From Candidatus Multivoradales bacterium (GTDB taxonomy: Bacteria > Acidobacteriota > Thermoanaerobaculia > Multivoradales > JAHEKO01): DNA of 64,000 bases. Below are positions 1-64,000 of the stretch, piece after piece. The notes beneath the pieces were generated by a model. The model worked only from the letters and a program-made list of their open reading frames with translations. It did no database searches and was not told the DNA's origin. The stretch is from positions 128,001 through 192,000 of the forward strand of contig CBDCVR010000014.1 of the NCBI GenBank assembly GCA_965223155.1, read 5' to 3'. Position 1 is the stretch's first letter; each line of letters opens with the position of its first letter. The position numbers and the translations under genes were made by a program.

Positions 1-457
1 CCCCCATCGCGATGATCATGAATGCCAACACCCCAAGGACCAGCCTCGGGTGCTCCTTCCACAGCGAAGAAGCGAACGCCAGCACCAAGATGCCAAGTGG
101 ATACAGAAAGACGCCTGGCAAGGTTCGCTCTGCGGTCAGGCGATTGGCGCGGGCGACGACCTGTCGCCACTCCTCCCGATCCAGCTCCGCCGGCCGCCGC
201 GGCACCCAACCGATTTGCAGCCAGGAAGACATGCGCCCTTATATCAGGGTTGGGCGGACGCCGGCGCGACGGATCACGGCGGCCTCAGCTTGAACCGCTC
301 CCGAGCGGTCCGGACACACACCCGAGCCGATCACGGAGGTAAGATATCCCTCCACCGACGGCGACAAGCCGGCGCAACGCGACGCGGAGTCGCGTCCACC
401 ATCGCGCCGCGGACCCAGGCGGAGCCGCGCGCATTTCTTCAGAACCGGGAGGAGCGA

Positions 458-1831
458 GTGATTCTCAAGACAACAGCCCTTCGCAACGGCGTTCTGCTTA
501 CTGCAGCGGTCATCCTGCTGACGGGCACGGCGAACGCCGATCCGATCTTTCCCCACGAGGTACACGAGAAGACCCTGGACAACGGTCTCCAGGTGGTTTC
601 CGTGCCCTACGACAGTCCGGGCACGGTTGCGTTCATGATCGTCGTGCGGACCGGTTCCCGCGACGAGGTCGAGCCCGGCCACAGCGGTTTCGCCCACTTC
701 TTCGAGCACATGATGTTCCGGGGCACGGACCGCTACTCGGGCGACGAGTACAACGACGTCTTGAAGCGCATGGGCGCCGACTCCAACGCCTCGACATCCG
801 ACGACCGCACCCGCTACTACATCATCGGCCCCTCGGCCGAGCTCGAGACCATGATGGACGTCGAGTCCGATCGCTTCAAGAACCTGAAGTACAGCGAGGA
901 GGACTTTCGCCGCGAGGCTCTCGCGGTTCTGGGCGAGTACAACAAGAACATCTCGAACCCGTTCTTGCCGATGTACGAGACCATGCGCGAGCTGGCCTTT
1001 ACCGAGCACACCTACGGGCATACCACCATGGGCTACCTCGAAGACATCAAGGCCATGCCCGGCTACTACGACTACAGCTTGTCCTTCTTCGACCGCTTCT
1101 ACCGGCCGGAGAACTGCAGCGTCGTCGTGGTGGGCGACGCCCAACCCGATGCCGTCTTCGACCTTGCCGATCGCTACTGGGGCGACTGGGAGACCGGCTA
1201 CGAAGCGCCCGAGATCCAGTCCGAGGCGCCGCAGACCGAAGCGCGCGAGGCCTCGATCGACTGGCCGGGCCCGATCAGCCCGCACCTGATGGTCGGCTAC
1301 CGCGCCCCCGCCTTTTCCGACTCGGGAGTCGAGACGGCGGCGCTCGACCTGCTGTCCCAGTTGCTCTTCAGCGAATCGGCGCCTCTATACCAGAAGCTGG
1401 TGGTCGAGGAGCAGTGGGTCGATTTCGTCTCGGGCAGCTACTCGGACCACCGCGATCCCTATCTCTTCATGATCTACACCCGGGTGAAGTCGGAAGAGCT
1501 GATCCCAAAGGTCCTGGCCGCGATCGACGAGGCCCTCAGCGAGGCTCAGACGATGCCCGTGGATGGGGACAAACTCGAGCGCATCAAGTCGCACCTGAAG
1601 TACCAGTTCGCCTTGAGCCTGGACACTCCGGGCGCCATCGCCTTCATGATGACCAGCTATTTGACGCTGACCGGCGACACCAACACGGTCAACAACGTCT
1701 ACGAGCAGTACCAGAAAGTGACGCCCGAGGACATCCAGGCGATCGCCCGCAAGGTATTCACCGAAACCAACCGCACCCGCGTCACCCTCGGCCATAGCCC
1801 GGCCGACGACGACGCGTCTGAAAGTCGCTAG
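458..1831 (+). CDS. M16 family zinc peptidase, catalytic subunit, secreted
   Basis: Inverted zinc motif HFFEH (GFAHFFEHMMFRGT) and LDNGL...GSRDE. Likely start is GTG 458 after GGAGGAG, followed by a signal peptide; the ORF track extends to 50. Confidence 0.93.
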   Translation: MILKTTALRNGVLLTAAVILLTGTANADPIFPHEVHEKTLDNGLQVVSVPYDSPGTVAFMIVVRTGSRDEVEPGHSGFAHFFEHMMFRGTDRYSGDEYNDVLKRMGADSNASTSDDRTRYYIIGPSAELETMMDVESDRFKNLKYSEEDFRREALAVLGEYNKNISNPFLPMYETMRELAFTEHTYGHTTMGYLEDIKAMPGYYDYSLSFFDRFYRPENCSVVVVGDAQPDAVFDLADRYWGDWETGYEAPEIQSEAPQTEAREASIDWPGPISPHLMVGYRAPAFSDSGVETAALDLLSQLLFSESAPLYQKLVVEEQWVDFVSGSYSDHRDPYLFMIYTRVKSEELIPKVLAAIDEALSEAQTMPVDGDKLERIKSHLKYQFALSLDTPGAIAFMMTSYLTLTGDTNTVNNVYEQYQKVTPEDIQAIARKVFTETNRTRVTLGHSPADDDASESR

Positions 1832-1841
1832 GAGGGACTCC

Positions 1842-3485
1842 ATGACCCAACTCGCACGAATCTTCCGCGGCGTGACCCCACTGGTTGCGCTCGCCGCCCT
1901 TCTGACCTCAGCCTGCGCCTCGTCCGGCGGCCTGCGCTCGGCGCGCTCCGCCTCGGCCGAGAGCGCATCCGACAGCGACCGCGCCACCCTGTCCCAGCCG
2001 GCCGAGACCAAGCCCGACGAGAGCAAGGTCCCGGCCGAAGCCGCGGACTCGCCTATCCAGCTCGTCGCCCTGCCGAGCCCAGGGTCGCCGATCGTGGCCA
2101 TCCGGCTCCAGTTCGCCGCCGGCTCGATCTACGACCCGGCCGGCAAGGAAGGTCTGGCCCATCTGACCGGTCTCATGTTGGGCCAGTCGGCGACCGGCAA
2201 GCGCTCCTTCAAAGAGTTGGTGGACGCCCTCTACCCGATGGCGGCTTCGATCGACGTGGCCACCGACCGCGAGGTCACGGTGTTCAGCGGCGAGGTACAC
2301 CGGGACACCCTCGACGAGTACGTGGGTCTCCTGCTGGAGGCGCTCCTGGATCCAGCCTTCGCCAAGGACGACTTCGCCCGCCACAAGGCGCAGCAGGGAG
2401 CGTTTCTCACCAACACGCTGCGCGCTTCGAATGACGAGCTCCTGGGCCTCGAAGCCATCCAGCAGGTGATCTTCTCCGACCATCCCTACGGCCACGCTCC
2501 GCAGGGCACGATCCAGGGCCTGGCCGCGATCACCCTCGACGATGTCCGGAACTTCTACCGGTCCCACTACTCTCGAGACAAGCTCGTGCTGGGTCTGGCC
2601 GGCGGCTATCCGGACTCGCTCCCCGGCGACCTCCAGGCCAAGCTGGCAAGCCTGCCGGCGGGAGGCCAGGGTCGCGGCGATCTCGACCTGCCCTCTGTGG
2701 ATCGCCCCGAGGGACGGCAGTTCGTCCTCATCGACAAGCCCACCGACTCGGTCGGCATTCACATTGGCTACCCGCTGTCCATCAACCGGTCGCATCCGGA
2801 CTACTACCCGCTCATGGTCGCCAACAGCTTCCTGGGCGAGCATCGGACCTTCCACGGCCGGCTGATGAAGCAGCTCCGCGGCAAGCGAGGCCTCAACTAC
2901 GGGGACTACTCCTACATCGAGTACTGGCACCTGCCGCCTTTCACCAGCAACCCCAGTCCCAACTTCCCTCGCCGCCAGCAGTTCTTCTCCGTCTGGATCC
3001 GGCCGGTCGTTCCCAACACGGCGCACTTCGCCCTGCGCAACGCCCTCTATGAGGTCGACCGCTTGATCCAGAACGGCATGACCCAGGAGGAGTTCGAGCT
3101 GACCCGCGACTTCGTGGTCAACTACTCCAAGCTCTGGGCGCAGAGCCCGTCGAACCGGCTGGGCTTCGCCATGGACAGCCACTTCTACGGCATCGACTAC
3201 TACATCGACCGGATCGAGGATGAGCTTGCCAAGCTGAGCGTCGAGGACGTCAACGAGGCCATCGAGCGGCACATTCAGACGGACAGCTTCCACGCGGTCT
3301 TCGTTACCGCCGGAGCCGACAAGGTCCGGTCCTACCTCGAGGCCGACGAGCCGAGTCCGATGGAGTACAACGCTCCGCCCGAGGCGGACGTCGTCCGGGC
3401 GGACAAGACCATCCAGCGCATCCCGGTGGAGCCGGACGCGTTCGAGATCGTGCCGGTCCAGGCGATGTTCGAGGGTGGCAACTAG
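1842..3485 (+). CDS. M16 family peptidase, non-catalytic partner subunit, probable lipoprotein
   Basis: GSIYDPAGKEGLAHLTG (degenerate HxxEH), LRGKRGLNYG motif, lipobox LTSAC; adjacent to the catalytic subunit. Confidence 0.88.
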   Translation: MTQLARIFRGVTPLVALAALLTSACASSGGLRSARSASAESASDSDRATLSQPAETKPDESKVPAEAADSPIQLVALPSPGSPIVAIRLQFAAGSIYDPAGKEGLAHLTGLMLGQSATGKRSFKELVDALYPMAASIDVATDREVTVFSGEVHRDTLDEYVGLLLEALLDPAFAKDDFARHKAQQGAFLTNTLRASNDELLGLEAIQQVIFSDHPYGHAPQGTIQGLAAITLDDVRNFYRSHYSRDKLVLGLAGGYPDSLPGDLQAKLASLPAGGQGRGDLDLPSVDRPEGRQFVLIDKPTDSVGIHIGYPLSINRSHPDYYPLMVANSFLGEHRTFHGRLMKQLRGKRGLNYGDYSYIEYWHLPPFTSNPSPNFPRRQQFFSVWIRPVVPNTAHFALRNALYEVDRLIQNGMTQEEFELTRDFVVNYSKLWAQSPSNRLGFAMDSHFYGIDYYIDRIEDELAKLSVEDVNEAIERHIQTDSFHAVFVTAGADKVRSYLEADEPSPMEYNAPPEADVVRADKTIQRIPVEPDAFEIVPVQAMFEGGN

Positions 3486-3510
3486 GGCCTGGCAAGACAA
3501 CCGTTTTCCC

Positions 3511-3545
3511 GGCCGCCCCGCTCGTGCGGGGCGGCCTTTTCTTTT
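3511..3545 (+). terminator. Rho-independent terminator
   Basis: Perfect 11-bp stem GGCCGCCCCGC/GCGGGGCGGCC, 4-nt loop, then TTTTCTTTT. Confidence 0.85.
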
Positions 3546-3548
3546 CCC

Positions 3549-3743
3549 GTGACTGACGCCAGCCCGATCCACACGGCGATCCTGGACTGCCCGTACTGCG
3601 GCGAGCCGGTAGCGCTTGCCGTCGAGGCCGACGTCGTCGGGGTCCTCGTGCAGGACTGCGAGGTGTGCTGCAACCCGTGGCAGGTCACGGTTCGGCGGCG
3701 GGCGAACTCGGTCGAGGTCGAGGCCGCCCGCCTGGACGACTAG
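3549..3743 (+). CDS. CPXCG motif-containing cysteine-rich small protein
   Basis: CPYCGE...QDCEVCCNPW pattern. Confidence 0.85.
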   Translation: MTDASPIHTAILDCPYCGEPVALAVEADVVGVLVQDCEVCCNPWQVTVRRRANSVEVEAARLDD

Positions 3744-3917
3744 AGGCCGGTCGGACGACGCGGCGGCTTCCAGGAGCGCACCGGGCGGGCGCAGTCATCT
3801 GGCTGGCTGGCTGGAAGACGCAGAGCGCCGCGGATGCCCCACGATCTTCAGCAGGACCAGGATGCGCTCCCGCGAGCCTCGGCGGGGTGAGACGATTAGG
3901 CTAGGAGGAAGACCGCA

Positions 3918-5108
3918 ATGACCGCAACCCCGGACCCGACCGACCCGACCGACCCGACCGACCCGAACGAATCGACGGAACCGACTGAACCGGCCGAACC
4001 GACTGATCCGGCAGACCCAAACGCTGTGGCCCCGGACCGAACCGAGTCGGACCGAACCGAGCCGGACCGAACCGAGCCGGATCGACCCGAGTCGGACCGA
4101 ACCGAGCCGGACCGAACCGAGCCGGACCCGGCCGCCGCCCCCGTTTCGGCACCAGGCGATCCCGGGATCGACCCATCCCAGACCGAGGATCGGGACTTGG
4201 GTTTCGGATCCGTGGTCGCCAGCTCCAGCCGGCGGCGGCTGCTCAACCGCGACGGCAGCTTCAACGTGGAACGGCACGGGCTGGGCTGGCGCACCACCCT
4301 GAGCCTGTACCACTCGCTCCTCGAGATGAGCTGGCCGCGGTTCACGGCGCTGGCGCTCGCCGCCTACCTGATCGTCAACGCCATCTTCGCCTGCGCCTAT
4401 GTAGCCGCCGGCCCGGGCGCCCTCGAAGGCATGCCCGCCGGCTCCGCCGGCGAGCGCTTTCTCCAGGGGTTCTTCTTCAGCGTGCACACGCTCTCGACCG
4501 TCGGCTACGGTCACATCGTGCCGGCAAGCCTGGCCGCGAATCTGCTGATGACGGTCGAAGCCATAGCTGGCCTCTTCGGGCTCGCCCTGGGCACGGGTCT
4601 CATCTTCGCTCGCTTCTCGCGGCCGCGGGCCAACATCGTGTTCAGCCGCGCTGCGATCATCGCTCCCTACCGGGGCGGCACGGCCTTCGAGTTCCGCCTC
4701 GCCAACCGGCGGCGCAACCAGCTCATCGATGTCGAGGCCAGAGTCCTCTTCAGCCGCCGAGAGCCAGCCGCGAACGGCCGCCTCAAGCGCAACTTCTACC
4801 AGCTCGACCTGGAGCGCCGGCGGGTCACGTTCTTTCCCCTGGCCTGGACCATCGTCCACCCGATTGACGAGACCAGTCCGCTCTGGCGGGTCACGCCCGA
4901 GGAGCTCGTAGCCAGCGATCCCGAGTTTCTGGTGCTACTGACAGGTATCGACGAGACCTTCTCGCAGATCGTGCACGCCCGCACCTCGTACAAGGCCGAC
5001 GAGGTTGTCTGGCAGGCCCGCTTCACCAACATCTTCAAACGCTCCGACCCAAACGCGCCTCTGGCGGTAGACGTCAGCCGGATTCACGAGATCAAGCCCG
5101 CAGCCTAG
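3918..5108 (+). CDS. Inward-rectifier potassium channel (KirBac-like)
   Basis: Filter TVGYG in FFFSVHTLSTVGYG, ARFSRP, WTIVHPIDETSPL; AGGAGG before the ATG. Confidence 0.93.
   Translation: MTATPDPTDPTDPTDPNESTEPTEPAEPTDPADPNAVAPDRTESDRTEPDRTEPDRPESDRTEPDRTEPDPAAAPVSAPGDPGIDPSQTEDRDLGFGSVVASSSRRRLLNRDGSFNVERHGLGWRTTLSLYHSLLEMSWPRFTALALAAYLIVNAIFACAYVAAGPGALEGMPAGSAGERFLQGFFFSVHTLSTVGYGHIVPASLAANLLMTVEAIAGLFGLALGTGLIFARFSRPRANIVFSRAAIIAPYRGGTAFEFRLANRRRNQLIDVEARVLFSRREPAANGRLKRNFYQLDLERRRVTFFPLAWTIVHPIDETSPLWRVTPEELVASDPEFLVLLTGIDETFSQIVHARTSYKADEVVWQARFTNIFKRSDPNAPLAVDVSRIHEIKPAA
3933..4128 (+). repeat. Coding tandem repeats (9-bp DPT units, then six 15-bp [P/S]DRTE units) in the channel N-terminus
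   Basis: GACCCGACC units at about 3933-3965 and CCGGACCGAACCGAG-like units at 4032-4121. Confidence 0.85.
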
Positions 5109-5120
5109 CTGCCCGCGGCC

Positions 5121-6173
5121 TCAGCGCAGCAGAAACCCATCCCCCAGGGGATCCCCGGGACTCAAGACGAAGCGGTGCCGGCCGGTCCGGTGGGCGGTGC
5201 CGAAAACCTCGGGAACCACCGCCGCGAGACCGCCGAACTCGGTTCGCCCTCGCACGGTCACCTGAAAGCGAGTCCCGATCAAGCTCTCGATCACGATCGA
5301 CTCCCCCACCGCCAGCTCGCCCCGCAGGCTATGGATCGCCGCCCGCCCGCTCACCCCGGTGCCGGTGGGCGACCGATCGACTTCGCCGTCGGCGAAGACG
5401 CAGACGTTGCGGCTGTGGACGCCGTCCGCACCACCTGGCTGGACGAAGATCGTCCCGTATAGAAACTCCAGCTCGCCGGCATGGTCGCCGCCGAAGTCCT
5501 CCGGTGGCGCCGGATGGCGAATCGGGACTTGGCCGGCCACCGCCTGCTTGATGGCCCGGCCCAGGCGCACGATCTCGGACAAGTTCTCCCGAACGAGCGC
5601 GAGGCCCAGCTCCGGCGCCTCCAGGTAGGCGTAGTACGCGCCCCCAAACGCGACGTCGCAGCGCACTTCCCCGAGTCCGGGCACGGTGACGCGACGGTCA
5701 CGCGCCAGCACGAACGACGGCACGTTCCGGAAGCTGGCCGCTCCCGGCTCGCCGTCCCGCCCGGCGGTAGCGGTGACGCGTCCAGCCGGGGTGTCGAACC
5801 GAATCGTGGGACCGTCGAACCAGCCCGCCTCGACCCCGACCGCGGCCAAGGCCAGGATGCCGTGGCCGCACATCGTGCTAAATCCCTCGTTGTGGAAGAA
5901 GAGCACCCCGACGTCGCCGTCCGGCGTGACCGGCTCGGTTAGAAAGCAGCCATACATGTCGGCGTGGCCCCGAGGCTCGAAGACCAGGAAACGGCGCAAG
6001 CCGTCCAGCCGCCGCTCTGCCCAGATTCGCTTCTCGAGCATGGAGGCTCCCGGTATCGGCCCCGGATCCGGATGGATCGAGCGCACGATCCGGAGCGGCT
6101 CGCCGGCGGTGTGGGCATCGACCGTCTCGACTTCGAGCGGCCCGGGGCCGCCAAGTAACCGCTCCGAGCTCAT
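5121..6173 (-). CDS. Proline racemase family, probable trans-3-hydroxy-L-proline dehydratase
   Basis: DAHTAGEP, EPRGH, MCGH and DRSPTGTG (Cys/Thr pair). Start MSSERLL overlaps the stop of the upstream gene. Confidence 0.88.
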   Translation of the reverse strand: MSSERLLGGPGPLEVETVDAHTAGEPLRIVRSIHPDPGPIPGASMLEKRIWAERRLDGLRRFLVFEPRGHADMYGCFLTEPVTPDGDVGVLFFHNEGFSTMCGHGILALAAVGVEAGWFDGPTIRFDTPAGRVTATAGRDGEPGAASFRNVPSFVLARDRRVTVPGLGEVRCDVAFGGAYYAYLEAPELGLALVRENLSEIVRLGRAIKQAVAGQVPIRHPAPPEDFGGDHAGELEFLYGTIFVQPGGADGVHSRNVCVFADGEVDRSPTGTGVSGRAAIHSLRGELAVGESIVIESLIGTRFQVTVRGRTEFGGLAAVVPEVFGTAHRTGRHRFVLSPGDPLGDGFLLR

Positions 6174-7162
6174 CGCATTCGCACCTCGACCCCCAGGTCG
6201 CGCTTGGCGCAGGCGTCGTAGACGGCGGCGGCGGCATAGAGGTCCTGCACGGCGTGGCCGACCGACTTGAACAGAGTGATCTCGTCGGCGGATCGCCGGC
6301 CCGGCCTGCGGCCGGCGGCGACGTCTCCGATCTGGGTCCACACCGCGGGCCGGGACTCGCCGGCGGCGACCGCCGCGATCAACTCCCCGGCCTCCTCGAG
6401 GGCCGCTGCGGGCGAGTCCATGAAGACTCGGGCGCGAGCGACCGCCGCAATGTCCAGTTCGCGCATCCCCGGGGTAAAGCTGCCGATGGCGTTGACGTGA
6501 CAGCCGGCCGGGAGTTCGGACCCGAAGAGCACCGGCTCGCCGGCACTGGTGACCGTGGTCACGACGTCCGCCTGCCGCACCGCCGGCGCCAGGTCGGCCA
6601 CGACCTCGAGCCGGGCTTCGACCTCGCCGGCGACCCTGGCGACCAGGGCCTCGGCGCTTTCCTGGGTGCGGTTGAAGACCCCGATGACCTCCAGTGCTCG
6701 CGCGGCGTCGAGCGCCAGGATCTGGCTCCGTGCCTGGCCGCCGGCTCCCACCACCAGCCCCGTTCGGGCGTCTGGCGGCGCCAGCAGGCGGGTGGCCAGG
6801 CCCGCAGCCGCGCCGGTACGAAGCGCGGTCACCGCCGCGCCCTCGAGCACCGCCACCGGAGCGCCGCTGCGGGTCTCCTGGAGCAGGACAAGACCCTGGA
6901 TCGCGGGCTTTCCCCGGCTCGGATTCTCCGGCACCACGGACAGAACTTTGACCGCCAGACCGGCTTTGGGGGAGGTCGCCGGCATCACCAGTCCGACCGC
7001 GCCCGATCCAGCCGAGTCGGCTTCCAGCGGCAGCGCCAGGCGCTGTGGCACCGTCGCCGCGCCACTCGAAAGCGCCGCGAAGGCCTCGGCCATGACGTCG
7101 ATCGCTGACGCCATCGGCAACGCGGCCTCGACCTCGGCCGCAGCCAGCACTCGGAGCCTCAT
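6170..7162 (-). CDS. Ornithine cyclodeaminase/mu-crystallin family, probable pyrroline-2-carboxylate reductase
   Basis: TALRTGAA, GAGGQA, HVNAIGS, TLFKSVGHAVQD. Confidence 0.9.
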   Translation of the reverse strand: MRLRVLAAAEVEAALPMASAIDVMAEAFAALSSGAATVPQRLALPLEADSAGSGAVGLVMPATSPKAGLAVKVLSVVPENPSRGKPAIQGLVLLQETRSGAPVAVLEGAAVTALRTGAAAGLATRLLAPPDARTGLVVGAGGQARSQILALDAARALEVIGVFNRTQESAEALVARVAGEVEARLEVVADLAPAVRQADVVTTVTSAGEPVLFGSELPAGCHVNAIGSFTPGMRELDIAAVARARVFMDSPAAALEEAGELIAAVAAGESRPAVWTQIGDVAAGRRPGRRSADEITLFKSVGHAVQDLYAAAAVYDACAKRDLGVEVRMR

Positions 7163-7216
7163 CGCCCGACGAGACTAGCAGCGTGGAGCGGCCGATCCTT
7201 GCTATCTTGGGCGCCC

Positions 7217-8551
7217 ATGAGCACGCTTTCGACCATTGTCAAGCGCTCGGGCGAGATCGTCCCTTTCGACGCCGAGAAGATCACGGTGGCCATCTACAAG
7301 GCCGGAGCCGCGCTCGGGAACCACGATCGCGAGCTGGCGGAGACACTAAGCCAAAAGGTGATCGCGGCCGCCGAAGCCACCTACTCCGCCGAACTGCCGC
7401 CGACGGTCGAGAACGTCCAGGACATCGTCGAGCGGGTCCTGATCCGGGACGGCCACGCCGAGATCGCCAAGGCCTATATCGTCTATCGCCACGAGCGCGC
7501 CCAGATGCGAAGCCTCCAGGAGACCGGACGCCTGGAGACGATCCCGTACAAGCTCATGTGGCAGGCGCTCGACTGGGCGGTCGAGAACGAGTGCCATACC
7601 GTCGAGCACCTCAACGCGACCATCGGTGCCGGCGGGTTGCCGGATCTCATCGCCAAGGCGGACGGCTTCTACGACGCCATGATCGAGGCGGCCGCCGAAG
7701 CCATCCTGGAACGCCGCGGCGAGCTGCGCTTCGTCATCGTCTCGGGACCCAGCTCCTCGGGCAAGACCACGACCACGATGAAGCTACGCGACCGGCTCGA
7801 AGCCGAAGGGCTCCACGTCATCCCGATGGGTCTCGACAACTACTTCTTCGATCTGGAGCTTCATCCCAAGGACGAATTCGGGGACTACGACTTCGAGACG
7901 CCCGAGGCCCTGGACCTGCGCTTGATCAACCGGCATCTGGCCGCCGTCGATCGCGGCGAGGCGATCGAGATGCCCACCTACGACTTCAAGACCGGCAAGC
8001 GCACCGAGACCACCAGCCGCTTCCGGCCCGAGCCCGACAGCCTGGTCCTTCTGGACAACTTGCACGGCCTCTACGACGGTCTGACGGAGAGCGTCGCCGA
8101 GGGCCGCAAGTTCAAGATCTACATCGAGACCATCAGCCAGCTCAAGAACCTGGACGGCAACTACATCCGCTGGACCGACATCCGGCTATTGCGGCGCATG
8201 CTGCGCGACAGCCAGTTCCGGGGCTACCCTCCCGAGAAGACCATCCTGCACTGGCACTACGTGCGCCGGAGCGAGCTCAAGCACATCATCCCGTATCAGG
8301 CTCGTGCCGACTACCAGGTCAACAGCGCGTTGCCCTACGAACTGCCGTTCCTGAAGGCCCGCCTGTTTCCGCACCTCGAGCCGTTCCTGGAGACCCACCG
8401 GGGCGACGAGCGGCATCTCGACGGCTACCTGCGGGCGCGGCGGCTCCATCGGCTCTTGAAATCCATCGAAACCGTGGACGACGACTCGCTGGTGCCGCCG
8501 ACGTCCCTGCTGCGCGAGTTCTTGGGTGGCAGCGCCTACCAGGTCCACTGA
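7217..8551 (+). CDS. ATP-cone domain plus uridine kinase/phosphoribulokinase-like P-loop protein
   Basis: N-terminal IVKRSGEIVPFDAEKI...VENVQDIVE...AKAYIVYR; Walker A SGPSSSGKTT; DFETPEALD; RLLRRMLRD. Confidence 0.85.
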   Translation: MSTLSTIVKRSGEIVPFDAEKITVAIYKAGAALGNHDRELAETLSQKVIAAAEATYSAELPPTVENVQDIVERVLIRDGHAEIAKAYIVYRHERAQMRSLQETGRLETIPYKLMWQALDWAVENECHTVEHLNATIGAGGLPDLIAKADGFYDAMIEAAAEAILERRGELRFVIVSGPSSSGKTTTTMKLRDRLEAEGLHVIPMGLDNYFFDLELHPKDEFGDYDFETPEALDLRLINRHLAAVDRGEAIEMPTYDFKTGKRTETTSRFRPEPDSLVLLDNLHGLYDGLTESVAEGRKFKIYIETISQLKNLDGNYIRWTDIRLLRRMLRDSQFRGYPPEKTILHWHYVRRSELKHIIPYQARADYQVNSALPYELPFLKARLFPHLEPFLETHRGDERHLDGYLRARRLHRLLKSIETVDDDSLVPPTSLLREFLGGSAYQVH

Positions 8552-9302
8552 CCTGCAGCTCGGGTCGCCGGCGGAGCCGCTGATTCGGGTCCGGGATCTC
8601 ACCAAGACCTACCTCGAGGGCACGAAGCGGCACGCGGTCCTGGAAGGGGCCGCACTGGACGTCGAGCGCGGCGAGCTGATCGCCATCCTTGGAAGGAGCG
8701 GTTCTGGGAAGTCGACCCTGCTCCACTTGCTGGCCGGCCTCGATCTCCCGGACGCCGGCAGCATCCACATCGCGGGTACCGATCTGCCGGCGCTGTCGGA
8801 AACCCAGCGCACCGTCTTTCGCCGGCGCCACATTGGCCTGGTCTTCCAATTCTTCAACCTTGTGCCGACCTTGACGGTCTCGCAGAACCTGCTGTTGCCC
8901 CTGGAGCTCACCGCCGGTTTGGGAGCAGCAGAGCGGGCCCGCGCCGCGGGGATCCTGGAACAGGTCGGGCTCGGCAACCGAGCCTCGAGCTATCCGGAGC
9001 GCCTCTCGGGCGGCGAGCAGCAGCGGGTGGCGATCGCGCGGGCCCTGGTCCACCGTCCCCACCTGATCCTGGCCGATGAGCCCACGGGCAACCTGGATGC
9101 CGATACCGCCGCCGAGATCCTGGCCCTGCTGGAACGGCTGGTGCGCGACGAAGGACGGACCCTGGTCATGGCGACCCACAGCCGCGGCGCCCTCGAGAGC
9201 ACCGACCGGGTCCTGAAGATCGACCACGGCCGGGTCGTGGAAACCGGGACCGATCCGGCCGGTTCCCTCGATTCGACCGGCGAAAGCGGGACAGGCCCCT
9301 GA
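8526..9302 (+). CDS. ABC transporter ATP-binding protein (LolD/MacB-like)
   Basis: [33 protein letters not shown]. Exact start uncertain. Confidence 0.93.
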
Positions 9303-11953
9303 GCCGCCTGACCTGGATCGCGGCCGCCGGCCACTACCGCCGGCACCCCGGCCAGCTCCTGCTGGCTCTAGCCGGCGTCGCCCTCGGAGTCGCGGTCTTC
9401 GTCGCCATCGAGTCCGCCAACGGCTCGGCCCTGGCCTCCTTCGAACGCTCGACACTGGCGGTGACCGGCCGCGCCACGCATCAGATCGTGGGCACCGACG
9501 CACTGGTCCCCGAGTCCCTCTACACGCGCCTGCGTACCGAGCTGGGCATCCGCCGGGCGGCGCCAATCATCGAGGGCTTCGCCTGGGCCGGCACCCGCGC
9601 CCGACATCCGAAGCCCCGAGATCGGCAGGCCGGATCTCCGGAGGATCCGGCGGGGATGCCGGCGAACGGACGGCCCGTGCGAGTCCTCGGCATCGACCCC
9701 TTCGCCGACGCGGCCTTCCGCGATGCCTTCCGCAACGAGGCGGCGGCCGAGCTGGATCTGGCGTCCTTCCTTCGCCGGCCGACCGCCCTGGTCTCGGCCG
9801 CTACCGCGCGCGACCTCGGCGTCGGCGTCGGCGAGCCGCTAGTCGTTGCCGCCGGCGGCCGCAGCCAAGACCTCACAATCGGCGTGACGTTCTCGTCCCG
9901 GGACGCCTTCCGGCGCCAGGCCGGCCGCGACCTCCTGATCCTGGACGTCTTCCACGCCCAAAGGATCTTCGGGATGGGCTCGAACCTGACCCGCATCGAC
10001 CTCCTGCTGGACGGCCCCGACTGGGATCGGGAGCAAGCCCTGGCCGCCATCCGGGAGATTCTGCCTCCGGGTACCGAGATCGCCAGACCTGAAAGCCGGA
10101 CCGCCGCCGCCGGCGAGCTGACCCGCGCCTTTCGCCTCAACCTGCGCGCCCTGAGCCTGCTCGGCCTCCTGTGCGGAGCGTTCTTGATCTACAACACGAT
10201 GACCTTCGCCGTCGTGCAGCGCCGCCCGATCCTGGCACTCCTGCGGGCACTGGGCGTGACCCCCAAGAGGCTCTTCGGCGTGGTCCTGGCCGAGGCGGCT
10301 GCCGTGGGATTCGCCGGCGGCTGCCTGGGCCTCGCCTTCGGCCGGCTGCTGGCCGGGCGCCTCCTGGTCCGAGTCGAACAGACCCTGGACGACCTCTACT
10401 TCACGACCGGCAGCATCTGGATCGAACCGCCGCCCTGGCTGACTCCGGCCGCCCTGCTTCTAGCCGTCGCCGTCGCACTGCTGGCCGCTCTCGGACCGGC
10501 GGTCGAAGCGCTGCGCGCGGCGCCGGGACCCGCTCTCGCCCGCGCCACCCTGGAGACCAGGTGGCGCGCCGCCCTTCCCAAGCTGACTGCCGCGGGCGGC
10601 GTGCTCGTGACGCTCGGTGCCCTCGCGATCTGGAGCCAGCGCGGCGGCCTGCCGACCGCCTTCGCAGCGCTCTTCGCGATCCTGGTGGGACTCGCCCTGA
10701 CAACGCCCCTGGCCACGGTCGGCTTGAGCCGCCTGGTCGCGGCTCCGGCGGAACGCACACTTGGAGGACTGGGACGCATCGCGGCCGCGGGCGTTGGGGC
10801 CTCGATCAGCCGCACCGGCGTGGCCGTCGCCGCCCTCGCCGTGGCGATCTCGGTGACCCTGGGCGTGGATCTGATGATCCGGAGCTTCCGGTCCACCGTC
10901 GACGAGTGGCTCCTCTATTCGCTTCCGGCCGACCTCTACGTCTCCTCGACCGCCAGCTTCCGGGGGGCCTCGGGGACCGCTCCACCGGCCCTACGCGAGA
11001 GCGACCTCGACGTCTTGCGCACGGCGCCGGGGGTCGTCCGCGTCAACACCGTCCTCGAGACCAGGGTCGAATCGGCGGTGGGTGCGGTGCGCCTCCTGGC
11101 CCACGATCTCGACGCCCGCGGCCGGAGCGCCTTCCGCTTCCGGAGGGCCCGGCCGGAGGACGCCTGGCCCGGCTACCTCGCGGGCACGGCGGTCCTGATC
11201 TCGGAGCCTCTTGCAAGCCGGCACGGACTCGGTCCGGGCGACACCCTGCGGCTCGAGACCCCGTCCGGCCCGGTGCACCCGCAAGTCGCCGCCGTCTTTT
11301 ACGACTACGCCAGTGAGCGGGGCACGGTCTTGATGTCCTGGGCGCGCTATCTGGAGCTCTGGCCGGAGGGCCGGCGCCGGCCGGGTCGGACCGCGGCCGC
11401 CCTCTATCTCGAGCCCGGATCAGACCCGGACGCGGCCCGCACAGGCGTCGCGCGCCGGCTGGAGGCGGGCCGGAGCGTCCCGAACCGAAACCTGGCGGTG
11501 CGCTCGAACGGAGCCCTGCGCCGGCGCTCGCTCGAGGTCTTCGACCGCACCTTCCTGGTCACCAACGTGCTACGCCTGCTGGCCGTGACCGTGGCCTTCA
11601 TCGGTGTCTTGGCCGCCCTCACCGCCCTGGCGCTCGAACGAAGGCGCGAGCTGGCGGCGCTCCGCGCCCTGGGCCTGACTCCCAAGCAGCTCTGGGGGCT
11701 GGTCACCTGCCAAAGCGCGCTGCTCGGGCTCTTCGCCGGGCTTCTCGCCCTACCCATGGGAGCCGTCACCGCCGCCCTCATGACCTTCGTCATCAACAAG
11801 CGCTCCTTCGGATGGTCGATGGACCTTACGCTGCCCGTGGAGTCGCTGGCCTTCGCCCTGGCCCTGGCGGTGGGCTCGGCGCTGCTGGCGGGCCTCTATC
11901 CGGCCTTCCGGCTCGCGCGCGCACCCGTGGCCGAGGCGCTACGGAGCGACTGA
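9299..11953 (+). CDS. FtsX/MacB-like ABC permease (two permease units)
   Basis: Two RR.LA.LRALG permease motifs. The first TM (LALAGVALGVAVFVAI) lies upstream of the GTG at 9461, so CTG 9299 is the inferred start. Confidence 0.87.
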   Translation: MSRLTWIAAAGHYRRHPGQLLLALAGVALGVAVFVAIESANGSALASFERSTLAVTGRATHQIVGTDALVPESLYTRLRTELGIRRAAPIIEGFAWAGTRARHPKPRDRQAGSPEDPAGMPANGRPVRVLGIDPFADAAFRDAFRNEAAAELDLASFLRRPTALVSAATARDLGVGVGEPLVVAAGGRSQDLTIGVTFSSRDAFRRQAGRDLLILDVFHAQRIFGMGSNLTRIDLLLDGPDWDREQALAAIREILPPGTEIARPESRTAAAGELTRAFRLNLRALSLLGLLCGAFLIYNTMTFAVVQRRPILALLRALGVTPKRLFGVVLAEAAAVGFAGGCLGLAFGRLLAGRLLVRVEQTLDDLYFTTGSIWIEPPPWLTPAALLLAVAVALLAALGPAVEALRAAPGPALARATLETRWRAALPKLTAAGGVLVTLGALAIWSQRGGLPTAFAALFAILVGLALTTPLATVGLSRLVAAPAERTLGGLGRIAAAGVGASISRTGVAVAALAVAISVTLGVDLMIRSFRSTVDEWLLYSLPADLYVSSTASFRGASGTAPPALRESDLDVLRTAPGVVRVNTVLETRVESAVGAVRLLAHDLDARGRSAFRFRRARPEDAWPGYLAGTAVLISEPLASRHGLGPGDTLRLETPSGPVHPQVAAVFYDYASERGTVLMSWARYLELWPEGRRRPGRTAAALYLEPGSDPDAARTGVARRLEAGRSVPNRNLAVRSNGALRRRSLEVFDRTFLVTNVLRLLAVTVAFIGVLAALTALALERRRELAALRALGLTPKQLWGLVTCQSALLGLFAGLLALPMGAVTAALMTFVINKRSFGWSMDLTLPVESLAFALALAVGSALLAGLYPAFRLARAPVAEALRSD

Positions 11954-13264
11954 GTGCGGTCGCAGTCACAGCCCCTGGGCGCCGGCACGGCACGTGAGCT
12001 CGCCGCCCGGCTCGTCCTGCTCGGCCTAGCAGCAGGGATCTCGGCAACGGGCTGCCGCCCGGCCATGGAACCGGCGACCGAGGAAACCACCCACGCTCCA
12101 GCCGACGCCGTGCTCGAGGCGCTCCGAGCCACGCCGGCCGACCTCGCGGGGTTCGAGGTCCCGGCCGAGCCCCGGACCTTCGAGTTCCCGAAGGACCATG
12201 GACCGCATCCGCGGTACCGGACCGAGTGGTGGTACTGGACCGGACACCTCGAGTCCGTTGCCGAGGCCGGCCTCGAGAAACGCCGTTTCGGCTACCAGCT
12301 CACCTTGTTCCGGAGCGCCCTGCCTCCAGTACCTCCACTGGCTCCACCTGCTCCACTGGCGCCGCCGGCACCGGCCGAACCTGCAGCCGCCCCCTCCGAT
12401 TTCGACTCCCGTCCCTCCAGCCGGTCGAGCTGGTCGGTCGATCAGCTGTACATGGCCCACGCCGCGCTCACCGACGAGTCCGGCGGCCGCTTCCTCCACG
12501 CCGAGCGCTTCTCCCGAGGAGGCGCCGGACTGGCGGGCGTCGAAGCCGAGCCCTTCCGCGCCTGGCTCGACGACTGGAAGGTCGCCGGAGCGGCTCCCGA
12601 CCGGGCGCGGCTCGAGGCGCGCCTCGACAACGCGGCCCTCGAGCTCGAGCTCCAGCCGGGCAAGCCGATCGTTCTCCAGGGCGATCGCGGCCTGAGCCGC
12701 AAGGGCTCGCGCCCCGGCGCCGCTTCCTACTACTACACCCTGCCGAGGATCCCGACTTCCGGCACCATTCGCATCGGCGAGCTCAGCTTTGAGGTCCGAG
12801 GATCGAGCTGGCTCGACCGGGAATGGAGCACCAGCCTCCTCGGCGACGAAGAGGCCGGTTGGGACTGGCTGGGCGCGCAGCTCGACGACGGCCGCGAGGT
12901 CATGCTCTTCCGGCTCCGCGACCGCGCCGGCGCGACCCTGTACGCGGGCGGCACGCTGGTCGGTGCGGGCGGCTCCGGACGCACCCTCGATGTCGAAGGC
13001 TTCATTGCCGAGCCTGTGGAGGGGCGTCTCTGGACCAGCCCGAAGACCGGCATCCGCTACCCCGCCGGTCTCCGCTTCGTTCTCCCGGCCGAAGAGCTGG
13101 AGCTGATCGCGGAGCCGACCGTGGCCGACCAGGAGCTCCAGGGCGACTTCGTCTACTGGGAGGGCTCGACCCGGGTCCGGGGGCATCTCGGCGGCACATC
13201 GGTACGCGGCCGCGGCTACCTGGAGCTCACCGGCTACGGTCCGGACGGGCGATCACGGCGCTGA
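11954..13264 (+). CDS. AttH/CrtC-like lipocalin-fold lipoprotein
   Basis: FPKDHGPHPRYRTEWWYWTG, ASYYY, WLDREWS, GWDW, YWEG, GYLELTGY; lipobox-like SATGC. Confidence 0.88.
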   Translation: MRSQSQPLGAGTARELAARLVLLGLAAGISATGCRPAMEPATEETTHAPADAVLEALRATPADLAGFEVPAEPRTFEFPKDHGPHPRYRTEWWYWTGHLESVAEAGLEKRRFGYQLTLFRSALPPVPPLAPPAPLAPPAPAEPAAAPSDFDSRPSSRSSWSVDQLYMAHAALTDESGGRFLHAERFSRGGAGLAGVEAEPFRAWLDDWKVAGAAPDRARLEARLDNAALELELQPGKPIVLQGDRGLSRKGSRPGAASYYYTLPRIPTSGTIRIGELSFEVRGSSWLDREWSTSLLGDEEAGWDWLGAQLDDGREVMLFRLRDRAGATLYAGGTLVGAGGSGRTLDVEGFIAEPVEGRLWTSPKTGIRYPAGLRFVLPAEELELIAEPTVADQELQGDFVYWEGSTRVRGHLGGTSVRGRGYLELTGYGPDGRSRR

Positions 13265-13289
13265 GCCGGCAGAAGTCCGCGAACCCGTC

Positions 13290-14315
13290 TTAGGGGCTTC
13301 GGTCGAACTCGACGCAGGGAAAGAGCTTCTCTTCGGGAACGCGCCGGCCCAGCTCGTCGGCGACGAAGGTCAAGAGCTCGGCCTCCCGCTCGGCCGGGTA
13401 GCCGGCCATGCCCCCGCTCTCGACGCCGGTCGCCGCCAGCAGCGCCGAGCCGGGAGCCTGGGCGCGCATCCGGCGGTGAAAGGCCGCGGGAAGCCGAAAG
13501 GGACCGTACCCGACCGAGTGCAGGGCGGGAGCGGGGACTGCCGAGAAGACCCGCTCGAAGAGCTCCCGGTAGTCGGCCCGGAAGGTCTCGCTCCAAAGGA
13601 CGGGATCGAAACGCAACCCCAACTGCCAGCCCTGGCGGGCCAAAGCCGCCATCGCCCGGAGTCGAGCCTCCAGGTTGGGCACTCCCTGCTCGAGGGCCTG
13701 GTGGACCGGATCCGGCGACATGCTGAAAGCCACGACCACGTTGGGCACGACCTCGGTCTCGAGTAGAGCCTCGATCCGCGTGCTCTTGGTGCGCAGCTCC
13801 AGCCAGGCCTCGGGCCGATCTCGAAAAAACGCGAGGGCTTCCGGCGCGAAACCGGTGACCGCGTCGAAGGCCAGGCTGTCGCAGTCGTAGCCCGAAAAGA
13901 ACCAGGCTGGGCCGCTCCCCTCAGCCACCTCCGCCAGGGCTTCTTGGATCTCGGAAAAGAAGTCCTCGTAGTTGACGAAGACGACGTAGTGGGCCGAACG
14001 GAACATGCCCTGGAGGAAGCAATACCGGCAGTCGTAAAGACAGTTCAGCATGTGCGAGAAGTAGAAGTTGACGTCGCCGCCGACGCCGTACGCGGGCGGA
14101 GCCGGCAGCACCCTGCGTCCCTGCTTGCCGGCCAGGATCAGCGCCGGCCGCAGCTTCTGCAACCGGAAGCTCTGCCCGCGCCGGTTCAGGATCTCGCCGA
14201 AGCGGTCGCAGGCGACCACGTCGGCGCGCGGGAACCGCTCCAGGATCGAACGCGTTCGGGGGTGCTCGGCGACCGAGGTCTCGACGTAGATCCTGGCGAT
14301 CGAACGTTGGCCCAT
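13290..14315 (-). CDS. Spore photoproduct lyase-like radical SAM protein
   Basis: NCLYDCRYCFLQG, CDSLA, ELRTKS, GLRFDP. Confidence 0.88.
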   Translation of the reverse strand: MGQRSIARIYVETSVAEHPRTRSILERFPRADVVACDRFGEILNRRGQSFRLQKLRPALILAGKQGRRVLPAPPAYGVGGDVNFYFSHMLNCLYDCRYCFLQGMFRSAHYVVFVNYEDFFSEIQEALAEVAEGSGPAWFFSGYDCDSLAFDAVTGFAPEALAFFRDRPEAWLELRTKSTRIEALLETEVVPNVVVAFSMSPDPVHQALEQGVPNLEARLRAMAALARQGWQLGLRFDPVLWSETFRADYRELFERVFSAVPAPALHSVGYGPFRLPAAFHRRMRAQAPGSALLAATGVESGGMAGYPAEREAELLTFVADELGRRVPEEKLFPCVEFDRSP

Positions 14316-14324
14316 GGGCGGTCG

Positions 14325-15129
14325 CTAGTAGCCGACCCGAGCCGAGTCGATTCGGTTCTCGAGCTCGGCCAAGACGGTGGCGGCTCGCGCCTTCGGCGGC
14401 ACCGCCGCCGGCCCGACCGCTACCCCAAGAGCCGCCAGGCGCTCCAAGAGCTCGCGCAGCCGGCGCTCCTGGGTCACGGTGAAGTGCCGGTCCGCGAGCC
14501 AGGGGTCGACTTCGATGGCGCCGCCAACGGAAGTCACCCGCGCCGCGGCGGCCGCCGACGCATCCAGTACCCGGTCGAGCGCATCCAGGTTGGCCTCGAT
14601 CAATCCTGTGACCCGGCCCCGGGTCGCGGAGCCGGCCGGCTGCTCGCGGTTGTCGGAGACCACCTTCAGCACTTGCACCAGCTCGAAGGTCGAGAAGCGA
14701 GCGGCCGCCGAGCAGAACGCGGCGGCTTCCATGTCGTACAGCACCGGCTCCGGGTAGCCGGTCTCGGGCCGGTCAACGGTCAGGACCTCGGCGGCCTGCA
14801 AACCGGTCTCGAAGAGCAGGCTCGGATACCAGGACCGGCCGTCGCCAGCCGTCCCGAATCTTGGCGGCCACGAAGGCGGATCCGATCTCGGCGGTGGCGT
14901 GGCCGGCCACACCCACGTTGATCCAAGCGGCGTCCCGAACCTCACCCGCCTTGGCGAAGGCGTAGGCCGCGCCCGCGGCGCAGGCATTGCGCCCGACGCC
15001 GGTCACTACCAGCCGGATCGACTCCGAGCGGTAGAGGCGAAACGGAGCTGTCTCATCGCTTCCCCGGAGCCCGAGATGGCGCGCGATCGGACGCGCCTCG
15101 GCCGCCAGCGCGACCACCAGATGGATCAC
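14325..15129 (-). pseudogene. Nucleoside phosphorylase (MTA/SAH nucleosidase-like) gene split by a frameshift near 14850
   Basis: N-half (VALAAEA, VTGVG, INVGVAG) in ORF 14773..15129; C-half (GRSWYP, YDMEAA, KVVSDN) in ORF 14325..14987. Confidence 0.75.
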
Positions 15130-15953
15130 GCGATGACCTCGGCCAGCTCGGCCGTCAACGCCGCGACCTCATCGTGCCGGCCACGCCGGGCCGCGCCCGC
15201 GCCGTAGATTGTCAGCTTGCGCTCGAGCTCGCGCTCAGCCGCGCGCCGGTCTCCCGCCTCGAGCGGACCGTCCTGCAAAATTCGGAGCAAGGCGCGGATC
15301 CGGTACCGATCCAGGGCCGGAACCGACCGCGAGAGCTGGTCCGGGTGGCCGCCGCGCTTGACCACCAGGGGCTCGTCCACGAACGCCACCGGATACCGGC
15401 AGGTGTAGCGCAGCCACAGGTCGTAGTCCTCGCAAGCCGGGAGATCCTCGTCGAAGAGTCCCAGCTCCAGAAGCGTCGCACGCTCGATCAGCGCCGCCGA
15501 CGGCGAGATCGCGCACAGCGGCAGGCAGCGGCGGAAGATCCGGCCGCCGGCCTTCTGGTGCCGGCGCCCGGGATTGACCCGGACGCCGTTGCGGATCCAG
15601 ATTTCCTCGGTGTGGCAAAGGCGGCTCTCGGGATCCGCGGCCAGGGCCGCGAGCTGCCGCTCGAGCTTCGCCGGCAGCCATTCGTCGTCCGAGTCCAAAA
15701 ACGCCACCCAGCGGCCCTTCGCCGCTCGGACACCTCGATTCCGGGCAGCGCTGACTCCGGCGTTTTCCTGGCGCAAGAGCCGAACCTCCGGGAATCGCTC
15801 TTCGACCATCGCGGCGGTGCCGTCCGTGGAACCGTCGTCCACCAGCAGGACCTCGTCGGCCGGACGGGTCTGCGCGCGTACCGAAGCCAGCGCCGAGGCC
15901 ACCAGCTCGCGGCGATTGAAGGTCGGCACAACGACCGAAACCGTAGACTCCAT
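15126..15953 (-). CDS. Glycosyltransferase family 2
   Basis: VSVVVPTFNR, VDDGSTD, SAARNRG, FLDSDD, EDYDLWLR. Confidence 0.93.
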   Translation of the reverse strand: MESTVSVVVPTFNRRELVASALASVRAQTRPADEVLLVDDGSTDGTAAMVEERFPEVRLLRQENAGVSAARNRGVRAAKGRWVAFLDSDDEWLPAKLERQLAALAADPESRLCHTEEIWIRNGVRVNPGRRHQKAGGRIFRRCLPLCAISPSAALIERATLLELGLFDEDLPACEDYDLWLRYTCRYPVAFVDEPLVVKRGGHPDQLSRSVPALDRYRIRALLRILQDGPLEAGDRRAAERELERKLTIYGAGAARRGRHDEVAALTAELAEVIA

Positions 15954-15957
15954 CTCC

Positions 15958-17334
15958 TCAGGCTACCGAATCGGAAGAGCGGTCCGCGGAAAGCGGCAGC
16001 CCTTCCCGGCCCCTGCCGGTGGGAAGCGGCAGGCGGAAGGTGAGCCGCGCCCGCCTTCCGTCCAGGTTCTCGAATCCCAACACGATGCGGGCCGATCGGG
16101 TCCGGCGCCGCGGCTCGGGCTTCCAGATCCGGCTCCCGTCCCGCCGGCGCCGCAGACCCGGCCCGTCCGGCCATTCGGGAAGCCGGCGCAGAGCCGCCCG
16201 GCCGGAGCCGCCGACGCGCAGCTTGCCCATGACGTCGCAGTCCTCGAAGCGCACGAAGCCGCGCCGGTCGATTCGAAGGCGGGGCCCGACGTACTCCTCG
16301 ACCTCGGGGAACAAGACCTCCCGGACCGCCTCCAGGTGCTCGAAGCCATAGAGGCCCACCCGGCGCAGGCCACCGCGGGTGTCGTAGAACGGCACCTCCC
16401 CCGGCTCAGTGGGAAGTAGGGTCGTGCTCTCGGCCCAGTTGTCGAGAGTCCCAGCCAGCACGTACCGCGAGCCATCAATCGGCCGGGCGTGATCGCGGGC
16501 AAGGCGCAAGAAATCGTCCACGTCCTGACGGTCCCGGGCCAGGATGCGAATCGGCTCGCCCTCGCCCAGAGCCTCCTTGAACTCCGTGTCGTCAAACTGG
16601 CAGGACATGGCCGGGATGACGTCCAGACCGGCGCTGTCGTTGTAGTAGCGCTCGAACGCCCCGAATACCTCGGGCAGGTCCCGGATGGGGTTCTCGCGCA
16701 CGATCTCCGGCGTGGCCGCGACAAAGCCGGACCGGCAGGACAGCGGCGGCACCGGCCCGCTCTGCCCGAAGGTGTCGCCGATGAGGTAGAGACCTCGACT
16801 CAGGGCCTCCGAGAAGACCGCCTCGGCGTTGCGAATGCCTTCGACCGCGGCCCAGACGTAGAGCACCGGCTTGCCGTCGATGCGCCAGTAGTTGGGATGG
16901 TCGAAGTAGGGCCCAAAATAGTCCAGGTCGTCCAGGAACATGCGCTCCACCGGCGGCAGGGCAAAGTCGATCGGCTGCCGGTCCGTGGTGCCGCGCTGGA
17001 GCGCCGCCAGCACCGGGTCGTAGAACACAAACCAGCGAGCGCGAGTGCGCCGCACCGCCGGCAAGAAGACCGACTGGAGATTCAGGTCCACGAAGCCGTC
17101 GGCGGCGATCGGCTTGATCCACTCGATGGCGTAGAGAAAGTTGGATCCGTCCCGGCCGGTGTAGCGGTGAACCCACTGCATCTCCTGCTCGAGCACCAGC
17201 GGGTCGGAGCTCCAGGTATAGCCCAGCAGCGGCCGGAACGGGACCATCGGCTGGCCGTTGAGCCAGTAGCACTTGAGCTCCGGCTCGCCCTTGAACCACA
17301 GGTTGAGCTGGCTGATCAGCTTGAGATCGCTCGT
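15958..17334 (-). CDS. GH99/GH71-like glycoside hydrolase-fold protein, paralog A
   Basis: YWRIDGKPVLYVW and DNWAESTTLLPT; collinear with 17662..18936. Only the last ~458 codons of the 853-aa ORF look real. Confidence 0.65.
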   Translation of the reverse strand, partial: TSDLKLISQLNLWFKGEPELKCYWLNGQPMVPFRPLLGYTWSSDPLVLEQEMQWVHRYTGRDGSNFLYAIEWIKPIAADGFVDLNLQSVFLPAVRRTRARWFVFYDPVLAALQRGTTDRQPIDFALPPVERMFLDDLDYFGPYFDHPNYWRIDGKPVLYVWAAVEGIRNAEAVFSEALSRGLYLIGDTFGQSGPVPPLSCRSGFVAATPEIVRENPIRDLPEVFGAFERYYNDSAGLDVIPAMSCQFDDTEFKEALGEGEPIRILARDRQDVDDFLRLARDHARPIDGSRYVLAGTLDNWAESTTLLPTEPGEVPFYDTRGGLRRVGLYGFEHLEAVREVLFPEVEEYVGPRLRIDRRGFVRFEDCDVMGKLRVGGSGRAALRRLPEWPDGPGLRRRRDGSRIWKPEPRRRTRSARIVLGFENLDGRRARLTFRLPLPTGRGREGLPLSADRSSDSVA

Positions 17335-17661
17335 ACGAACCTCCTCGGCACAACGCCGGCGTCGCCTCTTCGCCCTCGCTCCGCTCGCGTCGGACCCGCC
17401 AGCGTACGGAGGGTACGCCCGCCCCGGCCCCAGTCGCAAGCCCGGCGGATTGACGATTCTGGCGGTTGGTCCGCGCGGCCGAGTCTCGCGCCGACGGCAA
17501 CTCGGCAGCGGTTGGTCGATCAACCGCCGCCGACCTCGAAGAGCCGGAAAATTTCTTAGACATTTCCAAGTGCGACCAACTCGGAAACTTTTGCTAGCAT
17601 CCGTCGCCAAATCCGGGCATTCGCCCCGTCCCGACTCCGTTTTTCCGTTTTCCGTATCGCC

Positions 17662-18936
17662 GTGCGCGTCATCGCTCAGCACAACCTGTGGTTTCGCGGA
17701 CGCCCCCATTTCCGCAACTACCGGATCGACGGCCGCAAGATGATCTCGGTCGATCCGCTGTTGGGGCAGCGGGACAGTTCCGACGCCGCCGCCCTCGCCC
17801 AGGAGATGCAGTGGTTGCACCGCTACACCGGCCGGGACGGATCCAATTTCATCTACTCGCTCGAGTGGTTCCTGCCCGGAAACCTGATCGACCGGAATCT
17901 GGCCAACGTCTTCCTGCCCCAGATCGAAAGTTGCCGGGCCAGGTGGAACATCTTCTACGACCCGGTACTGGCGGTACGACAGCGGGGACTCGAGAACGGC
18001 TTCCCCATCGACTTCGCCCGCCGCGACGTCACTCGCATGTTCAAGCAGGACATCGCCTACCTGGACGCCGCCTACTTCTCCCACCCCAACTACTGGCACA
18101 TCGACGGCAAGCCGGTGCTCTACATCTGGTCGGCCCGGAACGCGATCCGCAACGTCGATCCCGTCTTCCGCCAGGTTCGCAATCAAGGCGTCTTCCTCCT
18201 CGGCGACGTCTTTGGCGGCCACTGGGAGTTCCCCGAGGTCGATGCCGCCACCGGCTTCGTCGCCGCCACCCCTGACCTCATCGGCACCGTCACCGAGGTG
18301 CCCAGAGTCTTCGACAACTTCGAGATCTACTTCGACGAGGTGCGGTCGATGCAGGACGACGAGGGCCGGCCGTATCTCGTGCCGGCCGTCTCGGGCCAGT
18401 ACGACGACACCAACTTCCAGAGCCTCAAGGGCGGCTTCCAGACCCGGTTGCTGGCTACCAACCGGCAAGACATTGAACGGTTTTTTCGCCTGGCCGAGCG
18501 CAGTGCCGACCCGATCCACGGCGAACGCTACGTCTGGCTAGGCACGACCAACAACTGGGCCGAGGGCGCAACGCTCTTGCCGACCGTCCTGCGCCGGCCC
18601 CGGTACCTGAGCGAGCGCAAAGGCCTGATCCGGATGGGCAACTACGCCTTTGAGCATCTCGAAGCGGTGCACAGCGTCTTCTTCCGCCGCGAGCCCAAGT
18701 ACAAGGGACCCAAGATCGAAACGACCCAGACCGGCGCTGTCCGCTTCTTTGACTGCGACGTTCTGGGGCGGCTCAAGGTCATCGGCTCGGTGGACAACGC
18801 GCCGCACTGGCCGAGCGGCCGGAATCTCGAGACCCAAGCCGACGGGACCCATACCTGGTTGCCTCGAAACCCAAAAAATGTTCGGATGCGGTTCGTGAAC
18901 CTGGATCGGAAGATCGCTACACTGGAGATTCGGTAA
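17662..18936 (+). CDS. GH99/GH71-like glycoside hydrolase-fold protein, paralog B
   Basis: YWHIDGKPVLYIW, PAVSGQYDD, NNWAEGATLLPT. Confidence 0.68.
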   Translation: MRVIAQHNLWFRGRPHFRNYRIDGRKMISVDPLLGQRDSSDAAALAQEMQWLHRYTGRDGSNFIYSLEWFLPGNLIDRNLANVFLPQIESCRARWNIFYDPVLAVRQRGLENGFPIDFARRDVTRMFKQDIAYLDAAYFSHPNYWHIDGKPVLYIWSARNAIRNVDPVFRQVRNQGVFLLGDVFGGHWEFPEVDAATGFVAATPDLIGTVTEVPRVFDNFEIYFDEVRSMQDDEGRPYLVPAVSGQYDDTNFQSLKGGFQTRLLATNRQDIERFFRLAERSADPIHGERYVWLGTTNNWAEGATLLPTVLRRPRYLSERKGLIRMGNYAFEHLEAVHSVFFRREPKYKGPKIETTQTGAVRFFDCDVLGRLKVIGSVDNAPHWPSGRNLETQADGTHTWLPRNPKNVRMRFVNLDRKIATLEIR

Positions 18937-19589
18937 TGCCCTCGACCAAGCCCCGCCGCCCGACCCGGCGCCAGCTCCTGTCCCGATCGCTGGCGGTGTT
19001 CGCCGGTTTGGCCGCGCCGGCCGCGGCGCGACGAGCCGTCGCGGCGATGCCTTCGCAGCCGGAGCAGCCCGGCCGAAGCACCAACCTGAGTGCCGGGGGA
19101 TCTGTACCGCAGTCGCCCGGTACCCGGAACCCGGGAATTTCGGAGATCCCGGTCGATCTTCCCGGGGGCCAGCGCCTAGCCTCCAAGTTCCTGGCCGAGC
19201 TCACCGGCCGGCGCCACGCAGCTCCCCTCTGCTGGCAAGCGGACAGAACCCGGCTCGTCGCCCGGGCCGGCGACCTCTGGATCGAGACCGAGGCCGCCGG
19301 TGACGCACGGTCCTGGACCTACGTCGGCGATCCGGACGCCAGCGAGGGTCTTGTCCTCGCGCACGAGAACGGTCGCATCCGGCGGGTGACGCTCACCACC
19401 CCGGGCCGCGTTGCCACACCGGGAGTCGCCACCTACGACACCCTGCGGGTTCGTCCCGACGGCGTCGAGCTGACCTTCTCGAGCGAGCTGGCGCTCCGGT
19501 ACACCGCGACGCATTGGATCCCGGGAGGCGCCCTGCCTCCCGTCTATCAGGATCTCCTCGACGCGCTGCCTCCCGTCGAAGTGGCCTGA
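18936..19589 (+). CDS. Hypothetical protein with twin-arginine-like signal
   Basis: TRRQLL followed by a hydrophobic Ala-rich stretch; TAATG overlap with the upstream gene. Confidence 0.6.
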   Translation: MPSTKPRRPTRRQLLSRSLAVFAGLAAPAAARRAVAAMPSQPEQPGRSTNLSAGGSVPQSPGTRNPGISEIPVDLPGGQRLASKFLAELTGRRHAAPLCWQADRTRLVARAGDLWIETEAAGDARSWTYVGDPDASEGLVLAHENGRIRRVTLTTPGRVATPGVATYDTLRVRPDGVELTFSSELALRYTATHWIPGGALPPVYQDLLDALPPVEVA

Positions 19590-19680
19590 GCTTTTTCGGA
19601 CCGAGCCCTGCCGCCCGAGCCCGCTGAAGGCCCGGGGCTTTCTGGGCTTTCCGAGCTTTCTGAGCAGGCCGCCGCCCCGC

Positions 19681-21417
19681 CTACATCGAGAGCGAGCCCT
19701 TGCGAAAGTCGGACTTGGCAAGGAGCACATTGAGGAGGGCCGGCCGACCGGCGGCGGCGTCGGCCTTGGCGGCTTCGATCGCGGGCACGATCTGATCTTC
19801 CGACTCCACCAGGTACCCCCGGCCGCCGTAGCCCTCGGCCACCACGTCGTAGTCCGTCCTGCGGAGAACGGTGCCCACGTCGTCGCCGAGGATCTCGACC
19901 TGGTCGCGGGCGATCTGAGCCCACGAGGCGTCGTTGCCCACCACCGCGATGACTCCAAGTCCGTGCCGGACGAAGGTGTCGAACTCGGCCAACGAATACG
20001 CCGACGACCCGTCGCCGTAGACAAGCCAGGTCTCGGCCTCCGGTCGGGCCAGGGCCGCGCCCAACGCGAAGCCGCCGCCGACGCCCAGGGTCCCGAAGAC
20101 ACCGGGGTCCAGCCACGATAGCGGCGAGCGCGGCGCCAGGATGTAGGACGCCGTCGCCACGAAGTCGCCGCCGTCAACGACGAACACGGCGTCGGCCTCG
20201 GCCCGAGCTTCGATCTCCCGGAACAGACCCAGCGGGTTGACATACTGGCCGGCCGGCTCGGCGCGCACCGAGATTTCGGCCTCGCGCTCGTCCTGAAGCT
20301 TCCGGAGCTCGGCGGTCCAGGCAGCCACCGGCTGCGGCCCGGCGGCGGCGGCAAGAGCCCGCAGGAAGGCGCCGGCGTCGCACCTCGCGGGCAGGTTCGG
20401 CCGCCGGTTCTTGACGAGGTCCTCGTCGCTCCGGTTGGCCGAGATCAGAAACGCCCGGCTGGCGATCTGGCGCCCGTAGTCGAGCCGGAAGTCGCAGGGA
20501 ACTCCCGCCAGGAGGACCAGATCGGCGCGGCGCAGGGCCTGGCGCCGGTGATGCCGCATCTGGAGCTCGCTCGACCGGCCTAGAAGCCCGCGTCCCATTC
20601 CAGACAGATAGACCGGAATCTGCAGGCGCTCGACGGCCGCGGCGAGCTCGGGAACCGCGGCAACGTCCGTCAAGGCCTGACTCCCGATCATCAGCACCGG
20701 CCGCTCGGCCCGGCGCAGGCGGCGAACGGCTCGGCGCAGATCTGAGGCCGCGGGCGGCGGTGCCGGAGCCGCGCTCGGCTCGGAGACCGACGCCGCATCC
20801 TGGCGCCCGAAGAGGCCCCGCAGATGGCGCTCCAGATAGAACCGCAACGCGCGCGCGCCCAGGCCGCCCGTCTCCGGCACCCCCGAGAGGTAGAGCTCGC
20901 GGACCGAGGCTTCCGGATACAGCAGATCCACGGGGCACTCCAGGAACACCGGCCCGGGCACTCCGTCCCGCGCGATTTCGAAGGCCTGTTCGAGGAGCGG
21001 CACCAGCTCGCGCACCCGCCGGGCGCTGCCGCACCACTTGACGTGGGGCTCGACCAGCGCCATCTGATCGATGTCCTGCAGCGAGCCCCGGCCCTTGAGG
21101 ATGGTGCCCGTGGCCCCGCCCAGGATCACGACCGGGGACTGCGCCATCTGCGCGTTCTTGACCGCGGTGATGGTGTTGGTGACCCCGGGACCGGCGGTGA
21201 CGGCGGCGACCCCCGGCACCCCGGTAAGCCGCGCCACCGCGTCGGCGGCGAAGGCCGCGCTGGCCTCGTCGCGAACGTCCACGACCTGGATGCCACGCCG
21301 CTTCGCCCCCAGCAGAATCGGTGAGATATGTCCGCCGCACAGAGTAAAGACGAAGCGGACCCCCTGGGCCTCCAGAACCTCGCCGATGCGATCGCCGCCG
21401 GTCTTCGGATCACCCAC
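19681..21417 (-). CDS. Thiamine diphosphate-dependent enzyme (acetolactate synthase-like / 2-hydroxyacyl-CoA lyase-like)
   Basis: [35 protein letters not shown]...N ThDP motif. Confidence 0.9.
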
Positions 21418-21420
21418 GGC

Positions 21421-21840
21421 TCAAGCCTCGGGCGCCGCGTCCAGCACGGGACCGTCGGTCACGTAGCAGGTGAACTCGCCGGCAACAACCACCCGATCTC
21501 CGTCCCGAACCTCGACCGCCACCTGGTGGCGCTTGCCCTCGGAGGACTCCACTCGAGCCTCGGCCACGAGGCTCGCCCCCACCCGCACGGGCCCCAGGAA
21601 GCGGGTGGCGGCCTTGCCCAGGACCACCGTGGGCTCGTTGACGGCCAGCATCGCCGCATAATCGGCCAGTCCGAAGACGAAGCCGCCGTGCACCAGTCCG
21701 TGCTCGTCGGCGGCCATCTCCTCGAGCGTCCGGAGCTCGACTCGAGCTCGACCCGGCCCGAGATCGACGGGACGGCCGCACAGGCCGGCGTCGATCCGCT
21801 CGTGCGTGCGGACTCCGAGCCGGTCGGCCGCGCAACTCAC
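21421..21840 (-). CDS. PaaI family hotdog thioesterase
   Basis: [17 protein letters not shown]. Confidence 0.88.
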
Positions 21841-22013
21841 CGTACCTGCCTCCGCCTCGCACTCACCGCGCGAGCCTACCGTACCCGTGGCCCGCAGAAC
21901 GAGGGACGCGCCCCCCGGCCGAGCGCGCTAGAATGCCGCCGCGGCACCAACGGTGTGACCGCGAATCGCCTGATCCTTTGGCGATCCCCTGGCAATTTTC
22001 TGGAGACTCTCGT

Positions 22014-22445
22014 ATGCCCTATAGCCCACTGCTCGTCCAACCCATGCGCGAGGAGCTGACCTCGGTCGGCTTCCAAGACCTTCGCACCGCCGAAGACGTG
22101 GATTCCTTCCTGGCTGAGGGTGAGGGCTCGGCCCTGCTCGTCATCAACTCGGTCTGCGGTTGCGCCGCCGGCCAGGCTCGCCCCGGCGTGCGGGCCGCTG
22201 TCACCGGCCCTCTCCGTCCCGACCGGCTAGGCACGGTCTTCGCCGGCCAGGACCTCGAGGCCACGGCGCGCGCACGCTCGCATTTCGCCGACGTGCCGCC
22301 TTCGAGTCCTTCGATCGCTCTCTTCCGGGGCGGCGAGTTGGTCTATTTCGTTCCCCGGCATCGGATCGAGAACCGCTCCGCCGAAGACGTCGCCCAGGAC
22401 CTGACCGCCGCGTTCGAGCGCGATCTGGCGCCGGCGGCCTCCTGA
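22014..22445 (+). CDS. BrxA/BrxB family bacilliredoxin
   Basis: PMREEL, INSVCGCAAG.ARP, TVFAGQD.EAT, PPSSPS. Confidence 0.92.
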   Translation: MPYSPLLVQPMREELTSVGFQDLRTAEDVDSFLAEGEGSALLVINSVCGCAAGQARPGVRAAVTGPLRPDRLGTVFAGQDLEATARARSHFADVPPSSPSIALFRGGELVYFVPRHRIENRSAEDVAQDLTAAFERDLAPAAS

Positions 22446-22497
22446 ACCCGGGATTCCCGCCTCCGCCACCAACTACTTCCCGAGACCACGGATCTCC

Positions 22498-22791
22498 ATG
22501 GGCACCTTCCACGACGGCAAGAGCCGGTTCCACGGCATCACGGTCGTGGTCGAGACCACGGACGGCTCGGTCTACGTTGGCCGTTGCGAAGACGAGGACG
22601 GCACCGCGGTGGTCCTCCTGGACGGGGACGTCCACCGCCCCGACGACGAGCTGACCCGCGCGGCCTACCTCGAGCGCGCCTGGCAGGTGGGCGTCTGGAA
22701 GCGGTTCGACCGTCTGGTGCTCGACCGAACCGACGTCGTCGGGCTCGAGCCCCTGGGCGAGCTTTCCGACAAGGAAGGCGCTTCCGGTTGA
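22498..22791 (+). CDS. Hypothetical protein
   Basis: Host-like codon usage, operon position, TTGA overlap with the next gene. Confidence 0.65.
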   Translation: MGTFHDGKSRFHGITVVVETTDGSVYVGRCEDEDGTAVVLLDGDVHRPDDELTRAAYLERAWQVGVWKRFDRLVLDRTDVVGLEPLGELSDKEGASG

Positions 22792-23153
22792 ACTGGCTCG
22801 CGGCCGGCCTGGTGGCCTGCGCCTTGTCGGTGGCCGCGGGAGCCTTCGGCGCCCATGGTCTCCGGTCGCGGCTGGACGCCCACGGCCTGGAGCTCTGGGA
22901 GACCGCGGCCCGGTATCTGATGTACGGCGGCTTCGCCCTGGCGCTCGTCGGCCTGGCCGGGCGGACCGGCTGGCGAACCAGCCTGGACGGCCCGGGCGCC
23001 TGCCTGCTGGCCGGCTCGCTGATCTTCAGCGGCACCGTCTTCGCCCTGGCCCTGGGCGCGCCCCGCTGGCTCGGCGCGATCACGCCGATCGGCGGCACCT
23101 TGCTGATCGCCGGCCTGGTCTGGTTCGCGATCCAGGCCGCCTCTGGCTCCTAG
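22788..23153 (+). CDS. DUF423 (YgdD/TMEM256) membrane protein
   Basis: GAFGAH, IFSG, LGAITPIGG. Confidence 0.88.
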   Translation: MNWLAAGLVACALSVAAGAFGAHGLRSRLDAHGLELWETAARYLMYGGFALALVGLAGRTGWRTSLDGPGACLLAGSLIFSGTVFALALGAPRWLGAITPIGGTLLIAGLVWFAIQAASGS

Positions 23154-23172
23154 GGGTTCCTAGCAGTCCGCG

Positions 23173-24816
23173 CTAGCCGTCGTCGCCGTCCGGCGCCATG
23201 TGCGGGTAGGCGAACGAAGTCGGAGCCACGAAGGTCTCCTTGATCGCCCGCTGCGAGGTCCAGCGCAGCAGGTTGAGAGGCGATCCCGCCTTGTCGTTCG
23301 TGCCCGAGGCTCGCGAGCCTCCGAACGGCTGCTGGCCGACCACCGCGCCGGTGGGCTTATCGTTGACGTAGAAGTTTCCGGCGGCGTGACGGAACCGGCC
23401 GGTGAGCTCGGCCACGGCCCGGCGGTCCTGGGCGAAGATCGCCCCGGTCAAGGCGTACGGACTGGTCTCATCGCACAGCGTCACGGTTTCGTCCAGCTCG
23501 TCGTCGTCGTAGACGTGAATGGTCAGGACCGGCCCGAAGATCTCCTCGCACATCAGTTTCGAGCCCGGATCGCGGGACATCACCACCGTGGGCTCGACGA
23601 AGTATCCGGTCGATTTGTCGCCATTGCCGCCGGCCAGGATCTCGAGCTCCGGATTCTCGCGGGCGTGATCGATGTAGCCCATGATGTTGTCGAACGAGCT
23701 CTCGTCGATGACCGCGGCCATGAAGTTCGAGAAATCCAGCGGCGAGCCCATCGTCACTTGGGCCAGCTCGTCTTCGAGCCGGTCCCGCACGTCGCCCCAG
23801 AGCGAGCTGGGCACGTAGGCGCGCGAAGCCGCCGAGCACTTCTGGCCCTGATACTCAAAGGCGCCTCGAATCATGGCGATCACCAGCCGATTCACGTCGG
23901 CCGAAGGATGGGCAAAGATGAAGTCCTTGCCGCCGGTTTCGCCCACGATCCGCGGGTACGTGCGATACCGATCGATCGACGAGCCGATAGTCTTCCACAT
24001 GCCCTGAAAGACGCCGGTCGATCCGGTGAAGTGCACGCCGGCGAGCGCCGGGCTGGCGAGCACCGGGTCGCCGACCTCGCGGCCGCTGCCGGGCAGGAAG
24101 TTGAGGACACCCGGCGGCATGCCGGCTTCTTCCAAGAGCTTCATGATGTAGTACGCGGGCAGCACCGCGGTCGAAGCCGGCTTCCAGAGCACGGTGTTGC
24201 CCATGAGCGCCGGCGCCGTCGGCAAGTTGCCGGCGATCGAGGTGAAGTTGAACGGGGTGACCGCGAAAACGAAGCCTTCCAGGGCCCGGTACTCCACCCG
24301 ATCCCAGATGCCCGGCGCCGAGCGCGGCTGCTCTTCCAGCATCGCCCGCATGTAGAAGGGATTGAAGCGCCAGAAATCGACCAGCTCGCAAGCGGAATCG
24401 ATCTCGGCCTGGAAAACGGTCTTCGACTGGTTGAGCATGGTCGCGGCATTGACCGTGTCGCGCCACGGCCCGGCCAGAAGATCCGCCGCCTTGAGCAGCA
24501 CTCCGGCGCGGTCCTCCCACGCCATCTCCGACCAGTCGCGCCAGGCCTCCTGGGAAGCCTCGACGGCGTCGGCCGCCTCCTTGGCGCCCGCTTGGTGAAA
24601 GCGAGCCAGGACGTGCCCGTGATCGTGCGGGCAGACCGACTCGGCCAGATTGCCGGTGCGCACCTCTTCGCCGCCGACGATCAGCGGAATCTCGACCACC
24701 TCGCCCAGCATCTCTTGCAGACGCTCTTCGAGCGACCGGCGCTCGGGGCTACCGGGGGCATAGTCGCGGATGGGCTCGTTCTTGGGGTCGGGAACGCTGG
24801 TAATTCCAAGGGCCAT
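23173..24816 (-). CDS. pruA: L-glutamate gamma-semialdehyde (P5C) dehydrogenase
   Basis: PFNFTSI, FTGST, GETGGK, FEYQGQKCSA, QQPFGGSRASGTNDK; AGGAG before MALG. Confidence 0.93.
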   Translation of the reverse strand: MALGITSVPDPKNEPIRDYAPGSPERRSLEERLQEMLGEVVEIPLIVGGEEVRTGNLAESVCPHDHGHVLARFHQAGAKEAADAVEASQEAWRDWSEMAWEDRAGVLLKAADLLAGPWRDTVNAATMLNQSKTVFQAEIDSACELVDFWRFNPFYMRAMLEEQPRSAPGIWDRVEYRALEGFVFAVTPFNFTSIAGNLPTAPALMGNTVLWKPASTAVLPAYYIMKLLEEAGMPPGVLNFLPGSGREVGDPVLASPALAGVHFTGSTGVFQGMWKTIGSSIDRYRTYPRIVGETGGKDFIFAHPSADVNRLVIAMIRGAFEYQGQKCSAASRAYVPSSLWGDVRDRLEDELAQVTMGSPLDFSNFMAAVIDESSFDNIMGYIDHARENPELEILAGGNGDKSTGYFVEPTVVMSRDPGSKLMCEEIFGPVLTIHVYDDDELDETVTLCDETSPYALTGAIFAQDRRAVAELTGRFRHAAGNFYVNDKPTGAVVGQQPFGGSRASGTNDKAGSPLNLLRWTSQRAIKETFVAPTSFAYPHMAPDGDDG

Positions 24817-24987
24817 GGTTTCTCCTGGAGAAGCTGCGGTGTCGATGAGGGGCGCCCCCATGGGCCGGCGGCGGACATGATGCTACCGACTCGCACTGCC
24901 GCCCGCAACGGCCGGCGGACGGCCGGACCGGCCCGTCTGGCCGCGCTCCGACGGGGACTACCAAGACGGTGCTATAGACTCCGCCGC

Positions 24988-25887
24988 ATGCCCGGCCAAG
25001 CTCTTCGCGGCACCGATCCGGTCGGTCGACCGTATCGCCGCCGGGCAGGATTCTCGTTCGCTCTCCTGGCTCTGGTCGTGCTCGTCCTCCCGGCTTGCGC
25101 ACCGGTGCCGGCTGATCCGTCTTCCCCGTCTTCCGAGACCGGCGCGGGCAGTGCTGCGCCTCCGGCAAACGAGCCGACCCCGAGCTCCGAGCCGGCCAGG
25201 AGCGCACGCGCGGGCAAGGTCCCGGACGCCCTGGCGGAGCTCGCCGCCACGGCGGCCGAGCGCAGGCTGAGCGCAGCCTTCCTGATCGTCGACGGCGTCT
25301 ACAACACCGAGCTCACCGCGCCCTACGACGTTCTCGAACACAGCCTCTACCACGCACCGGACGGCCTCGGTATCCAGCCCTTTACGGTGGCGCCCTCGCT
25401 CGAGCCGGTCACCACCGCCGAGGGACTGCGGCTGCTCGCGGACCATGACTTCGCGAGCGCACCCGACTTCGACATCCTGGTCGTTCCTAGCGCCCAGGGC
25501 AGCCGGGACCGGGATCTGGAATCGGAGGAGCTGATCGCCTGGGTTCGTAATCGGGGCGGCTCGGCATCCCTCGTGATGTCGCTTTGCTGGGGCGCCTTCG
25601 TCCTGGCCGAAGCGGACCTCTTGACTGGCGCCTCCTGCACGACCTTTCCCGGCGACTACGACGCCTTCGCCAAGCGCTACCCGGAGCTGGACCTGCGCAT
25701 CAACGTGTCCTTCGTACACGACGGCAAGGCCCTCACGTCCCAGGGCGGCGCGCGCAGCTTCGACGCCGCCATGTATCTCGTGGAGCGGCTCTACGGCGAG
25801 GCGGCGGCCACCGGCGTCGGACGCGGCCTGCTGATTCCCTGGCCGCCCGAGGCCGGCGACGTACCCTACCTGCGCGCCTCGCGCTAG
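24988..25887 (+). CDS. DJ-1/PfpI family lipoprotein
   Basis: Lipobox LPAC, Pro/Ser linker, GVYNTELTAP, nucleophile SLCWGA. Confidence 0.82.
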   Translation: MPGQALRGTDPVGRPYRRRAGFSFALLALVVLVLPACAPVPADPSSPSSETGAGSAAPPANEPTPSSEPARSARAGKVPDALAELAATAAERRLSAAFLIVDGVYNTELTAPYDVLEHSLYHAPDGLGIQPFTVAPSLEPVTTAEGLRLLADHDFASAPDFDILVVPSAQGSRDRDLESEELIAWVRNRGGSASLVMSLCWGAFVLAEADLLTGASCTTFPGDYDAFAKRYPELDLRINVSFVHDGKALTSQGGARSFDAAMYLVERLYGEAAATGVGRGLLIPWPPEAGDVPYLRASR

Positions 25888-25924
25888 CCGCCAACTCACG
25901 ATGCCGTCGAGTCGATTCGAGCCG

Positions 25925-26070
25925 GCCCTGGCCAAGCCACTTGTCGGCCACCTCGACCCGCAGCTGCTGGCGATCAGGGACGAGCTCCGGGACATGCTCC
26001 GCCGGGTCTTCGTCACCGAGACCGCCTGACGGTCGCGATCTCGGGCACCGGCAGCGCCGGCATGGAAGCC
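25925..26070 (+). pseudogene. Fragment of a class V (alanine-glyoxylate-like) aminotransferase
   Basis: Reads ALAKPLVGHLDPQLLAIRDELRDMLRRVFVTE, then after a frameshift RLTVAISGTGSAGMEA; no start and no continuation. Confidence 0.75.
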
Positions 26071-26198
26071 GATTCTCCTCGCCACCGAGCCTGACCTCGG
26101 TTGCCACCTCGCAACATCCCTGCGCCAGCGGCACGGCTCATCGACGGCCTTCCGGCCGGTAGCTCGAGCCGTCATACGCAGTTGGCGAGGACTTGCGC

Positions 26199-26227
26199 TT
26201 GCTTTCAGCAATCCTTTCGACTATCTT
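26199..26227 (+). promoter_or_regulatory. Candidate sigma70-like promoter for the Rhs locus
   Basis: TTGCTT-N17-TATCTT in an AT-richer patch upstream of the first island gene. Confidence 0.4.
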
Positions 26228-26448
26228 CGGAATCCTCACGACATTAGGGATGGTGCACTACGCGAGTCTCGGGACGATCTTGGCCTAGCCGGCGGCGGTT
26301 GCCGGCCGGTCGGATTGCGCTGTGGCCGCATGGCCGCGGCGAGTCCAAGAATCGGGGCCGTTCGGCGCCGAGGGCCCTCCCCGGGGCGCAAACACCCTGG
26401 AAACCGGCCCGCCCGGGACTCCGGACTGACGATGAGAGGAGATGGGGA

Positions 26449-27285
26449 ATGCTCGAACGAACCCTCGAACCGCGAGACCTGACGGTCTCAGATCCAACCA
26501 GCTCCGTACGAAGGCCGGGCCCGAGCACAGCCCGGGACATCGCCGGGCGCTCTTGGGGCTCGACCTACTCGGCCATGGGCCCGGTCGTGGCCCTGGTCCT
26601 GGGATGCTTCTTCGGCCCGCTCCTGGGAGCGGCGCCGGCCACGGCGGCTCCCCCGCCCCAGATCGCCTTCGAGGGCAACGTGGTGCGGGGCACGCGGATC
26701 GCTCCGGGGGGCGACGTCCTGGTGGTGGGGATCTCGCACGAAAGCCTGCCGTTTGAAGCGCGGCGGTTCACCTACGTCGAGATCCTGATCGACGGCGACC
26801 AGGACGGCGCGGTCGACTACGAGCTCGCCAACCCGGTCTCCTCCGGCTCGGTGTGGGCCGTGGTGGACTTGACCAGCGGCAAGTGGGCGATCGCGGCGCC
26901 GGCGGGCTCGCCCATGCGGGCGAAGCCCGGCCGGGGGGTGATTCCCCCGGGGGCTGGAGGCCCGGCCCGGAGCCTGATTGACGCGGGCGAGATGCTGGAC
27001 TTCTTCGTGGCTCGGGCGGGGACGGGAGCCTGGCGGATTACGGCCGGGGACGGCGGCGGCGCGGATCAGGGCGGCGAGGACGATGGCTTGATCGAGGTGG
27101 ATCTCGCCGCCGCGGCGCCGCTCGGAACGACGGCGGCGTTCGACGCCCTGGCGGCGGGCGACGTGATTCTCACGTTCGATCCACGACGTCTCGAGTTCAG
27201 CGCCGGCCGGGTGCGGCCCGGCAAAGGCGGTCCGGAGCTTGCCGACGTGACCGGCGGCGAGGGGGACGAGGGAGGTGTGTCGTGA
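26449..27285 (+). CDS. Exported hypothetical protein coupled to the Rhs gene
   Basis: GAGGAG 7 nt before ATG 26449 (alternative ATG 26575); hydrophobic signal ending APATA; GTGA overlap with the Rhs start. Confidence 0.72.
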   Translation: MLERTLEPRDLTVSDPTSSVRRPGPSTARDIAGRSWGSTYSAMGPVVALVLGCFFGPLLGAAPATAAPPPQIAFEGNVVRGTRIAPGGDVLVVGISHESLPFEARRFTYVEILIDGDQDGAVDYELANPVSSGSVWAVVDLTSGKWAIAAPAGSPMRAKPGRGVIPPGAGGPARSLIDAGEMLDFFVARAGTGAWRITAGDGGGADQGGEDDGLIEVDLAAAAPLGTTAAFDALAAGDVILTFDPRRLEFSAGRVRPGKGGPELADVTGGEGDEGGVS

Positions 27286-30200
27286 AGCGGCGCGGACACG
27301 AGAGAGCAGCGACGGCGAGGGTGCCGGCCCGGATCGCGGCCCCGACTCGAATTGGAGCGCCGGCCCTTGTAATGACCCTTCTCGCGGCTTTGGCGGCGGT
27401 CTCCGCCTCGGCCGTGGAGCATCCGGACCAAGCAGTCGGCTTCGCGGCCGGCGGCCTCCAGAACCTGGCGATCGACAACGTCTCGACCTACAACGGCGGC
27501 TTGACGGTCGCGGTGCCGGTCGGCCCGATGTTCCAACTAGTCTACAACAGCCACATCTGGAAGACGACGACCGTGGACGGCATCTACACGCAAGTCTTCG
27601 GCAATCCACGCAATACGGCGGGGATGGGCTGGCGCCTGCATCCCGGCAAGCTCTACGCGCCGAACTCCTGGTATGGCAACGAAACCACGGACTGGGTCTA
27701 CGTTGGACCGGACGGCAGCTCGCACAACTTTCACCAGCAGATGCATGTCGGCGAGGACGACGGCGACGGCAACGTTCTCTACACCCGGGACGGAAGCTAT
27801 CTGCGATTGCAGAAGGTGTGGGCAGGGACACAATGGCAAAAGGCGGTCGAGTTCCCAGACGGCACCCGACATATCTTCAAGCCCGTTCCTGGATGGGCAA
27901 CAAACTGGGAGCTTGCGCGGATCGAGGATCGTTTCGGCAACGCCACGACCTTCACCCAAGAGTATCCGGACGGAGGCTGGACCACCAGTCGTCACCTCTG
28001 GACCATCGTGGATCCCCATGGCCGAACCCACCGACTGAACTACGGCTGGCGCGGTGGTGTTCTCGAAAGCGTCGATTACGAGACGGTAGGCGGTCAGCGG
28101 GCCGTCTACCAGTTTGTCTACCAGTACATCCGTCACTTCATTCCGTACGACACCTATCCGTACAACAATGCGAGGCAGAGAAACTCGTTTCTGAAGAAAG
28201 TGATCTTTCCAGACGGCTCCGAGCTCAAGATGACGAAGCCGGATGGTTCGATGGCCTATCTGGGCAGCTACATCGGCTGGCCGACGGGAGTCTTGTCGAG
28301 CGTCGAGCTTCCGACCGGAGGCCGTCTGGAATGGGACTTCATCGAATGGCAGTTCCCGACCGCGAACCCGTCAGACCCTCAGAAGGGCGCCGGGGTGACC
28401 AACCGCCGGATGATCCGGGCCGACGGCACGGTCGAATCGGAGGTCGTCTACGATCAATCCTGGGTGGACGTCAACGGCACCTGGCCGCCGGAGCTCACCC
28501 AAACAGACGTGGTCTACCCGACCGGCCACTGCACGCGGCACTTCTTTCATCAGCAGCGGAACGTCAAGATCGACGGCACCAACGGATGGACGGGATGGGA
28601 CCACGGGCTGTCGTACCGCAAGGACATCGTGGATGGTGAACGCTATCTCTCGAGCGAGGTCTGGGACGGCTCGTCCGGGACCGCCTGCTCGGGAACCAAG
28701 CTGCGCTCGACCTACGCGCGCTACGAGCACGACAAACTGCCGAGCACCACGCACCCGGCGTTTCAGGACGAGTGGTTCGCCTCGAACATCCGGATGAAGA
28801 ACCAACGCATCGTCTACCATGACGACGGCGACCGCTGGGTCGATACCCTCAATGAGGACTTCGACGGCGTCGGCCACTACCGCAAGACCACGGTCTCGGG
28901 GACCCTGGGCCGGTCCCTCAACGATCTCAAGTGGACGGCGACGACCTACAACCCGACGCGCGGCACGTACGAGGTCGACGTCCTCTGGAACACCGAGACC
29001 GCGAACCACACCTACGTGCCGATGACACCTTCGGACGACTGGCTCCTGGGGCTCTACGACGCCGTCGAGACCCATGAGCCCGGGGCCTGGGGCTTCCAGA
29101 CGACGCGAGACGAATTCGACTTCGATCCAGCGACCGGCTTCCTGCGGGCACAGCGAACGCTGGCGAGCGGAACCACCCGCGGCACCAAGGACATCTTGCG
29201 GATCTTCACCCCGACGGCCGAAGGCCAGGTGGCAACGGCCTCGCTCTACGGCAGCGACACCAACCCGCTTACGACCGGCCCCGGCTGGACGCCGCCGGCG
29301 ACTTGGTCCTACCGGATCGAGACCACCTACCAGTTCGGCGCGGTCAAGACCTCGAGAGCGGTCAAGCCGGACGGAACCTATTGGCCGTATCTGGCGACCG
29401 ACGTGGATCTCGACCCCTCGACCGGCAAGGTCCTGGTCTCCCGCGACCCGACGGGCCTGGCGACGACCTACACCTACGACCTTCTGGGAAGAGTCACCGA
29501 GGTGGCCCCCGCCGAAGGGGCCATCACCCGGATCACCTACACCAACGCCGCGGCGGGGGCCCCGGCGATCCAGACCACGGTCCAGTACGCCGCGGACGGC
29601 ACTACCGAGCTCAGACGCTCCGAGGGCTGGTTCGACGATTTCGGCCGCACCTGGCGAGACCGCAAGATGGTTCCCGATCACGGCTGGGTCGAGCGCGAAA
29701 CACTGTACGACGCCTCGGGAGCGGTCTTCTCGGTCTCGGCTTGGGGAGACTTCACGAAAGTCACCCAGACCCTGGCCCGAGACGCCTTCGGCCGACCCAC
29801 CCACGTTCGGCCCGCCGAGGGGGCAGCTCATGACGTCACCTACACCTACCTAGGCGATCGCCAGGTCCACGTCCAAGCCTATGCAGCGACTACCGAGACC
29901 TCTGAAGCCCTTGTTGGCCGGGTGACTCGAAGCGACTCCTTCGGCCGCCTCGATCACGTCCTCGATATGGGACTCGTCGCCGGCCTCGACCAGCGCACCA
30001 ACTACTACTACGACGCCGACGGCAACCTCGGGTCGATCACCGCGATCGCCGCCGACACCTCGGTCGTTCAGGCCCGCTACTTCTGGTACGACCACCGGGG
30101 CTTCCTCAAGCAGGAAAAACACCCCGAGAAAGGCCCGACCGGCAACGGCTACGTCTTCTATTACGACTACGATCCCTCGGGCAAACCCGGCCGGATGGTC

Positions 30201-32366
30201 GATGGCCCGAATCACCTGGGCTATAGCTACGACTCCCTGGGACGCGTTCTCGCCGTCGTCGACAAGAACAACGCCGACCGGCCACTGAAGGAGTACGTCT
30301 ACGACACCGCCCCGGGCCGCGGCGCCGGCAAGCTCGCCCAAGCCACCCGGCACAACTACGTCACCCTCCCCTGGGACGCGACCGAGACGGACGCCTGGGT
30401 GACCGACCTCTACGACTACTCCGGCACCGCCGGAGCGCCCTCGGCCAAGACCACGAGCTTCGCCCGGGGTCCCTACCAATACACCTCGGCCTACGCCTAC
30501 ACCGACGGCGGCGCCATCGGCTCTGTCACCTATCCGACCTGTGACGCGGGCTTTGCCTGCCCCGCCACCCCCGAGCCCGCCCGCACCGTCTCCTACACCT
30601 ACGAGCAGGGGCTGCTCCGCCAGGTCCCGGGCTGGACCAATACCATCACCTACCATCCGACGGGCGCCTGGAGCCAGATGCCCCGGGTCAACACCGTCAC
30701 CGACGGCCGCGACTCCGACCCGGCCTCACCCGATCGCCTAAACCGCTTCCACGCCTCCTCGCCTTCGACCGGAGCCTCCTGGGACTCCGGGCCCATGGCC
30801 TACGATGGCTCGGGCAACTTGAAATCCATCGGCGCCGACACCTACACCTACGATCAGTCCTCGCGCCTCCTCTCCGGCACCGCCGGCGGCGAGCGCCAGG
30901 ACTACACCTACGACGCCTTCGGCAACATCACCCAGATCGCCCATACCGATGCCGGCGACACCCTGACCACCCGCTCCATCGGGGTCGTGCCCTCGACCAA
31001 CCGGTTGTCCGTCGCCACCTACGACGCGGCCGGCAACCTCACCTCCTGGGCCGGCAACACCTACACCTGGGACGCCCTGGGATCGCTGGTCCAGTTCAAC
31101 GGCGGCCAGAACGGCGGCGGCACCTACCTCTACGACGTCGAAGACCGGCGGGTCGCCGTCTTGAAAAGCCCTGACAACACCGCGGCCGCGAAAGATGAGA
31201 CCTACATCGTCCGGAGCCTGGCGGGCCAGACCCTGCGCGAGTTCACCGTCACCGGCCCCACCAGCCCCGCAACCCGGGCCTGGTCCAAGGACTACTTATA
31301 CGCCGCCGGCAACCTCCTTGCATCCGTCAAGACCGATGGCGCAGGAGGCGAAGACATCCGGCACTACCACCGCGACCACCTGGGGAGCCCGCGCTTGATT
31401 ACCGACGCATCAGGCTCCGAGGTGGGCCGGCGGACCTATCTCCCCTACGGCGAAATGGTCACCGACACCGCCTCCGACGAGACCCACAAATACACCCTCC
31501 ACGAACGGGACGAAAACTTCGCCGGCACCGACGACGACCTCGACTACATGCTGGCCAGGTACTACTCCCCGCACTTGGGAAGGTTCCTAAGCTGCGATCC
31601 CGAGAGGGGACGGGCGGAGCGGTTACAGACGCTGAATCGGTATGCGTATGCGTGGGGGAACCCGGTCAAGAATGTGGATCCGGATGGGAGGGATCCGTGC
31701 ACCGTGGAGGTCGTAGAGAGGTATACCGACGATGAAGGAAACGTCGTTGGCACCAGCAAAGGCACCGCGACAGACTGGGCCTGCGTCGAAGCACTTCGAC
31801 GAGAAGAGGAGCTCAGAAATCTCTGCTCCGACCCAGTTTTCAGTCGCTTGAACCCCGAGTGTACTGGGCAGGACTCGGGGCGGGAGCTTCACGAACTCAA
31901 TCCCGGCGCGGAGTTGGAACACTATGAGAACAAGTCGCAGAAGCTGGCCGAACTGATGGCACAGCCTCTAGACTGTGTTCGCCAGGCAACTAGGATGGGC
32001 AAGGGGCGCGAGCCCGGGCTGCTTGCGTGGGTTACCCCAGAAGCAGTGCGGTTCCACAGTTTTTGGGGCGGGTTCGGCGAAATCACAGGTGACGAATGGG
32101 CGGCTCAGATCCAGTACGCACAAGACAAACTTGGGGCACAGAACTGGCTGCTCGCAGCGCATGGGCACCCGAGCAAGCAAGCAGAATATAGTGCGGCGGA
32201 TCAGAAGGTGGCGAACTACTTCTTCGAGCTCGGCATGTTTTTCTACTCGGCGGCTGAGGGTGGCGTCGGAGATGCGTTCGGCCGCACATTTTCCTGGGCG
32301 AGCCTTAATGTTCACTCCTCCACTCCACGCAAGGCGTGCGTTGAGAACAAGATGATTCCCAAGTAG
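27282..32366 (+). CDS. Full-length Rhs/YD-repeat polymorphic toxin with signal peptide; JAB-like tip 1
   Basis: Hydrophobic signal ending AVSASA, many YD repeats, DHLGSPR, ARYYSPHLGRFLSCDP, NPVKNVDPDG; tip from 31689 with AHGHPS...YSAAD. Confidence 0.93.
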   Translation: MKRRGHERAATARVPARIAAPTRIGAPALVMTLLAALAAVSASAVEHPDQAVGFAAGGLQNLAIDNVSTYNGGLTVAVPVGPMFQLVYNSHIWKTTTVDGIYTQVFGNPRNTAGMGWRLHPGKLYAPNSWYGNETTDWVYVGPDGSSHNFHQQMHVGEDDGDGNVLYTRDGSYLRLQKVWAGTQWQKAVEFPDGTRHIFKPVPGWATNWELARIEDRFGNATTFTQEYPDGGWTTSRHLWTIVDPHGRTHRLNYGWRGGVLESVDYETVGGQRAVYQFVYQYIRHFIPYDTYPYNNARQRNSFLKKVIFPDGSELKMTKPDGSMAYLGSYIGWPTGVLSSVELPTGGRLEWDFIEWQFPTANPSDPQKGAGVTNRRMIRADGTVESEVVYDQSWVDVNGTWPPELTQTDVVYPTGHCTRHFFHQQRNVKIDGTNGWTGWDHGLSYRKDIVDGERYLSSEVWDGSSGTACSGTKLRSTYARYEHDKLPSTTHPAFQDEWFASNIRMKNQRIVYHDDGDRWVDTLNEDFDGVGHYRKTTVSGTLGRSLNDLKWTATTYNPTRGTYEVDVLWNTETANHTYVPMTPSDDWLLGLYDAVETHEPGAWGFQTTRDEFDFDPATGFLRAQRTLASGTTRGTKDILRIFTPTAEGQVATASLYGSDTNPLTTGPGWTPPATWSYRIETTYQFGAVKTSRAVKPDGTYWPYLATDVDLDPSTGKVLVSRDPTGLATTYTYDLLGRVTEVAPAEGAITRITYTNAAAGAPAIQTTVQYAADGTTELRRSEGWFDDFGRTWRDRKMVPDHGWVERETLYDASGAVFSVSAWGDFTKVTQTLARDAFGRPTHVRPAEGAAHDVTYTYLGDRQVHVQAYAATTETSEALVGRVTRSDSFGRLDHVLDMGLVAGLDQRTNYYYDADGNLGSITAIAADTSVVQARYFWYDHRGFLKQEKHPEKGPTGNGYVFYYDYDPSGKPGRMVDGPNHLGYSYDSLGRVLAVVDKNNADRPLKEYVYDTAPGRGAGKLAQATRHNYVTLPWDATETDAWVTDLYDYSGTAGAPSAKTTSFARGPYQYTSAYAYTDGGAIGSVTYPTCDAGFACPATPEPARTVSYTYEQGLLRQVPGWTNTITYHPTGAWSQMPRVNTVTDGRDSDPASPDRLNRFHASSPSTGASWDSGPMAYDGSGNLKSIGADTYTYDQSSRLLSGTAGGERQDYTYDAFGNITQIAHTDAGDTLTTRSIGVVPSTNRLSVATYDAAGNLTSWAGNTYTWDALGSLVQFNGGQNGGGTYLYDVEDRRVAVLKSPDNTAAAKDETYIVRSLAGQTLREFTVTGPTSPATRAWSKDYLYAAGNLLASVKTDGAGGEDIRHYHRDHLGSPRLITDASGSEVGRRTYLPYGEMVTDTASDETHKYTLHERDENFAGTDDDLDYMLARYYSPHLGRFLSCDPERGRAERLQTLNRYAYAWGNPVKNVDPDGRDPCTVEVVERYTDDEGNVVGTSKGTATDWACVEALRREEELRNLCSDPVFSRLNPECTGQDSGRELHELNPGAELEHYENKSQKLAELMAQPLDCVRQATRMGKGREPGLLAWVTPEAVRFHSFWGGFGEITGDEWAAQIQYAQDKLGAQNWLLAAHGHPSKQAEYSAADQKVANYFFELGMFFYSAAEGGVGDAFGRTFSWASLNVHSSTPRKACVENKMIPK

Positions 32367-32384
32367 ATCGAGAGCGCCTAGGGA

Positions 32385-33476
32385 ATGCCAAGACGAGCGA
32401 GACTCTTTTTCGGAGCCGTGAGCCTGCTGTACTCAATCGCAGCGATCGGGGCTACGGAGGAGCCTTGTCTTGAGATTGGGTGGACCCTGAAGAGGGGCGA
32501 ATCGAGTCCGGAGGTGTCGCCAGTCCCGGTCGCATCAGTCCTCCCGCGACTCAGTGAACTGAATCCTTACGGACCGCACCAGGTGCTGAGAGGCTATCTG
32601 GCGAACAGGTCCCGGCTGTGCCCAGAGTTGCTTGCGCTTGATGATACCGGAGATTCGACGTGTCTCAAGCTCAAGACAGAGCACTTCGTAGGAGCCGCTT
32701 TCGATCATGTGCTGGACCAATGGGACGGTGAGCTGGTCGATGTCACTGGAAGCGTCACAGTGGAGGGCGGCTATTTCCGACGGCAGGCATGGTCACTGAT
32801 CGTTGGAACGATTCGGCCGGTGTCACGGAGTCCGTCCCTCGCCTTCTGTAGGGACTATGACGGCCCCCTGGAGGCCGCCCCGAGAGATCGTTTGTACGAG
32901 AGTCGTTGGGATCGATACCGATACTTGGAAAGCGAGCTCGCAGATGGGTCGAAAGCCTTCTTGCATCCCCGAAAGTCGCTCGTGGGACGCTTCCCAAAGA
33001 ATCCGACTCGGCATTCCAAGTCTCTAGAGACGATTGACTTATCCCCTCCGGCACCGTTCACAGGACGGGATGTCGTAAAGATGGAGGCGTTAGTTTGGGG
33101 ACGATTTTTCTACCAACTAAGAGACGACAGAGCCTACATTTGGGACCAAGGTGCTATTCGCGCGTTGGAGCCATGGCCGATATCGGAAGTTTCTTTCGGC
33201 GAGCCCGAAGGCGTCTTCTACTACTACACGGAGCCGGCGACGGATTCCGGAGAACCGGCAACTCAGTACGTCAAACTTCTGGACCGTGAACTAAAAAAGC
33301 ACGTGTTATGGCAGTCGACCGAGTTCGCCGTGCACGAGTGGGAATTTTCTGATGGGCTCGAGTTGACGATCCGAAGGGTCCCCGACGAGCACAAGATCAA
33401 GATCGAGTTGCCAGAGACTCCGCGAATTCTGGAAGCAATTCCTGCTTGCCAAGCCACCGACCGTGATCCTGGCTAG
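32385..33476 (+). CDS. Putative immunity protein 1, exported (family A)
   Basis: Directly follows tip 1; N-terminal signal; shares LC...C.L...QWDGELVDV.G and PFTGRDV with the other downstream genes. Confidence 0.7.
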   Translation: MPRRARLFFGAVSLLYSIAAIGATEEPCLEIGWTLKRGESSPEVSPVPVASVLPRLSELNPYGPHQVLRGYLANRSRLCPELLALDDTGDSTCLKLKTEHFVGAAFDHVLDQWDGELVDVTGSVTVEGGYFRRQAWSLIVGTIRPVSRSPSLAFCRDYDGPLEAAPRDRLYESRWDRYRYLESELADGSKAFLHPRKSLVGRFPKNPTRHSKSLETIDLSPPAPFTGRDVVKMEALVWGRFFYQLRDDRAYIWDQGAIRALEPWPISEVSFGEPEGVFYYYTEPATDSGEPATQYVKLLDRELKKHVLWQSTEFAVHEWEFSDGLELTIRRVPDEHKIKIELPETPRILEAIPACQATDRDPG

Positions 33477-33480
33477 GGTT

Positions 33481-35450
33481 CCAAGACCACGAGCTTCGCC
33501 CGGGGTCCCTACCAATACACCTCGGCCTACGCCTACACCGACGGCGGCGCCATCGGCTCTGTCACCTATCCGACCTGTGACGCGGGCTTTGCCTGCCCCG
33601 CCACCCCCGAGCCCGCCCGCACCGTCTCCTACACCTACGAGCAGGGGCTGCTCCGCCAGGTCCCGGGCTGGACCAATACCATCACCTACCATCCGACGGG
33701 CGCCTGGAGCCAGATGCCCCGGGTCAACACCGTTACCGACGGCCGCGACTCCGACCCGGCCTCACCCGACCGTCTCAACCGCTTCCACGCCTCCTCGCCT
33801 TCCACCGGAGCCTCCTGGGACTCCGGAACCATGGCCTACGATGGCTCGGGCAACTTGAAGTCCATCGGCGCCGACACCTACACCTACGATCAATCCTCGC
33901 GCCTCCTCTCCGGCACCGCCGGCGGCGAGCGCCAGGACTACACCTACGACGCCTTCGGCAACATCACCCAGATCGCCCATACCGATGCCGGTGGCACCCT
34001 GACCACCCGCTCCATCGGGGTCGTGCCCTCGACCAACCGGTTGTCCGTCGCCACCTACGACGCGGCCGGCAACCTCACCTCCTGGGCCGGCAACACCTAC
34101 ACCTGGGACGCCCTGGGATCGCTGGTCCAGTTCAACGGCGGCCAGAACGGCGGCGGCACCTACCTCTACGACGTCGAAGACCGGCGGGTCGCCGTCTTGA
34201 AAAGCCCTGACAACTCCGCGGCCGCCAAAGACGAGACCTACATCCTCCGGAGCCTGGCGGGCCAGACCCTGCGCGAGTTCACCGTCACCGGGATCGACAG
34301 CCCCGCCACCCGGGCCTGGCAGAAGGACTACTTATACGCCGCCGGCAACCTCCTTGCATCCGTCAAGACCGATGGCGCAGGAGGCGAAGACATCCGGCAC
34401 TACCACCGCGACCACCTGGGGAGCCCGCGCTTGATTACCGACGCGTCAGGCTCCGAGGTCGGACGGCGAACCTATCTCCCCTACGGCGAAATGGTCACCG
34501 ACACCGCCTCCGACGAGACCCACAAATACACCCTCCACGAGCGCGACGAAAACTTCGCCGGCACCGACGACGACCTCGACTACATGCTGGCCAGGTACTA
34601 CTCCCCGCACTTGGGAAGGTTCCTAAGCTGCGATCCCGAGAGGGGACGGGCGGAGCGGTTACAGACGCTGAACCGGTACGCCTACGCGTGGGGGAACCCG
34701 GTGAAGCATGTGGATCCGGATGGGAAGGATCCGTGTAATGTGATCTACACCAAGGACGGCGGTGTGTATTTTGAATGCGGAGGCTCCACTACTGCAAGCT
34801 CCGGGGAAGAAGAGAAGAAGGGCAACCCGGGACTACCCGGCGAGCCCTGCAATTTCTCGGTGGACGGGGTGGAGATGGGCACCTGCGGTGACGACCCTGT
34901 CGAGCTCTCGCTGATGGACCGTCTGCAGCAGATGCAGGAACATGGACAGCCATGTAAGACGTTTGAGGGCAAGGGACAGTGGGCTGGTTCCTGGAACTGG
35001 GTGATCGGTTCACAATCGGAGCACGCACTAAACGCCATGCAGCACCTCCTTCAGGTTTCCTATGATTCCGGAGGCAATTTCGCAGAATATGGGATGTACG
35101 CCTATTTGGATCCGAGTGGCCAAATCCGATTCTCTCAGCCGGTGACCCAGGGTGATCCAGAGCGAGTGTTCATCGATGTTGCGCCAGAGCACCAAGGCAC
35201 GCTTTTGTTTGCTGTTCACACGCATCCCAAAGGGCGGACTACGAGCGGGAGCCTGTTCGGTCGTGCAGGCGACGCTGCGTGGGCCGACTTTTGGACGGCG
35301 CCCATCTTCTCCGCATCCTCAGCAGGCGGCATCGCCATGGTCACTCAGAAGCTCACGGGCGGACGGGGCGAGGCTTCGGCCGCGTGGGCGTATTTTGGCC
35401 GAGGGCCGAACGGTGAACCCGTAGCCTTCCCAGCGTGTAATGGACGTTGA
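33481..35450 (+). pseudogene. Orphan Rhs cassette 2 (core fragment plus JAB-like tip)
   Basis: Near-identical copy of the core from KTTSFARG; DPDG ends 34724; EYG...AVHTHP...AGD. Confidence 0.88.
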
Positions 35451-35524
35451 TGCAATCCGAGAGCACGCCCTCAGGCGACTGTCAATCCGACCGAGAGGAA
35501 ACTCGGGTGCATAGGAGCAGTGGC

Positions 35525-36304
35525 ATGTCGCACCTTCGTCAGGTCGCGCTCGAGCACGTTGTCCTCTTTAGCCTCATGCTTCTGAGTAGCATGCTGATCG
35601 TTCCCTTGGGTTTGCGAGCGGTCCCGGTCGCCGTTGCGGCTTGGGTGGGGATCTTCGTACTACTCGTTCGCCCCGCTTGGGCGTATCTCTTCTTGCTTGC
35701 ATGGTGCCTCTTGACGTTCGGTGTTCGGTATGACGACTATCTGTTTAAGTTCTCATCGCCAATCTTGGCTACCGTTCCGTTGGTGATCCATCTAGTCCTT
35801 TCCTGGATTTGGTGGCAGACCGGCCGAGCCGAGGGCTCGCTCGCCAGCCGTAGGCGCTTATGGCAATACTTGGGTATCGGGCTCCTCGGTACATTCACGT
35901 TCTCCAGCCAGTACTGGTTAGGCGAACCTCGGGAGCCAATCGCTGTTGCGGCGCTCATGGCGTTCTTTCTCCTCATCTTTCAGATCGTGTTGCTGGCAAG
36001 TTTCTGGGCACGGGATCCCTGGCCCGCGATGACTCCGTTACGACTCACGACATGGCTTGTCGGATGGTACTTGTCGTACTTCTTGGTCGAAATGCAAGAC
36101 GGGTTCATTGTGAAGTTGCCTGCGGCTGTCACCGTCGCCTTCTTTGTTGGAAGCTTTCTGGTCCAGGCTTCCGCCTACCGAACGCTTGCTCGCGAGTTCC
36201 ATGAAAGACGCGGCTGGCGGGCGCTCTATGTCGCAACGGTAACCATCGCTGTACAGATGTCGTTTGCCGTCTTCGTTTTCTGGCGCGTCTACCTGGTCTA
36301 CTAG
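35525..36304 (+). CDS. Putative immunity protein 2, polytopic membrane protein (family C)
   Basis: Multiple TM segments; AGGAG before ATG 35525; paralog of 59921..60700. Confidence 0.7.
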   Translation: MSHLRQVALEHVVLFSLMLLSSMLIVPLGLRAVPVAVAAWVGIFVLLVRPAWAYLFLLAWCLLTFGVRYDDYLFKFSSPILATVPLVIHLVLSWIWWQTGRAEGSLASRRRLWQYLGIGLLGTFTFSSQYWLGEPREPIAVAALMAFFLLIFQIVLLASFWARDPWPAMTPLRLTTWLVGWYLSYFLVEMQDGFIVKLPAAVTVAFFVGSFLVQASAYRTLAREFHERRGWRALYVATVTIAVQMSFAVFVFWRVYLVY

Positions 36305-36366
36305 CCTGACGGACACCTCCTCGACTGCGACGAAAACTTTACCGGCGAGGCCGTTGCCGGGGGCTG

Positions 36367-37658
36367 CCGGCAACACCTCCACCTGGGACGCCCTGGGGTC
36401 GCTGGTCCAGTTCAACGGCGGCCAGAACGGCGGCGGCACCTACCTCTACGACGTCGAAGACCGGCGGGTCGCCGTCTTGAAAAGCCCTGACAACACCGCG
36501 GCCGCGAAAGACGAGACCTACATCGTCCGGAGCCTGGCGGGCCAGACCCTGCGCGAGTTCACCGTCACCGGCCCCACCAGCCCCGCAACCCGGGCCTGGT
36601 CCAAGGACTACTTATACGCCGCCGGCAACCTCCTTGCATCCGTCAAGACCGATGGCGCAGGAGGCGAAGACATCCGGCACTACCACCGCGACCACCTGGG
36701 GAGCCCGCGCTTGATTACCGACGCATCAGGCTCCGAGGTGGGCCGGCGGACCTATCTCCCCTACGGCGAAATGGTCACCGACACCGCCTCCGACGAGACC
36801 CACAAATACACCCTCCACGAACGGGACGAGAACTTCGCCGGCACCGACGACGACTTGGACTACATGCTGGCCAGGTACTACTCCCCGCACCTGGGAAGAT
36901 TCCTAAGCTGTGATCCGGAGAGGGGACGGGCGGAGCGGTTGCAGACGCTGAATCGGTATGCGTATGCGTGGGGGAATCCGGTGAAGAATGTGGATCCGGA
37001 TGGGAGGGATCCGTGTACAACGACCACCCAGGTAACAGTAATCTTCCCCGACGGTTCGACACAGGAATATACGGAAACCAAGGTCGACGAAGAATGTCGA
37101 GTTCAACAGGACTGGGACAACCGTTGTAATGACCCAGTCCTCCGCCGGGCTGACCCAACTTGTACGAGCGATTCGTTTACTGAAAATGAAGAATTGCACG
37201 GCGACTTGGAACTTGAAGACTTCGAGAACCGCACTCGCGAGCAGGCAACCGCGGTAGTTGGCCTACTCGACTGCCTCCGACAGGCAACCGCAATCGCCGG
37301 GGGAAAGGAGCCGTTCTTTGCACTTTTCCGCCACAACGGAAGGCTTAACATCGCCCACAACCCCGGTGTCCAAGTCGGCGCGGCGGACATCAAAGGTTTC
37401 CTAACAAACCTTTTCGATCAGTATCCTGGTGCGGAGGTCGCGCTCGTCGCTCACGGTCACCCGTCGGGGGACGGTACTCTTTCTCAGGACGACCTAGAGA
37501 TTGCCTTCGCGGCCTGGGGTGGATGGGAGTTCCTCGGAGTCGGGGAGAACGGGGTGGGAACATTGTGGGGAGGCCTAATGGGTTGGCAAGGGCTTGGACG
37601 GACCCAAGCTAGTTCCCTTGAGGACTGCGAGAGCATGGGATTCAAAATGCGGTGGTAG
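36367..37658 (+). pseudogene. Orphan Rhs cassette 3 (JAB-like tip)
   Basis: Core copy from GNT.TWDALG; DPDG ends 37004; KEPF...AHGHPSGDGTLSQDD. Confidence 0.88.
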
Positions 37659-37667
37659 GAGATCGGT

Positions 37668-38825
37668 TTGAACTTAAGAAAACTCATTTGGGCCGCGGTT
37701 CTTCTGCTCGCTCCGAGCGGTTTGTTTGCAGATGAAAAGTGCGTCGCTTCCGAGCAGGGGCTTGTCTGCACCTTTCCGGTGGATAAGGACTCGCCACTAG
37801 TGGACGTTCAAGCTCTGCGGTGGGGCTCGATTGAGTCGATAGAACATTCGTTCCCCGACAAGGCCGAGGCTTGCGGACGATTGGAATCGTCCCAATTGCC
37901 CGGTGAGCGATTCCCATTCGTCAGTGACCAAGACTCGCAAGTGGCGGTGCTCGAAGCCCTACAACGGCGTTTCGTGTTGCAGGGCGTTGGCCTTGTGGTC
38001 CGAGGTACCCTAGTGAAGACGTCAGGCGACTGGCTGTGCGCAGATGGAGTTGGTCCAGGCAAGGCGGCCGAAGGGCTTTGTATTCGGATCGACGTTGAAC
38101 CTATCAACTCAGGTCCCCATGTCGCCGAGACACTTGGCCAATGGGAAGGCGAGCTCTTGGATGTAGGTGGGTGGATTACGATGCCGACGCGGGGGCACTT
38201 GGCGGCCGGATCGTGGGTCCTCGAGGCGTGGTCGATCGTTCCGGTGACACGGCCTCCTTCACCAGCTTTCTGTGAGGACTACATAGGCCCTCTGGAGGCC
38301 TCGCCGGTAGAGGCTAGCTACGATTGGGCAAGGAAAACGTACCGACCTGCCTTTCGGCTGGGGGATGGCCCTCGTGTCCACCTTCACCCTAGGCGGGCAG
38401 AAGTCGGTCTGTTCGGAACGCCTGGGTCTGAGCGCCCTGGCGAGACGATTAGGTTCTCGGTGCCCGAACCCTATTCAGGACGCGATGTCCGGTCTCTCGC
38501 TCTCATCGATAGGTCACGACTCGTGTTTCTGCTCCGCAACGAGGAGTTGTGGCTGTGGGACGGAGGCCGTCTTGAACAGTTGTCCGGCCGGCAGGTCCGC
38601 TCGCTCTGGACAGCGGGCGAGGCCGCATTCTATTTGATGCAACAAAGCGTCGAGGGCGGCTTTTTTTCCCGCGTTGTTCGGCTGAGTCGCGACCTTGAGC
38701 AGACGACGATTTGGGAAGGAACGCTGAACGGAGAGATTGAGGACTGGTCTGGGGCGCCTGACTCGAGCGCCCTTTACTTGATGATCGATCCCGGCCCGCG
38801 GGTGGTAAAGGTCGCGCTGCCCTAG
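37668..38825 (+). CDS. Putative immunity protein 3, exported (family A)
   Basis: Signal peptide; QWEGELLDVGG, SPAFCEDYIGPLEA (compare SLAFCRDYDGPLEA in 32385..33476), PYSGRDV. Confidence 0.72.
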   Translation: MNLRKLIWAAVLLLAPSGLFADEKCVASEQGLVCTFPVDKDSPLVDVQALRWGSIESIEHSFPDKAEACGRLESSQLPGERFPFVSDQDSQVAVLEALQRRFVLQGVGLVVRGTLVKTSGDWLCADGVGPGKAAEGLCIRIDVEPINSGPHVAETLGQWEGELLDVGGWITMPTRGHLAAGSWVLEAWSIVPVTRPPSPAFCEDYIGPLEASPVEASYDWARKTYRPAFRLGDGPRVHLHPRRAEVGLFGTPGSERPGETIRFSVPEPYSGRDVRSLALIDRSRLVFLLRNEELWLWDGGRLEQLSGRQVRSLWTAGEAAFYLMQQSVEGGFFSRVVRLSRDLEQTTIWEGTLNGEIEDWSGAPDSSALYLMIDPGPRVVKVALP

Positions 38826-41195
38826 CGGCGGCACCTATCTCTACGAGGTCGACGACCGGCGCGTGGCGGTCTCTGAGGAGCCCGACAACATCGCGGCTTC
38901 CTGCTGCGCGAGAAGCATCCCGAGAAGGGCGCGTCCGGCAATGGCTCGGTCTTCTATTACGACTACGATCCCTCGGGCAAACCCGGCCGGATGGTCGATG
39001 GCCCGAATCACCTGGGCTATAGCTACGACTCCCTGGGACGCGTTCTCGCCGTCGTCGACAAGAACAACGCCGACCGGCCACTGAAGGAGTACGTCTACGA
39101 CACCGCCCCGGGCCGCGGCGCCGGCAAGCTCGCCCAAGCCACCCGGCACAACTACGTCACCCTCCCCTGGGACGCGACCGAGACCGACGCCTGGGTGACC
39201 GACCTCTACGACTACTCCGGCACCGCCGGAGCGCCCTCGGCCAAGACCACGAGCTTCGCCCGGGGTCCCTACCAATACACCTCGGCCTACGCCTACACCG
39301 ACGGCGGCGCCATCGGCTCTGTCACCTATCCGACCTGTGACGCGGGCTTTGCCTGCCCCGCCACCCCCGAGCCCGCCCGCACCGTCTCCTACACCTACGA
39401 GCAGGGGCTGCTCCGCCAGGTCCCGGGCTGGACCAATACCATCACCTACCATCCGACGGGCGCCTGGAGCCAGATGCCCCGGGTCAACACCGTTACCGAC
39501 GGCCGCGACTCCGACCCGGCCTCACCCGACCGTCTCAACCGCTTCCACGCCTCCTCGCCTTCCACCGGAGCCTCCTGGGACTCCGGAACCATGGCCTACG
39601 ATGGCTCGGGCAACTTGAAGTCCATCGGCGCCGACACCTACACCTACGATCAATCCTCGCGCCTCCTCTCCGGCACCGCCGGCGGCGAGCGCCAGGACTA
39701 CACCTACGACGCCTTCGGCAACATCACCCAGATCGCCCATACCGATGCCGGTGGCGCAACGACCACCCGCTCCATCGGGGTCGTGCCCTCGACCAACCGG
39801 TTGTCCGTCGCCACCTACGACGCAGCCGGCAACCTCACCTCCTGGGCCGGTAACACCTACACCTGGGACGCCCTGGGATCGCTGGTCCAGTTCAACGGCG
39901 GCCAGAACGGCGGCGGCACCTACCTCTACGACGTCGAAGACCGCCGCGTGGCGGTCTTGAAGAGCCCCGACAACTCCGCGGCCGCCAAAGACGAGACCTA
40001 CATCCTCCGGAGCCTGGCGGGCCAGACCCTGCGCGAGTTCACCGTCACCGGGATCGACAGCCCCGCCACCCGGGCCTGGCAGAAGGACTACCTATACGCT
40101 GCCGGCAACCTCCTTGCATCCGTCAAGACCGATGGCGCAGGAGGCGAAGACATCCGGCACTACCACCGCGACCACCTGGGGAGCCCGCGCTTGATTACCG
40201 ACGCGTCAGGCTCCGAGGTGGGCCGGCGGACCTACCTGCCCTACGGCGAGATGGTGACCGACACCGCCTCCGACGAGTCCCACAAATACACCCTCCACGA
40301 ACGGGACGAGAACTTCGCCGGCACCGACGACGACCTCGACTACATGCTGGCCCGCTACTACTCCCCGCACCTCGGGCGCTTCCTAAGCTGCGATCCCGAG
40401 AGGGGACGGGCGGAGCGGTTACAGACGCTGAATCGGTATGCGTATGCGTGGGGGAATCCGGTGAAGCATGTGGATCCGGATGGGAGGAAACCAAAGAAGG
40501 GCGATGCGAAAGGGAAGACTGCTGAGCCTGATGATCGCGTAGAGAATGGTGATTCAGGGGGCAGCGGTGGTGACGATCCAATCGATATCTTTTCTGGCTA
40601 TATCGACGTAGTCGGGAAATTCCACCCACTTCATTTCTCGGGATTCTTCGGAGGAAGCGGTGGCTTAGACAGAGAGCTGAGAAAACGCAATGAACAGGTA
40701 GGGGGCGGTAACAAGATCGCACTTCTCACTTCTATTGCACTGCGAGTGATAGATCGGGAGGCAAATCTTTTCGGCTGCGTCGCTCACAAGGATCTGAACG
40801 ACGGAGCAAGGGTGGAATGGGGTGGACTGCTCCGTGACGACAAGCGCACAACCGACAACCAGCCAATAGGACACTACGTTGGAACAAGTGGTGATTTCCA
40901 AGGCGTCACTTTCGACGCGCCTCCCACCGGGAACCTGCTGTATGTACATACTCACCACACCGGATCCGGAGTAACGGCGGGTGATCGAGAACTCTCGAGG
41001 CGTCTGGGAGGCATTCCCGTGTTCAATATTTCGATTAGCGGAAACCAAGTGGGTGACGTCACCGTCTTCCTAGCAGGGGACGGACTACCGAAGTCCGGTA
41101 TCAACCTCGGCGGCGTGCCATTGCCGGTCGATCAGGGCGCCTGCGATAGTCTGACTGGAGGCACTGGCCCCGGTGATCTCCTAGGAGATCTCTAG
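38826..41195 (+). pseudogene. Orphan Rhs cassette 4 (JAB-like tip)
   Basis: Scrambled core pieces at 38826-38940, then an open core; DPDG ends 40484; VEWGG...YVHTHH...TAGD. Confidence 0.88.
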
Positions 41196-41197
41196 TC

Positions 41198-42082
41198 ATG
41201 CATCTCTTCTTGTTCTTAGCTCTTCTCTCCGGCTCCCCGCTCCTGAGAGGTGGTGAGCACTTGAAGACACCGGGCTTAGTGCAGTTGCTCGTAGAACCTC
41301 AGAAATTCGAAGGACAGCGAGTCCTGCTTACCGGTGTCCTGGTTCTCGAAGGCGGGACCAATCGCCTGTGTCTAACCCGTGAACACGCGCACCTTGCGCT
41401 CGGGGACTACTGTTTGGACTTGGAGATTCACCAGCGTGCTTCGCCGAAAGGAGCGGCGCAATTCGGCGAAGAGGCAGTTTCCGTGTCGCAGGCCAACCTT
41501 GAGTACGTGGAAATCCTGGGAATGTTCGTAGCCAAACCAGCGTCACGGGGACATCGCCTCGAGAGGATCGAGAAAGTCCGTCTGCTTGAGGCGGAGGGTC
41601 CTCTTCAACAGGAATGGAATTCCCAGAAACCAGACCTGAACTTGGATCACGCCTCAGATCCTGGTCGGCTCGCCCGCACCTCCAAGCGAGCCAACGGTCA
41701 TCGCTTGCTGGAAATCTTGGTGGCTCCTGAAGCCTTTGACAGGAAACGAGTTCGACTCACAGGGACTCTGATGATCGAGAGTGGCGCGAACAGGCTCTGC
41801 GTTTCTCGAGAGCATGCAGAGTTGATCCTGCCCGATTTTTGTATTGGTCTCTCCTTAGGAAAATCCGAAGAATGGCACGGCGACCTCGAGGCTTTCTTGG
41901 CGGAGATGGACGGTCTGGCTGAATCCAATTTGGAGTACGTAGAGATCGAGGGTCGATTTTCGACAGAAGGCCCGGTCGGACTCTCTGGTCACCTTGAGGA
42001 TGTCGCAACAATCATGTTCCTCGAGGTCCGCGACGGGCGGCACAAGCCGACCTGGCGGGGTCCACACCTAAGGCCTCAGTGA
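41198..42082 (+). CDS. Putative immunity protein 4, exported, internally duplicated domain
   Basis: Signal peptide; two copies of L.P..F....V.LTG.L..E.G.NRLC..REHA.L...D.C...NLEYVEI.G.F. Confidence 0.72.
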   Translation: MHLFLFLALLSGSPLLRGGEHLKTPGLVQLLVEPQKFEGQRVLLTGVLVLEGGTNRLCLTREHAHLALGDYCLDLEIHQRASPKGAAQFGEEAVSVSQANLEYVEILGMFVAKPASRGHRLERIEKVRLLEAEGPLQQEWNSQKPDLNLDHASDPGRLARTSKRANGHRLLEILVAPEAFDRKRVRLTGTLMIESGANRLCVSREHAELILPDFCIGLSLGKSEEWHGDLEAFLAEMDGLAESNLEYVEIEGRFSTEGPVGLSGHLEDVATIMFLEVRDGRHKPTWRGPHLRPQ

Positions 42083-42094
42083 TTCGTTATCACA

Positions 42095-42952
42095 TCGGTA
42101 CCGGCTCGGGCGTGCCGGGCCTTGCAACTGTCGGAGTCGACGTACCGGTACCAGTCGTGCCGGCAGGAGCCCGAGGGGCTACGGAGCCGGCTCGTGAAGC
42201 TCGCAGCCGAGCGTCCACGGTTTGGTTACCGGCGTCTCCATGTGCTCCTGGTGCGCGAGGGCTTCCGGGTCAACCACAAGCGGATCCAGCGGATGTACCG
42301 GGAGGAGAGGCTCTCTGTGCGGCGCAAGAAGCGCAAGCGCGTAGCGCAGACGGCTCGTCTGCCGAAGGTCGTGCCCGAGCGGGTGAACGAGCGCTGGTCG
42401 ATGGATTTCATGGCGGACAGCCTGGGTGCGGGTCGCACCTTTCGGACCCTCAACGTGGTCGATGACTTCAGTCGCGAGTGCGTGGCGATCGAGGTCGACA
42501 CGTCTCTGTCGCGCGAGCGAGTGGCGTGTGTGCTCGACAGCGTGATTGCGGATCGCGGCAAGCCACAGAGCTTGGTGATGGACAATGGGCCCGAGTTTGC
42601 CGGCCGCGCTCTCGACGTCTGGGCCTATGAACGAGGCATCCAACTCGATTTCATTCGGCCGGGGAAACCGATCGAGAACTGTTTCGTCGAGAGCTTCAAC
42701 GGCAAGTTTCGTGACGAGTGCCTGAACCAGTGCTGGTTTACGAGCTTGCGCGACGCGCGCCGGGAGATCGAGCTCTGGCGACGAGACTACAACCAGGTGC
42801 GGCCCCACTCGTCGCTCGGGAACCTACCGCCCAGGGAGTTTGTACAAAGGGCGGCGCTTCGGTCACTTCCAGCGACCTCAGCGCCGCGTCAAGAACGACT
42901 ATGAACCGCCGGAAACTCTCACAAACACTGCGCGGAAACGGGGGTCAGGTCA
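42095..42952 (+). mobile_element. Left-truncated IS3-family element (IS407-like OrfB and right end)
   Basis: RAC...STYRY, GYRR, VNHKR, WSMDF, DNGPEF, PGKP..N..VESFNG..RDE; right end GGGGGTCAGGTCA; OrfA and left IR absent. Confidence 0.9.
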
Positions 42953-43553
42953 AATGCTAGAAACTACTGACATCCCGAACAGTGCTCTTGGCGACCGGGA
43001 ATAATTTCGACTTCGGTGGCGTTCCGATATAAAGACCGCCAGACGAGGACGGCCTAGTATTGGGTTAGTCTGGGTGCTGGTCAGGAGGATATTCAAAGTG
43101 TCCGAAGTCATCGGTGCAAGCACCGGCGTTTTCGTCACCCTCCTCGTGAGGTCAAGGGGGTAAAAACGGGAAGGAGATTCCGGATCGCCAGTGCGCGAAA
43201 GGCGCAGTGGAGTTCGAAACCAAGCGCCCGAACACGACTCGTACCTCCTGTGCAGCAAATAGGGCTGGACATGAGCCCGACAAATTGAGGAAGTCCCCAC
43301 CTTGGAAGGCATGAGGCGAAACAAAGCGCCGCAGTTCTTTCGTAAAGGCCAAGAGGCCTAGGGGAATCGTGTTGAGGCCCTGAAGGACTCCCGCTAACAT
43401 GTTCAAGGCGGACCCTTCAGGGCCGATTGCTTTTCGTCGTAATTGTCGGTTCCTGATGAAACTGAATCGGCAGGCATCCTCTGTCCCCGCTCCTCGGAAG
43501 ATTGAAGGTGCGAATATGGGTCGCCCTCGTGACGGACTTGAGAGAGCCCCTCT

Positions 43554-44033
43554 TTAGAGATCCACATCAAAGCCCCACACCACCCGATTCCCGGGTGTGA
43601 GCCGTCGGCTGCGTGATGGCAGCCTAATGTTGGTGACCACCGTAGGGTTCACCGCAGTGACCTGCACCGTGCCTATGAGTTCCCAGTTCGAGATAGGTCC
43701 GCTCTGAGCAACCAAGTCAACGCGGACGCGGTGCTTGCCTGACCGCACTCCACGGATGCTTCCACCTACAAAGCATCGGCCGAAGAACGTTCCCTTGCAG
43801 TCGGTGGTTGTTTGGCGATAGTCGATTCGTCCGACGAACTGACCGTCGATGAAGAGGTCGAATCGAGGCTTGGTAGCTTTGCTGGATCGCATATCAACGA
43901 TGACGGCCAGTTGGTTCTGTGAGGTGGGCGTTCCGGTGGGCGGGTCAACCCTCGGCGCAGTGGGACTGTCGCTTCCCGAGCCGCATGCGCCGACCAGGAC
44001 AGCCACAACAGCGAGTAGAGCGGCTCGTGTCAT
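43554..44033 (-). CDS. Hypothetical lipoprotein
   Basis: GGAGGG before ATG; MTRAALLAVVAVLVGAC lipobox, Ser/Pro linker, beta-rich domain. Confidence 0.72.
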   Translation of the reverse strand: MTRAALLAVVAVLVGACGSGSDSPTAPRVDPPTGTPTSQNQLAVIVDMRSSKATKPRFDLFIDGQFVGRIDYRQTTTDCKGTFFGRCFVGGSIRGVRSGKHRVRVDLVAQSGPISNWELIGTVQVTAVNPTVVTNIRLPSRSRRLTPGNRVVWGFDVDL

Positions 44034-44053
44034 GGGAGTTCCCCTCCAGAGAG

Positions 44054-44120
44054 AGGTTCCATCCTTTTCGCAAGAACTAATCAGTAGTTGACGTTTTCGA
44101 AAGGGGTGGGACCTACTTGG
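44054..44120. repeat. 61-bp palindromic element plus ACTTGG tail, copy 1
   Basis: AGGTTCCATCCTTTTCG-N27-CGAAAGGGGTGGGACCT. Confidence 0.85.
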
Positions 44121-44207
44121 CGTGGATTCTGTCGCCCGAAGTACTCGGATGTTCAATACGCGCCGGCGAACCGCGGTAAGGAAATCGGTTTCGATTGGAC
44201 TGATGGC

Positions 44208-45806
44208 GATGGCTCGGGCAACTTGAAATCCATCAGCGCCGACACCTACACCTACGATCAGTCCTCGCGCCTCCTCTCCGGCACCGCCGGCGGCGAGCGC
44301 CAGGACTACACCTACGACGCCTTCGGCAACATCACCCAGATCGCCCATACCGATGCCGGCGACACCCTGACCACCCGCTCCATCGGGGTCGTGCCCTCGA
44401 CCAACCGGTTGTCCGTCGCCACCTACGACGCGGCCGGCAACCTCACCTCCTGGGCCGGCAACACCTACACCTGGGACGCCCTGGGATCGCTGGTCCAGTT
44501 CAACGGCGGCCAGAACGGCGGCGGCACCTACCTCTACGACGTCGAAGACCGGCGGGTCGCCGTCTTGAAAAGCCCTGACAACACCGCGGCCGCGAAAGAC
44601 GAGACCTACATCGTCCGGAGCCCCGGTGGCCGGAACTTACGTGAGTTCCTCGTTACCGGGATCGATTCGCCTGCCACAAGATCGTGGTCGAAGGACTATG
44701 TCTTTGACGGCACCGTGTTAATCGGTTCAGTGCGCGCGGATGGCACAATCCGCCACTACCACAAGGACCATCTAGAGAGTCCTCGACTGATCACCGATGG
44801 AAGCGGCGCAGTCCTTGGAGCGCATCAGTATCTGCCCTACGGCGAGGAAGTCACGGATCCCAGTCAGAACGACGAGATCATGAAGTACACGATGCACCAG
44901 AGGGACGAGAACGGGCCGGGCACCGACGACGATCTCGACTACATGCTGGCGAGGTACTACTCCCCGCATCTGGGGCGGTTTCATTCTGTTGATCCAGAGA
45001 GGGGAGACTCGACGCGTTTGCAGACATTGAATCGCTATACTTATTCGATCTCAAACCCAATCGCATACGCTGACCCAGACGGACGTCTCGCGCTATACCT
45101 TGCGGGCGGCGTGGTAAGCAGCGACGCAAAAAGCGTCGGCCTCGACGAGCTTGAGAAATGCGGAACGATGAAGGGACTCGGACCGAGCAAGAAGCTCGCT
45201 CACGGTGATTGGGTAAACGGCGGGGCCTGGGTTGAGCAGGAGCTACAGGCCGACCCAAATCAGCCGGTAGTTATCGTTGGGCACAGTGAAGGAGCTCGCA
45301 AAGGCCTCGAACTCGTGCGGCAGCTTCACCAGAACGGTACGCGTGTCGATCTCTTCGTGTCCATTGACCCTCCGAACTTCGGTCAGGACAACCACGTGCC
45401 AGGGGGCATCCAGACTTGGAACTTCTATACAGGCGACTCGATCATGGGAATTCCGTTCGATGTCCAACTGCAAGGCAGCAACGTTCATAACATCGCTGTC
45501 GATGACATGGCCCATACCGATATCGATAGCGAAATTGTAGCTTTCGTCAACACCGCTGTGCGTCTCTCAGGCCTTGGGAATGGCGGCTCTAAGCAGGATC
45601 ACGAGGCGGAGCCTGACGCCTGTAAGACCGGAAATGGCTGGGGGTGGGGCGGTGCTGATCGATCGGGGCCCGGCGGCGGCAACGGTTCTCCCTTTGGTTA
45701 CGACTGGGAAAGCGCCTTTTGGTATCTCAGAGAGCTGGGCGGGTATGCAGGCTATTCCTATAGCGTTAGCGTCACGTCGCCGACCCACATCACATACGCG
45801 TTCTAG
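44208..45806 (+). pseudogene. Orphan Rhs cassette 5 with alpha/beta-hydrolase tip
   Basis: Core copy from DGSGNLKSI; divergent core after about 44620; DPDG ends 45083; VIVGHSEGA, SIDP, AHTDID. Confidence 0.85.
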
Positions 45807-45820
45807 GCTTTCGCTCCGGA

Positions 45821-46186
45821 ATGAGCCGTACCTCCCCTTTCCAACGACTACTCGGCAACCCGCTGGTCCTTGGACCACTTGCGGTGCATGTTCTCTGGTG
45901 GCTGATTGGAGGTTGGTGGTTCTGGCCACTACAGTTTGTTTTCTGTTTTCAGGGCTTCAGGCCGGGCAACGAAGTCAGCAACCTAATCGCATGGGGGTCG
46001 CTGGGGGTAGCCGCACTCACTTCGGTCATCCTTGGGTGGTTCATTGAAGAGCGTGCTCGGACCGCCGGAAGGGACTCGGCTGACTTGGTGATCTGGATTC
46101 TTCCGGTTTGGGCAGCTCCTCCACTCGTGATGGCGCTAGTCGTGTGCGGCTTTGCGTCCCTCATGGGCTGGGAGTGCGGCGTTTGA
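45821..46186 (+). CDS. Putative immunity protein 5, small membrane protein
   Basis: About three hydrophobic segments, directly after tip 5. Confidence 0.6.
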   Translation: MSRTSPFQRLLGNPLVLGPLAVHVLWWLIGGWWFWPLQFVFCFQGFRPGNEVSNLIAWGSLGVAALTSVILGWFIEERARTAGRDSADLVIWILPVWAAPPLVMALVVCGFASLMGWECGV

Positions 46187-46220
46187 CCCTTGGCGATCGC
46201 CAGGAAGCTCACGAACGTCT

Positions 46221-47284
46221 GCCGCCGGCAACCTCCTTGCATCCGTCAAGACCGATGGCGCAGGAGGGGAAGACATCCGGCACTACCACCGCGACCACCT
46301 GGGGAGCCCGCGCTTGATTACCGACGCATCAGGCTCCGAAGTGGGCCGGCGGACCTACCTCCCCTACGGCGAGATGGTCACCGACACCGCCTCCGACGAG
46401 ACCCACAAATACACCCTTCACGAGCGCGACGAAAACTTCGCCGGCACCGACGACGACTTGGACTACATGCTGGCCAGGTACTACTCCCCGCACCTGGGAA
46501 GATTCCTAAGCTGCGATCCGGAGAGGGGACGGGCGGAGCGGTTGCAGACGCTGAACCGGTATGCGTACGCGTGGGGAACCCGGTGAAGCATGTGGATCCG
46601 GATGGCCGAAAACCAAAGAAGGGCGATGCGAAAGGGAAGACTGCTGAGCCTGATGATCGCGTAGAGAATGGTGATTCGGGAAGCGTGGGGAACGACGGCC
46701 CGATCGATATCTTCTCCGACCATCTCGATGTAGTCGCAAGATACCATCCGCTCCATTTTTCAGGTTTCTGGGGCAACGATGGGCTGGATCAGGCCCTAGC
46801 CAAGATCCGTGATGCATTGGGGTTGCGACGAGGATCAGCGCCGAGGCTGGATCAACATAGACCTTTTGAGACCCTGGACGACCCGGAGGCGCTCAAGCAC
46901 GTAAAGTGTGCCGTAGGGCTGACGAATGAGGCGACCGCTAAAGGAGAGAGAAGAGAACATGGTTTCTACGTTGGACATCGGGGAGATTTTTCGAGCATAT
47001 TTGTCGCGCCAAACGGTGAAGTCCTGAACATGGGCAGCCGTTTCAGGCAAAGCTGGTCGTTCCATGTTCATCCCACGGACCCCAACCCCTCCAGGGAGGA
47101 TTACTACAACGGGGTCCCGAAGTTGATCGCGACCCCCGACGGGGTAGTTTTTGTGCCTGGCAATCGCGAAGGCAGCGACGGAAAACAAGATAGCAAGTCC
47201 TGGTCGGAATTGGGACTTTCCCCTGGCGATTTCTCGCAAGCTGACTGCGATGGCCTGGCAAGGGATAGCGCGTCAGGCTCATGA
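46221..47284 (+). pseudogene. Orphan Rhs cassette 6 (JAB-like tip), frameshifted
   Basis: Core from AAGNLL; G4 instead of G5 at 46573-46576; REHG...FHVHPTDPNPSRED. Confidence 0.87.
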
Positions 47285-48354
47285 TGAAGGCTTACCTAGC
47301 TGCAGCTGTCATTGCAGGTTCCGTTCCGCTTTTCGCGAACGAACTCTGCAGTTCCCTGGGAGCGACGGAAGGTGCGACTTGGCTCGAGTTTTCTAGCCTG
47401 GAGACCGAAGACCGGAATCTGATAGTACGAACGTCCGGCGAGCTATTCTTGGGTCCGAGCTTTACGGCCTTGTGCCCTCCTGGCTATGGTCTCAGTCGGA
47501 GTCGACCTCCGCTGTTGTCTGATTGCTTCCAACTCAACATAGATTGGAGGAACATTGGGATTCCGGCTTCGGAGGGGGATCGGATCTTGCGGCAGTGGGC
47601 AGGGCACGAGGTGGAGGTCGCCGGTACCCTAGCAGTGACGCCGCTGTCCTGGATGGAGCGGATTCTGGGCCGGGAATACGTTGGCTCCATCCGGGATGTG
47701 TTTGGAATTCAGCTTCTTTCTGCTCCCCCGGCTGCTGCGTACTGCATTGGGGTCTCGGTACCAAGCGTCTCAAGCGCGTGGGAGGAGCGATCGCTGCCGA
47801 TTGGAAGCGATAGACCATTGTGCTCTCTAGCCCGAGCAAATCGCGGCCCTGAAGAAGGCTACTGCATAGACCTGGCAAGGCCAATCGTCTGGCGAATCGA
47901 CAGTCTACTGGGGTTCGAGAACCAGGCGACGGACAGTCCCTCGACAAAGCTCCCCTTCGCTGTGCCAAGGCCGTTCTCGCCTCGAGATGTCGTCGAGCTA
48001 TCAGTAGCCGACGAGAACTACTTTTTCTTTACGCTTCACACGGGCGATCTGTTCTCCTTTGACGGTTCGTCTGTCCAGTTCGTTCGGAGTAGGTTTGTGG
48101 ACCTGCTGACCTACGACCGTGACGAGTGGATATACTACCGGGTCCGCGACATGAGCCCGATGCGGACCGTGGTGAGTAACTCGATCGAACGAGTTAATGC
48201 CACGGGTCTCGCGGAAACGGTATGGTCTTCCGATACCGATGAAGTGATCTTTTTTCGACTTCGAGAATCGAAAGAGTTGGAGTTGTCTTTGATAACAAGT
48301 TCTGGGCGCTGGATCGGCCCAATTTCAGAACGAGGTCGGAGACAAGAACGGTAG
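47281..48354 (+). CDS. Putative immunity protein 6, exported (family A)
   Basis: ATGA overlap; signal peptide; ALC...DCFQL...QWAGHEVEVAG; PFSPRDV. Confidence 0.72.
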   Translation: MMKAYLAAAVIAGSVPLFANELCSSLGATEGATWLEFSSLETEDRNLIVRTSGELFLGPSFTALCPPGYGLSRSRPPLLSDCFQLNIDWRNIGIPASEGDRILRQWAGHEVEVAGTLAVTPLSWMERILGREYVGSIRDVFGIQLLSAPPAAAYCIGVSVPSVSSAWEERSLPIGSDRPLCSLARANRGPEEGYCIDLARPIVWRIDSLLGFENQATDSPSTKLPFAVPRPFSPRDVVELSVADENYFFFTLHTGDLFSFDGSSVQFVRSRFVDLLTYDRDEWIYYRVRDMSPMRTVVSNSIERVNATGLAETVWSSDTDEVIFFRLRESKELELSLITSSGRWIGPISERGRRQER

Positions 48355-51236
48355 GTCATCACTCGCATCCCTACACCAACGCCGCCGCGGGCTCACCGGC
48401 GACCCAGACCACGGTCCAGTACGCCGCGGACGGCACCACCGAGCTCAAGCGCTCCGAGGGCTGGTTCGACGACTTCGGCCGCGCCTGGCGAGAGCGCAAG
48501 ATGGTGCCCGACCACGGCTGGGTGGAGCGCGAGACCCTGTACGACGCCTCGGGAGCGGTGTTTTCGGTCTCGGCCTGGGGAGACTTCACCAAAGTCACCC
48601 AGACCCTCGCCCGGGACGCCTTCGGCCGACCGACCCATGTCCGGCCGCCCGAGGGCTCGGCGCATGACGTCTTCTACACCTACATGGGTGACCGCCGCCA
48701 AGAGGCGACGACCTACGTGGCGACCTCGGAGACGGCGGAAAGCCAGGTCGGACGCAGGGTCATCCGGGACTCGTTCGGACGGCTGGACAACGTTCGAGAC
48801 CTGGGCCTCATTAGCGGCTTGAACCAGATCACGTACTACCGGTACAACGGCAGCGGCACGCTGGGCAAGCTTCATTCGAAGGCAGCCGATACGAACGTCC
48901 TCCAGGCGCGGGAGTTCATCTATGACCACCGGGGCTTCTTGCTGCGCGAGAAACATCCCGAGAAAGGCCCGTCTGGCAACGGCTCGGTCTTCTACTACGA
49001 CTACGATCCCTCGGGCAAACCCGGCCGTATGGTCGATGGCCCGAATCATCTCGGCTATAGCTACGACTCTCTGGGGCGGGTACTCGCCGTCGTCGACAAG
49101 AACAACGCCGACCGGCCCTTGAAAGAGTACGTCTACGACACGGCCCCGGGCCGCGGCGCCGGCAAGCTCGCCCAAGCCACCCGGCACAACTACGTCACCC
49201 TCCCCTGGGACGCGGCCGAGACCGACGCCTGGGTTACCGACCTCTACGACTACTCCGGCACCGCCGGAGCGCCGTCGGCCAAGACCACGAGCTTCGCCCG
49301 AGGTCCCTATCAATACACCTCGGCCTTCACCTACACCGACGGCGGCGCCATTGCTTCCGTGACCTACCCCACCTGTGACGCGGGCTTTGCCTGCCCGGGC
49401 ACTCCCGAGCCCGCCCGCACCGTCTCCTACACCTACGAACAGGGCCTTCTGCGCCAGGTTCCAGGCTGGACCAACACCATCACCTACCATCCCTCGGGCG
49501 CCTGGAACCAGATGCCCCGGGTCAACACCGTCACCGACGGCCGCGACTCCGACCCGGCTTCACCCGATCGCTTGAACCGCTTCCACGCCTCCTCGCCCTC
49601 CACCGGAGCCTCCTGGGACTCCGGGCCCATGGCCTACGACGGCTCCGGTAACTTGAAATCCATCGGCGCCGACAAGTACACCTACGATCAATCCTCGCGG
49701 CTCCTCTCCGGCACCGCCGGCGGCGAGCGCCAGGACTACACCTACGACGCCTTCGGCAACATCACCCAGATCGCCCACACCGATGGTGGTGGTGGAGTCA
49801 CCACCCGCTCCATCGGGGTCGTGCCCTCGACCAACCGGTTGTCCGTCGCCACCTACGACGCGGCCGGCAACCTCACCTCCTGGGCCGGCAACACCTACAC
49901 CTGGGACGCCCTGGGGTCGCTGGTCCAGTTCAACGGCGGCCAGAACGGCGGCGGCACCTACCTCTACGACGTCGAAGACCGGCGGGTGGCGGTCTTGAAA
50001 AGCCCTGACAACACCGAGGCCGCCAAAGACGAGACCTACATCGTCCGGAGCCTGGCCGGCCAGACCCTGCGCGAGTTCACCGTGACCGGACTCGACAGCC
50101 CGGCCACCCGGGCCTGGCAGAAGGACTACCTCTACGCCGCCGGCAACCTCCTTGCATCCGTCAAGACCGATGGCGCAGGAGGCGAAGACATCCGGCACTA
50201 CCACCGCGACCACCTGGGGAGCCCGCGCTTGATCACCGACGCATCAGGCTCCGAAGTGGGCCGGCGGACCTACCTCCCCTACGGCGAGATGGTCACCGAC
50301 ACCGCCTCCGACGAGACCCACAAATACACCCTCCACGAGCGCGACGAGAACTTCGCCGGCACCGACGACGACCTCGACTACATGCTCGCTCGCTACTACT
50401 CCCCGCATCTCGGGCGGTTCCTAAGCTGCGACCCGGAAAGGGGACGGGCGGAGCGGTTGCAGACGCTGAACCGGTATGCCTATGTTTCCGGCAATCCTCT
50501 TTCACGAATAGATCCGACGGGAAGTTGCGAGGTGATTCTAGACGATCGTGGGGATTTCGTCGGCCTAGAAGGTAAGGACTGTCCGCAGATTGATGGATCA
50601 ATCAAAGTGACAGACGAACCCGATCTGCTTCCGGAATTACCCAGGGGCGGGACTACACTGCCCGGAAGTGATGGTAGATCGGTTGACTCCTGTTCCGATC
50701 CATTCAGATACGACTACCTTCGGTGCCGTGAGGCTGGGGATTATCGCGATTTTCGCGTAAGAGACGAGGAGTTCGACAATGAACAGAAGAACTGGGGTGC
50801 GATGACTCAAAAGCAAGCTGCTCACATCTTGGATCGAGACCAGAAAGCGCTGTGCAAGTTTCAGACGATGGCCAACAGCTCCAGTACTGAAGTGGCTCTT
50901 GCAATGGAACATCGTGGCTTCATAAACGGTGTAGCCGCAACGTCTCCTCACTTTTTTGACAGCAATAATGCGAGGGCTACCAGAGGATCCATCGAGTACG
51001 ATCTGCCCGCCGGCAGACGTTGGGCGTATGAGATCCATTCCCACCTAACTGGGAGTAACTCACCATCCGACGCCGACTGGGAAGGCTCTTGGGACATGCA
51101 GGCAGTAGGGTTCCTCTATGATGTATCAGAACGAGAGTGGTTCGCATACCAGGCGATTCGACCGAACCCGAGTGGTCGCTCGTCCCTGCCTGCCGGTTTT
51201 CAAGCGTCGCTGGGTGCTTTCGATCCGTGCGGGTGA
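48355..51236 (+). pseudogene. Orphan Rhs cassette 7 (longest core; JAB-like tip)
   Basis: Core from YTNAAAG; NPLSRIDPTG ends 50522; TEVAL...EIHSHLTGSNSPSDAD. Confidence 0.88.
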
Positions 51237-52738
51237 GCCAAGTGCATCGAACCGTGGCTCGGGATGGCCTCGACATCACTGCGGCATCCTCAGCCGTTGT
51301 ACTGTGTGTTCTTGTCTGCCTGATCGAAATAGCGATTTCTCAATCGGTCGCAGGGCAGCAGCTCGAGTGGCCGGGCTCGTGTCGGTCCGACGAAGATCCC
51401 TGCAGCGCCATGGCGCTGTCGGCTTCCTTCCAGGCCAAGGAGGGGCGGCTGTCGGTGTGCGTCGATGGTCAGGGTCGACCCATTCTCTGGAAGGAACGCA
51501 AACCCAGACGGTATGGCTGCCAGGAGCTAGGGTGGCACGGGACGAAGCTCCCAATGCCACCAGGGCGATCGTCCGACGACCTCATTCAAATCGAAGCACT
51601 TGCTTCCGAGAATGCCGGCCTGGTGCTCTTGCTTTTCCGCGATGGAAGCCTGTTCTCTTGGGACTGGAGTGCTCCGGATTTGTCTCTGCTGGAATCGACA
51701 GGTGTCCGTGAGTTGTTTCGGCGTCCCGGTCTCGTCTTCTATTCTCAGAGCAGCGTCGAAGAGAGTGTTTCGGCGGAGTCTCTCTACTCCATATCCGGAG
51801 CCGGTCAAAAGCGGCAGGTCTGGAGCTTCGAAGGGCGGCATCTCGCGCATGTCTTCTTGAATCCAAATGGAGAAGGAATCGGGGTGCTTACCGAGTTCAA
51901 GGAGCACGAAGAAGAGTGGCTGGTCGATGACTCCGGCGCCAGGTTGGTGCAAGCACGCCGCCGAAACTGGGAGCTTCCCTTGGAAGCCTGGGAGCCGGTC
52001 GAACGACCTACCCTTGATCCAGGGGAAGTCCCAGGCTGGCTCCTCGGTCAGTGGTCGCTCCGGGAAGAGAACGATCACATCGTAGCCGCAAGCCCAAAGC
52101 CGGAGAGGCGTGGAGACGAAGTGCCCTTCTGGGTACCGCTGCGGCGAGGCCGGGAGGGTGAACGAATCGCCCTCAGGGTCGACAACGGATTCCTCCTCGG
52201 CTTCGATATGGGCGAATGGGGAGGAGGACTGTGGTTCTTCGACCCTGCCGGAAAGCAGTCCTACCCACTCTTTGCCGACAGCGATCCTGTGAACGATCTT
52301 CTGGATCTAGGTCACGAAGTTGTTGCGGTCTCCAGAGGTGCAAGCCGAGTTCGCTTTGAAGGTCAGGTACGGCTCGCTCCGTGTCTCTGGCGCCTTCACA
52401 AGGCCGGCGATCGTTGGGAGGTTCGGGAAACCCTGAAATGCGACGGCGTCTACGCGTCTTCCGTCCAGAACGATGGATCCCTTCTATTCGCCTCGCCGAC
52501 TGCGTTACATCGCTATCGGGACGGTGGGATCGAACGCCTGCATGAATTCAGAGGCTCGATTGCGCCGATTTCGATGCTGGCGAGGTCTGAAACCGAGATC
52601 TGGCTGGGGCTTGTCAACGCTGTCGTTCGACTCGACAGGAGCGGTACCGACTGGTCAGAGCAGTGGTTTGCCCCACCACGTGATCCTGATCCGGACTCTG
52701 AGCGTTGTCGAGAGCCCCGAGAAACTTACGAGGACTAG
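51233..52738 (+). CDS. Putative immunity protein 7, exported (family B, propeller-like)
   Basis: GTGA overlap; hydrophobic N-terminus; DNGFLLGFDMGEWGGGLW and WLGLVNAVVRL...WSEQW shared with 58219..59724. Confidence 0.7.
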   Translation: MSQVHRTVARDGLDITAASSAVVLCVLVCLIEIAISQSVAGQQLEWPGSCRSDEDPCSAMALSASFQAKEGRLSVCVDGQGRPILWKERKPRRYGCQELGWHGTKLPMPPGRSSDDLIQIEALASENAGLVLLLFRDGSLFSWDWSAPDLSLLESTGVRELFRRPGLVFYSQSSVEESVSAESLYSISGAGQKRQVWSFEGRHLAHVFLNPNGEGIGVLTEFKEHEEEWLVDDSGARLVQARRRNWELPLEAWEPVERPTLDPGEVPGWLLGQWSLREENDHIVAASPKPERRGDEVPFWVPLRRGREGERIALRVDNGFLLGFDMGEWGGGLWFFDPAGKQSYPLFADSDPVNDLLDLGHEVVAVSRGASRVRFEGQVRLAPCLWRLHKAGDRWEVRETLKCDGVYASSVQNDGSLLFASPTALHRYRDGGIERLHEFRGSIAPISMLARSETEIWLGLVNAVVRLDRSGTDWSEQWFAPPRDPDPDSERCREPRETYED

Positions 52739-52874
52739 AAGGCGTCGAAGGGCAGGCGCGACCATGCGGACGACCCCCGTGTTCGTCAACAGCGCGATGC
52801 ATCTGGGTAGCGGTTTGGAGCCTTGACCATTGATGCCCAAGCCTTCGAATTTCACACCACGAGCACCGCGACCT

Positions 52875-54736
52875 CGTCGACAAGAACAACGCCGACCGGC
52901 CCTTGAAGGAGTACGTCTACGACACCGCTTCGGGCCGCGGCGCGGGCAAGCTCGCCCAAGCCACCCGGCACAACTACGTCACCCTCCCCTGGAACGCGAC
53001 CGAGACGGACGCCTGGGTGACCGACCTCTACGACTACTCCGGCACCGCCGGAGCGCCCTCGGCCAAGACCACGAGCTTCGCCCGAGGTCCCTATCAATAC
53101 ACCTCGGCGTACGCCTACACCGACGGCGGCGCCATCGGCTCGGTGACCTACCCCACTTGTGACGCAGGCTTTGCCTGCCCGGGCACTCCCGAGCCCGCCC
53201 GCACCGTCTCCTACACCTACGAACAGGGCCTTCTGCGCCAGGTTCCAGGCTGGACCAACACCATCACCTACCATCCCTCGGGCGCCTGGAACCAGATGCC
53301 CCGGGTCAACACCGTCACCGACGGCCGCGACTCCGACCCGGCCTCGCCCGACCGTCTCAACCGTTTCCACGCCTCCTCCCCCTCCACCGGAGCCTCCTGG
53401 GACTCCGGGACCATGGCCTACGACGGCTCCGGCAACTTGAAATCCATCGGCGCCGACAAGTACACCTACGACCAGTCCTCGCGGCTTCTGTCCGGCACCG
53501 CCGGCGGCGAGCGCCAGGACTACACCTACGACGCCTTCGGCAACATCACCCAGATCGCCCACACCGATGGTGGCGGTGGAGTAACCACCCGTTCGATCGG
53601 AGTCGTGCCCTCGACCAACCGGCTGTCCGTCGCCACCTACGACGCCGCCGGCAACCTCACCTCCTGGGCCGGCAACACCTACACCTGGGACGCCCTGGGG
53701 TCGCTGGTCCAGTTCAACGGCGGCCAGAACGGCGGCGGCACCTACCTCTACGACGTCGAAGACCGGCGGGTGGCGGTCTTGAAGAGCCCTGACAACACCG
53801 AGGCCGCCAAAAGACGAGACCCACAAATACACCCTCCACGAGCGCAACGAGAACTTCGCCGGCTCCGACGACGACTTGGACTACATGCTGGCCAGGTACT
53901 ACTCCCCGCACCTGGGGAGGTTCCTCAGCTGCGACCCGGAAAGGGGACGGGCGGAGCGGTTGCAGACGCTGAACCGGTACGCCTACGCGTGGGGGAACCC
54001 GGTGCGGTACAACGATCCCGATGGGAGGGATCCGGACGATCCCGAGGACGACTCCGGGGATGATTCCGGAGACGGTGACCTTCCCGATGCGGACGACTGC
54101 GCGGACAACCCCAAGCTGTGCGCGACCATTAAGGACAAGACAGACGCTACCGATGATTCACCGATACCGGCCTACTGCTCGATTGCTCAGAATAGAAATA
54201 CTCTCTTCTGCCGGTACCTAAGTCAGAACTTTCAGACAACCCCACCTCACGGCCCTGCGGCTTACAAGCCGACTTTTGCGAACGGCCTACGGACGGCATT
54301 CGACAGTCTGACCGGTCCTGACACCGTCAGCTACCTAAGGTGCGGCCTCACCAAGGCCACCAGCACTGGACTCGAATTCGGTGGCCACCTTGTCCGCAAT
54401 TCGTTTGGTGATCTAGCTCGTCGGATGACAGGCAACCAGGGTTCAAGACACGTGTCTATTGGCCCTGCCCCACCCGGAGCCGTCTTTGGATGGCATACGC
54501 AACCCGATGGTACTCACCTGGGCCCAGGAGATACAGCTGCCTTGTCAAGCGGTGATCAGCGCGGTATCCCACATATCATCCTCGACTCAAGACGGGGATC
54601 TGGTGGCCAGTTCACCGTCTATGTGCCAATAGAGGGAAGCAAGCCTCGAGCGGTCTTCTCGTCTCGTCTAAACAAGCTGCCCGGCTGGACAGGTAGCAAC
54701 GGAAACTGTGATTACGAGGGAGCGGCCAACTATTGA
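52875..54736 (+). pseudogene. Orphan Rhs cassette 8 (JAB-like tip), internal deletion plus frameshift
   Basis: Core from VDKNNADRP; jump at 53813; DPDG ends 54025; LEFGG...GWHTQP...GPGD. Confidence 0.86.
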
Positions 54737-56073
54737 GAAACAACCTTTCAGTCGTCACGCTGACGGCCACTCTGATCTGGGGGTCTGGTGCGCCAGCGAA
54801 TAGTACACCTTGCCTAGGAATAGGCCTGCCGACGCCGTCCGTCCCGCAGATAAGAGTCGGCAAGATCACTCGCGCAGGAAACGATTTCGATCGAAGCATT
54901 GTTTCGATCGAAGGGTTCCTCGGTGAGGTCGGATACGGTCGTCGAGTATCTTTGTGCCCTGACGCAACTACAGTTGCGATAGCAAACGAGTGCATCCTGC
55001 TTTCCTTTGACGTTGACGCGCTCGGACGTTGGCCCGAAGCCCTCCGGGCCCTGAGGGCGATGGAGGGAAGAGTCGTCAGGGTCGTCGGAAGATTTGAGCA
55101 CGGCTCAGGAAAGGAGCGGGCGCCTGGGACACTCGATGTCTACGCGGGCTATCTGGATTTCGTCTCGAGCGTCCATGTTGTCGATCAGGGCAGCGAGGCC
55201 TTCTGCCTGGAGCACCAGAGAGAAGTTCTGTCTGAGAAGCGTCTGAGGGACTGTCTCCTGGACACAACGATTCCGTTTGCTTGCTTCGATCCGTGGGGCC
55301 CGGTCATTTGGATCGACGAAGACTGGGACTCCGCAACGAATCCGACGCCGATTCGTTACGGTATCCCTAGCGGTTTCGACCTTGAGGACCTAACTGATGC
55401 GGCCGTCCTCTCGAAAACAAGCGTCTTCCTACAGTACGGAGATACTCTATATCGGTGGAACGGCACTGGTCCGGAACTCCTGGAGACCTCGGCCGGCAGG
55501 TTACTTCCCGAACCGGTTGGCGCTGATTCTGCTCAGAGTGTGTTCGTTGAGATCCGACGAGAAGCTCAGGCTAACAATCGGACGTGCCCGGCGAAGAGGG
55601 TGGACTCGCATTCCGCGCCGCAATGCTCTACTGAAGCCGCGCTCATGTTCCTTTGCGAACTAGGTCAAGTGTCTCACGAGTTCGCTCCTGGCCAGATTGC
55701 CTGTCTGGGCCAGGACGATGGCTCGATTTGGGTTCGAAGTCCGGGCGAGCGCTACGCACGACTCGAGTTCACCGAACCGACATCCGGTGGCAGGAGTGCG
55801 ATCGTTCAAGACTTCGAAGCGGAGTCGGCTCGCGAGTTCTTGTTCTCGACCAGCCTAGGACTCTTTCGCTGGGACCAAACTTCGTGGTCGCTCATCGACG
55901 ACTCTCCAACGTCGGCACTCCTCGTTGTCGAGGGAAGCATCTACTACAGGACAGCAAAGGGTGAGGTGCGAAGGGTTGTCGGCGAGAGCTGGTCAACGGT
56001 CGATAAGCCTTGGGAGCAGCTTCGGCGCATCCGGACTCCTCGAGGTTTGGTCGGGGCGACTCTCAAGGACTAG
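54733..56073 (+). CDS. Putative immunity protein 8a, exported (family A)
   Basis: TTGA overlap; signal peptide; SLC...ECILL...MEGRVVRVVGRF. Confidence 0.7.
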   Translation: MRNNLSVVTLTATLIWGSGAPANSTPCLGIGLPTPSVPQIRVGKITRAGNDFDRSIVSIEGFLGEVGYGRRVSLCPDATTVAIANECILLSFDVDALGRWPEALRALRAMEGRVVRVVGRFEHGSGKERAPGTLDVYAGYLDFVSSVHVVDQGSEAFCLEHQREVLSEKRLRDCLLDTTIPFACFDPWGPVIWIDEDWDSATNPTPIRYGIPSGFDLEDLTDAAVLSKTSVFLQYGDTLYRWNGTGPELLETSAGRLLPEPVGADSAQSVFVEIRREAQANNRTCPAKRVDSHSAPQCSTEAALMFLCELGQVSHEFAPGQIACLGQDDGSIWVRSPGERYARLEFTEPTSGGRSAIVQDFEAESAREFLFSTSLGLFRWDQTSWSLIDDSPTSALLVVEGSIYYRTAKGEVRRVVGESWSTVDKPWEQLRRIRTPRGLVGATLKD

Positions 56074-56088
56074 CCGGCACGGGCATCT

Positions 56089-57450
56089 ATGACCGGGCAT
56101 CGCTTGAGAAGGCTCCTGGCCGGAACGGCCCTCATCACTGCTCTCGGAGGCCTGGGAGCCGGGCCGGCATCGGCTGCCGAACAGAGCTGCCGAGGCGTCG
56201 GAAGTCTTCGGGATGGCGCTCCTGTCGTCTCAATGGACGAATTCGACGCGGATCCGACCCGTTGGTCCGATGTACGAGTGCAGGTATCCGGCCACCTCTC
56301 GAATCGGTCCTGGGCCGAAGCAGGAGTTGGCTTGCTTTGCTCGGAGGGGGAAGCGAGGCGCGAGCCCGGCGGCAGCTCCGGGAGGAACTGCGTCACGATC
56401 AATCTCCCGCTTGCGGATTCCAAGTCTCGATTTTCCCGGCGGCAAGTCATTCGCCGGCTTCTGGGCCGGCGGGTAGTGACCGAAGGAGTGTTCCTTCCGG
56501 CTGAGAAGCAACCGAACACGATCGCTACGGACTTCGGCCACACTCTGGGATCGCTGACAGAGGTCACTGCGCTCCTGAGCCTCGAAAGTGACTCGGCGGC
56601 CCTCTGCGTGTCGGAACAGCGGAACCTCCTGGTCCGCGAGAGGTTTGCGAGTTGTCGTATTCGAAGTCGTTCCGGAGCCGAAGAGCTTTGTCTCGACCCA
56701 CTTGGGCCCGTCGTTTGGCTACGAACGGCGAGCGGGGACGTTCGATCCGTCGCGTTTTCTCTCCCGCCGGGACGGAGGCTGCGAGAGGTCGAAGACCTGG
56801 TCCTTCATCCGCGTGGAGAGCTTGTACTACACATCGGCGGCGACGTTTTCGCTGAGGTGGAAGGAAATCTGGTCAAGCGCAACGAGCGCCCGATTGCGAG
56901 GCTGGTTCAAGACGTTGATGGCCAGGTCTTCGTTCTCAACAGGATCGACGAAGCCGCAACCGAGATTCTCTGCCCCGCGATGGAGCTGGGAAACGACTTC
57001 GAGCTCCGCTGTTCTCAGGAAGCCACGGACTTCTTGATCTGCCCCGATCAAGTAGCAACGAGTGCCCCCTGGACGACGGCCTGCCTGCGCTGGTGGAAGC
57101 GAGAGGTCTGGCTCTCGGACGATGGCAGCCACTGGCGTCGCGTGACCTACGGCCCCCTAGCCGGGGACAAGCCTCTTGTCATTCGTGATGGGTATGTCGA
57201 ATCGGCGAGTCGCTTCTATCTTGCTACTGAGAAGGGACTGTTTCTTGTCGAGCAAGGAAAGGGCCGGCTTGTGGACGAGGCAAGCGTCGAGGCTTTTCGG
57301 GTTGTCGGCGGTCGAACCTTCTATTTGACGAGTACTTGCGAGGTCCGGGAGGTGGTCGGTGACGCCTGGGCGTCCGCGGCGGCCGACTTCGAGGACTTGC
57401 GGCAAGAAGCCGAGGCTTGTCGGAAGTCGCGAAACCTCCGGGAAGACTAG
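56089..57450 (+). CDS. Putative immunity protein 8b, tandem paralog of 8a
   Basis: Signal ending ASAA; C..QR..L..ER...C, CLDPLGPVVW, CPA...CS.EA..FL.C shared with 54733..56073. Confidence 0.7.
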   Translation: MTGHRLRRLLAGTALITALGGLGAGPASAAEQSCRGVGSLRDGAPVVSMDEFDADPTRWSDVRVQVSGHLSNRSWAEAGVGLLCSEGEARREPGGSSGRNCVTINLPLADSKSRFSRRQVIRRLLGRRVVTEGVFLPAEKQPNTIATDFGHTLGSLTEVTALLSLESDSAALCVSEQRNLLVRERFASCRIRSRSGAEELCLDPLGPVVWLRTASGDVRSVAFSLPPGRRLREVEDLVLHPRGELVLHIGGDVFAEVEGNLVKRNERPIARLVQDVDGQVFVLNRIDEAATEILCPAMELGNDFELRCSQEATDFLICPDQVATSAPWTTACLRWWKREVWLSDDGSHWRRVTYGPLAGDKPLVIRDGYVESASRFYLATEKGLFLVEQGKGRLVDEASVEAFRVVGGRTFYLTSTCEVREVVGDAWASAAADFEDLRQEAEACRKSRNLRED

Positions 57451-57509
57451 GAGATAGGAAGCTCGAGTTGGCCGACACTTCGCAGCTCGCTGGAAGCTTC
57501 GGGAGAGCG

Positions 57510-57576
57510 AGGTTCCACCCTTTTCGCAAGGACTAATCAGTAGTTGACGTTCTCGAAAGGGGTGGAACCTACTTGG
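57510..57576. repeat. 61-bp palindromic element plus ACTTGG tail, copy 2
   Basis: AGGTTCCACCCTTTTCG-N27-CGAAAGGGGTGGAACCT, 16 of 17 arm positions complementary. Confidence 0.87.
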
Positions 57577-57581
57577 GGAGG

Positions 57582-58228
57582 GTATGGATATGCGTGGGGG
57601 AATCCGGTGCGGTACCGAGATCCGGATGGGAAGAAGCTGCGGCGGTTCGAGACTAGCGACGAAGACGACGAGCAAGAAGGAGAGGGAGAGGAGGAGGAAG
57701 ATCCGACTTTCTCCGACGCGATAGTCGTCAGTGGCACCGGTGTCCCAGCGGTTTTCGATGCGTGCTCCAGTGACCTCTGGAGAGCATACCCAGAATGCAC
57801 TGGGCAAGATTCGATGACCGAGCTCATTGAGCTTCACCACGACATCGAGTTCGACACGCTGGAGTCTCAGTGGCAGCAGGACAATCGACGGTGCCACGCA
57901 ATACGCATTTGATTCTTGGGACGCTCGGAACACTACGGCGACAAGGAGCTACATCGATCTTCCGTTGATCCGGGGTGCCAAGTACCTATGGGGCATTCAC
58001 ACTCACAACGGTGATGGCAATTCGCATGGAGACGCAAAAACTTCCTGGCTGCTGGGGGCTTGCCTGCGCGAGTCGGGCGAACATTCCTGGGGCGTTCCGT
58101 ATATGGCTGTAGACTCAGACGGGGACTGGTCCGCGGTGCTCGCCCTGCGGAACCCTGATGCCGGACGCACGAGCCGTAAGAGCTTTTTGTCGGTCGACTT
58201 AGGCCAATTTGGGAATCCATGCGGGTAG
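57582..58228 (+). pseudogene. Orphan Rhs cassette 9 (minimal core, frameshifted JAB-like tip)
   Basis: YAWGNPVRYRDPDG only; frame change near 57860-57900; GIHTHNGDGNSHGD in the second frame. Confidence 0.78.
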
Positions 58229-59724
58229 CTGACCTTCCGAACCTCAGGGGACTACCTAGTCTGAAGATCAAGCACGGCGGCCGAGGCTCGGCTGCCGCAG
58301 CCTGGCCAGTGCTTTCCTTAGGAGTCTTCTTGGCTGTGGCTGCTCCGGCCCGGTCCTCTGACCTTGACCGCGGAGGGCGGTCTAGTGATCTTGTGACGGT
58401 TCGCTACCCATGTAGGTCGCTACAGTTGACCACCAGAGTGCGCTGGGATGGTTCCAGACACCGAGCTCTATGTGTTGATCGTCACGACAAAGGGATTCTC
58501 TGGGTCTCCGGGACGGACGACCTGCAAGGGTCAAAGAGGGGTGAATGGCACGGCTACGAGTATCCAACACTTGACGATCATCCGCCAAGCGAGCTTGTCT
58601 CGATAGTGGCAAACGGCAAGGGCAACAGCCGGACCGTCTACTTGTTGTACCGGTGTGGCGATCTCTTCTCCTGGCCGTGGGAATCGCAGGCCTCGCAAGA
58701 ACTCGTGACCCGGGGCGTTCGGCTCCTCGATTCCGATCCGCGCGGCGTGTACTACGTCAAGGGCCCCCACGCGGCGCCGGCTGACGAAGGAGACCTACTC
58801 GTTGTTCTCGATCACCACGACCGAATTCGTTTCTCGTGGCAAAGAGAGGCGAGAAGAATCGAGCACTACAGCAGTGAGAAGAGCTCAGGCGAAGGAGGTT
58901 TGATTTCCGCCGCCACAGAGGCCGCGAGCGAGCTCTGGGAGCATGATGGAAGCGCATGGCAGCAACAGCGAGTTGATCCCTTGTTTGATTGCTTCTCGCT
59001 ATCTCATTGGCTCGAGATCCCGGCTCCAGAGTTTGACTACAGCAAGCCACCTCCGGTGGACATCTTGGGGCACTGGCGAGTGCGACTTGATGAGCGCCGT
59101 AGGGTTCTTGCGAGCAATCGAAAGCCCGTGAGCGCGGGTGGCGCGGTCTTGCCGTTCTTTGTCCCACTTGCTGAGTGGAGAGAGGGAGATCGTTTTGCGA
59201 CCGAAGTAGATGATGGATTTCTTGTGGGTTTCAGCGGCAGGGGTTCGCATGGTGGTGGCCTGTGGTCCTTCTCCATGAGAGGTGACGACGCTTACCTCGT
59301 GTACAGGGGAGATTCGATCGATTCCGTGATTGATCTTGGCCGGGAGGTCATCGCAACGAGTACAGGCAACCGGATGAGTGGCGATGTGGATTGCATCGTC
59401 CGGCTGGGTCGAGATTTCAGAGGTAGGTGGGTAGTTTACGAAACCCTTAGATGTCCCGGCGTTGCCGGCTACACGGTTGAAGGCCCTGGCTCGCTACTCT
59501 TCGTGTCCGATGACGGCGTCTACCGTTACTTCGCTGGGAGTATCGAAGAGGTTCACAAGTTCGGGACGGGGCGAGGTGTCCCGATATCTCTGGCCCAGGA
59601 ATCTGACGCCGTACTCTGGGTTGGCTTGGTCAACTATGTGGTCCGTCTGACTCGAGAGGGAGACGGCTGGAGTGAACAGTGGTATGAGCCGCCGCCTGAA
59701 GCAGCACGAAGCGGACCAAAATAG
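58219..59724 (+). CDS. Putative immunity protein 9, exported (family B)
   Basis: Overlaps the tip stop; signal ending PARS; DDGFLVGF...GGGLW, WVGLVNYVVRL...WSEQW. Confidence 0.7.
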   Translation: MRVADLPNLRGLPSLKIKHGGRGSAAAAWPVLSLGVFLAVAAPARSSDLDRGGRSSDLVTVRYPCRSLQLTTRVRWDGSRHRALCVDRHDKGILWVSGTDDLQGSKRGEWHGYEYPTLDDHPPSELVSIVANGKGNSRTVYLLYRCGDLFSWPWESQASQELVTRGVRLLDSDPRGVYYVKGPHAAPADEGDLLVVLDHHDRIRFSWQREARRIEHYSSEKSSGEGGLISAATEAASELWEHDGSAWQQQRVDPLFDCFSLSHWLEIPAPEFDYSKPPPVDILGHWRVRLDERRRVLASNRKPVSAGGAVLPFFVPLAEWREGDRFATEVDDGFLVGFSGRGSHGGGLWSFSMRGDDAYLVYRGDSIDSVIDLGREVIATSTGNRMSGDVDCIVRLGRDFRGRWVVYETLRCPGVAGYTVEGPGSLLFVSDDGVYRYFAGSIEEVHKFGTGRGVPISLAQESDAVLWVGLVNYVVRLTREGDGWSEQWYEPPPEAARSGPK

Positions 59725-59761
59725 CGAGCAAGACAACGGCGTAGCGGGGAGGTAACCAAGA

Positions 59762-59784
59762 CGAAAGGGGTGGAACCTACTTGG
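59762..59784. repeat. Right half of the palindromic element, copy 3
   Basis: CGAAAGGGGTGGAACCTACTTGG, identical to 57554-57576. Confidence 0.8.
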
Positions 59785-59920
59785 TCGTCGAGGCCCTGGC
59801 GGCGCGCCGGCAGCGTCCCCTCCCTGTGAAGGGCCCTAGCGCGGGTGGTTTCGTGCCTCTCTGACGAACTAGGCTTCTGGGCAGCACTTGCCTCGCAGCG
59901 CGACCTGAACGACAAGAACG

Positions 59921-60700
59921 ATGCAGAAGATCCGACAGCTCGCCCTAGAGCACATCATCCTCTACGGACTGATGTTTCTTAGCGCCGCTTTGGTGGTGCC
60001 AATCGGTGCGAGGGCAGTTCCGCTGGCGATTCTGGCGCTTGCAGGTCCGATCCTTCTAAGTAGACAACCGCGGTGGGCTGGCCTGGTCTTGGTGTCGTGG
60101 TGTCTGCTTACGTTTGCCACCCAGTTCAGTGCGTATTTCTTCGACTTCGGGACCGGAATCCTCGTGGTCCTCCCAGTCCTCGCCCAGTTGGTGATCAGTT
60201 GGGTTTGGTGGCGCACAGGTCGCATCGCTCCGACGAGTCTCGAGGGGACGATGTCCTGGGACAACGTGGTGCTCGGTTCCGCAGCCATTGCCGCCTTCAG
60301 TTTCGAGGCCTGGCTTCGATTCCCTCAAGATCCCATGAACGCCGCGTTCTTGATGCTCCTCTTCATGACACTGCTTCAGGTGATCTTGCTGCTTGCTTTC
60401 TGGCGGGCCAGCCTTCGGTCCGCGATGAGCCCTGGAGCGGGCGGCAGTTGGCTCGTGGGCTGGTACTTGAGCTATTTCCTCGTTGCCGTGCAGGACGAGC
60501 CTCATGGCGTCGTGCGTTTCGCCCTCTTGCTGTGTTTCTTTACTGGTTGCGTACTCCTGCAGCGCTCGCTATACAAGACTCTGGCAGCGGCCTTCGCAGC
60601 CCGGCGACGGAGGGCAGCCTGGTTCAGCGCAATCGTTGCCATGACAGGACAAACACTCCTCGCAGTGATCGTCTTTTGGGAGATGTATGCGTTCTACTAG
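59921..60700 (+). CDS. Orphan membrane immunity-like protein (family C)
   Basis: IRQLALEHIILYGLM, SWVWWRTG, WLVGWYLSYFLV..QD match 35525..36304. Confidence 0.72.
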   Translation: MQKIRQLALEHIILYGLMFLSAALVVPIGARAVPLAILALAGPILLSRQPRWAGLVLVSWCLLTFATQFSAYFFDFGTGILVVLPVLAQLVISWVWWRTGRIAPTSLEGTMSWDNVVLGSAAIAAFSFEAWLRFPQDPMNAAFLMLLFMTLLQVILLLAFWRASLRSAMSPGAGGSWLVGWYLSYFLVAVQDEPHGVVRFALLLCFFTGCVLLQRSLYKTLAAAFAARRRRAAWFSAIVAMTGQTLLAVIVFWEMYAFY

Positions 60701-60820
60701 CTTCGACGTCGGCTCGCCTGGTTTCCGTAGATGTCCCAGGCTTTTCCCGTAGCCTTTCTTGGAGCGGAGTGTGAGTGCGGAAGAAGACGCGGCTTTTCAC
60801 TTAGAAAGGCAGCTAGGTAG

Positions 60821-61429
60821 ATGATGTTGGCACTCTTGGTACTGGGATTGTCGCTACTCGGATCTTCGACGACAGCGATGGAGGAGGCGCACTTTCTTGT
60901 CGAAATGGATCGCTTCCAGGAGCAGGGGATGGCCCAAGAGCACGCAATTTCCAGAGGTGGATGGGTGCTAGGAGCCAATCTCTATTCGGATCTCGAGTCG
61001 GACGGCACCACTCAAGGTGGATCCTTTCTCTCGGTTAGGGGACCGTTCCCGACGCGCGAGGAAGCTGAGCGCCTGGCAAGCGAACTGCGGCGCCTGGCCG
61101 TCGCGCCAAACGCAACAGTCCGAGCCCTCGGGGAGCCCTCACAAGCTCTTGCCGAGCTGGCAGGCGACCTGCCACCGCCTGTCTTCGCTGCGGTTCTGGG
61201 GCAGATGCGCATCGATCTCTCGCCCAGCGGAGGAGGCAATCATCCCTGTGAGCCGCAGGAGTCCAATCAGGCGATTGGCGTGTCTTTTGTCAGCGGCGAA
61301 CGGGCCTGGGGAGGAGAAGATGGGACGGAGATCACTATTAGGAGTGTGAAGTCTCAGGTCGAGTTGGGCGGCCTCTGGTACTTGCCGGGAACGGACTCGA
61401 TTGTGCGGATGGCAGTCTGCAGCGAGTAA
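60821..61429 (+). CDS. Exported hypothetical protein with SPOR-like segment
   Basis: Signal peptide; VRGPFPTREEAERLASEL resembles SPOR repeats. Confidence 0.55.
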   Translation: MMLALLVLGLSLLGSSTTAMEEAHFLVEMDRFQEQGMAQEHAISRGGWVLGANLYSDLESDGTTQGGSFLSVRGPFPTREEAERLASELRRLAVAPNATVRALGEPSQALAELAGDLPPPVFAAVLGQMRIDLSPSGGGNHPCEPQESNQAIGVSFVSGERAWGGEDGTEITIRSVKSQVELGGLWYLPGTDSIVRMAVCSE

Positions 61430-61490
61430 CCCAGTGAAGAAGCACTCACTCCTTCCCTAGAGCTAGAAAGAATCGATACAGGAGGACCGG

Positions 61491-61576
61491 CGCCTGGGTG
61501 ACCGACCTCCACGACTACTCCGGCGCCGCCGTCGCTCCCTCGGCCAAGACCACGAGCTTCGCCCGAGGTCCCTACC
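61491..61576 (+). repeat. Terminal 86-bp Rhs core relic
   Basis: Degenerate copy of the AWVTDLYDYSGTAGAPSAKTTSFARGPY coding sequence (about 30392-30477). Confidence 0.85.
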
Positions 61577-61617
61577 GAACGGTCGAGCTCGCCGCCGACG
61601 ATCCCGCCCGACGGCCG

Positions 61618-63873
61618 CTACGAGAAGACGATGCGCAGCTCGCGCTCGTGCGGCTCGACCGATAGGACCGCGACCGCCGGGCCCGCCAGGTCGGCAACGA
61701 CGTGGAGGGCGCTGCCCGAGTCGGACTGGTGGAGTCCGGTACGGAGCTGGCGCACCTGGTCGGTGCCCACCGGAACGACTCCGGCCGAATAGGGGCGCTC
61801 GATGCCCCGAATCTTGATGACTTCGCGCGGCGCTCCCTGGCGGATGCGCTCGACCTCGAAGTAGGCGGTCGAGATCGGCGCATTCAGGCGAATGGTCACC
61901 ACCGTCGATCGGCCCTCGCGAGACCAGCGGATGCTCTCGACGACGGTGGCCTGGAGGCCGCCGGCCCGGTCTTGAGCCGGCGGGGCCGCGGCAACGTCGT
62001 CCTCTGCCGCAACCGAAGCCGCCGGCTCGGTGGCCGACTCTTCGGACCCGCTCACTGTCTCGGCGGCGGCCACGCTGTCCTCGGATCCGTCTACCGGCTC
62101 GGCCCCCTCCGATTCGGCGGCGATTCCGGTCCCAGTGCCGTCAGAACTCCCGGCCCCGGTCGAGCCCGCGCCTCGACCCTCGTCGCCCGTCTCCGTGGCA
62201 GCCATCACCTCGCCTTCCGGCGGCGCACCCTCGGGGAGGGCCGCCGGAGCCGCCGCCACCGTCTCGCCTCCCAGTCCAAGCCGTGCCCGAATGACGTCTC
62301 CGTAGACGTAGTAGAGCGCTCCCAGAGCGAGACCGAACAGGGCCAGGAGCGCGATTCGAGTACCCCAGCCGCGTTCGCCCGAGGCGCTGGCGCTTCCGGC
62401 CAGATCGACGCCCGTCAAGTCGTCTTCGTCCGGCATCTCGACGTCGGGCACCGTGGAGAGCTCGGTGGCCATCCGCGCGACGTCGTGAGGCACCACGGGC
62501 TTGGGCAGCCCGATCGAGCTGGACGAGCCAGATGCGTCGGCGGCCATGGGGTCGGTCCCCCCCGGACGATCCAGTGCGGGCGGCGGGTCGAGCGGATCGA
62601 CCGCCGGGGGGATGTCCAGAGACGCCGGCTCGCCGGCCGAAACCAGGTCTTCCGTGCCGGCCGGGGCGAGGTCCGGCTTCGCTCCGGCCGCCTCTTGCCG
62701 GTCGAACCGTGCCGCTTCGGCGGCAAGCATTGCCGCGAGGGGATCGGTGGACGAGCTGGCCCCCGGATCTGTCCCGGGTTCCTCGAGCTCCAGAGCGGGC
62801 GAATCCCCCAGGTCCGAGACCTCCAGAGCCGGGGGGGCCGGCTCGAGCGGCGCAAGCAGATCCGGCGGATCGAGTTGAGGGGAGGGCTCGGACGCCGCGG
62901 TATCGAGGCCGGCGGCCGCGGTACCGGGCGCCGGGTCGAGAGGCAATTCCTCCTGGTCGGGGCGGGCAAGAACCTCGAACTCCTCGCCCTCGCCCGCGTC
63001 CAGGAGTTCGAGAGCGTCCAGGGTCTGCCCCGGTGCCTCCTCGACTGCCGGTTCCAGCGAATCGCCGGCAACCTGCGCCGAGGCGGATTCCCAAGGCGTC
63101 GACCGGTCCTGCTCCTCCGGCTCGGTGGCGGAATTCCGGTGGCCGGAATCCGCTTCGCTCGCCAGCTCCGCTTCCTGGTCCGCCGCCTCGGCCTCGATCA
63201 GCTCGAAGGAACCGGGCTCGGCGGCATCCGACTCGAGGACCTCGCGATCCCCCGACTCGGCGACGGTGTCTGATGCATCCGGCGCCTCCGCCATCCAGCC
63301 GATCCCGGTCGGGATGGCGATCGTCTCCAGGCCCACGGGCTGGTCGAAGACGGTTTCCGAGTCGGCGGCCGATTCGACAGCCGGCTGGATCTCGGCTTCG
63401 GCTTCTGGAGCGAGCCGAAAGAGATCGTCGGCCGAGCCCGAGCCGAAGGGCTCGGGTGTGGCCGGCTCGGCGGCCGCGCTCGCGCCGATCAGGGCCCGCA
63501 GACTGAAAACCTGCCCGCCTTCCTTGGTGTGATTCTCGATCAACCGTGTGATCAGGCGGCGGCTCGGGTCGTCCAACTCGAGGAACTCGAGCGCGGTGCC
63601 TGCGTCGTCTCCGGTGGTGTCCCCGGCGCCTAGCCAAACCACCTTGCCCTTACCCTGCATAAGGCGGAAGTCGTCCTTCAGCCGCACCTCGAAGTCGACG
63701 CGGTCGCCGACCGCGAAGGCCTGGCTCCGCGCCACGTCGGCGTTCTTGACGAACATGCCGCGCTCCGAGATCGAGCCCGAATACGACTGCACGAAGTCGC
63801 GGAAGCTGGGGAACTCGAGAACGATCGACGCCGTTCCGCCCCCGGTCGAAAACACTCGATCGCCCTCGTCCAT
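61618..63873 (-). CDS. PilZ-like (TIGR02266-type) domain, long acidic linker, TM helix and AMIN-like periplasmic domain
   Basis: FVQSYSGSISERGMFV...GKVVW...ALEFLELD; TM IALLALFGLALGALYYVY; C-terminal PREVIKIRG...VRQLRTG...LHVVADL. Confidence 0.72.
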   Translation of the reverse strand: MDEGDRVFSTGGGTASIVLEFPSFRDFVQSYSGSISERGMFVKNADVARSQAFAVGDRVDFEVRLKDDFRLMQGKGKVVWLGAGDTTGDDAGTALEFLELDDPSRRLITRLIENHTKEGGQVFSLRALIGASAAAEPATPEPFGSGSADDLFRLAPEAEAEIQPAVESAADSETVFDQPVGLETIAIPTGIGWMAEAPDASDTVAESGDREVLESDAAEPGSFELIEAEAADQEAELASEADSGHRNSATEPEEQDRSTPWESASAQVAGDSLEPAVEEAPGQTLDALELLDAGEGEEFEVLARPDQEELPLDPAPGTAAAGLDTAASEPSPQLDPPDLLAPLEPAPPALEVSDLGDSPALELEEPGTDPGASSSTDPLAAMLAAEAARFDRQEAAGAKPDLAPAGTEDLVSAGEPASLDIPPAVDPLDPPPALDRPGGTDPMAADASGSSSSIGLPKPVVPHDVARMATELSTVPDVEMPDEDDLTGVDLAGSASASGERGWGTRIALLALFGLALGALYYVYGDVIRARLGLGGETVAAAPAALPEGAPPEGEVMAATETGDEGRGAGSTGAGSSDGTGTGIAAESEGAEPVDGSEDSVAAAETVSGSEESATEPAASVAAEDDVAAAPPAQDRAGGLQATVVESIRWSREGRSTVVTIRLNAPISTAYFEVERIRQGAPREVIKIRGIERPYSAGVVPVGTDQVRQLRTGLHQSDSGSALHVVADLAGPAVAVLSVEPHERELRIVFS

Positions 63874-64000
63874 TGAAGATTCCTCGTCTGATGCCAGGCT
63901 CTATGGGTGGTTCGCGCACCGGCACCAGGACGGTCCGCTGCTCGACGGCATTATAGATCGGCCGGTCCTGGCTTCGACCGCGGGTGCCGTCCGGGCTCGC

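Follow-up and report, generated by a model that had tools for sequence, protein, structure and literature searches.

A Sec-signal Rhs locus whose cassettes carry mostly JAB/MPN-like tips and exported candidate immunity proteins

Organization of the Rhs locus

Within the 64,000-nucleotide stretch of DNA that was analyzed (the window), positions 26449 to 61576 contain one Rhs gene with a Sec-type signal (27282-32366, + strand) followed by eight orphan cassettes (Table 1). The 1469-aa core encoded by the main gene matches Pfam RHS_repeat at 2.5e-11 (the separate RHS family PF03527 scores 20.3 bits, below 27.9), and the protein has a signal-peptide-like N terminus (..ALVMTLLAALAAVSASA/VEHP), in agreement with the Sec-exported Rhs system described in an earlier, sequence-only reading of this DNA. 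That reading placed the start at 26449, but the ATG there belongs to a different ORF, upstream, whose stop codon overlaps the start codon of the Rhs gene. This accessory ORF has no match in Pfam or NCBIfam, and 15 of 40 relatives have homologues; where checked, these lie on the same strand, about 4.3 kb upstream of an Rhs core end.

Between 31.6 and 57.6 kb, the + strand has nine core/tip junctions of the form PxxxxDPxG, which lead into variable tips of 217 to 241 aa, and the eight downstream core fragments are 81 to 100% identical at the amino acid level to residues 753 to 1469 of the main core. The layout is that of Rhs/WapA orphan arrays, in which cassettes of core fragment, tip, and immunity gene come after a main rhs gene, but it differs from them in that eight of the nine tips appear to have one fold and a conserved exported accessory gene lies ahead of the Rhs gene.

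The T6SS markers PAAR (PF05488) and TssC (PF05943) have no match in the genome, which is 98.7% complete and encodes LpxC. With a signal-peptide-like Rhs N terminus in place of these components, a T6SS-delivered Rhs effector was rejected. A precedent for a released Rhs toxin is Bcn-A of Xanthomonas perforans, which is active in culture supernatant and for which the passages of PMC7259588 that describe it do not mention T6SS involvement.

Table 1. Positions of the genes and other features that make up the Rhs locus
Feature	Position	Strand	Description
Accessory ORF	26449..27285	+	278 aa; hydrophobic N-terminal anchor or signal; conserved
Main Rhs gene, core part	27282..31688	+	Signal-peptide-like N terminus and RHS/YD core ending PVKNVDPDG
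Tip T1	31689..32366	+	RadC-like JAB domain; Glu, HGHx7SAAD; 6 Cys
I1	32385..33476	+	Exported candidate immunity protein, 363 aa; signal-like N terminus; no Pfam match; 31% identity to I3
Orphan 2	33480..35450	+	Core fragment 33480-34724 (97.8% identity to core aa 1055-1469); tip T2 34725-35450: Glu, HTHx12RAGD; 6 Cys
I2	35447..36304	+	Multi-spanning membrane protein, 6 TM-like segments; 42% identity to I10
Orphan 3	36354..37658	+	Core fragment 36354-37004 (98%); tip T3 37005-37658: Glu, HGHx7SQDD; 6 Cys; 30% identity to T1
I3	37668..38825	+	Exported candidate immunity protein, 385 aa
Orphan 4	38889..41195	+	Core fragment 38889-40484 (97%); tip T4 40485-41195: Glu, HTHx6TAGD; 2 Cys
I4	41198..42082	+	Exported two-repeat protein, 294 aa; Pfam DUF5818 at 17.5 bits (cut-off 27 bits not reached)
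IS3-family transposase ORF	42122..42904	+	Interrupts array; Pfam rve_3 7.3e-30, rve 7.7e-23, HTH_21 4.4e-10
Orphan 5	44208..45806	+	Core fragment 44208-45083 (81%); tip T5 45084-45806: single non-JAB tip, alpha/beta-hydrolase-like, GHSEG elbow; sub-threshold Pfam DUF3089 and Thioesterase matches
I5	45821..46186	+	Small membrane protein, 121 aa
Orphan 6	46221..47284	+	Core remnant 46221-46606, frameshifted near 46575; tip T6 46607-47284: Glu, HVHx6SRED; 2 Cys; 36% identity to T4
I6	47281..48354	+	Exported protein, 357 aa; I1/I3 family
Orphan 7	48372..51236	+	Core fragment 48372-50522 (90%); tip T7 50523-51236: Glu, HSHx7SDAD; 6 Cys
I7	51233..52738	+	Exported or anchored; putative start, in-frame GTGs at 51227-51254; 35% identity to I9
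Orphan 8	52873..54736	+	Core fragment with internal deletion and frameshift near 53811; tip T8 54026-54736: Glu, HTQx6GPGD; 6 Cys
I8a and I8b	54733-56073 and 56089-57450	+	Paralogous exported proteins; 27% mutual identity
Orphan 9	57577..58228	+	Core remnant of about 18 codons; tip T9 split over two frames, 57631-57912 and 57827-58228 (frameshift between 57815 and 57909): HTHx5SHGD; T9b 31% identical to T7
I9	58219..59724	+	Exported protein, 501 aa; I7 paralogue
I10	59921-60700	+	Orphan immunity-type gene; multi-TM, I2-like
I11	60821-61429	+	Orphan immunity-type gene; signal peptide; Pfam SPOR at 16.7 bits (cut-off 21 bits not reached)
Terminal Rhs core remnant	61483..61578	+	Core aa 1035-1066, 81%; marks array end

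A JAMM-like motif and JAB/MPN affinities of the tips

Eight of the nine tips have a JAMM-like motif starting 66 to 82 residues from the C terminus; no JAMM-type motif was found in T5. All motifs quoted in the earlier reading are present, those of T1 to T4 being AHGHPS..SAAD, VHTHP..RAGD, AHGHPS..SQDD, and VHTHH..TAGD, and those of T6 to T9 being FHVHP..SRED, IHSHL..SDAD, WHTQP..GPGD, and IHTHN..SHGD. The shared pattern of an upstream Glu with HxH...(S/G)xxD holds for the motif in eight tips and for the Glu in seven, where it lies 36 to 50 residues upstream, but T8 has HxQ, and the Glu of T9, previously called unclear, is absent, with Arg at the aligned position (STRW versus STEV of T7). Six tips have the full set of Glu, HxH, and (S,T,R)xxD; T1, T3, and T7 combine the Glu with exactly the canonical JAMM spacing of HxH-x7-S-xx-D, and T2, T4, and T6 are variants in spacing or in the Ser. 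The set E, HxH, S, D is the one described for JAB toxins (PMC3482391). HxHx5-7[ST]xxD is present in six of the ten tip pieces examined, far above chance: shuffled tips yield it at a rate of 0.0055 each, and the long ORFs of this genome at 0.0026 per 230 aa.

The first His, the Asp, and one C-terminal Cys are invariant in an alignment of the eight tips. Every intact tip has an even number of Cys residues, and a Cys pair, with one member before the Glu strand and the other near the C terminus, is conserved across tip families. Because T1/T3, T4/T6, and T7/T9b form pairs at 30 to 36% identity, there are five independent sequence families, and the earlier statement that the tips have little other identity is correct across these families, though not for the three pairs.

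The evidence supports placing these eight tips, though highly divergent, in the JAB/MPN zinc-hydrolase superfamily, with putative zinc catalysis. AlphaFold models were made for T1 and T4 only. The T1 model (AF2, pLDDT 71.3; one of five models usable) aligns with RadC (2qlc_A) over 111 aa with Z 9.4 and rmsd 3.0; this is the only one of 48,161 chains with a Z of at least 8, ranks 2 to 10 are all JAB/MPN proteins, and all Foldseek matches listed are JAB/MPN or RadC (best E, 2.6e-3), and for this tip the modeling check proposed earlier supports the JAB/MPN fold. Support is weak for T4, the model of which is of low confidence (AF2, pLDDT 59.8) and was made from an alignment that included T1 and T3; JAB/MPN chains rank first, with RadC at Z 6.3 and AfJAMM and PfJAMM1 both at 5.7, but none reaches Z 8. 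In both models the Glu begins a strand, the HxH ends a strand, and the Asp begins the next helix.

A profile of the six tips other than T1 and T3 has matches in 4 of 400 other genomes, and all four are Pfam Prok-JAB above cut-off. The same profile fails to detect T1 and T3, so the tie of this pair (family A) to the other tips consists of fold and motif only. With an eight-tip profile, 14 of the 17 best outside matches scanned with Pfam are RadC, and the match in L073 is a further Prok-JAB; per-genome E values in these retrievals range from 1e-7 to 1e-2. In a profile search of 177,635 PDB sequences, RadC and the JAB-like 2kks take the first two places. Among ESM neighbors, Toxin-JAB1 ranks first for T4 (0.94), ahead of DUF4329 (0.93), and DUF4329 ranks first for T8 (0.94); the neighbors of these two tips also include Prok-JAB. 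Alignment of T2/T4/T6/T8 with three DUF4329 domains by hhalign gives a P of 2.2e-4 (0.0026 for T2), compared with 0.1 for the T5 control. The JAB/MPN assignment first made in the sequence-only reading is thus supported by the fold of T1 and, weakly, T4, by retrieval of Prok-JAB and RadC, and by the ESM neighbors of T4 and T8.

No tip attains the Pfam gathering score of any JAB family. Against RadC (PF04002; cut-off, 22.1 bits), T1 scores 11.5 bits (E 0.28) and T3 14.3 bits (E 0.041), each over about 25 residues. DUF4329 (PF14220; gathering cut-off, 28.6 bits; positive control L003, 82.6 bits) has no tip match at E 1 and none in a six-frame search of the genome at E 10; Toxin-JAB1 (PF15659) has no genome match at E 10, and its best tip score is 13.4 bits, for T7, short of the 21-bit cut-off. 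The T7 matches to Prok-JAB (E 0.051) and Toxin-JAB1 (E 0.11) are both below cut-off. Searches for outside homologues of the tips found none, including those for T7, and no true homologue of T2 was found among 1.84 billion representatives. Overall, T1 and T3 are RadC-like, and T2, T4, T6, T7, T8, and T9 resemble DUF4329/Tox-JAB-2 and Prok-JAB.

Partner proteins and comparison with known systems

Each of the 12 downstream ORFs begins with a signal-peptide-like or multi-membrane-spanning N terminus, as called by a crude hydropathy script and not a dedicated predictor, compared with 26 of 40 in relatives, in which the other 14 partners look cytoplasmic. Partner proteins of 290 to 530 aa are unusually large for immunity proteins. 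They had been taken to be paralogous, which is true in part: I1/I3/I6 are related to I8a/I8b (hhalign probability 78%, P 1.8e-5) and weakly to I4 and to I7/I9, but I2/I10 and I5 are membrane proteins unrelated to this group. I4 also aligns with I8a/I8b (P 6.6e-4), and the Rhs locus of relative G022 has I6-like ORFs (tblastn 2.5e-10, 3.4e-9). Tips and partners co-vary in that T1/T3 occur with I1/I3 and T7/T9 with I7/I9, yet the homologous tips T4 and T6 have partners, I4 and I6, that are not homologous.

JAB tips on Rhs proteins, as the earlier reading noted, are already in print (Tox-JAB-1 and Tox-JAB-2; PMC3482391), and the array is a variant of these. Tox-JAB-2 (DUF4329, PF14220; Zhang et al. 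2012, PMC3482391) is a C-terminal toxin following the Rhs DPxG, as here, and T2, T4, T7, and T9 conform to its signature (E, H[ST]H, S, D), although T1/T3 have HGH and T6 has HVH, and another residue often stands in for the Ser of SxxD (RAGD, TAGD, GPGD). L003, a DUF4329 Rhs tip from the same phylum, has in common with the tips here an E-x-G-G strand, a preceding Cys, and a C-terminal Cys. Partners here are large and exported, whereas Imm-NTF2-2 is listed for Tox-JAB-2 (PMC3482391), and eight such tips are in a single array. A lipobox ORF follows all three tips of this kind in related genomes (the DUF4329 tips L003 and L004, both from the same phylum, and L039, a DUF4329-like tip of the closest relative).

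Tox-JAB-1 (Toxin-JAB1, PF15659) is, like the array here, Rhs-borne and Sec-type ('T2SS' in PMC3482391) with exported immunity, in its case the lipoprotein Imm65 (Zhang et al. 2012, PMC3482391); that paper describes Tox-JAB-1 solely from Bacteroidetes and gives it an NxxxE motif. Besides the affinities of T4 and T7 given above, the comparison shows that the partners here are without a lipobox and three to five times the typical size of immunity proteins. RadC (PF04002; PDB 2QLC) is the nearest structure to both models (Z 9.4 and 6.3), and retrieved RadC sequences and T1 and T3 have a common HxHPS-x6-SxxD spacing. However, RadC is a housekeeping protein of the cytoplasm, and its N-terminal UPF0758 domain is missing from the tips, which carry paired cysteines and sit behind the Rhs cage.

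JAB tips account for eight of nine here and for only one, JAB-like, of 41 distinct tips from the Rhs loci of relatives, which form 32 BLAST clusters of many mixed types, including M23-like, Tlde1/YkuD, and many HExxH. The contrast drawn earlier between one fold here and the usual mixed arrays stands in this comparison, but four of the five tips of relative L036 have HExxH, an array rich in one catalytic class, so homogeneity alone is not exceptional.

Proposed envelope action and alternative explanations

We think it reasonably probable, with considerable room for doubt, that this is a T6SS-independent, Sec-exported Rhs locus in which cassettes diversify a disulfide-bonded JAB zinc hydrolase acting in the envelope. 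In a diderm host, the single expressed Rhs gene would carry T1 behind the conserved exported accessory gene, and each of the eight cassettes (3' core fragment, alternative tip, and partner gene) could be swapped into it by recombination within the 81 to 100% identical core, as in known Rhs orphan arrays. T1, T2, T3, T4, and T7 look catalytically complete and are predicted to be expressible after such a swap; T6, T8, and T9 are decayed. Because the partners are all exported or membrane-embedded and the tips have paired cysteines, the most likely site of toxin action is outside the cytoplasm, with a target in the envelope that may be, for example, a peptide or isopeptide bond in peptidoglycan or in proteins attached to it. 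The partly paralogous exported proteins would serve as immunity proteins and block the toxins, most likely also outside the cytoplasm. Eight JAB toxin ends with exported protectors suggest envelope attack rather than an attack on DNA. This site of action is also favored by the lipobox ORFs next to the three DUF4329-type tips, by the M23-like, Tlde1/YkuD, and HExxH tips of relatives, and by a genome with LpxC in which TssC and PAAR were not found. The sequence-only reading also raised host targeting, to which nothing in the results points.

JAB/MPN domains are known as cytoplasmic isopeptidases and putative nucleases. A bolder and distinctly tentative proposal is that they have been recruited here as disulfide-stabilized periplasmic toxins that cut peptide or isopeptide links of the envelope. 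If so, the links cut might be those that cross-link peptidoglycan or tether proteins to it, the array would amount to a collection of variants of a single enzyme that differ in specificity and co-evolve with large, partly paralogous exported inhibitors, and delivery would be through a T6SS-independent Rhs system dependent on the conserved exported accessory protein.

It is also conceivable, though we consider it unlikely, that the JAB-fold tips are nucleases, the activity predicted for RadC and Tox-JAB-1/2, and must enter the target cytoplasm, the exported proteins blocking uptake or having another role. RadC is the best structural match for the T1 and T4 models and in the PDB profile search, but all 12 partner ORFs have signal-like or membrane N termini and the paired cysteines fit an oxidizing compartment. 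Immunity proteins of nucleases normally act in the cytoplasm, and the 14 cytoplasmic-looking partners among 40 in relatives indicate that the lineage does encode cytoplasmic partners where needed. The nuclease activity of RadC itself is, to our knowledge, a prediction only. In favor of the nuclease reading, Zhang et al. (2012, PMC3482391) argue that nuclease activity is likely for toxin JAB domains, and PMC10469887 lists the PAAR-Rhs-DUF4329 proteins of Salmonella as putative RNases whose immunity is CdiI-like.

Homogeneity of the tips could alternatively reflect history and not selection, if the array is mostly a graveyard of non-functional copies, left when a single ancestral JAB cassette was duplicated in tandem and decayed. 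Tips and partners do occur in pairs of 27 to 42% identity, three of the eight JAB cassettes show breakage or the loss of a catalytic residue (a junction frameshift in T6, a core deletion and HxQ in T8, and a frameshift and Glu-to-Arg change in T9), an IS3 element lies inside the array, and the array ends in orphan immunity genes and a core remnant. We nonetheless regard this as quite unlikely, since Orphans 2, 3, 4, and 7 retain a long open core (90 to 98%), intact tips, and intact partners, and the tips of a pair are only about 30% identical while their flanking core is nearly identical; tip divergence beside such a core fits continued recombination and diversifying pressure.

A convergent or coincidental motif on several unrelated folds, with only T1/T3 being JAB-like, would be compatible with the leave-one-family-out HMMs (which do not separate left-out tips from shuffled sequences), the pairwise hhalign probabilities of 0.1 to 45% between tips, the lack of threshold matches in Pfam and NCBIfam, and the low-confidence T4 model, but is very improbable given that the motif is constant in position and strand/helix context, that the profile without T1/T3 leads to Prok-JAB only (4/4), that the ESM neighbors of T4 and T8 are JAB-clan families, that even the T4 model ranks JAB/MPN first, and that a Cys pair is common to the tip families.

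Organization of the Rhs array

In the source genome (G000; 4.0 Mb, ~68% G+C; the window is G000:C14:128001-192000), the genes of interest at 26.4 to 61.6 kb all lie on the plus strand and are flanked by housekeeping genes (M16 peptidases, an FtsX/MacB permease, a TPP enzyme, an aldehyde dehydrogenase, and a PilZ protein). The accessory ORF that precedes the main Rhs gene ends four bases inside it, its stop overlapping the Rhs start codon. We found nine PxxxxDPxG junctions in Rhs context across the array; a tenth match to the pattern, at position 55273, falls inside partner ORF I8a and has no such context. The main core ends at the first of the nine, and the remaining eight terminate 3' core fragments with 81 to 100% protein identity to residues 753-1469 of the main core. 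After every junction comes a tip of 217 to 241 aa (T1 to T9) and then one or two more ORFs, the candidate immunity partners (numbered I1 to I11, with I8 comprising I8a and I8b). At its 3' end the array finishes with two partner-type genes without tips, and then a core remnant of 96 bases.

Two 93% identical copies of a 73-base repeat lie just 5' of cassettes 5 and 9, which are the two whose core pieces are shortest or most divergent; both copies translate as LTFSKGV.PTW in the frame of their cassette, and related copies are present on contigs C13 and C4. A separate contig of 3.8 kb (C1) carries the T2 tip and I2 gene in a form identical to the window, between an upstream core fragment with 96% identity to the main core and a downstream one with just 70% identity, which fits no window cassette. 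Two readings fit contig C1: another copy at a different place, or an array variant within the population.

Coordinates of features in the window
Feature	Position	Strand	Remarks
Open frame, 859 aa	15958-18537	-	Coding-like GC3; no Pfam match at 1e-3
Accessory ORF	26449-27285	+	Hydrophobic N-terminal segment; no known family
Main Rhs gene, 1694 aa	27282-32366	+	Signal-peptide-like N-terminus; Pfam RHS_repeat 2.5e-11
Cassette 2 and I2 gene, compared with contig C1	33480-36304	+	T2 tip and I2 gene identical on C1
IS3-type transposase	42122-42904	+	rve, rve_3, HTH_21 (Pfam)
73-base repeat, copy 1	44048-44120		5' of cassette 5
73-base repeat, copy 2	57504-57576		5' of cassette 9
Piece of the repeat, 23 bases	59762-59784		
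I11	60821-61429	+	Exported, tip-less
Core remnant	61483-61578		

Assignment of the tips to the JAB/MPN superfamily

All eight motif strings listed in the sequence-only reading are found in the tips. The pattern HxHx5-7[ST]xxD occurs in T1, T3, T4, T6, T7, and T9b (the second frame of the frameshifted T9), against background rates of 0.0055 for a shuffled tip and 0.0026 per 230 aa in long ORFs of the source genome, and it is absent from all 12 partner ORFs. T2 has a longer spacer (HTHx12RAGD), and T8 has HTQ in place of HxH. The motif starts 66 to 82 residues before the C-terminus in all eight JAB-like tips, with a Glu 36 to 50 residues N-terminal of it in seven; in T9 an Arg is aligned at the Glu position, and the frameshift lies further upstream. 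The first His, the Asp, and one Cys near the C-terminus are invariant in the eight-tip alignment, a second Cys is located 11 to 16 residues ahead of the Glu in T1, T3, T4, T6, T7, and T8, and every intact tip has an even cysteine count. That the tips otherwise share little identity holds for the singletons T2 and T8, but not for the pairs T1/T3 (30%), T4/T6 (36%), and T7/T9b (31%). T5 differs, with a GHSEG nucleophile elbow and alpha/beta-hydrolase hits below threshold.

Four lines of evidence (structure, reverse profiles, language-model neighbours, and profile-profile comparison) agree on the JAB/MPN assignment. For T1 and T3, membership of the superfamily is well supported; for T2, T4, T6, and T7 the support is reasonable, and T8 and T9 are supported as decayed members.

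Modelling with structure searches, as had been proposed for the tips, was run on T1 and T4; T1 was returned as JAB/MPN, and T4 as JAB/MPN first, at low confidence. The T1 core model (aligned with the T3 row alone, a single model out of five being usable; pLDDT 71.3, pTM 0.68) best matches RadC 2qlc_A (Z 9.4, rmsd 3.0, 111 residues aligned), the sole chain with Z >= 8 among 48,161 representative chains, and ranks 2 to 10 are BRCC36, Rpn11, PfJAMM1, CSN5, Cap3, and further JAB/MPN proteins. Foldseek gave JAB/MPN or RadC throughout among the matches listed for T1, with a best E of just 2.6e-3. The T4 core model, built from an alignment of all eight tips, is poor (pLDDT 59.8); its top ranks are RadC (Z 6.3), AfJAMM (5.7), and PfJAMM1 (5.7), with none at Z >= 8 and a best Foldseek E of 0.11. 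JAMM proteins have the Glu at a strand start, HxH at a strand end, and the Asp at the start of the next helix, and in both models the Glu opens a strand, HxH closes a strand, and the Asp opens the next helix.

A profile of the six JAB-like tips other than T1 and T3 was searched against 400 further genomes of the class and matched four at E <= 0.01. The per-genome E-values (4e-4 to 4.5e-3) are not significant over 400 genomes, and the search carries weight because all four matched ORFs are JAB proteins (Pfam Prok-JAB at 92.8, 27.0, 34.6, and 86.9 bits against a cut-off of 25); T1 and T3 were not detected by this profile. The eight-tip profile matched 96 other genomes (G526, flagged as unpublished, being included in this tally only). 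A Pfam scan of 17 among its best 19 outside loci identified 14 as RadC and locus L073 as another Prok-JAB. The other two (L072 and L088) were excluded from the scan for a stop within the open frame, and by eye both have an HxHP..S..D motif. Against 177,635 PDB sequences the eight-tip profile ranked RadC first (E 0.19) and the JAB-like 2kks second (E 1.5); with a best E of 0.19, the PDB profile searches are not significant alone.

The language-model neighbours of the T4 core are Toxin-JAB1 (0.94), DUF4329 (0.93), and Prok-JAB, and those of the T8 core include DUF4329 (0.94), with one clan accounting for seven of the ten best family-bearing matches; we treat these neighbours as leads, not proof. 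By hhalign, T2/T4/T6/T8 match three true DUF4329 domains of the phylum (P 2.2e-4), and the tip families A (T1/T3), B (T4/T6), C (T7/T9b), and D (T2) are linked for B-D (P 4.5e-4), B-C (P 1.7e-3), and C-D (P 2.6e-3), with T5 controls at P 0.1 to 0.8. The comparison is weak for family A and for T8 alone.

No tip can be placed in an existing Pfam family. There are sub-threshold matches to RadC for T1 (E 0.28) and T3 (E 0.041), and to Prok-JAB (E 0.051) and Toxin-JAB1 (E 0.11) for T7, and the Pfam scan gave no JAB-family match for T2, T4, T6, T8, or T9. PF14220 and PF15659 have zero matches across the source genome at E 10, NCBIfam gave no match for the 10 proteins scanned, and leave-one-family-out HMMs of the tips did no better than shuffles. 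T7 has no homologue among proteins of 130 to 415 aa, nor in the 40 relatives; T2 recovered itself and one spurious Gram-positive repeat protein from 1.84 billion representatives; the T1 region found only itself among proteins of 931 to 2965 aa; and a related-locus search with the main core C-terminus returned distant Rhs genes only, at 27 to 44% identity.

Among other enzyme classes considered, M23/LAS-type peptidases have HxxxD followed by HxH, and this class was set aside as the tip motif order is the reverse. A deaminase and a metallo-beta-lactamase were set aside on the lack in the tips of an [HC]xE/PCxxC pattern and of HxHxDH, respectively.

Partner proteins, accessory gene, and site of action

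Nine partners (I1, I3, I4, I6, I7, I8a, I8b, I9, and I11) have signal-peptide-like N-termini, and I2, I5, and I10 have several membrane-spanning segments, so that all 12 are signal-like or multi-membrane according to a simple hydropathy script and visual inspection. The script scored 26 of 40 Rhs-downstream ORFs of relatives as signal-like or membrane, many with lipoboxes, and the other 14 look cytoplasmic; partner location thus varies in the lineage and is informative. A lipobox ORF also follows the true DUF4329 Rhs tips at two loci of the phylum (L003 and L004) and the DUF4329-like tip at L039 of the closest relative, and Imm65, the partner of Tox-JAB-1, is described as a lipoprotein (Zhang et al. 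2012, PMC3482391). LpxC is present in the source genome, in which TssC and PAAR were not found. Among the relatives' tips are an M23-like peptidase and a Tlde1/YkuD domain, and 12 of 41 have HExxH. An even cysteine number in 40 of the 41 distinct relatives' Rhs tips (17 without cysteine) fits folding in an oxidising compartment lineage-wide. Together, these observations favour action of the tips in the periplasm or envelope. From the enzyme class, the substrate would be a peptide or isopeptide bond; the sole published guess at JAB toxin-tip activity, in the literature searched, is 'nuclease'.

I1, I3, and I6 form one family, which is related to I8a/I8b (hhalign probability 78%, P 1.8e-5, 167 columns) and weakly to I7/I9 (P 0.009); I8a/I8b show a weak relationship to I4 (P 6.6e-4), and the membrane proteins I2/I10 and I5 are unrelated. 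Co-variation between tip and partner families is seen for the T1/T3 tips with I1/I3 and the T7/T9 tips with I7/I9, but not for T4/T6 (partners I4 and I6). I6-like ORFs are present in an Rhs locus of relative G022. Ten partner ORFs gave nothing at Pfam threshold, and a profile search with I1/I3/I6 over a limited length range returned the window's own proteins only. A predicted complex of the T1 core with I1 scored 0.00 against a mark of 0.32 and bears on binding neither way. I11 has a sub-threshold match to SPOR, a peptidoglycan-binding domain, at E 0.0095 and 16.7 bits (cut-off, 21 bits).

Of 40 relatives, 15 have homologues of the accessory ORF, which in the compared cases lie ~4.3 kb 5' of an Rhs core end and on the same strand. 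The ORF is a candidate partner in export or delivery for a T6SS-independent Rhs lineage. The locus would define such a lineage as Sec-dependent, with a conserved accessory gene and with tips and partners nearly all lacking a Pfam or NCBIfam family.

Comparison with relatives and known toxins

Of 40 relatives, 22 carry an Rhs core resembling that of the window, frequently in numerous copies. The 41 distinct comparison tips, taken from 14 fetched regions plus single loci, fall into 32 BLAST clusters, and Pfam names just five of them; by eye only the G022 tip is JAB-like, and it has no Pfam match. JAB-like tips thus number eight of nine versus one of 41 (Fisher P 1.5e-7), or five of six versus one of 32 by family (P 7e-5), both values being inflated by kinship. 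An array rich in one class does occur in a relative, with HExxH in four of five tips (L036, G034:C3:380000-399000). The second cassette of L039 (G022:C5:2110000-2126000) has an M23-like tip (HxxxD...HxH) after a DLDG junction. The source genome also carries a second Rhs/YD family on C15 (952-982 kb), C9, and C2, with ~25% identity to the window core, at least three tandem copies, and short, cysteine-rich tips; JAB-like tips are absent from it.

[quoted passage not shown] What is new is the near-monopoly of one fold in a single array, together with tip sequences for which neither a family match nor an outside homologue was found, partners predicted to be uniformly exported and partly paralogous, and a conserved accessory gene (15 of 40 relatives). 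Within this one genome, five JAB tips that appear intact and differ strongly are each paired with an exported partner, which allows a simple test of the lethal compartment (periplasm versus cytoplasm) and of what is cut. Should the target lie in the envelope, both the compartment and the class of substrate would be new for the JAB/MPN fold.

We note that small stand-alone Prok-JAB proteins (L073, L085/L094, and L093, in G522, G462, and G448; open frames of about 146 to 215 aa) are among the best outside matches of the tip profiles and have signal-peptide-like N-termini, which points to exported JAB proteins outside Rhs loci in the class.
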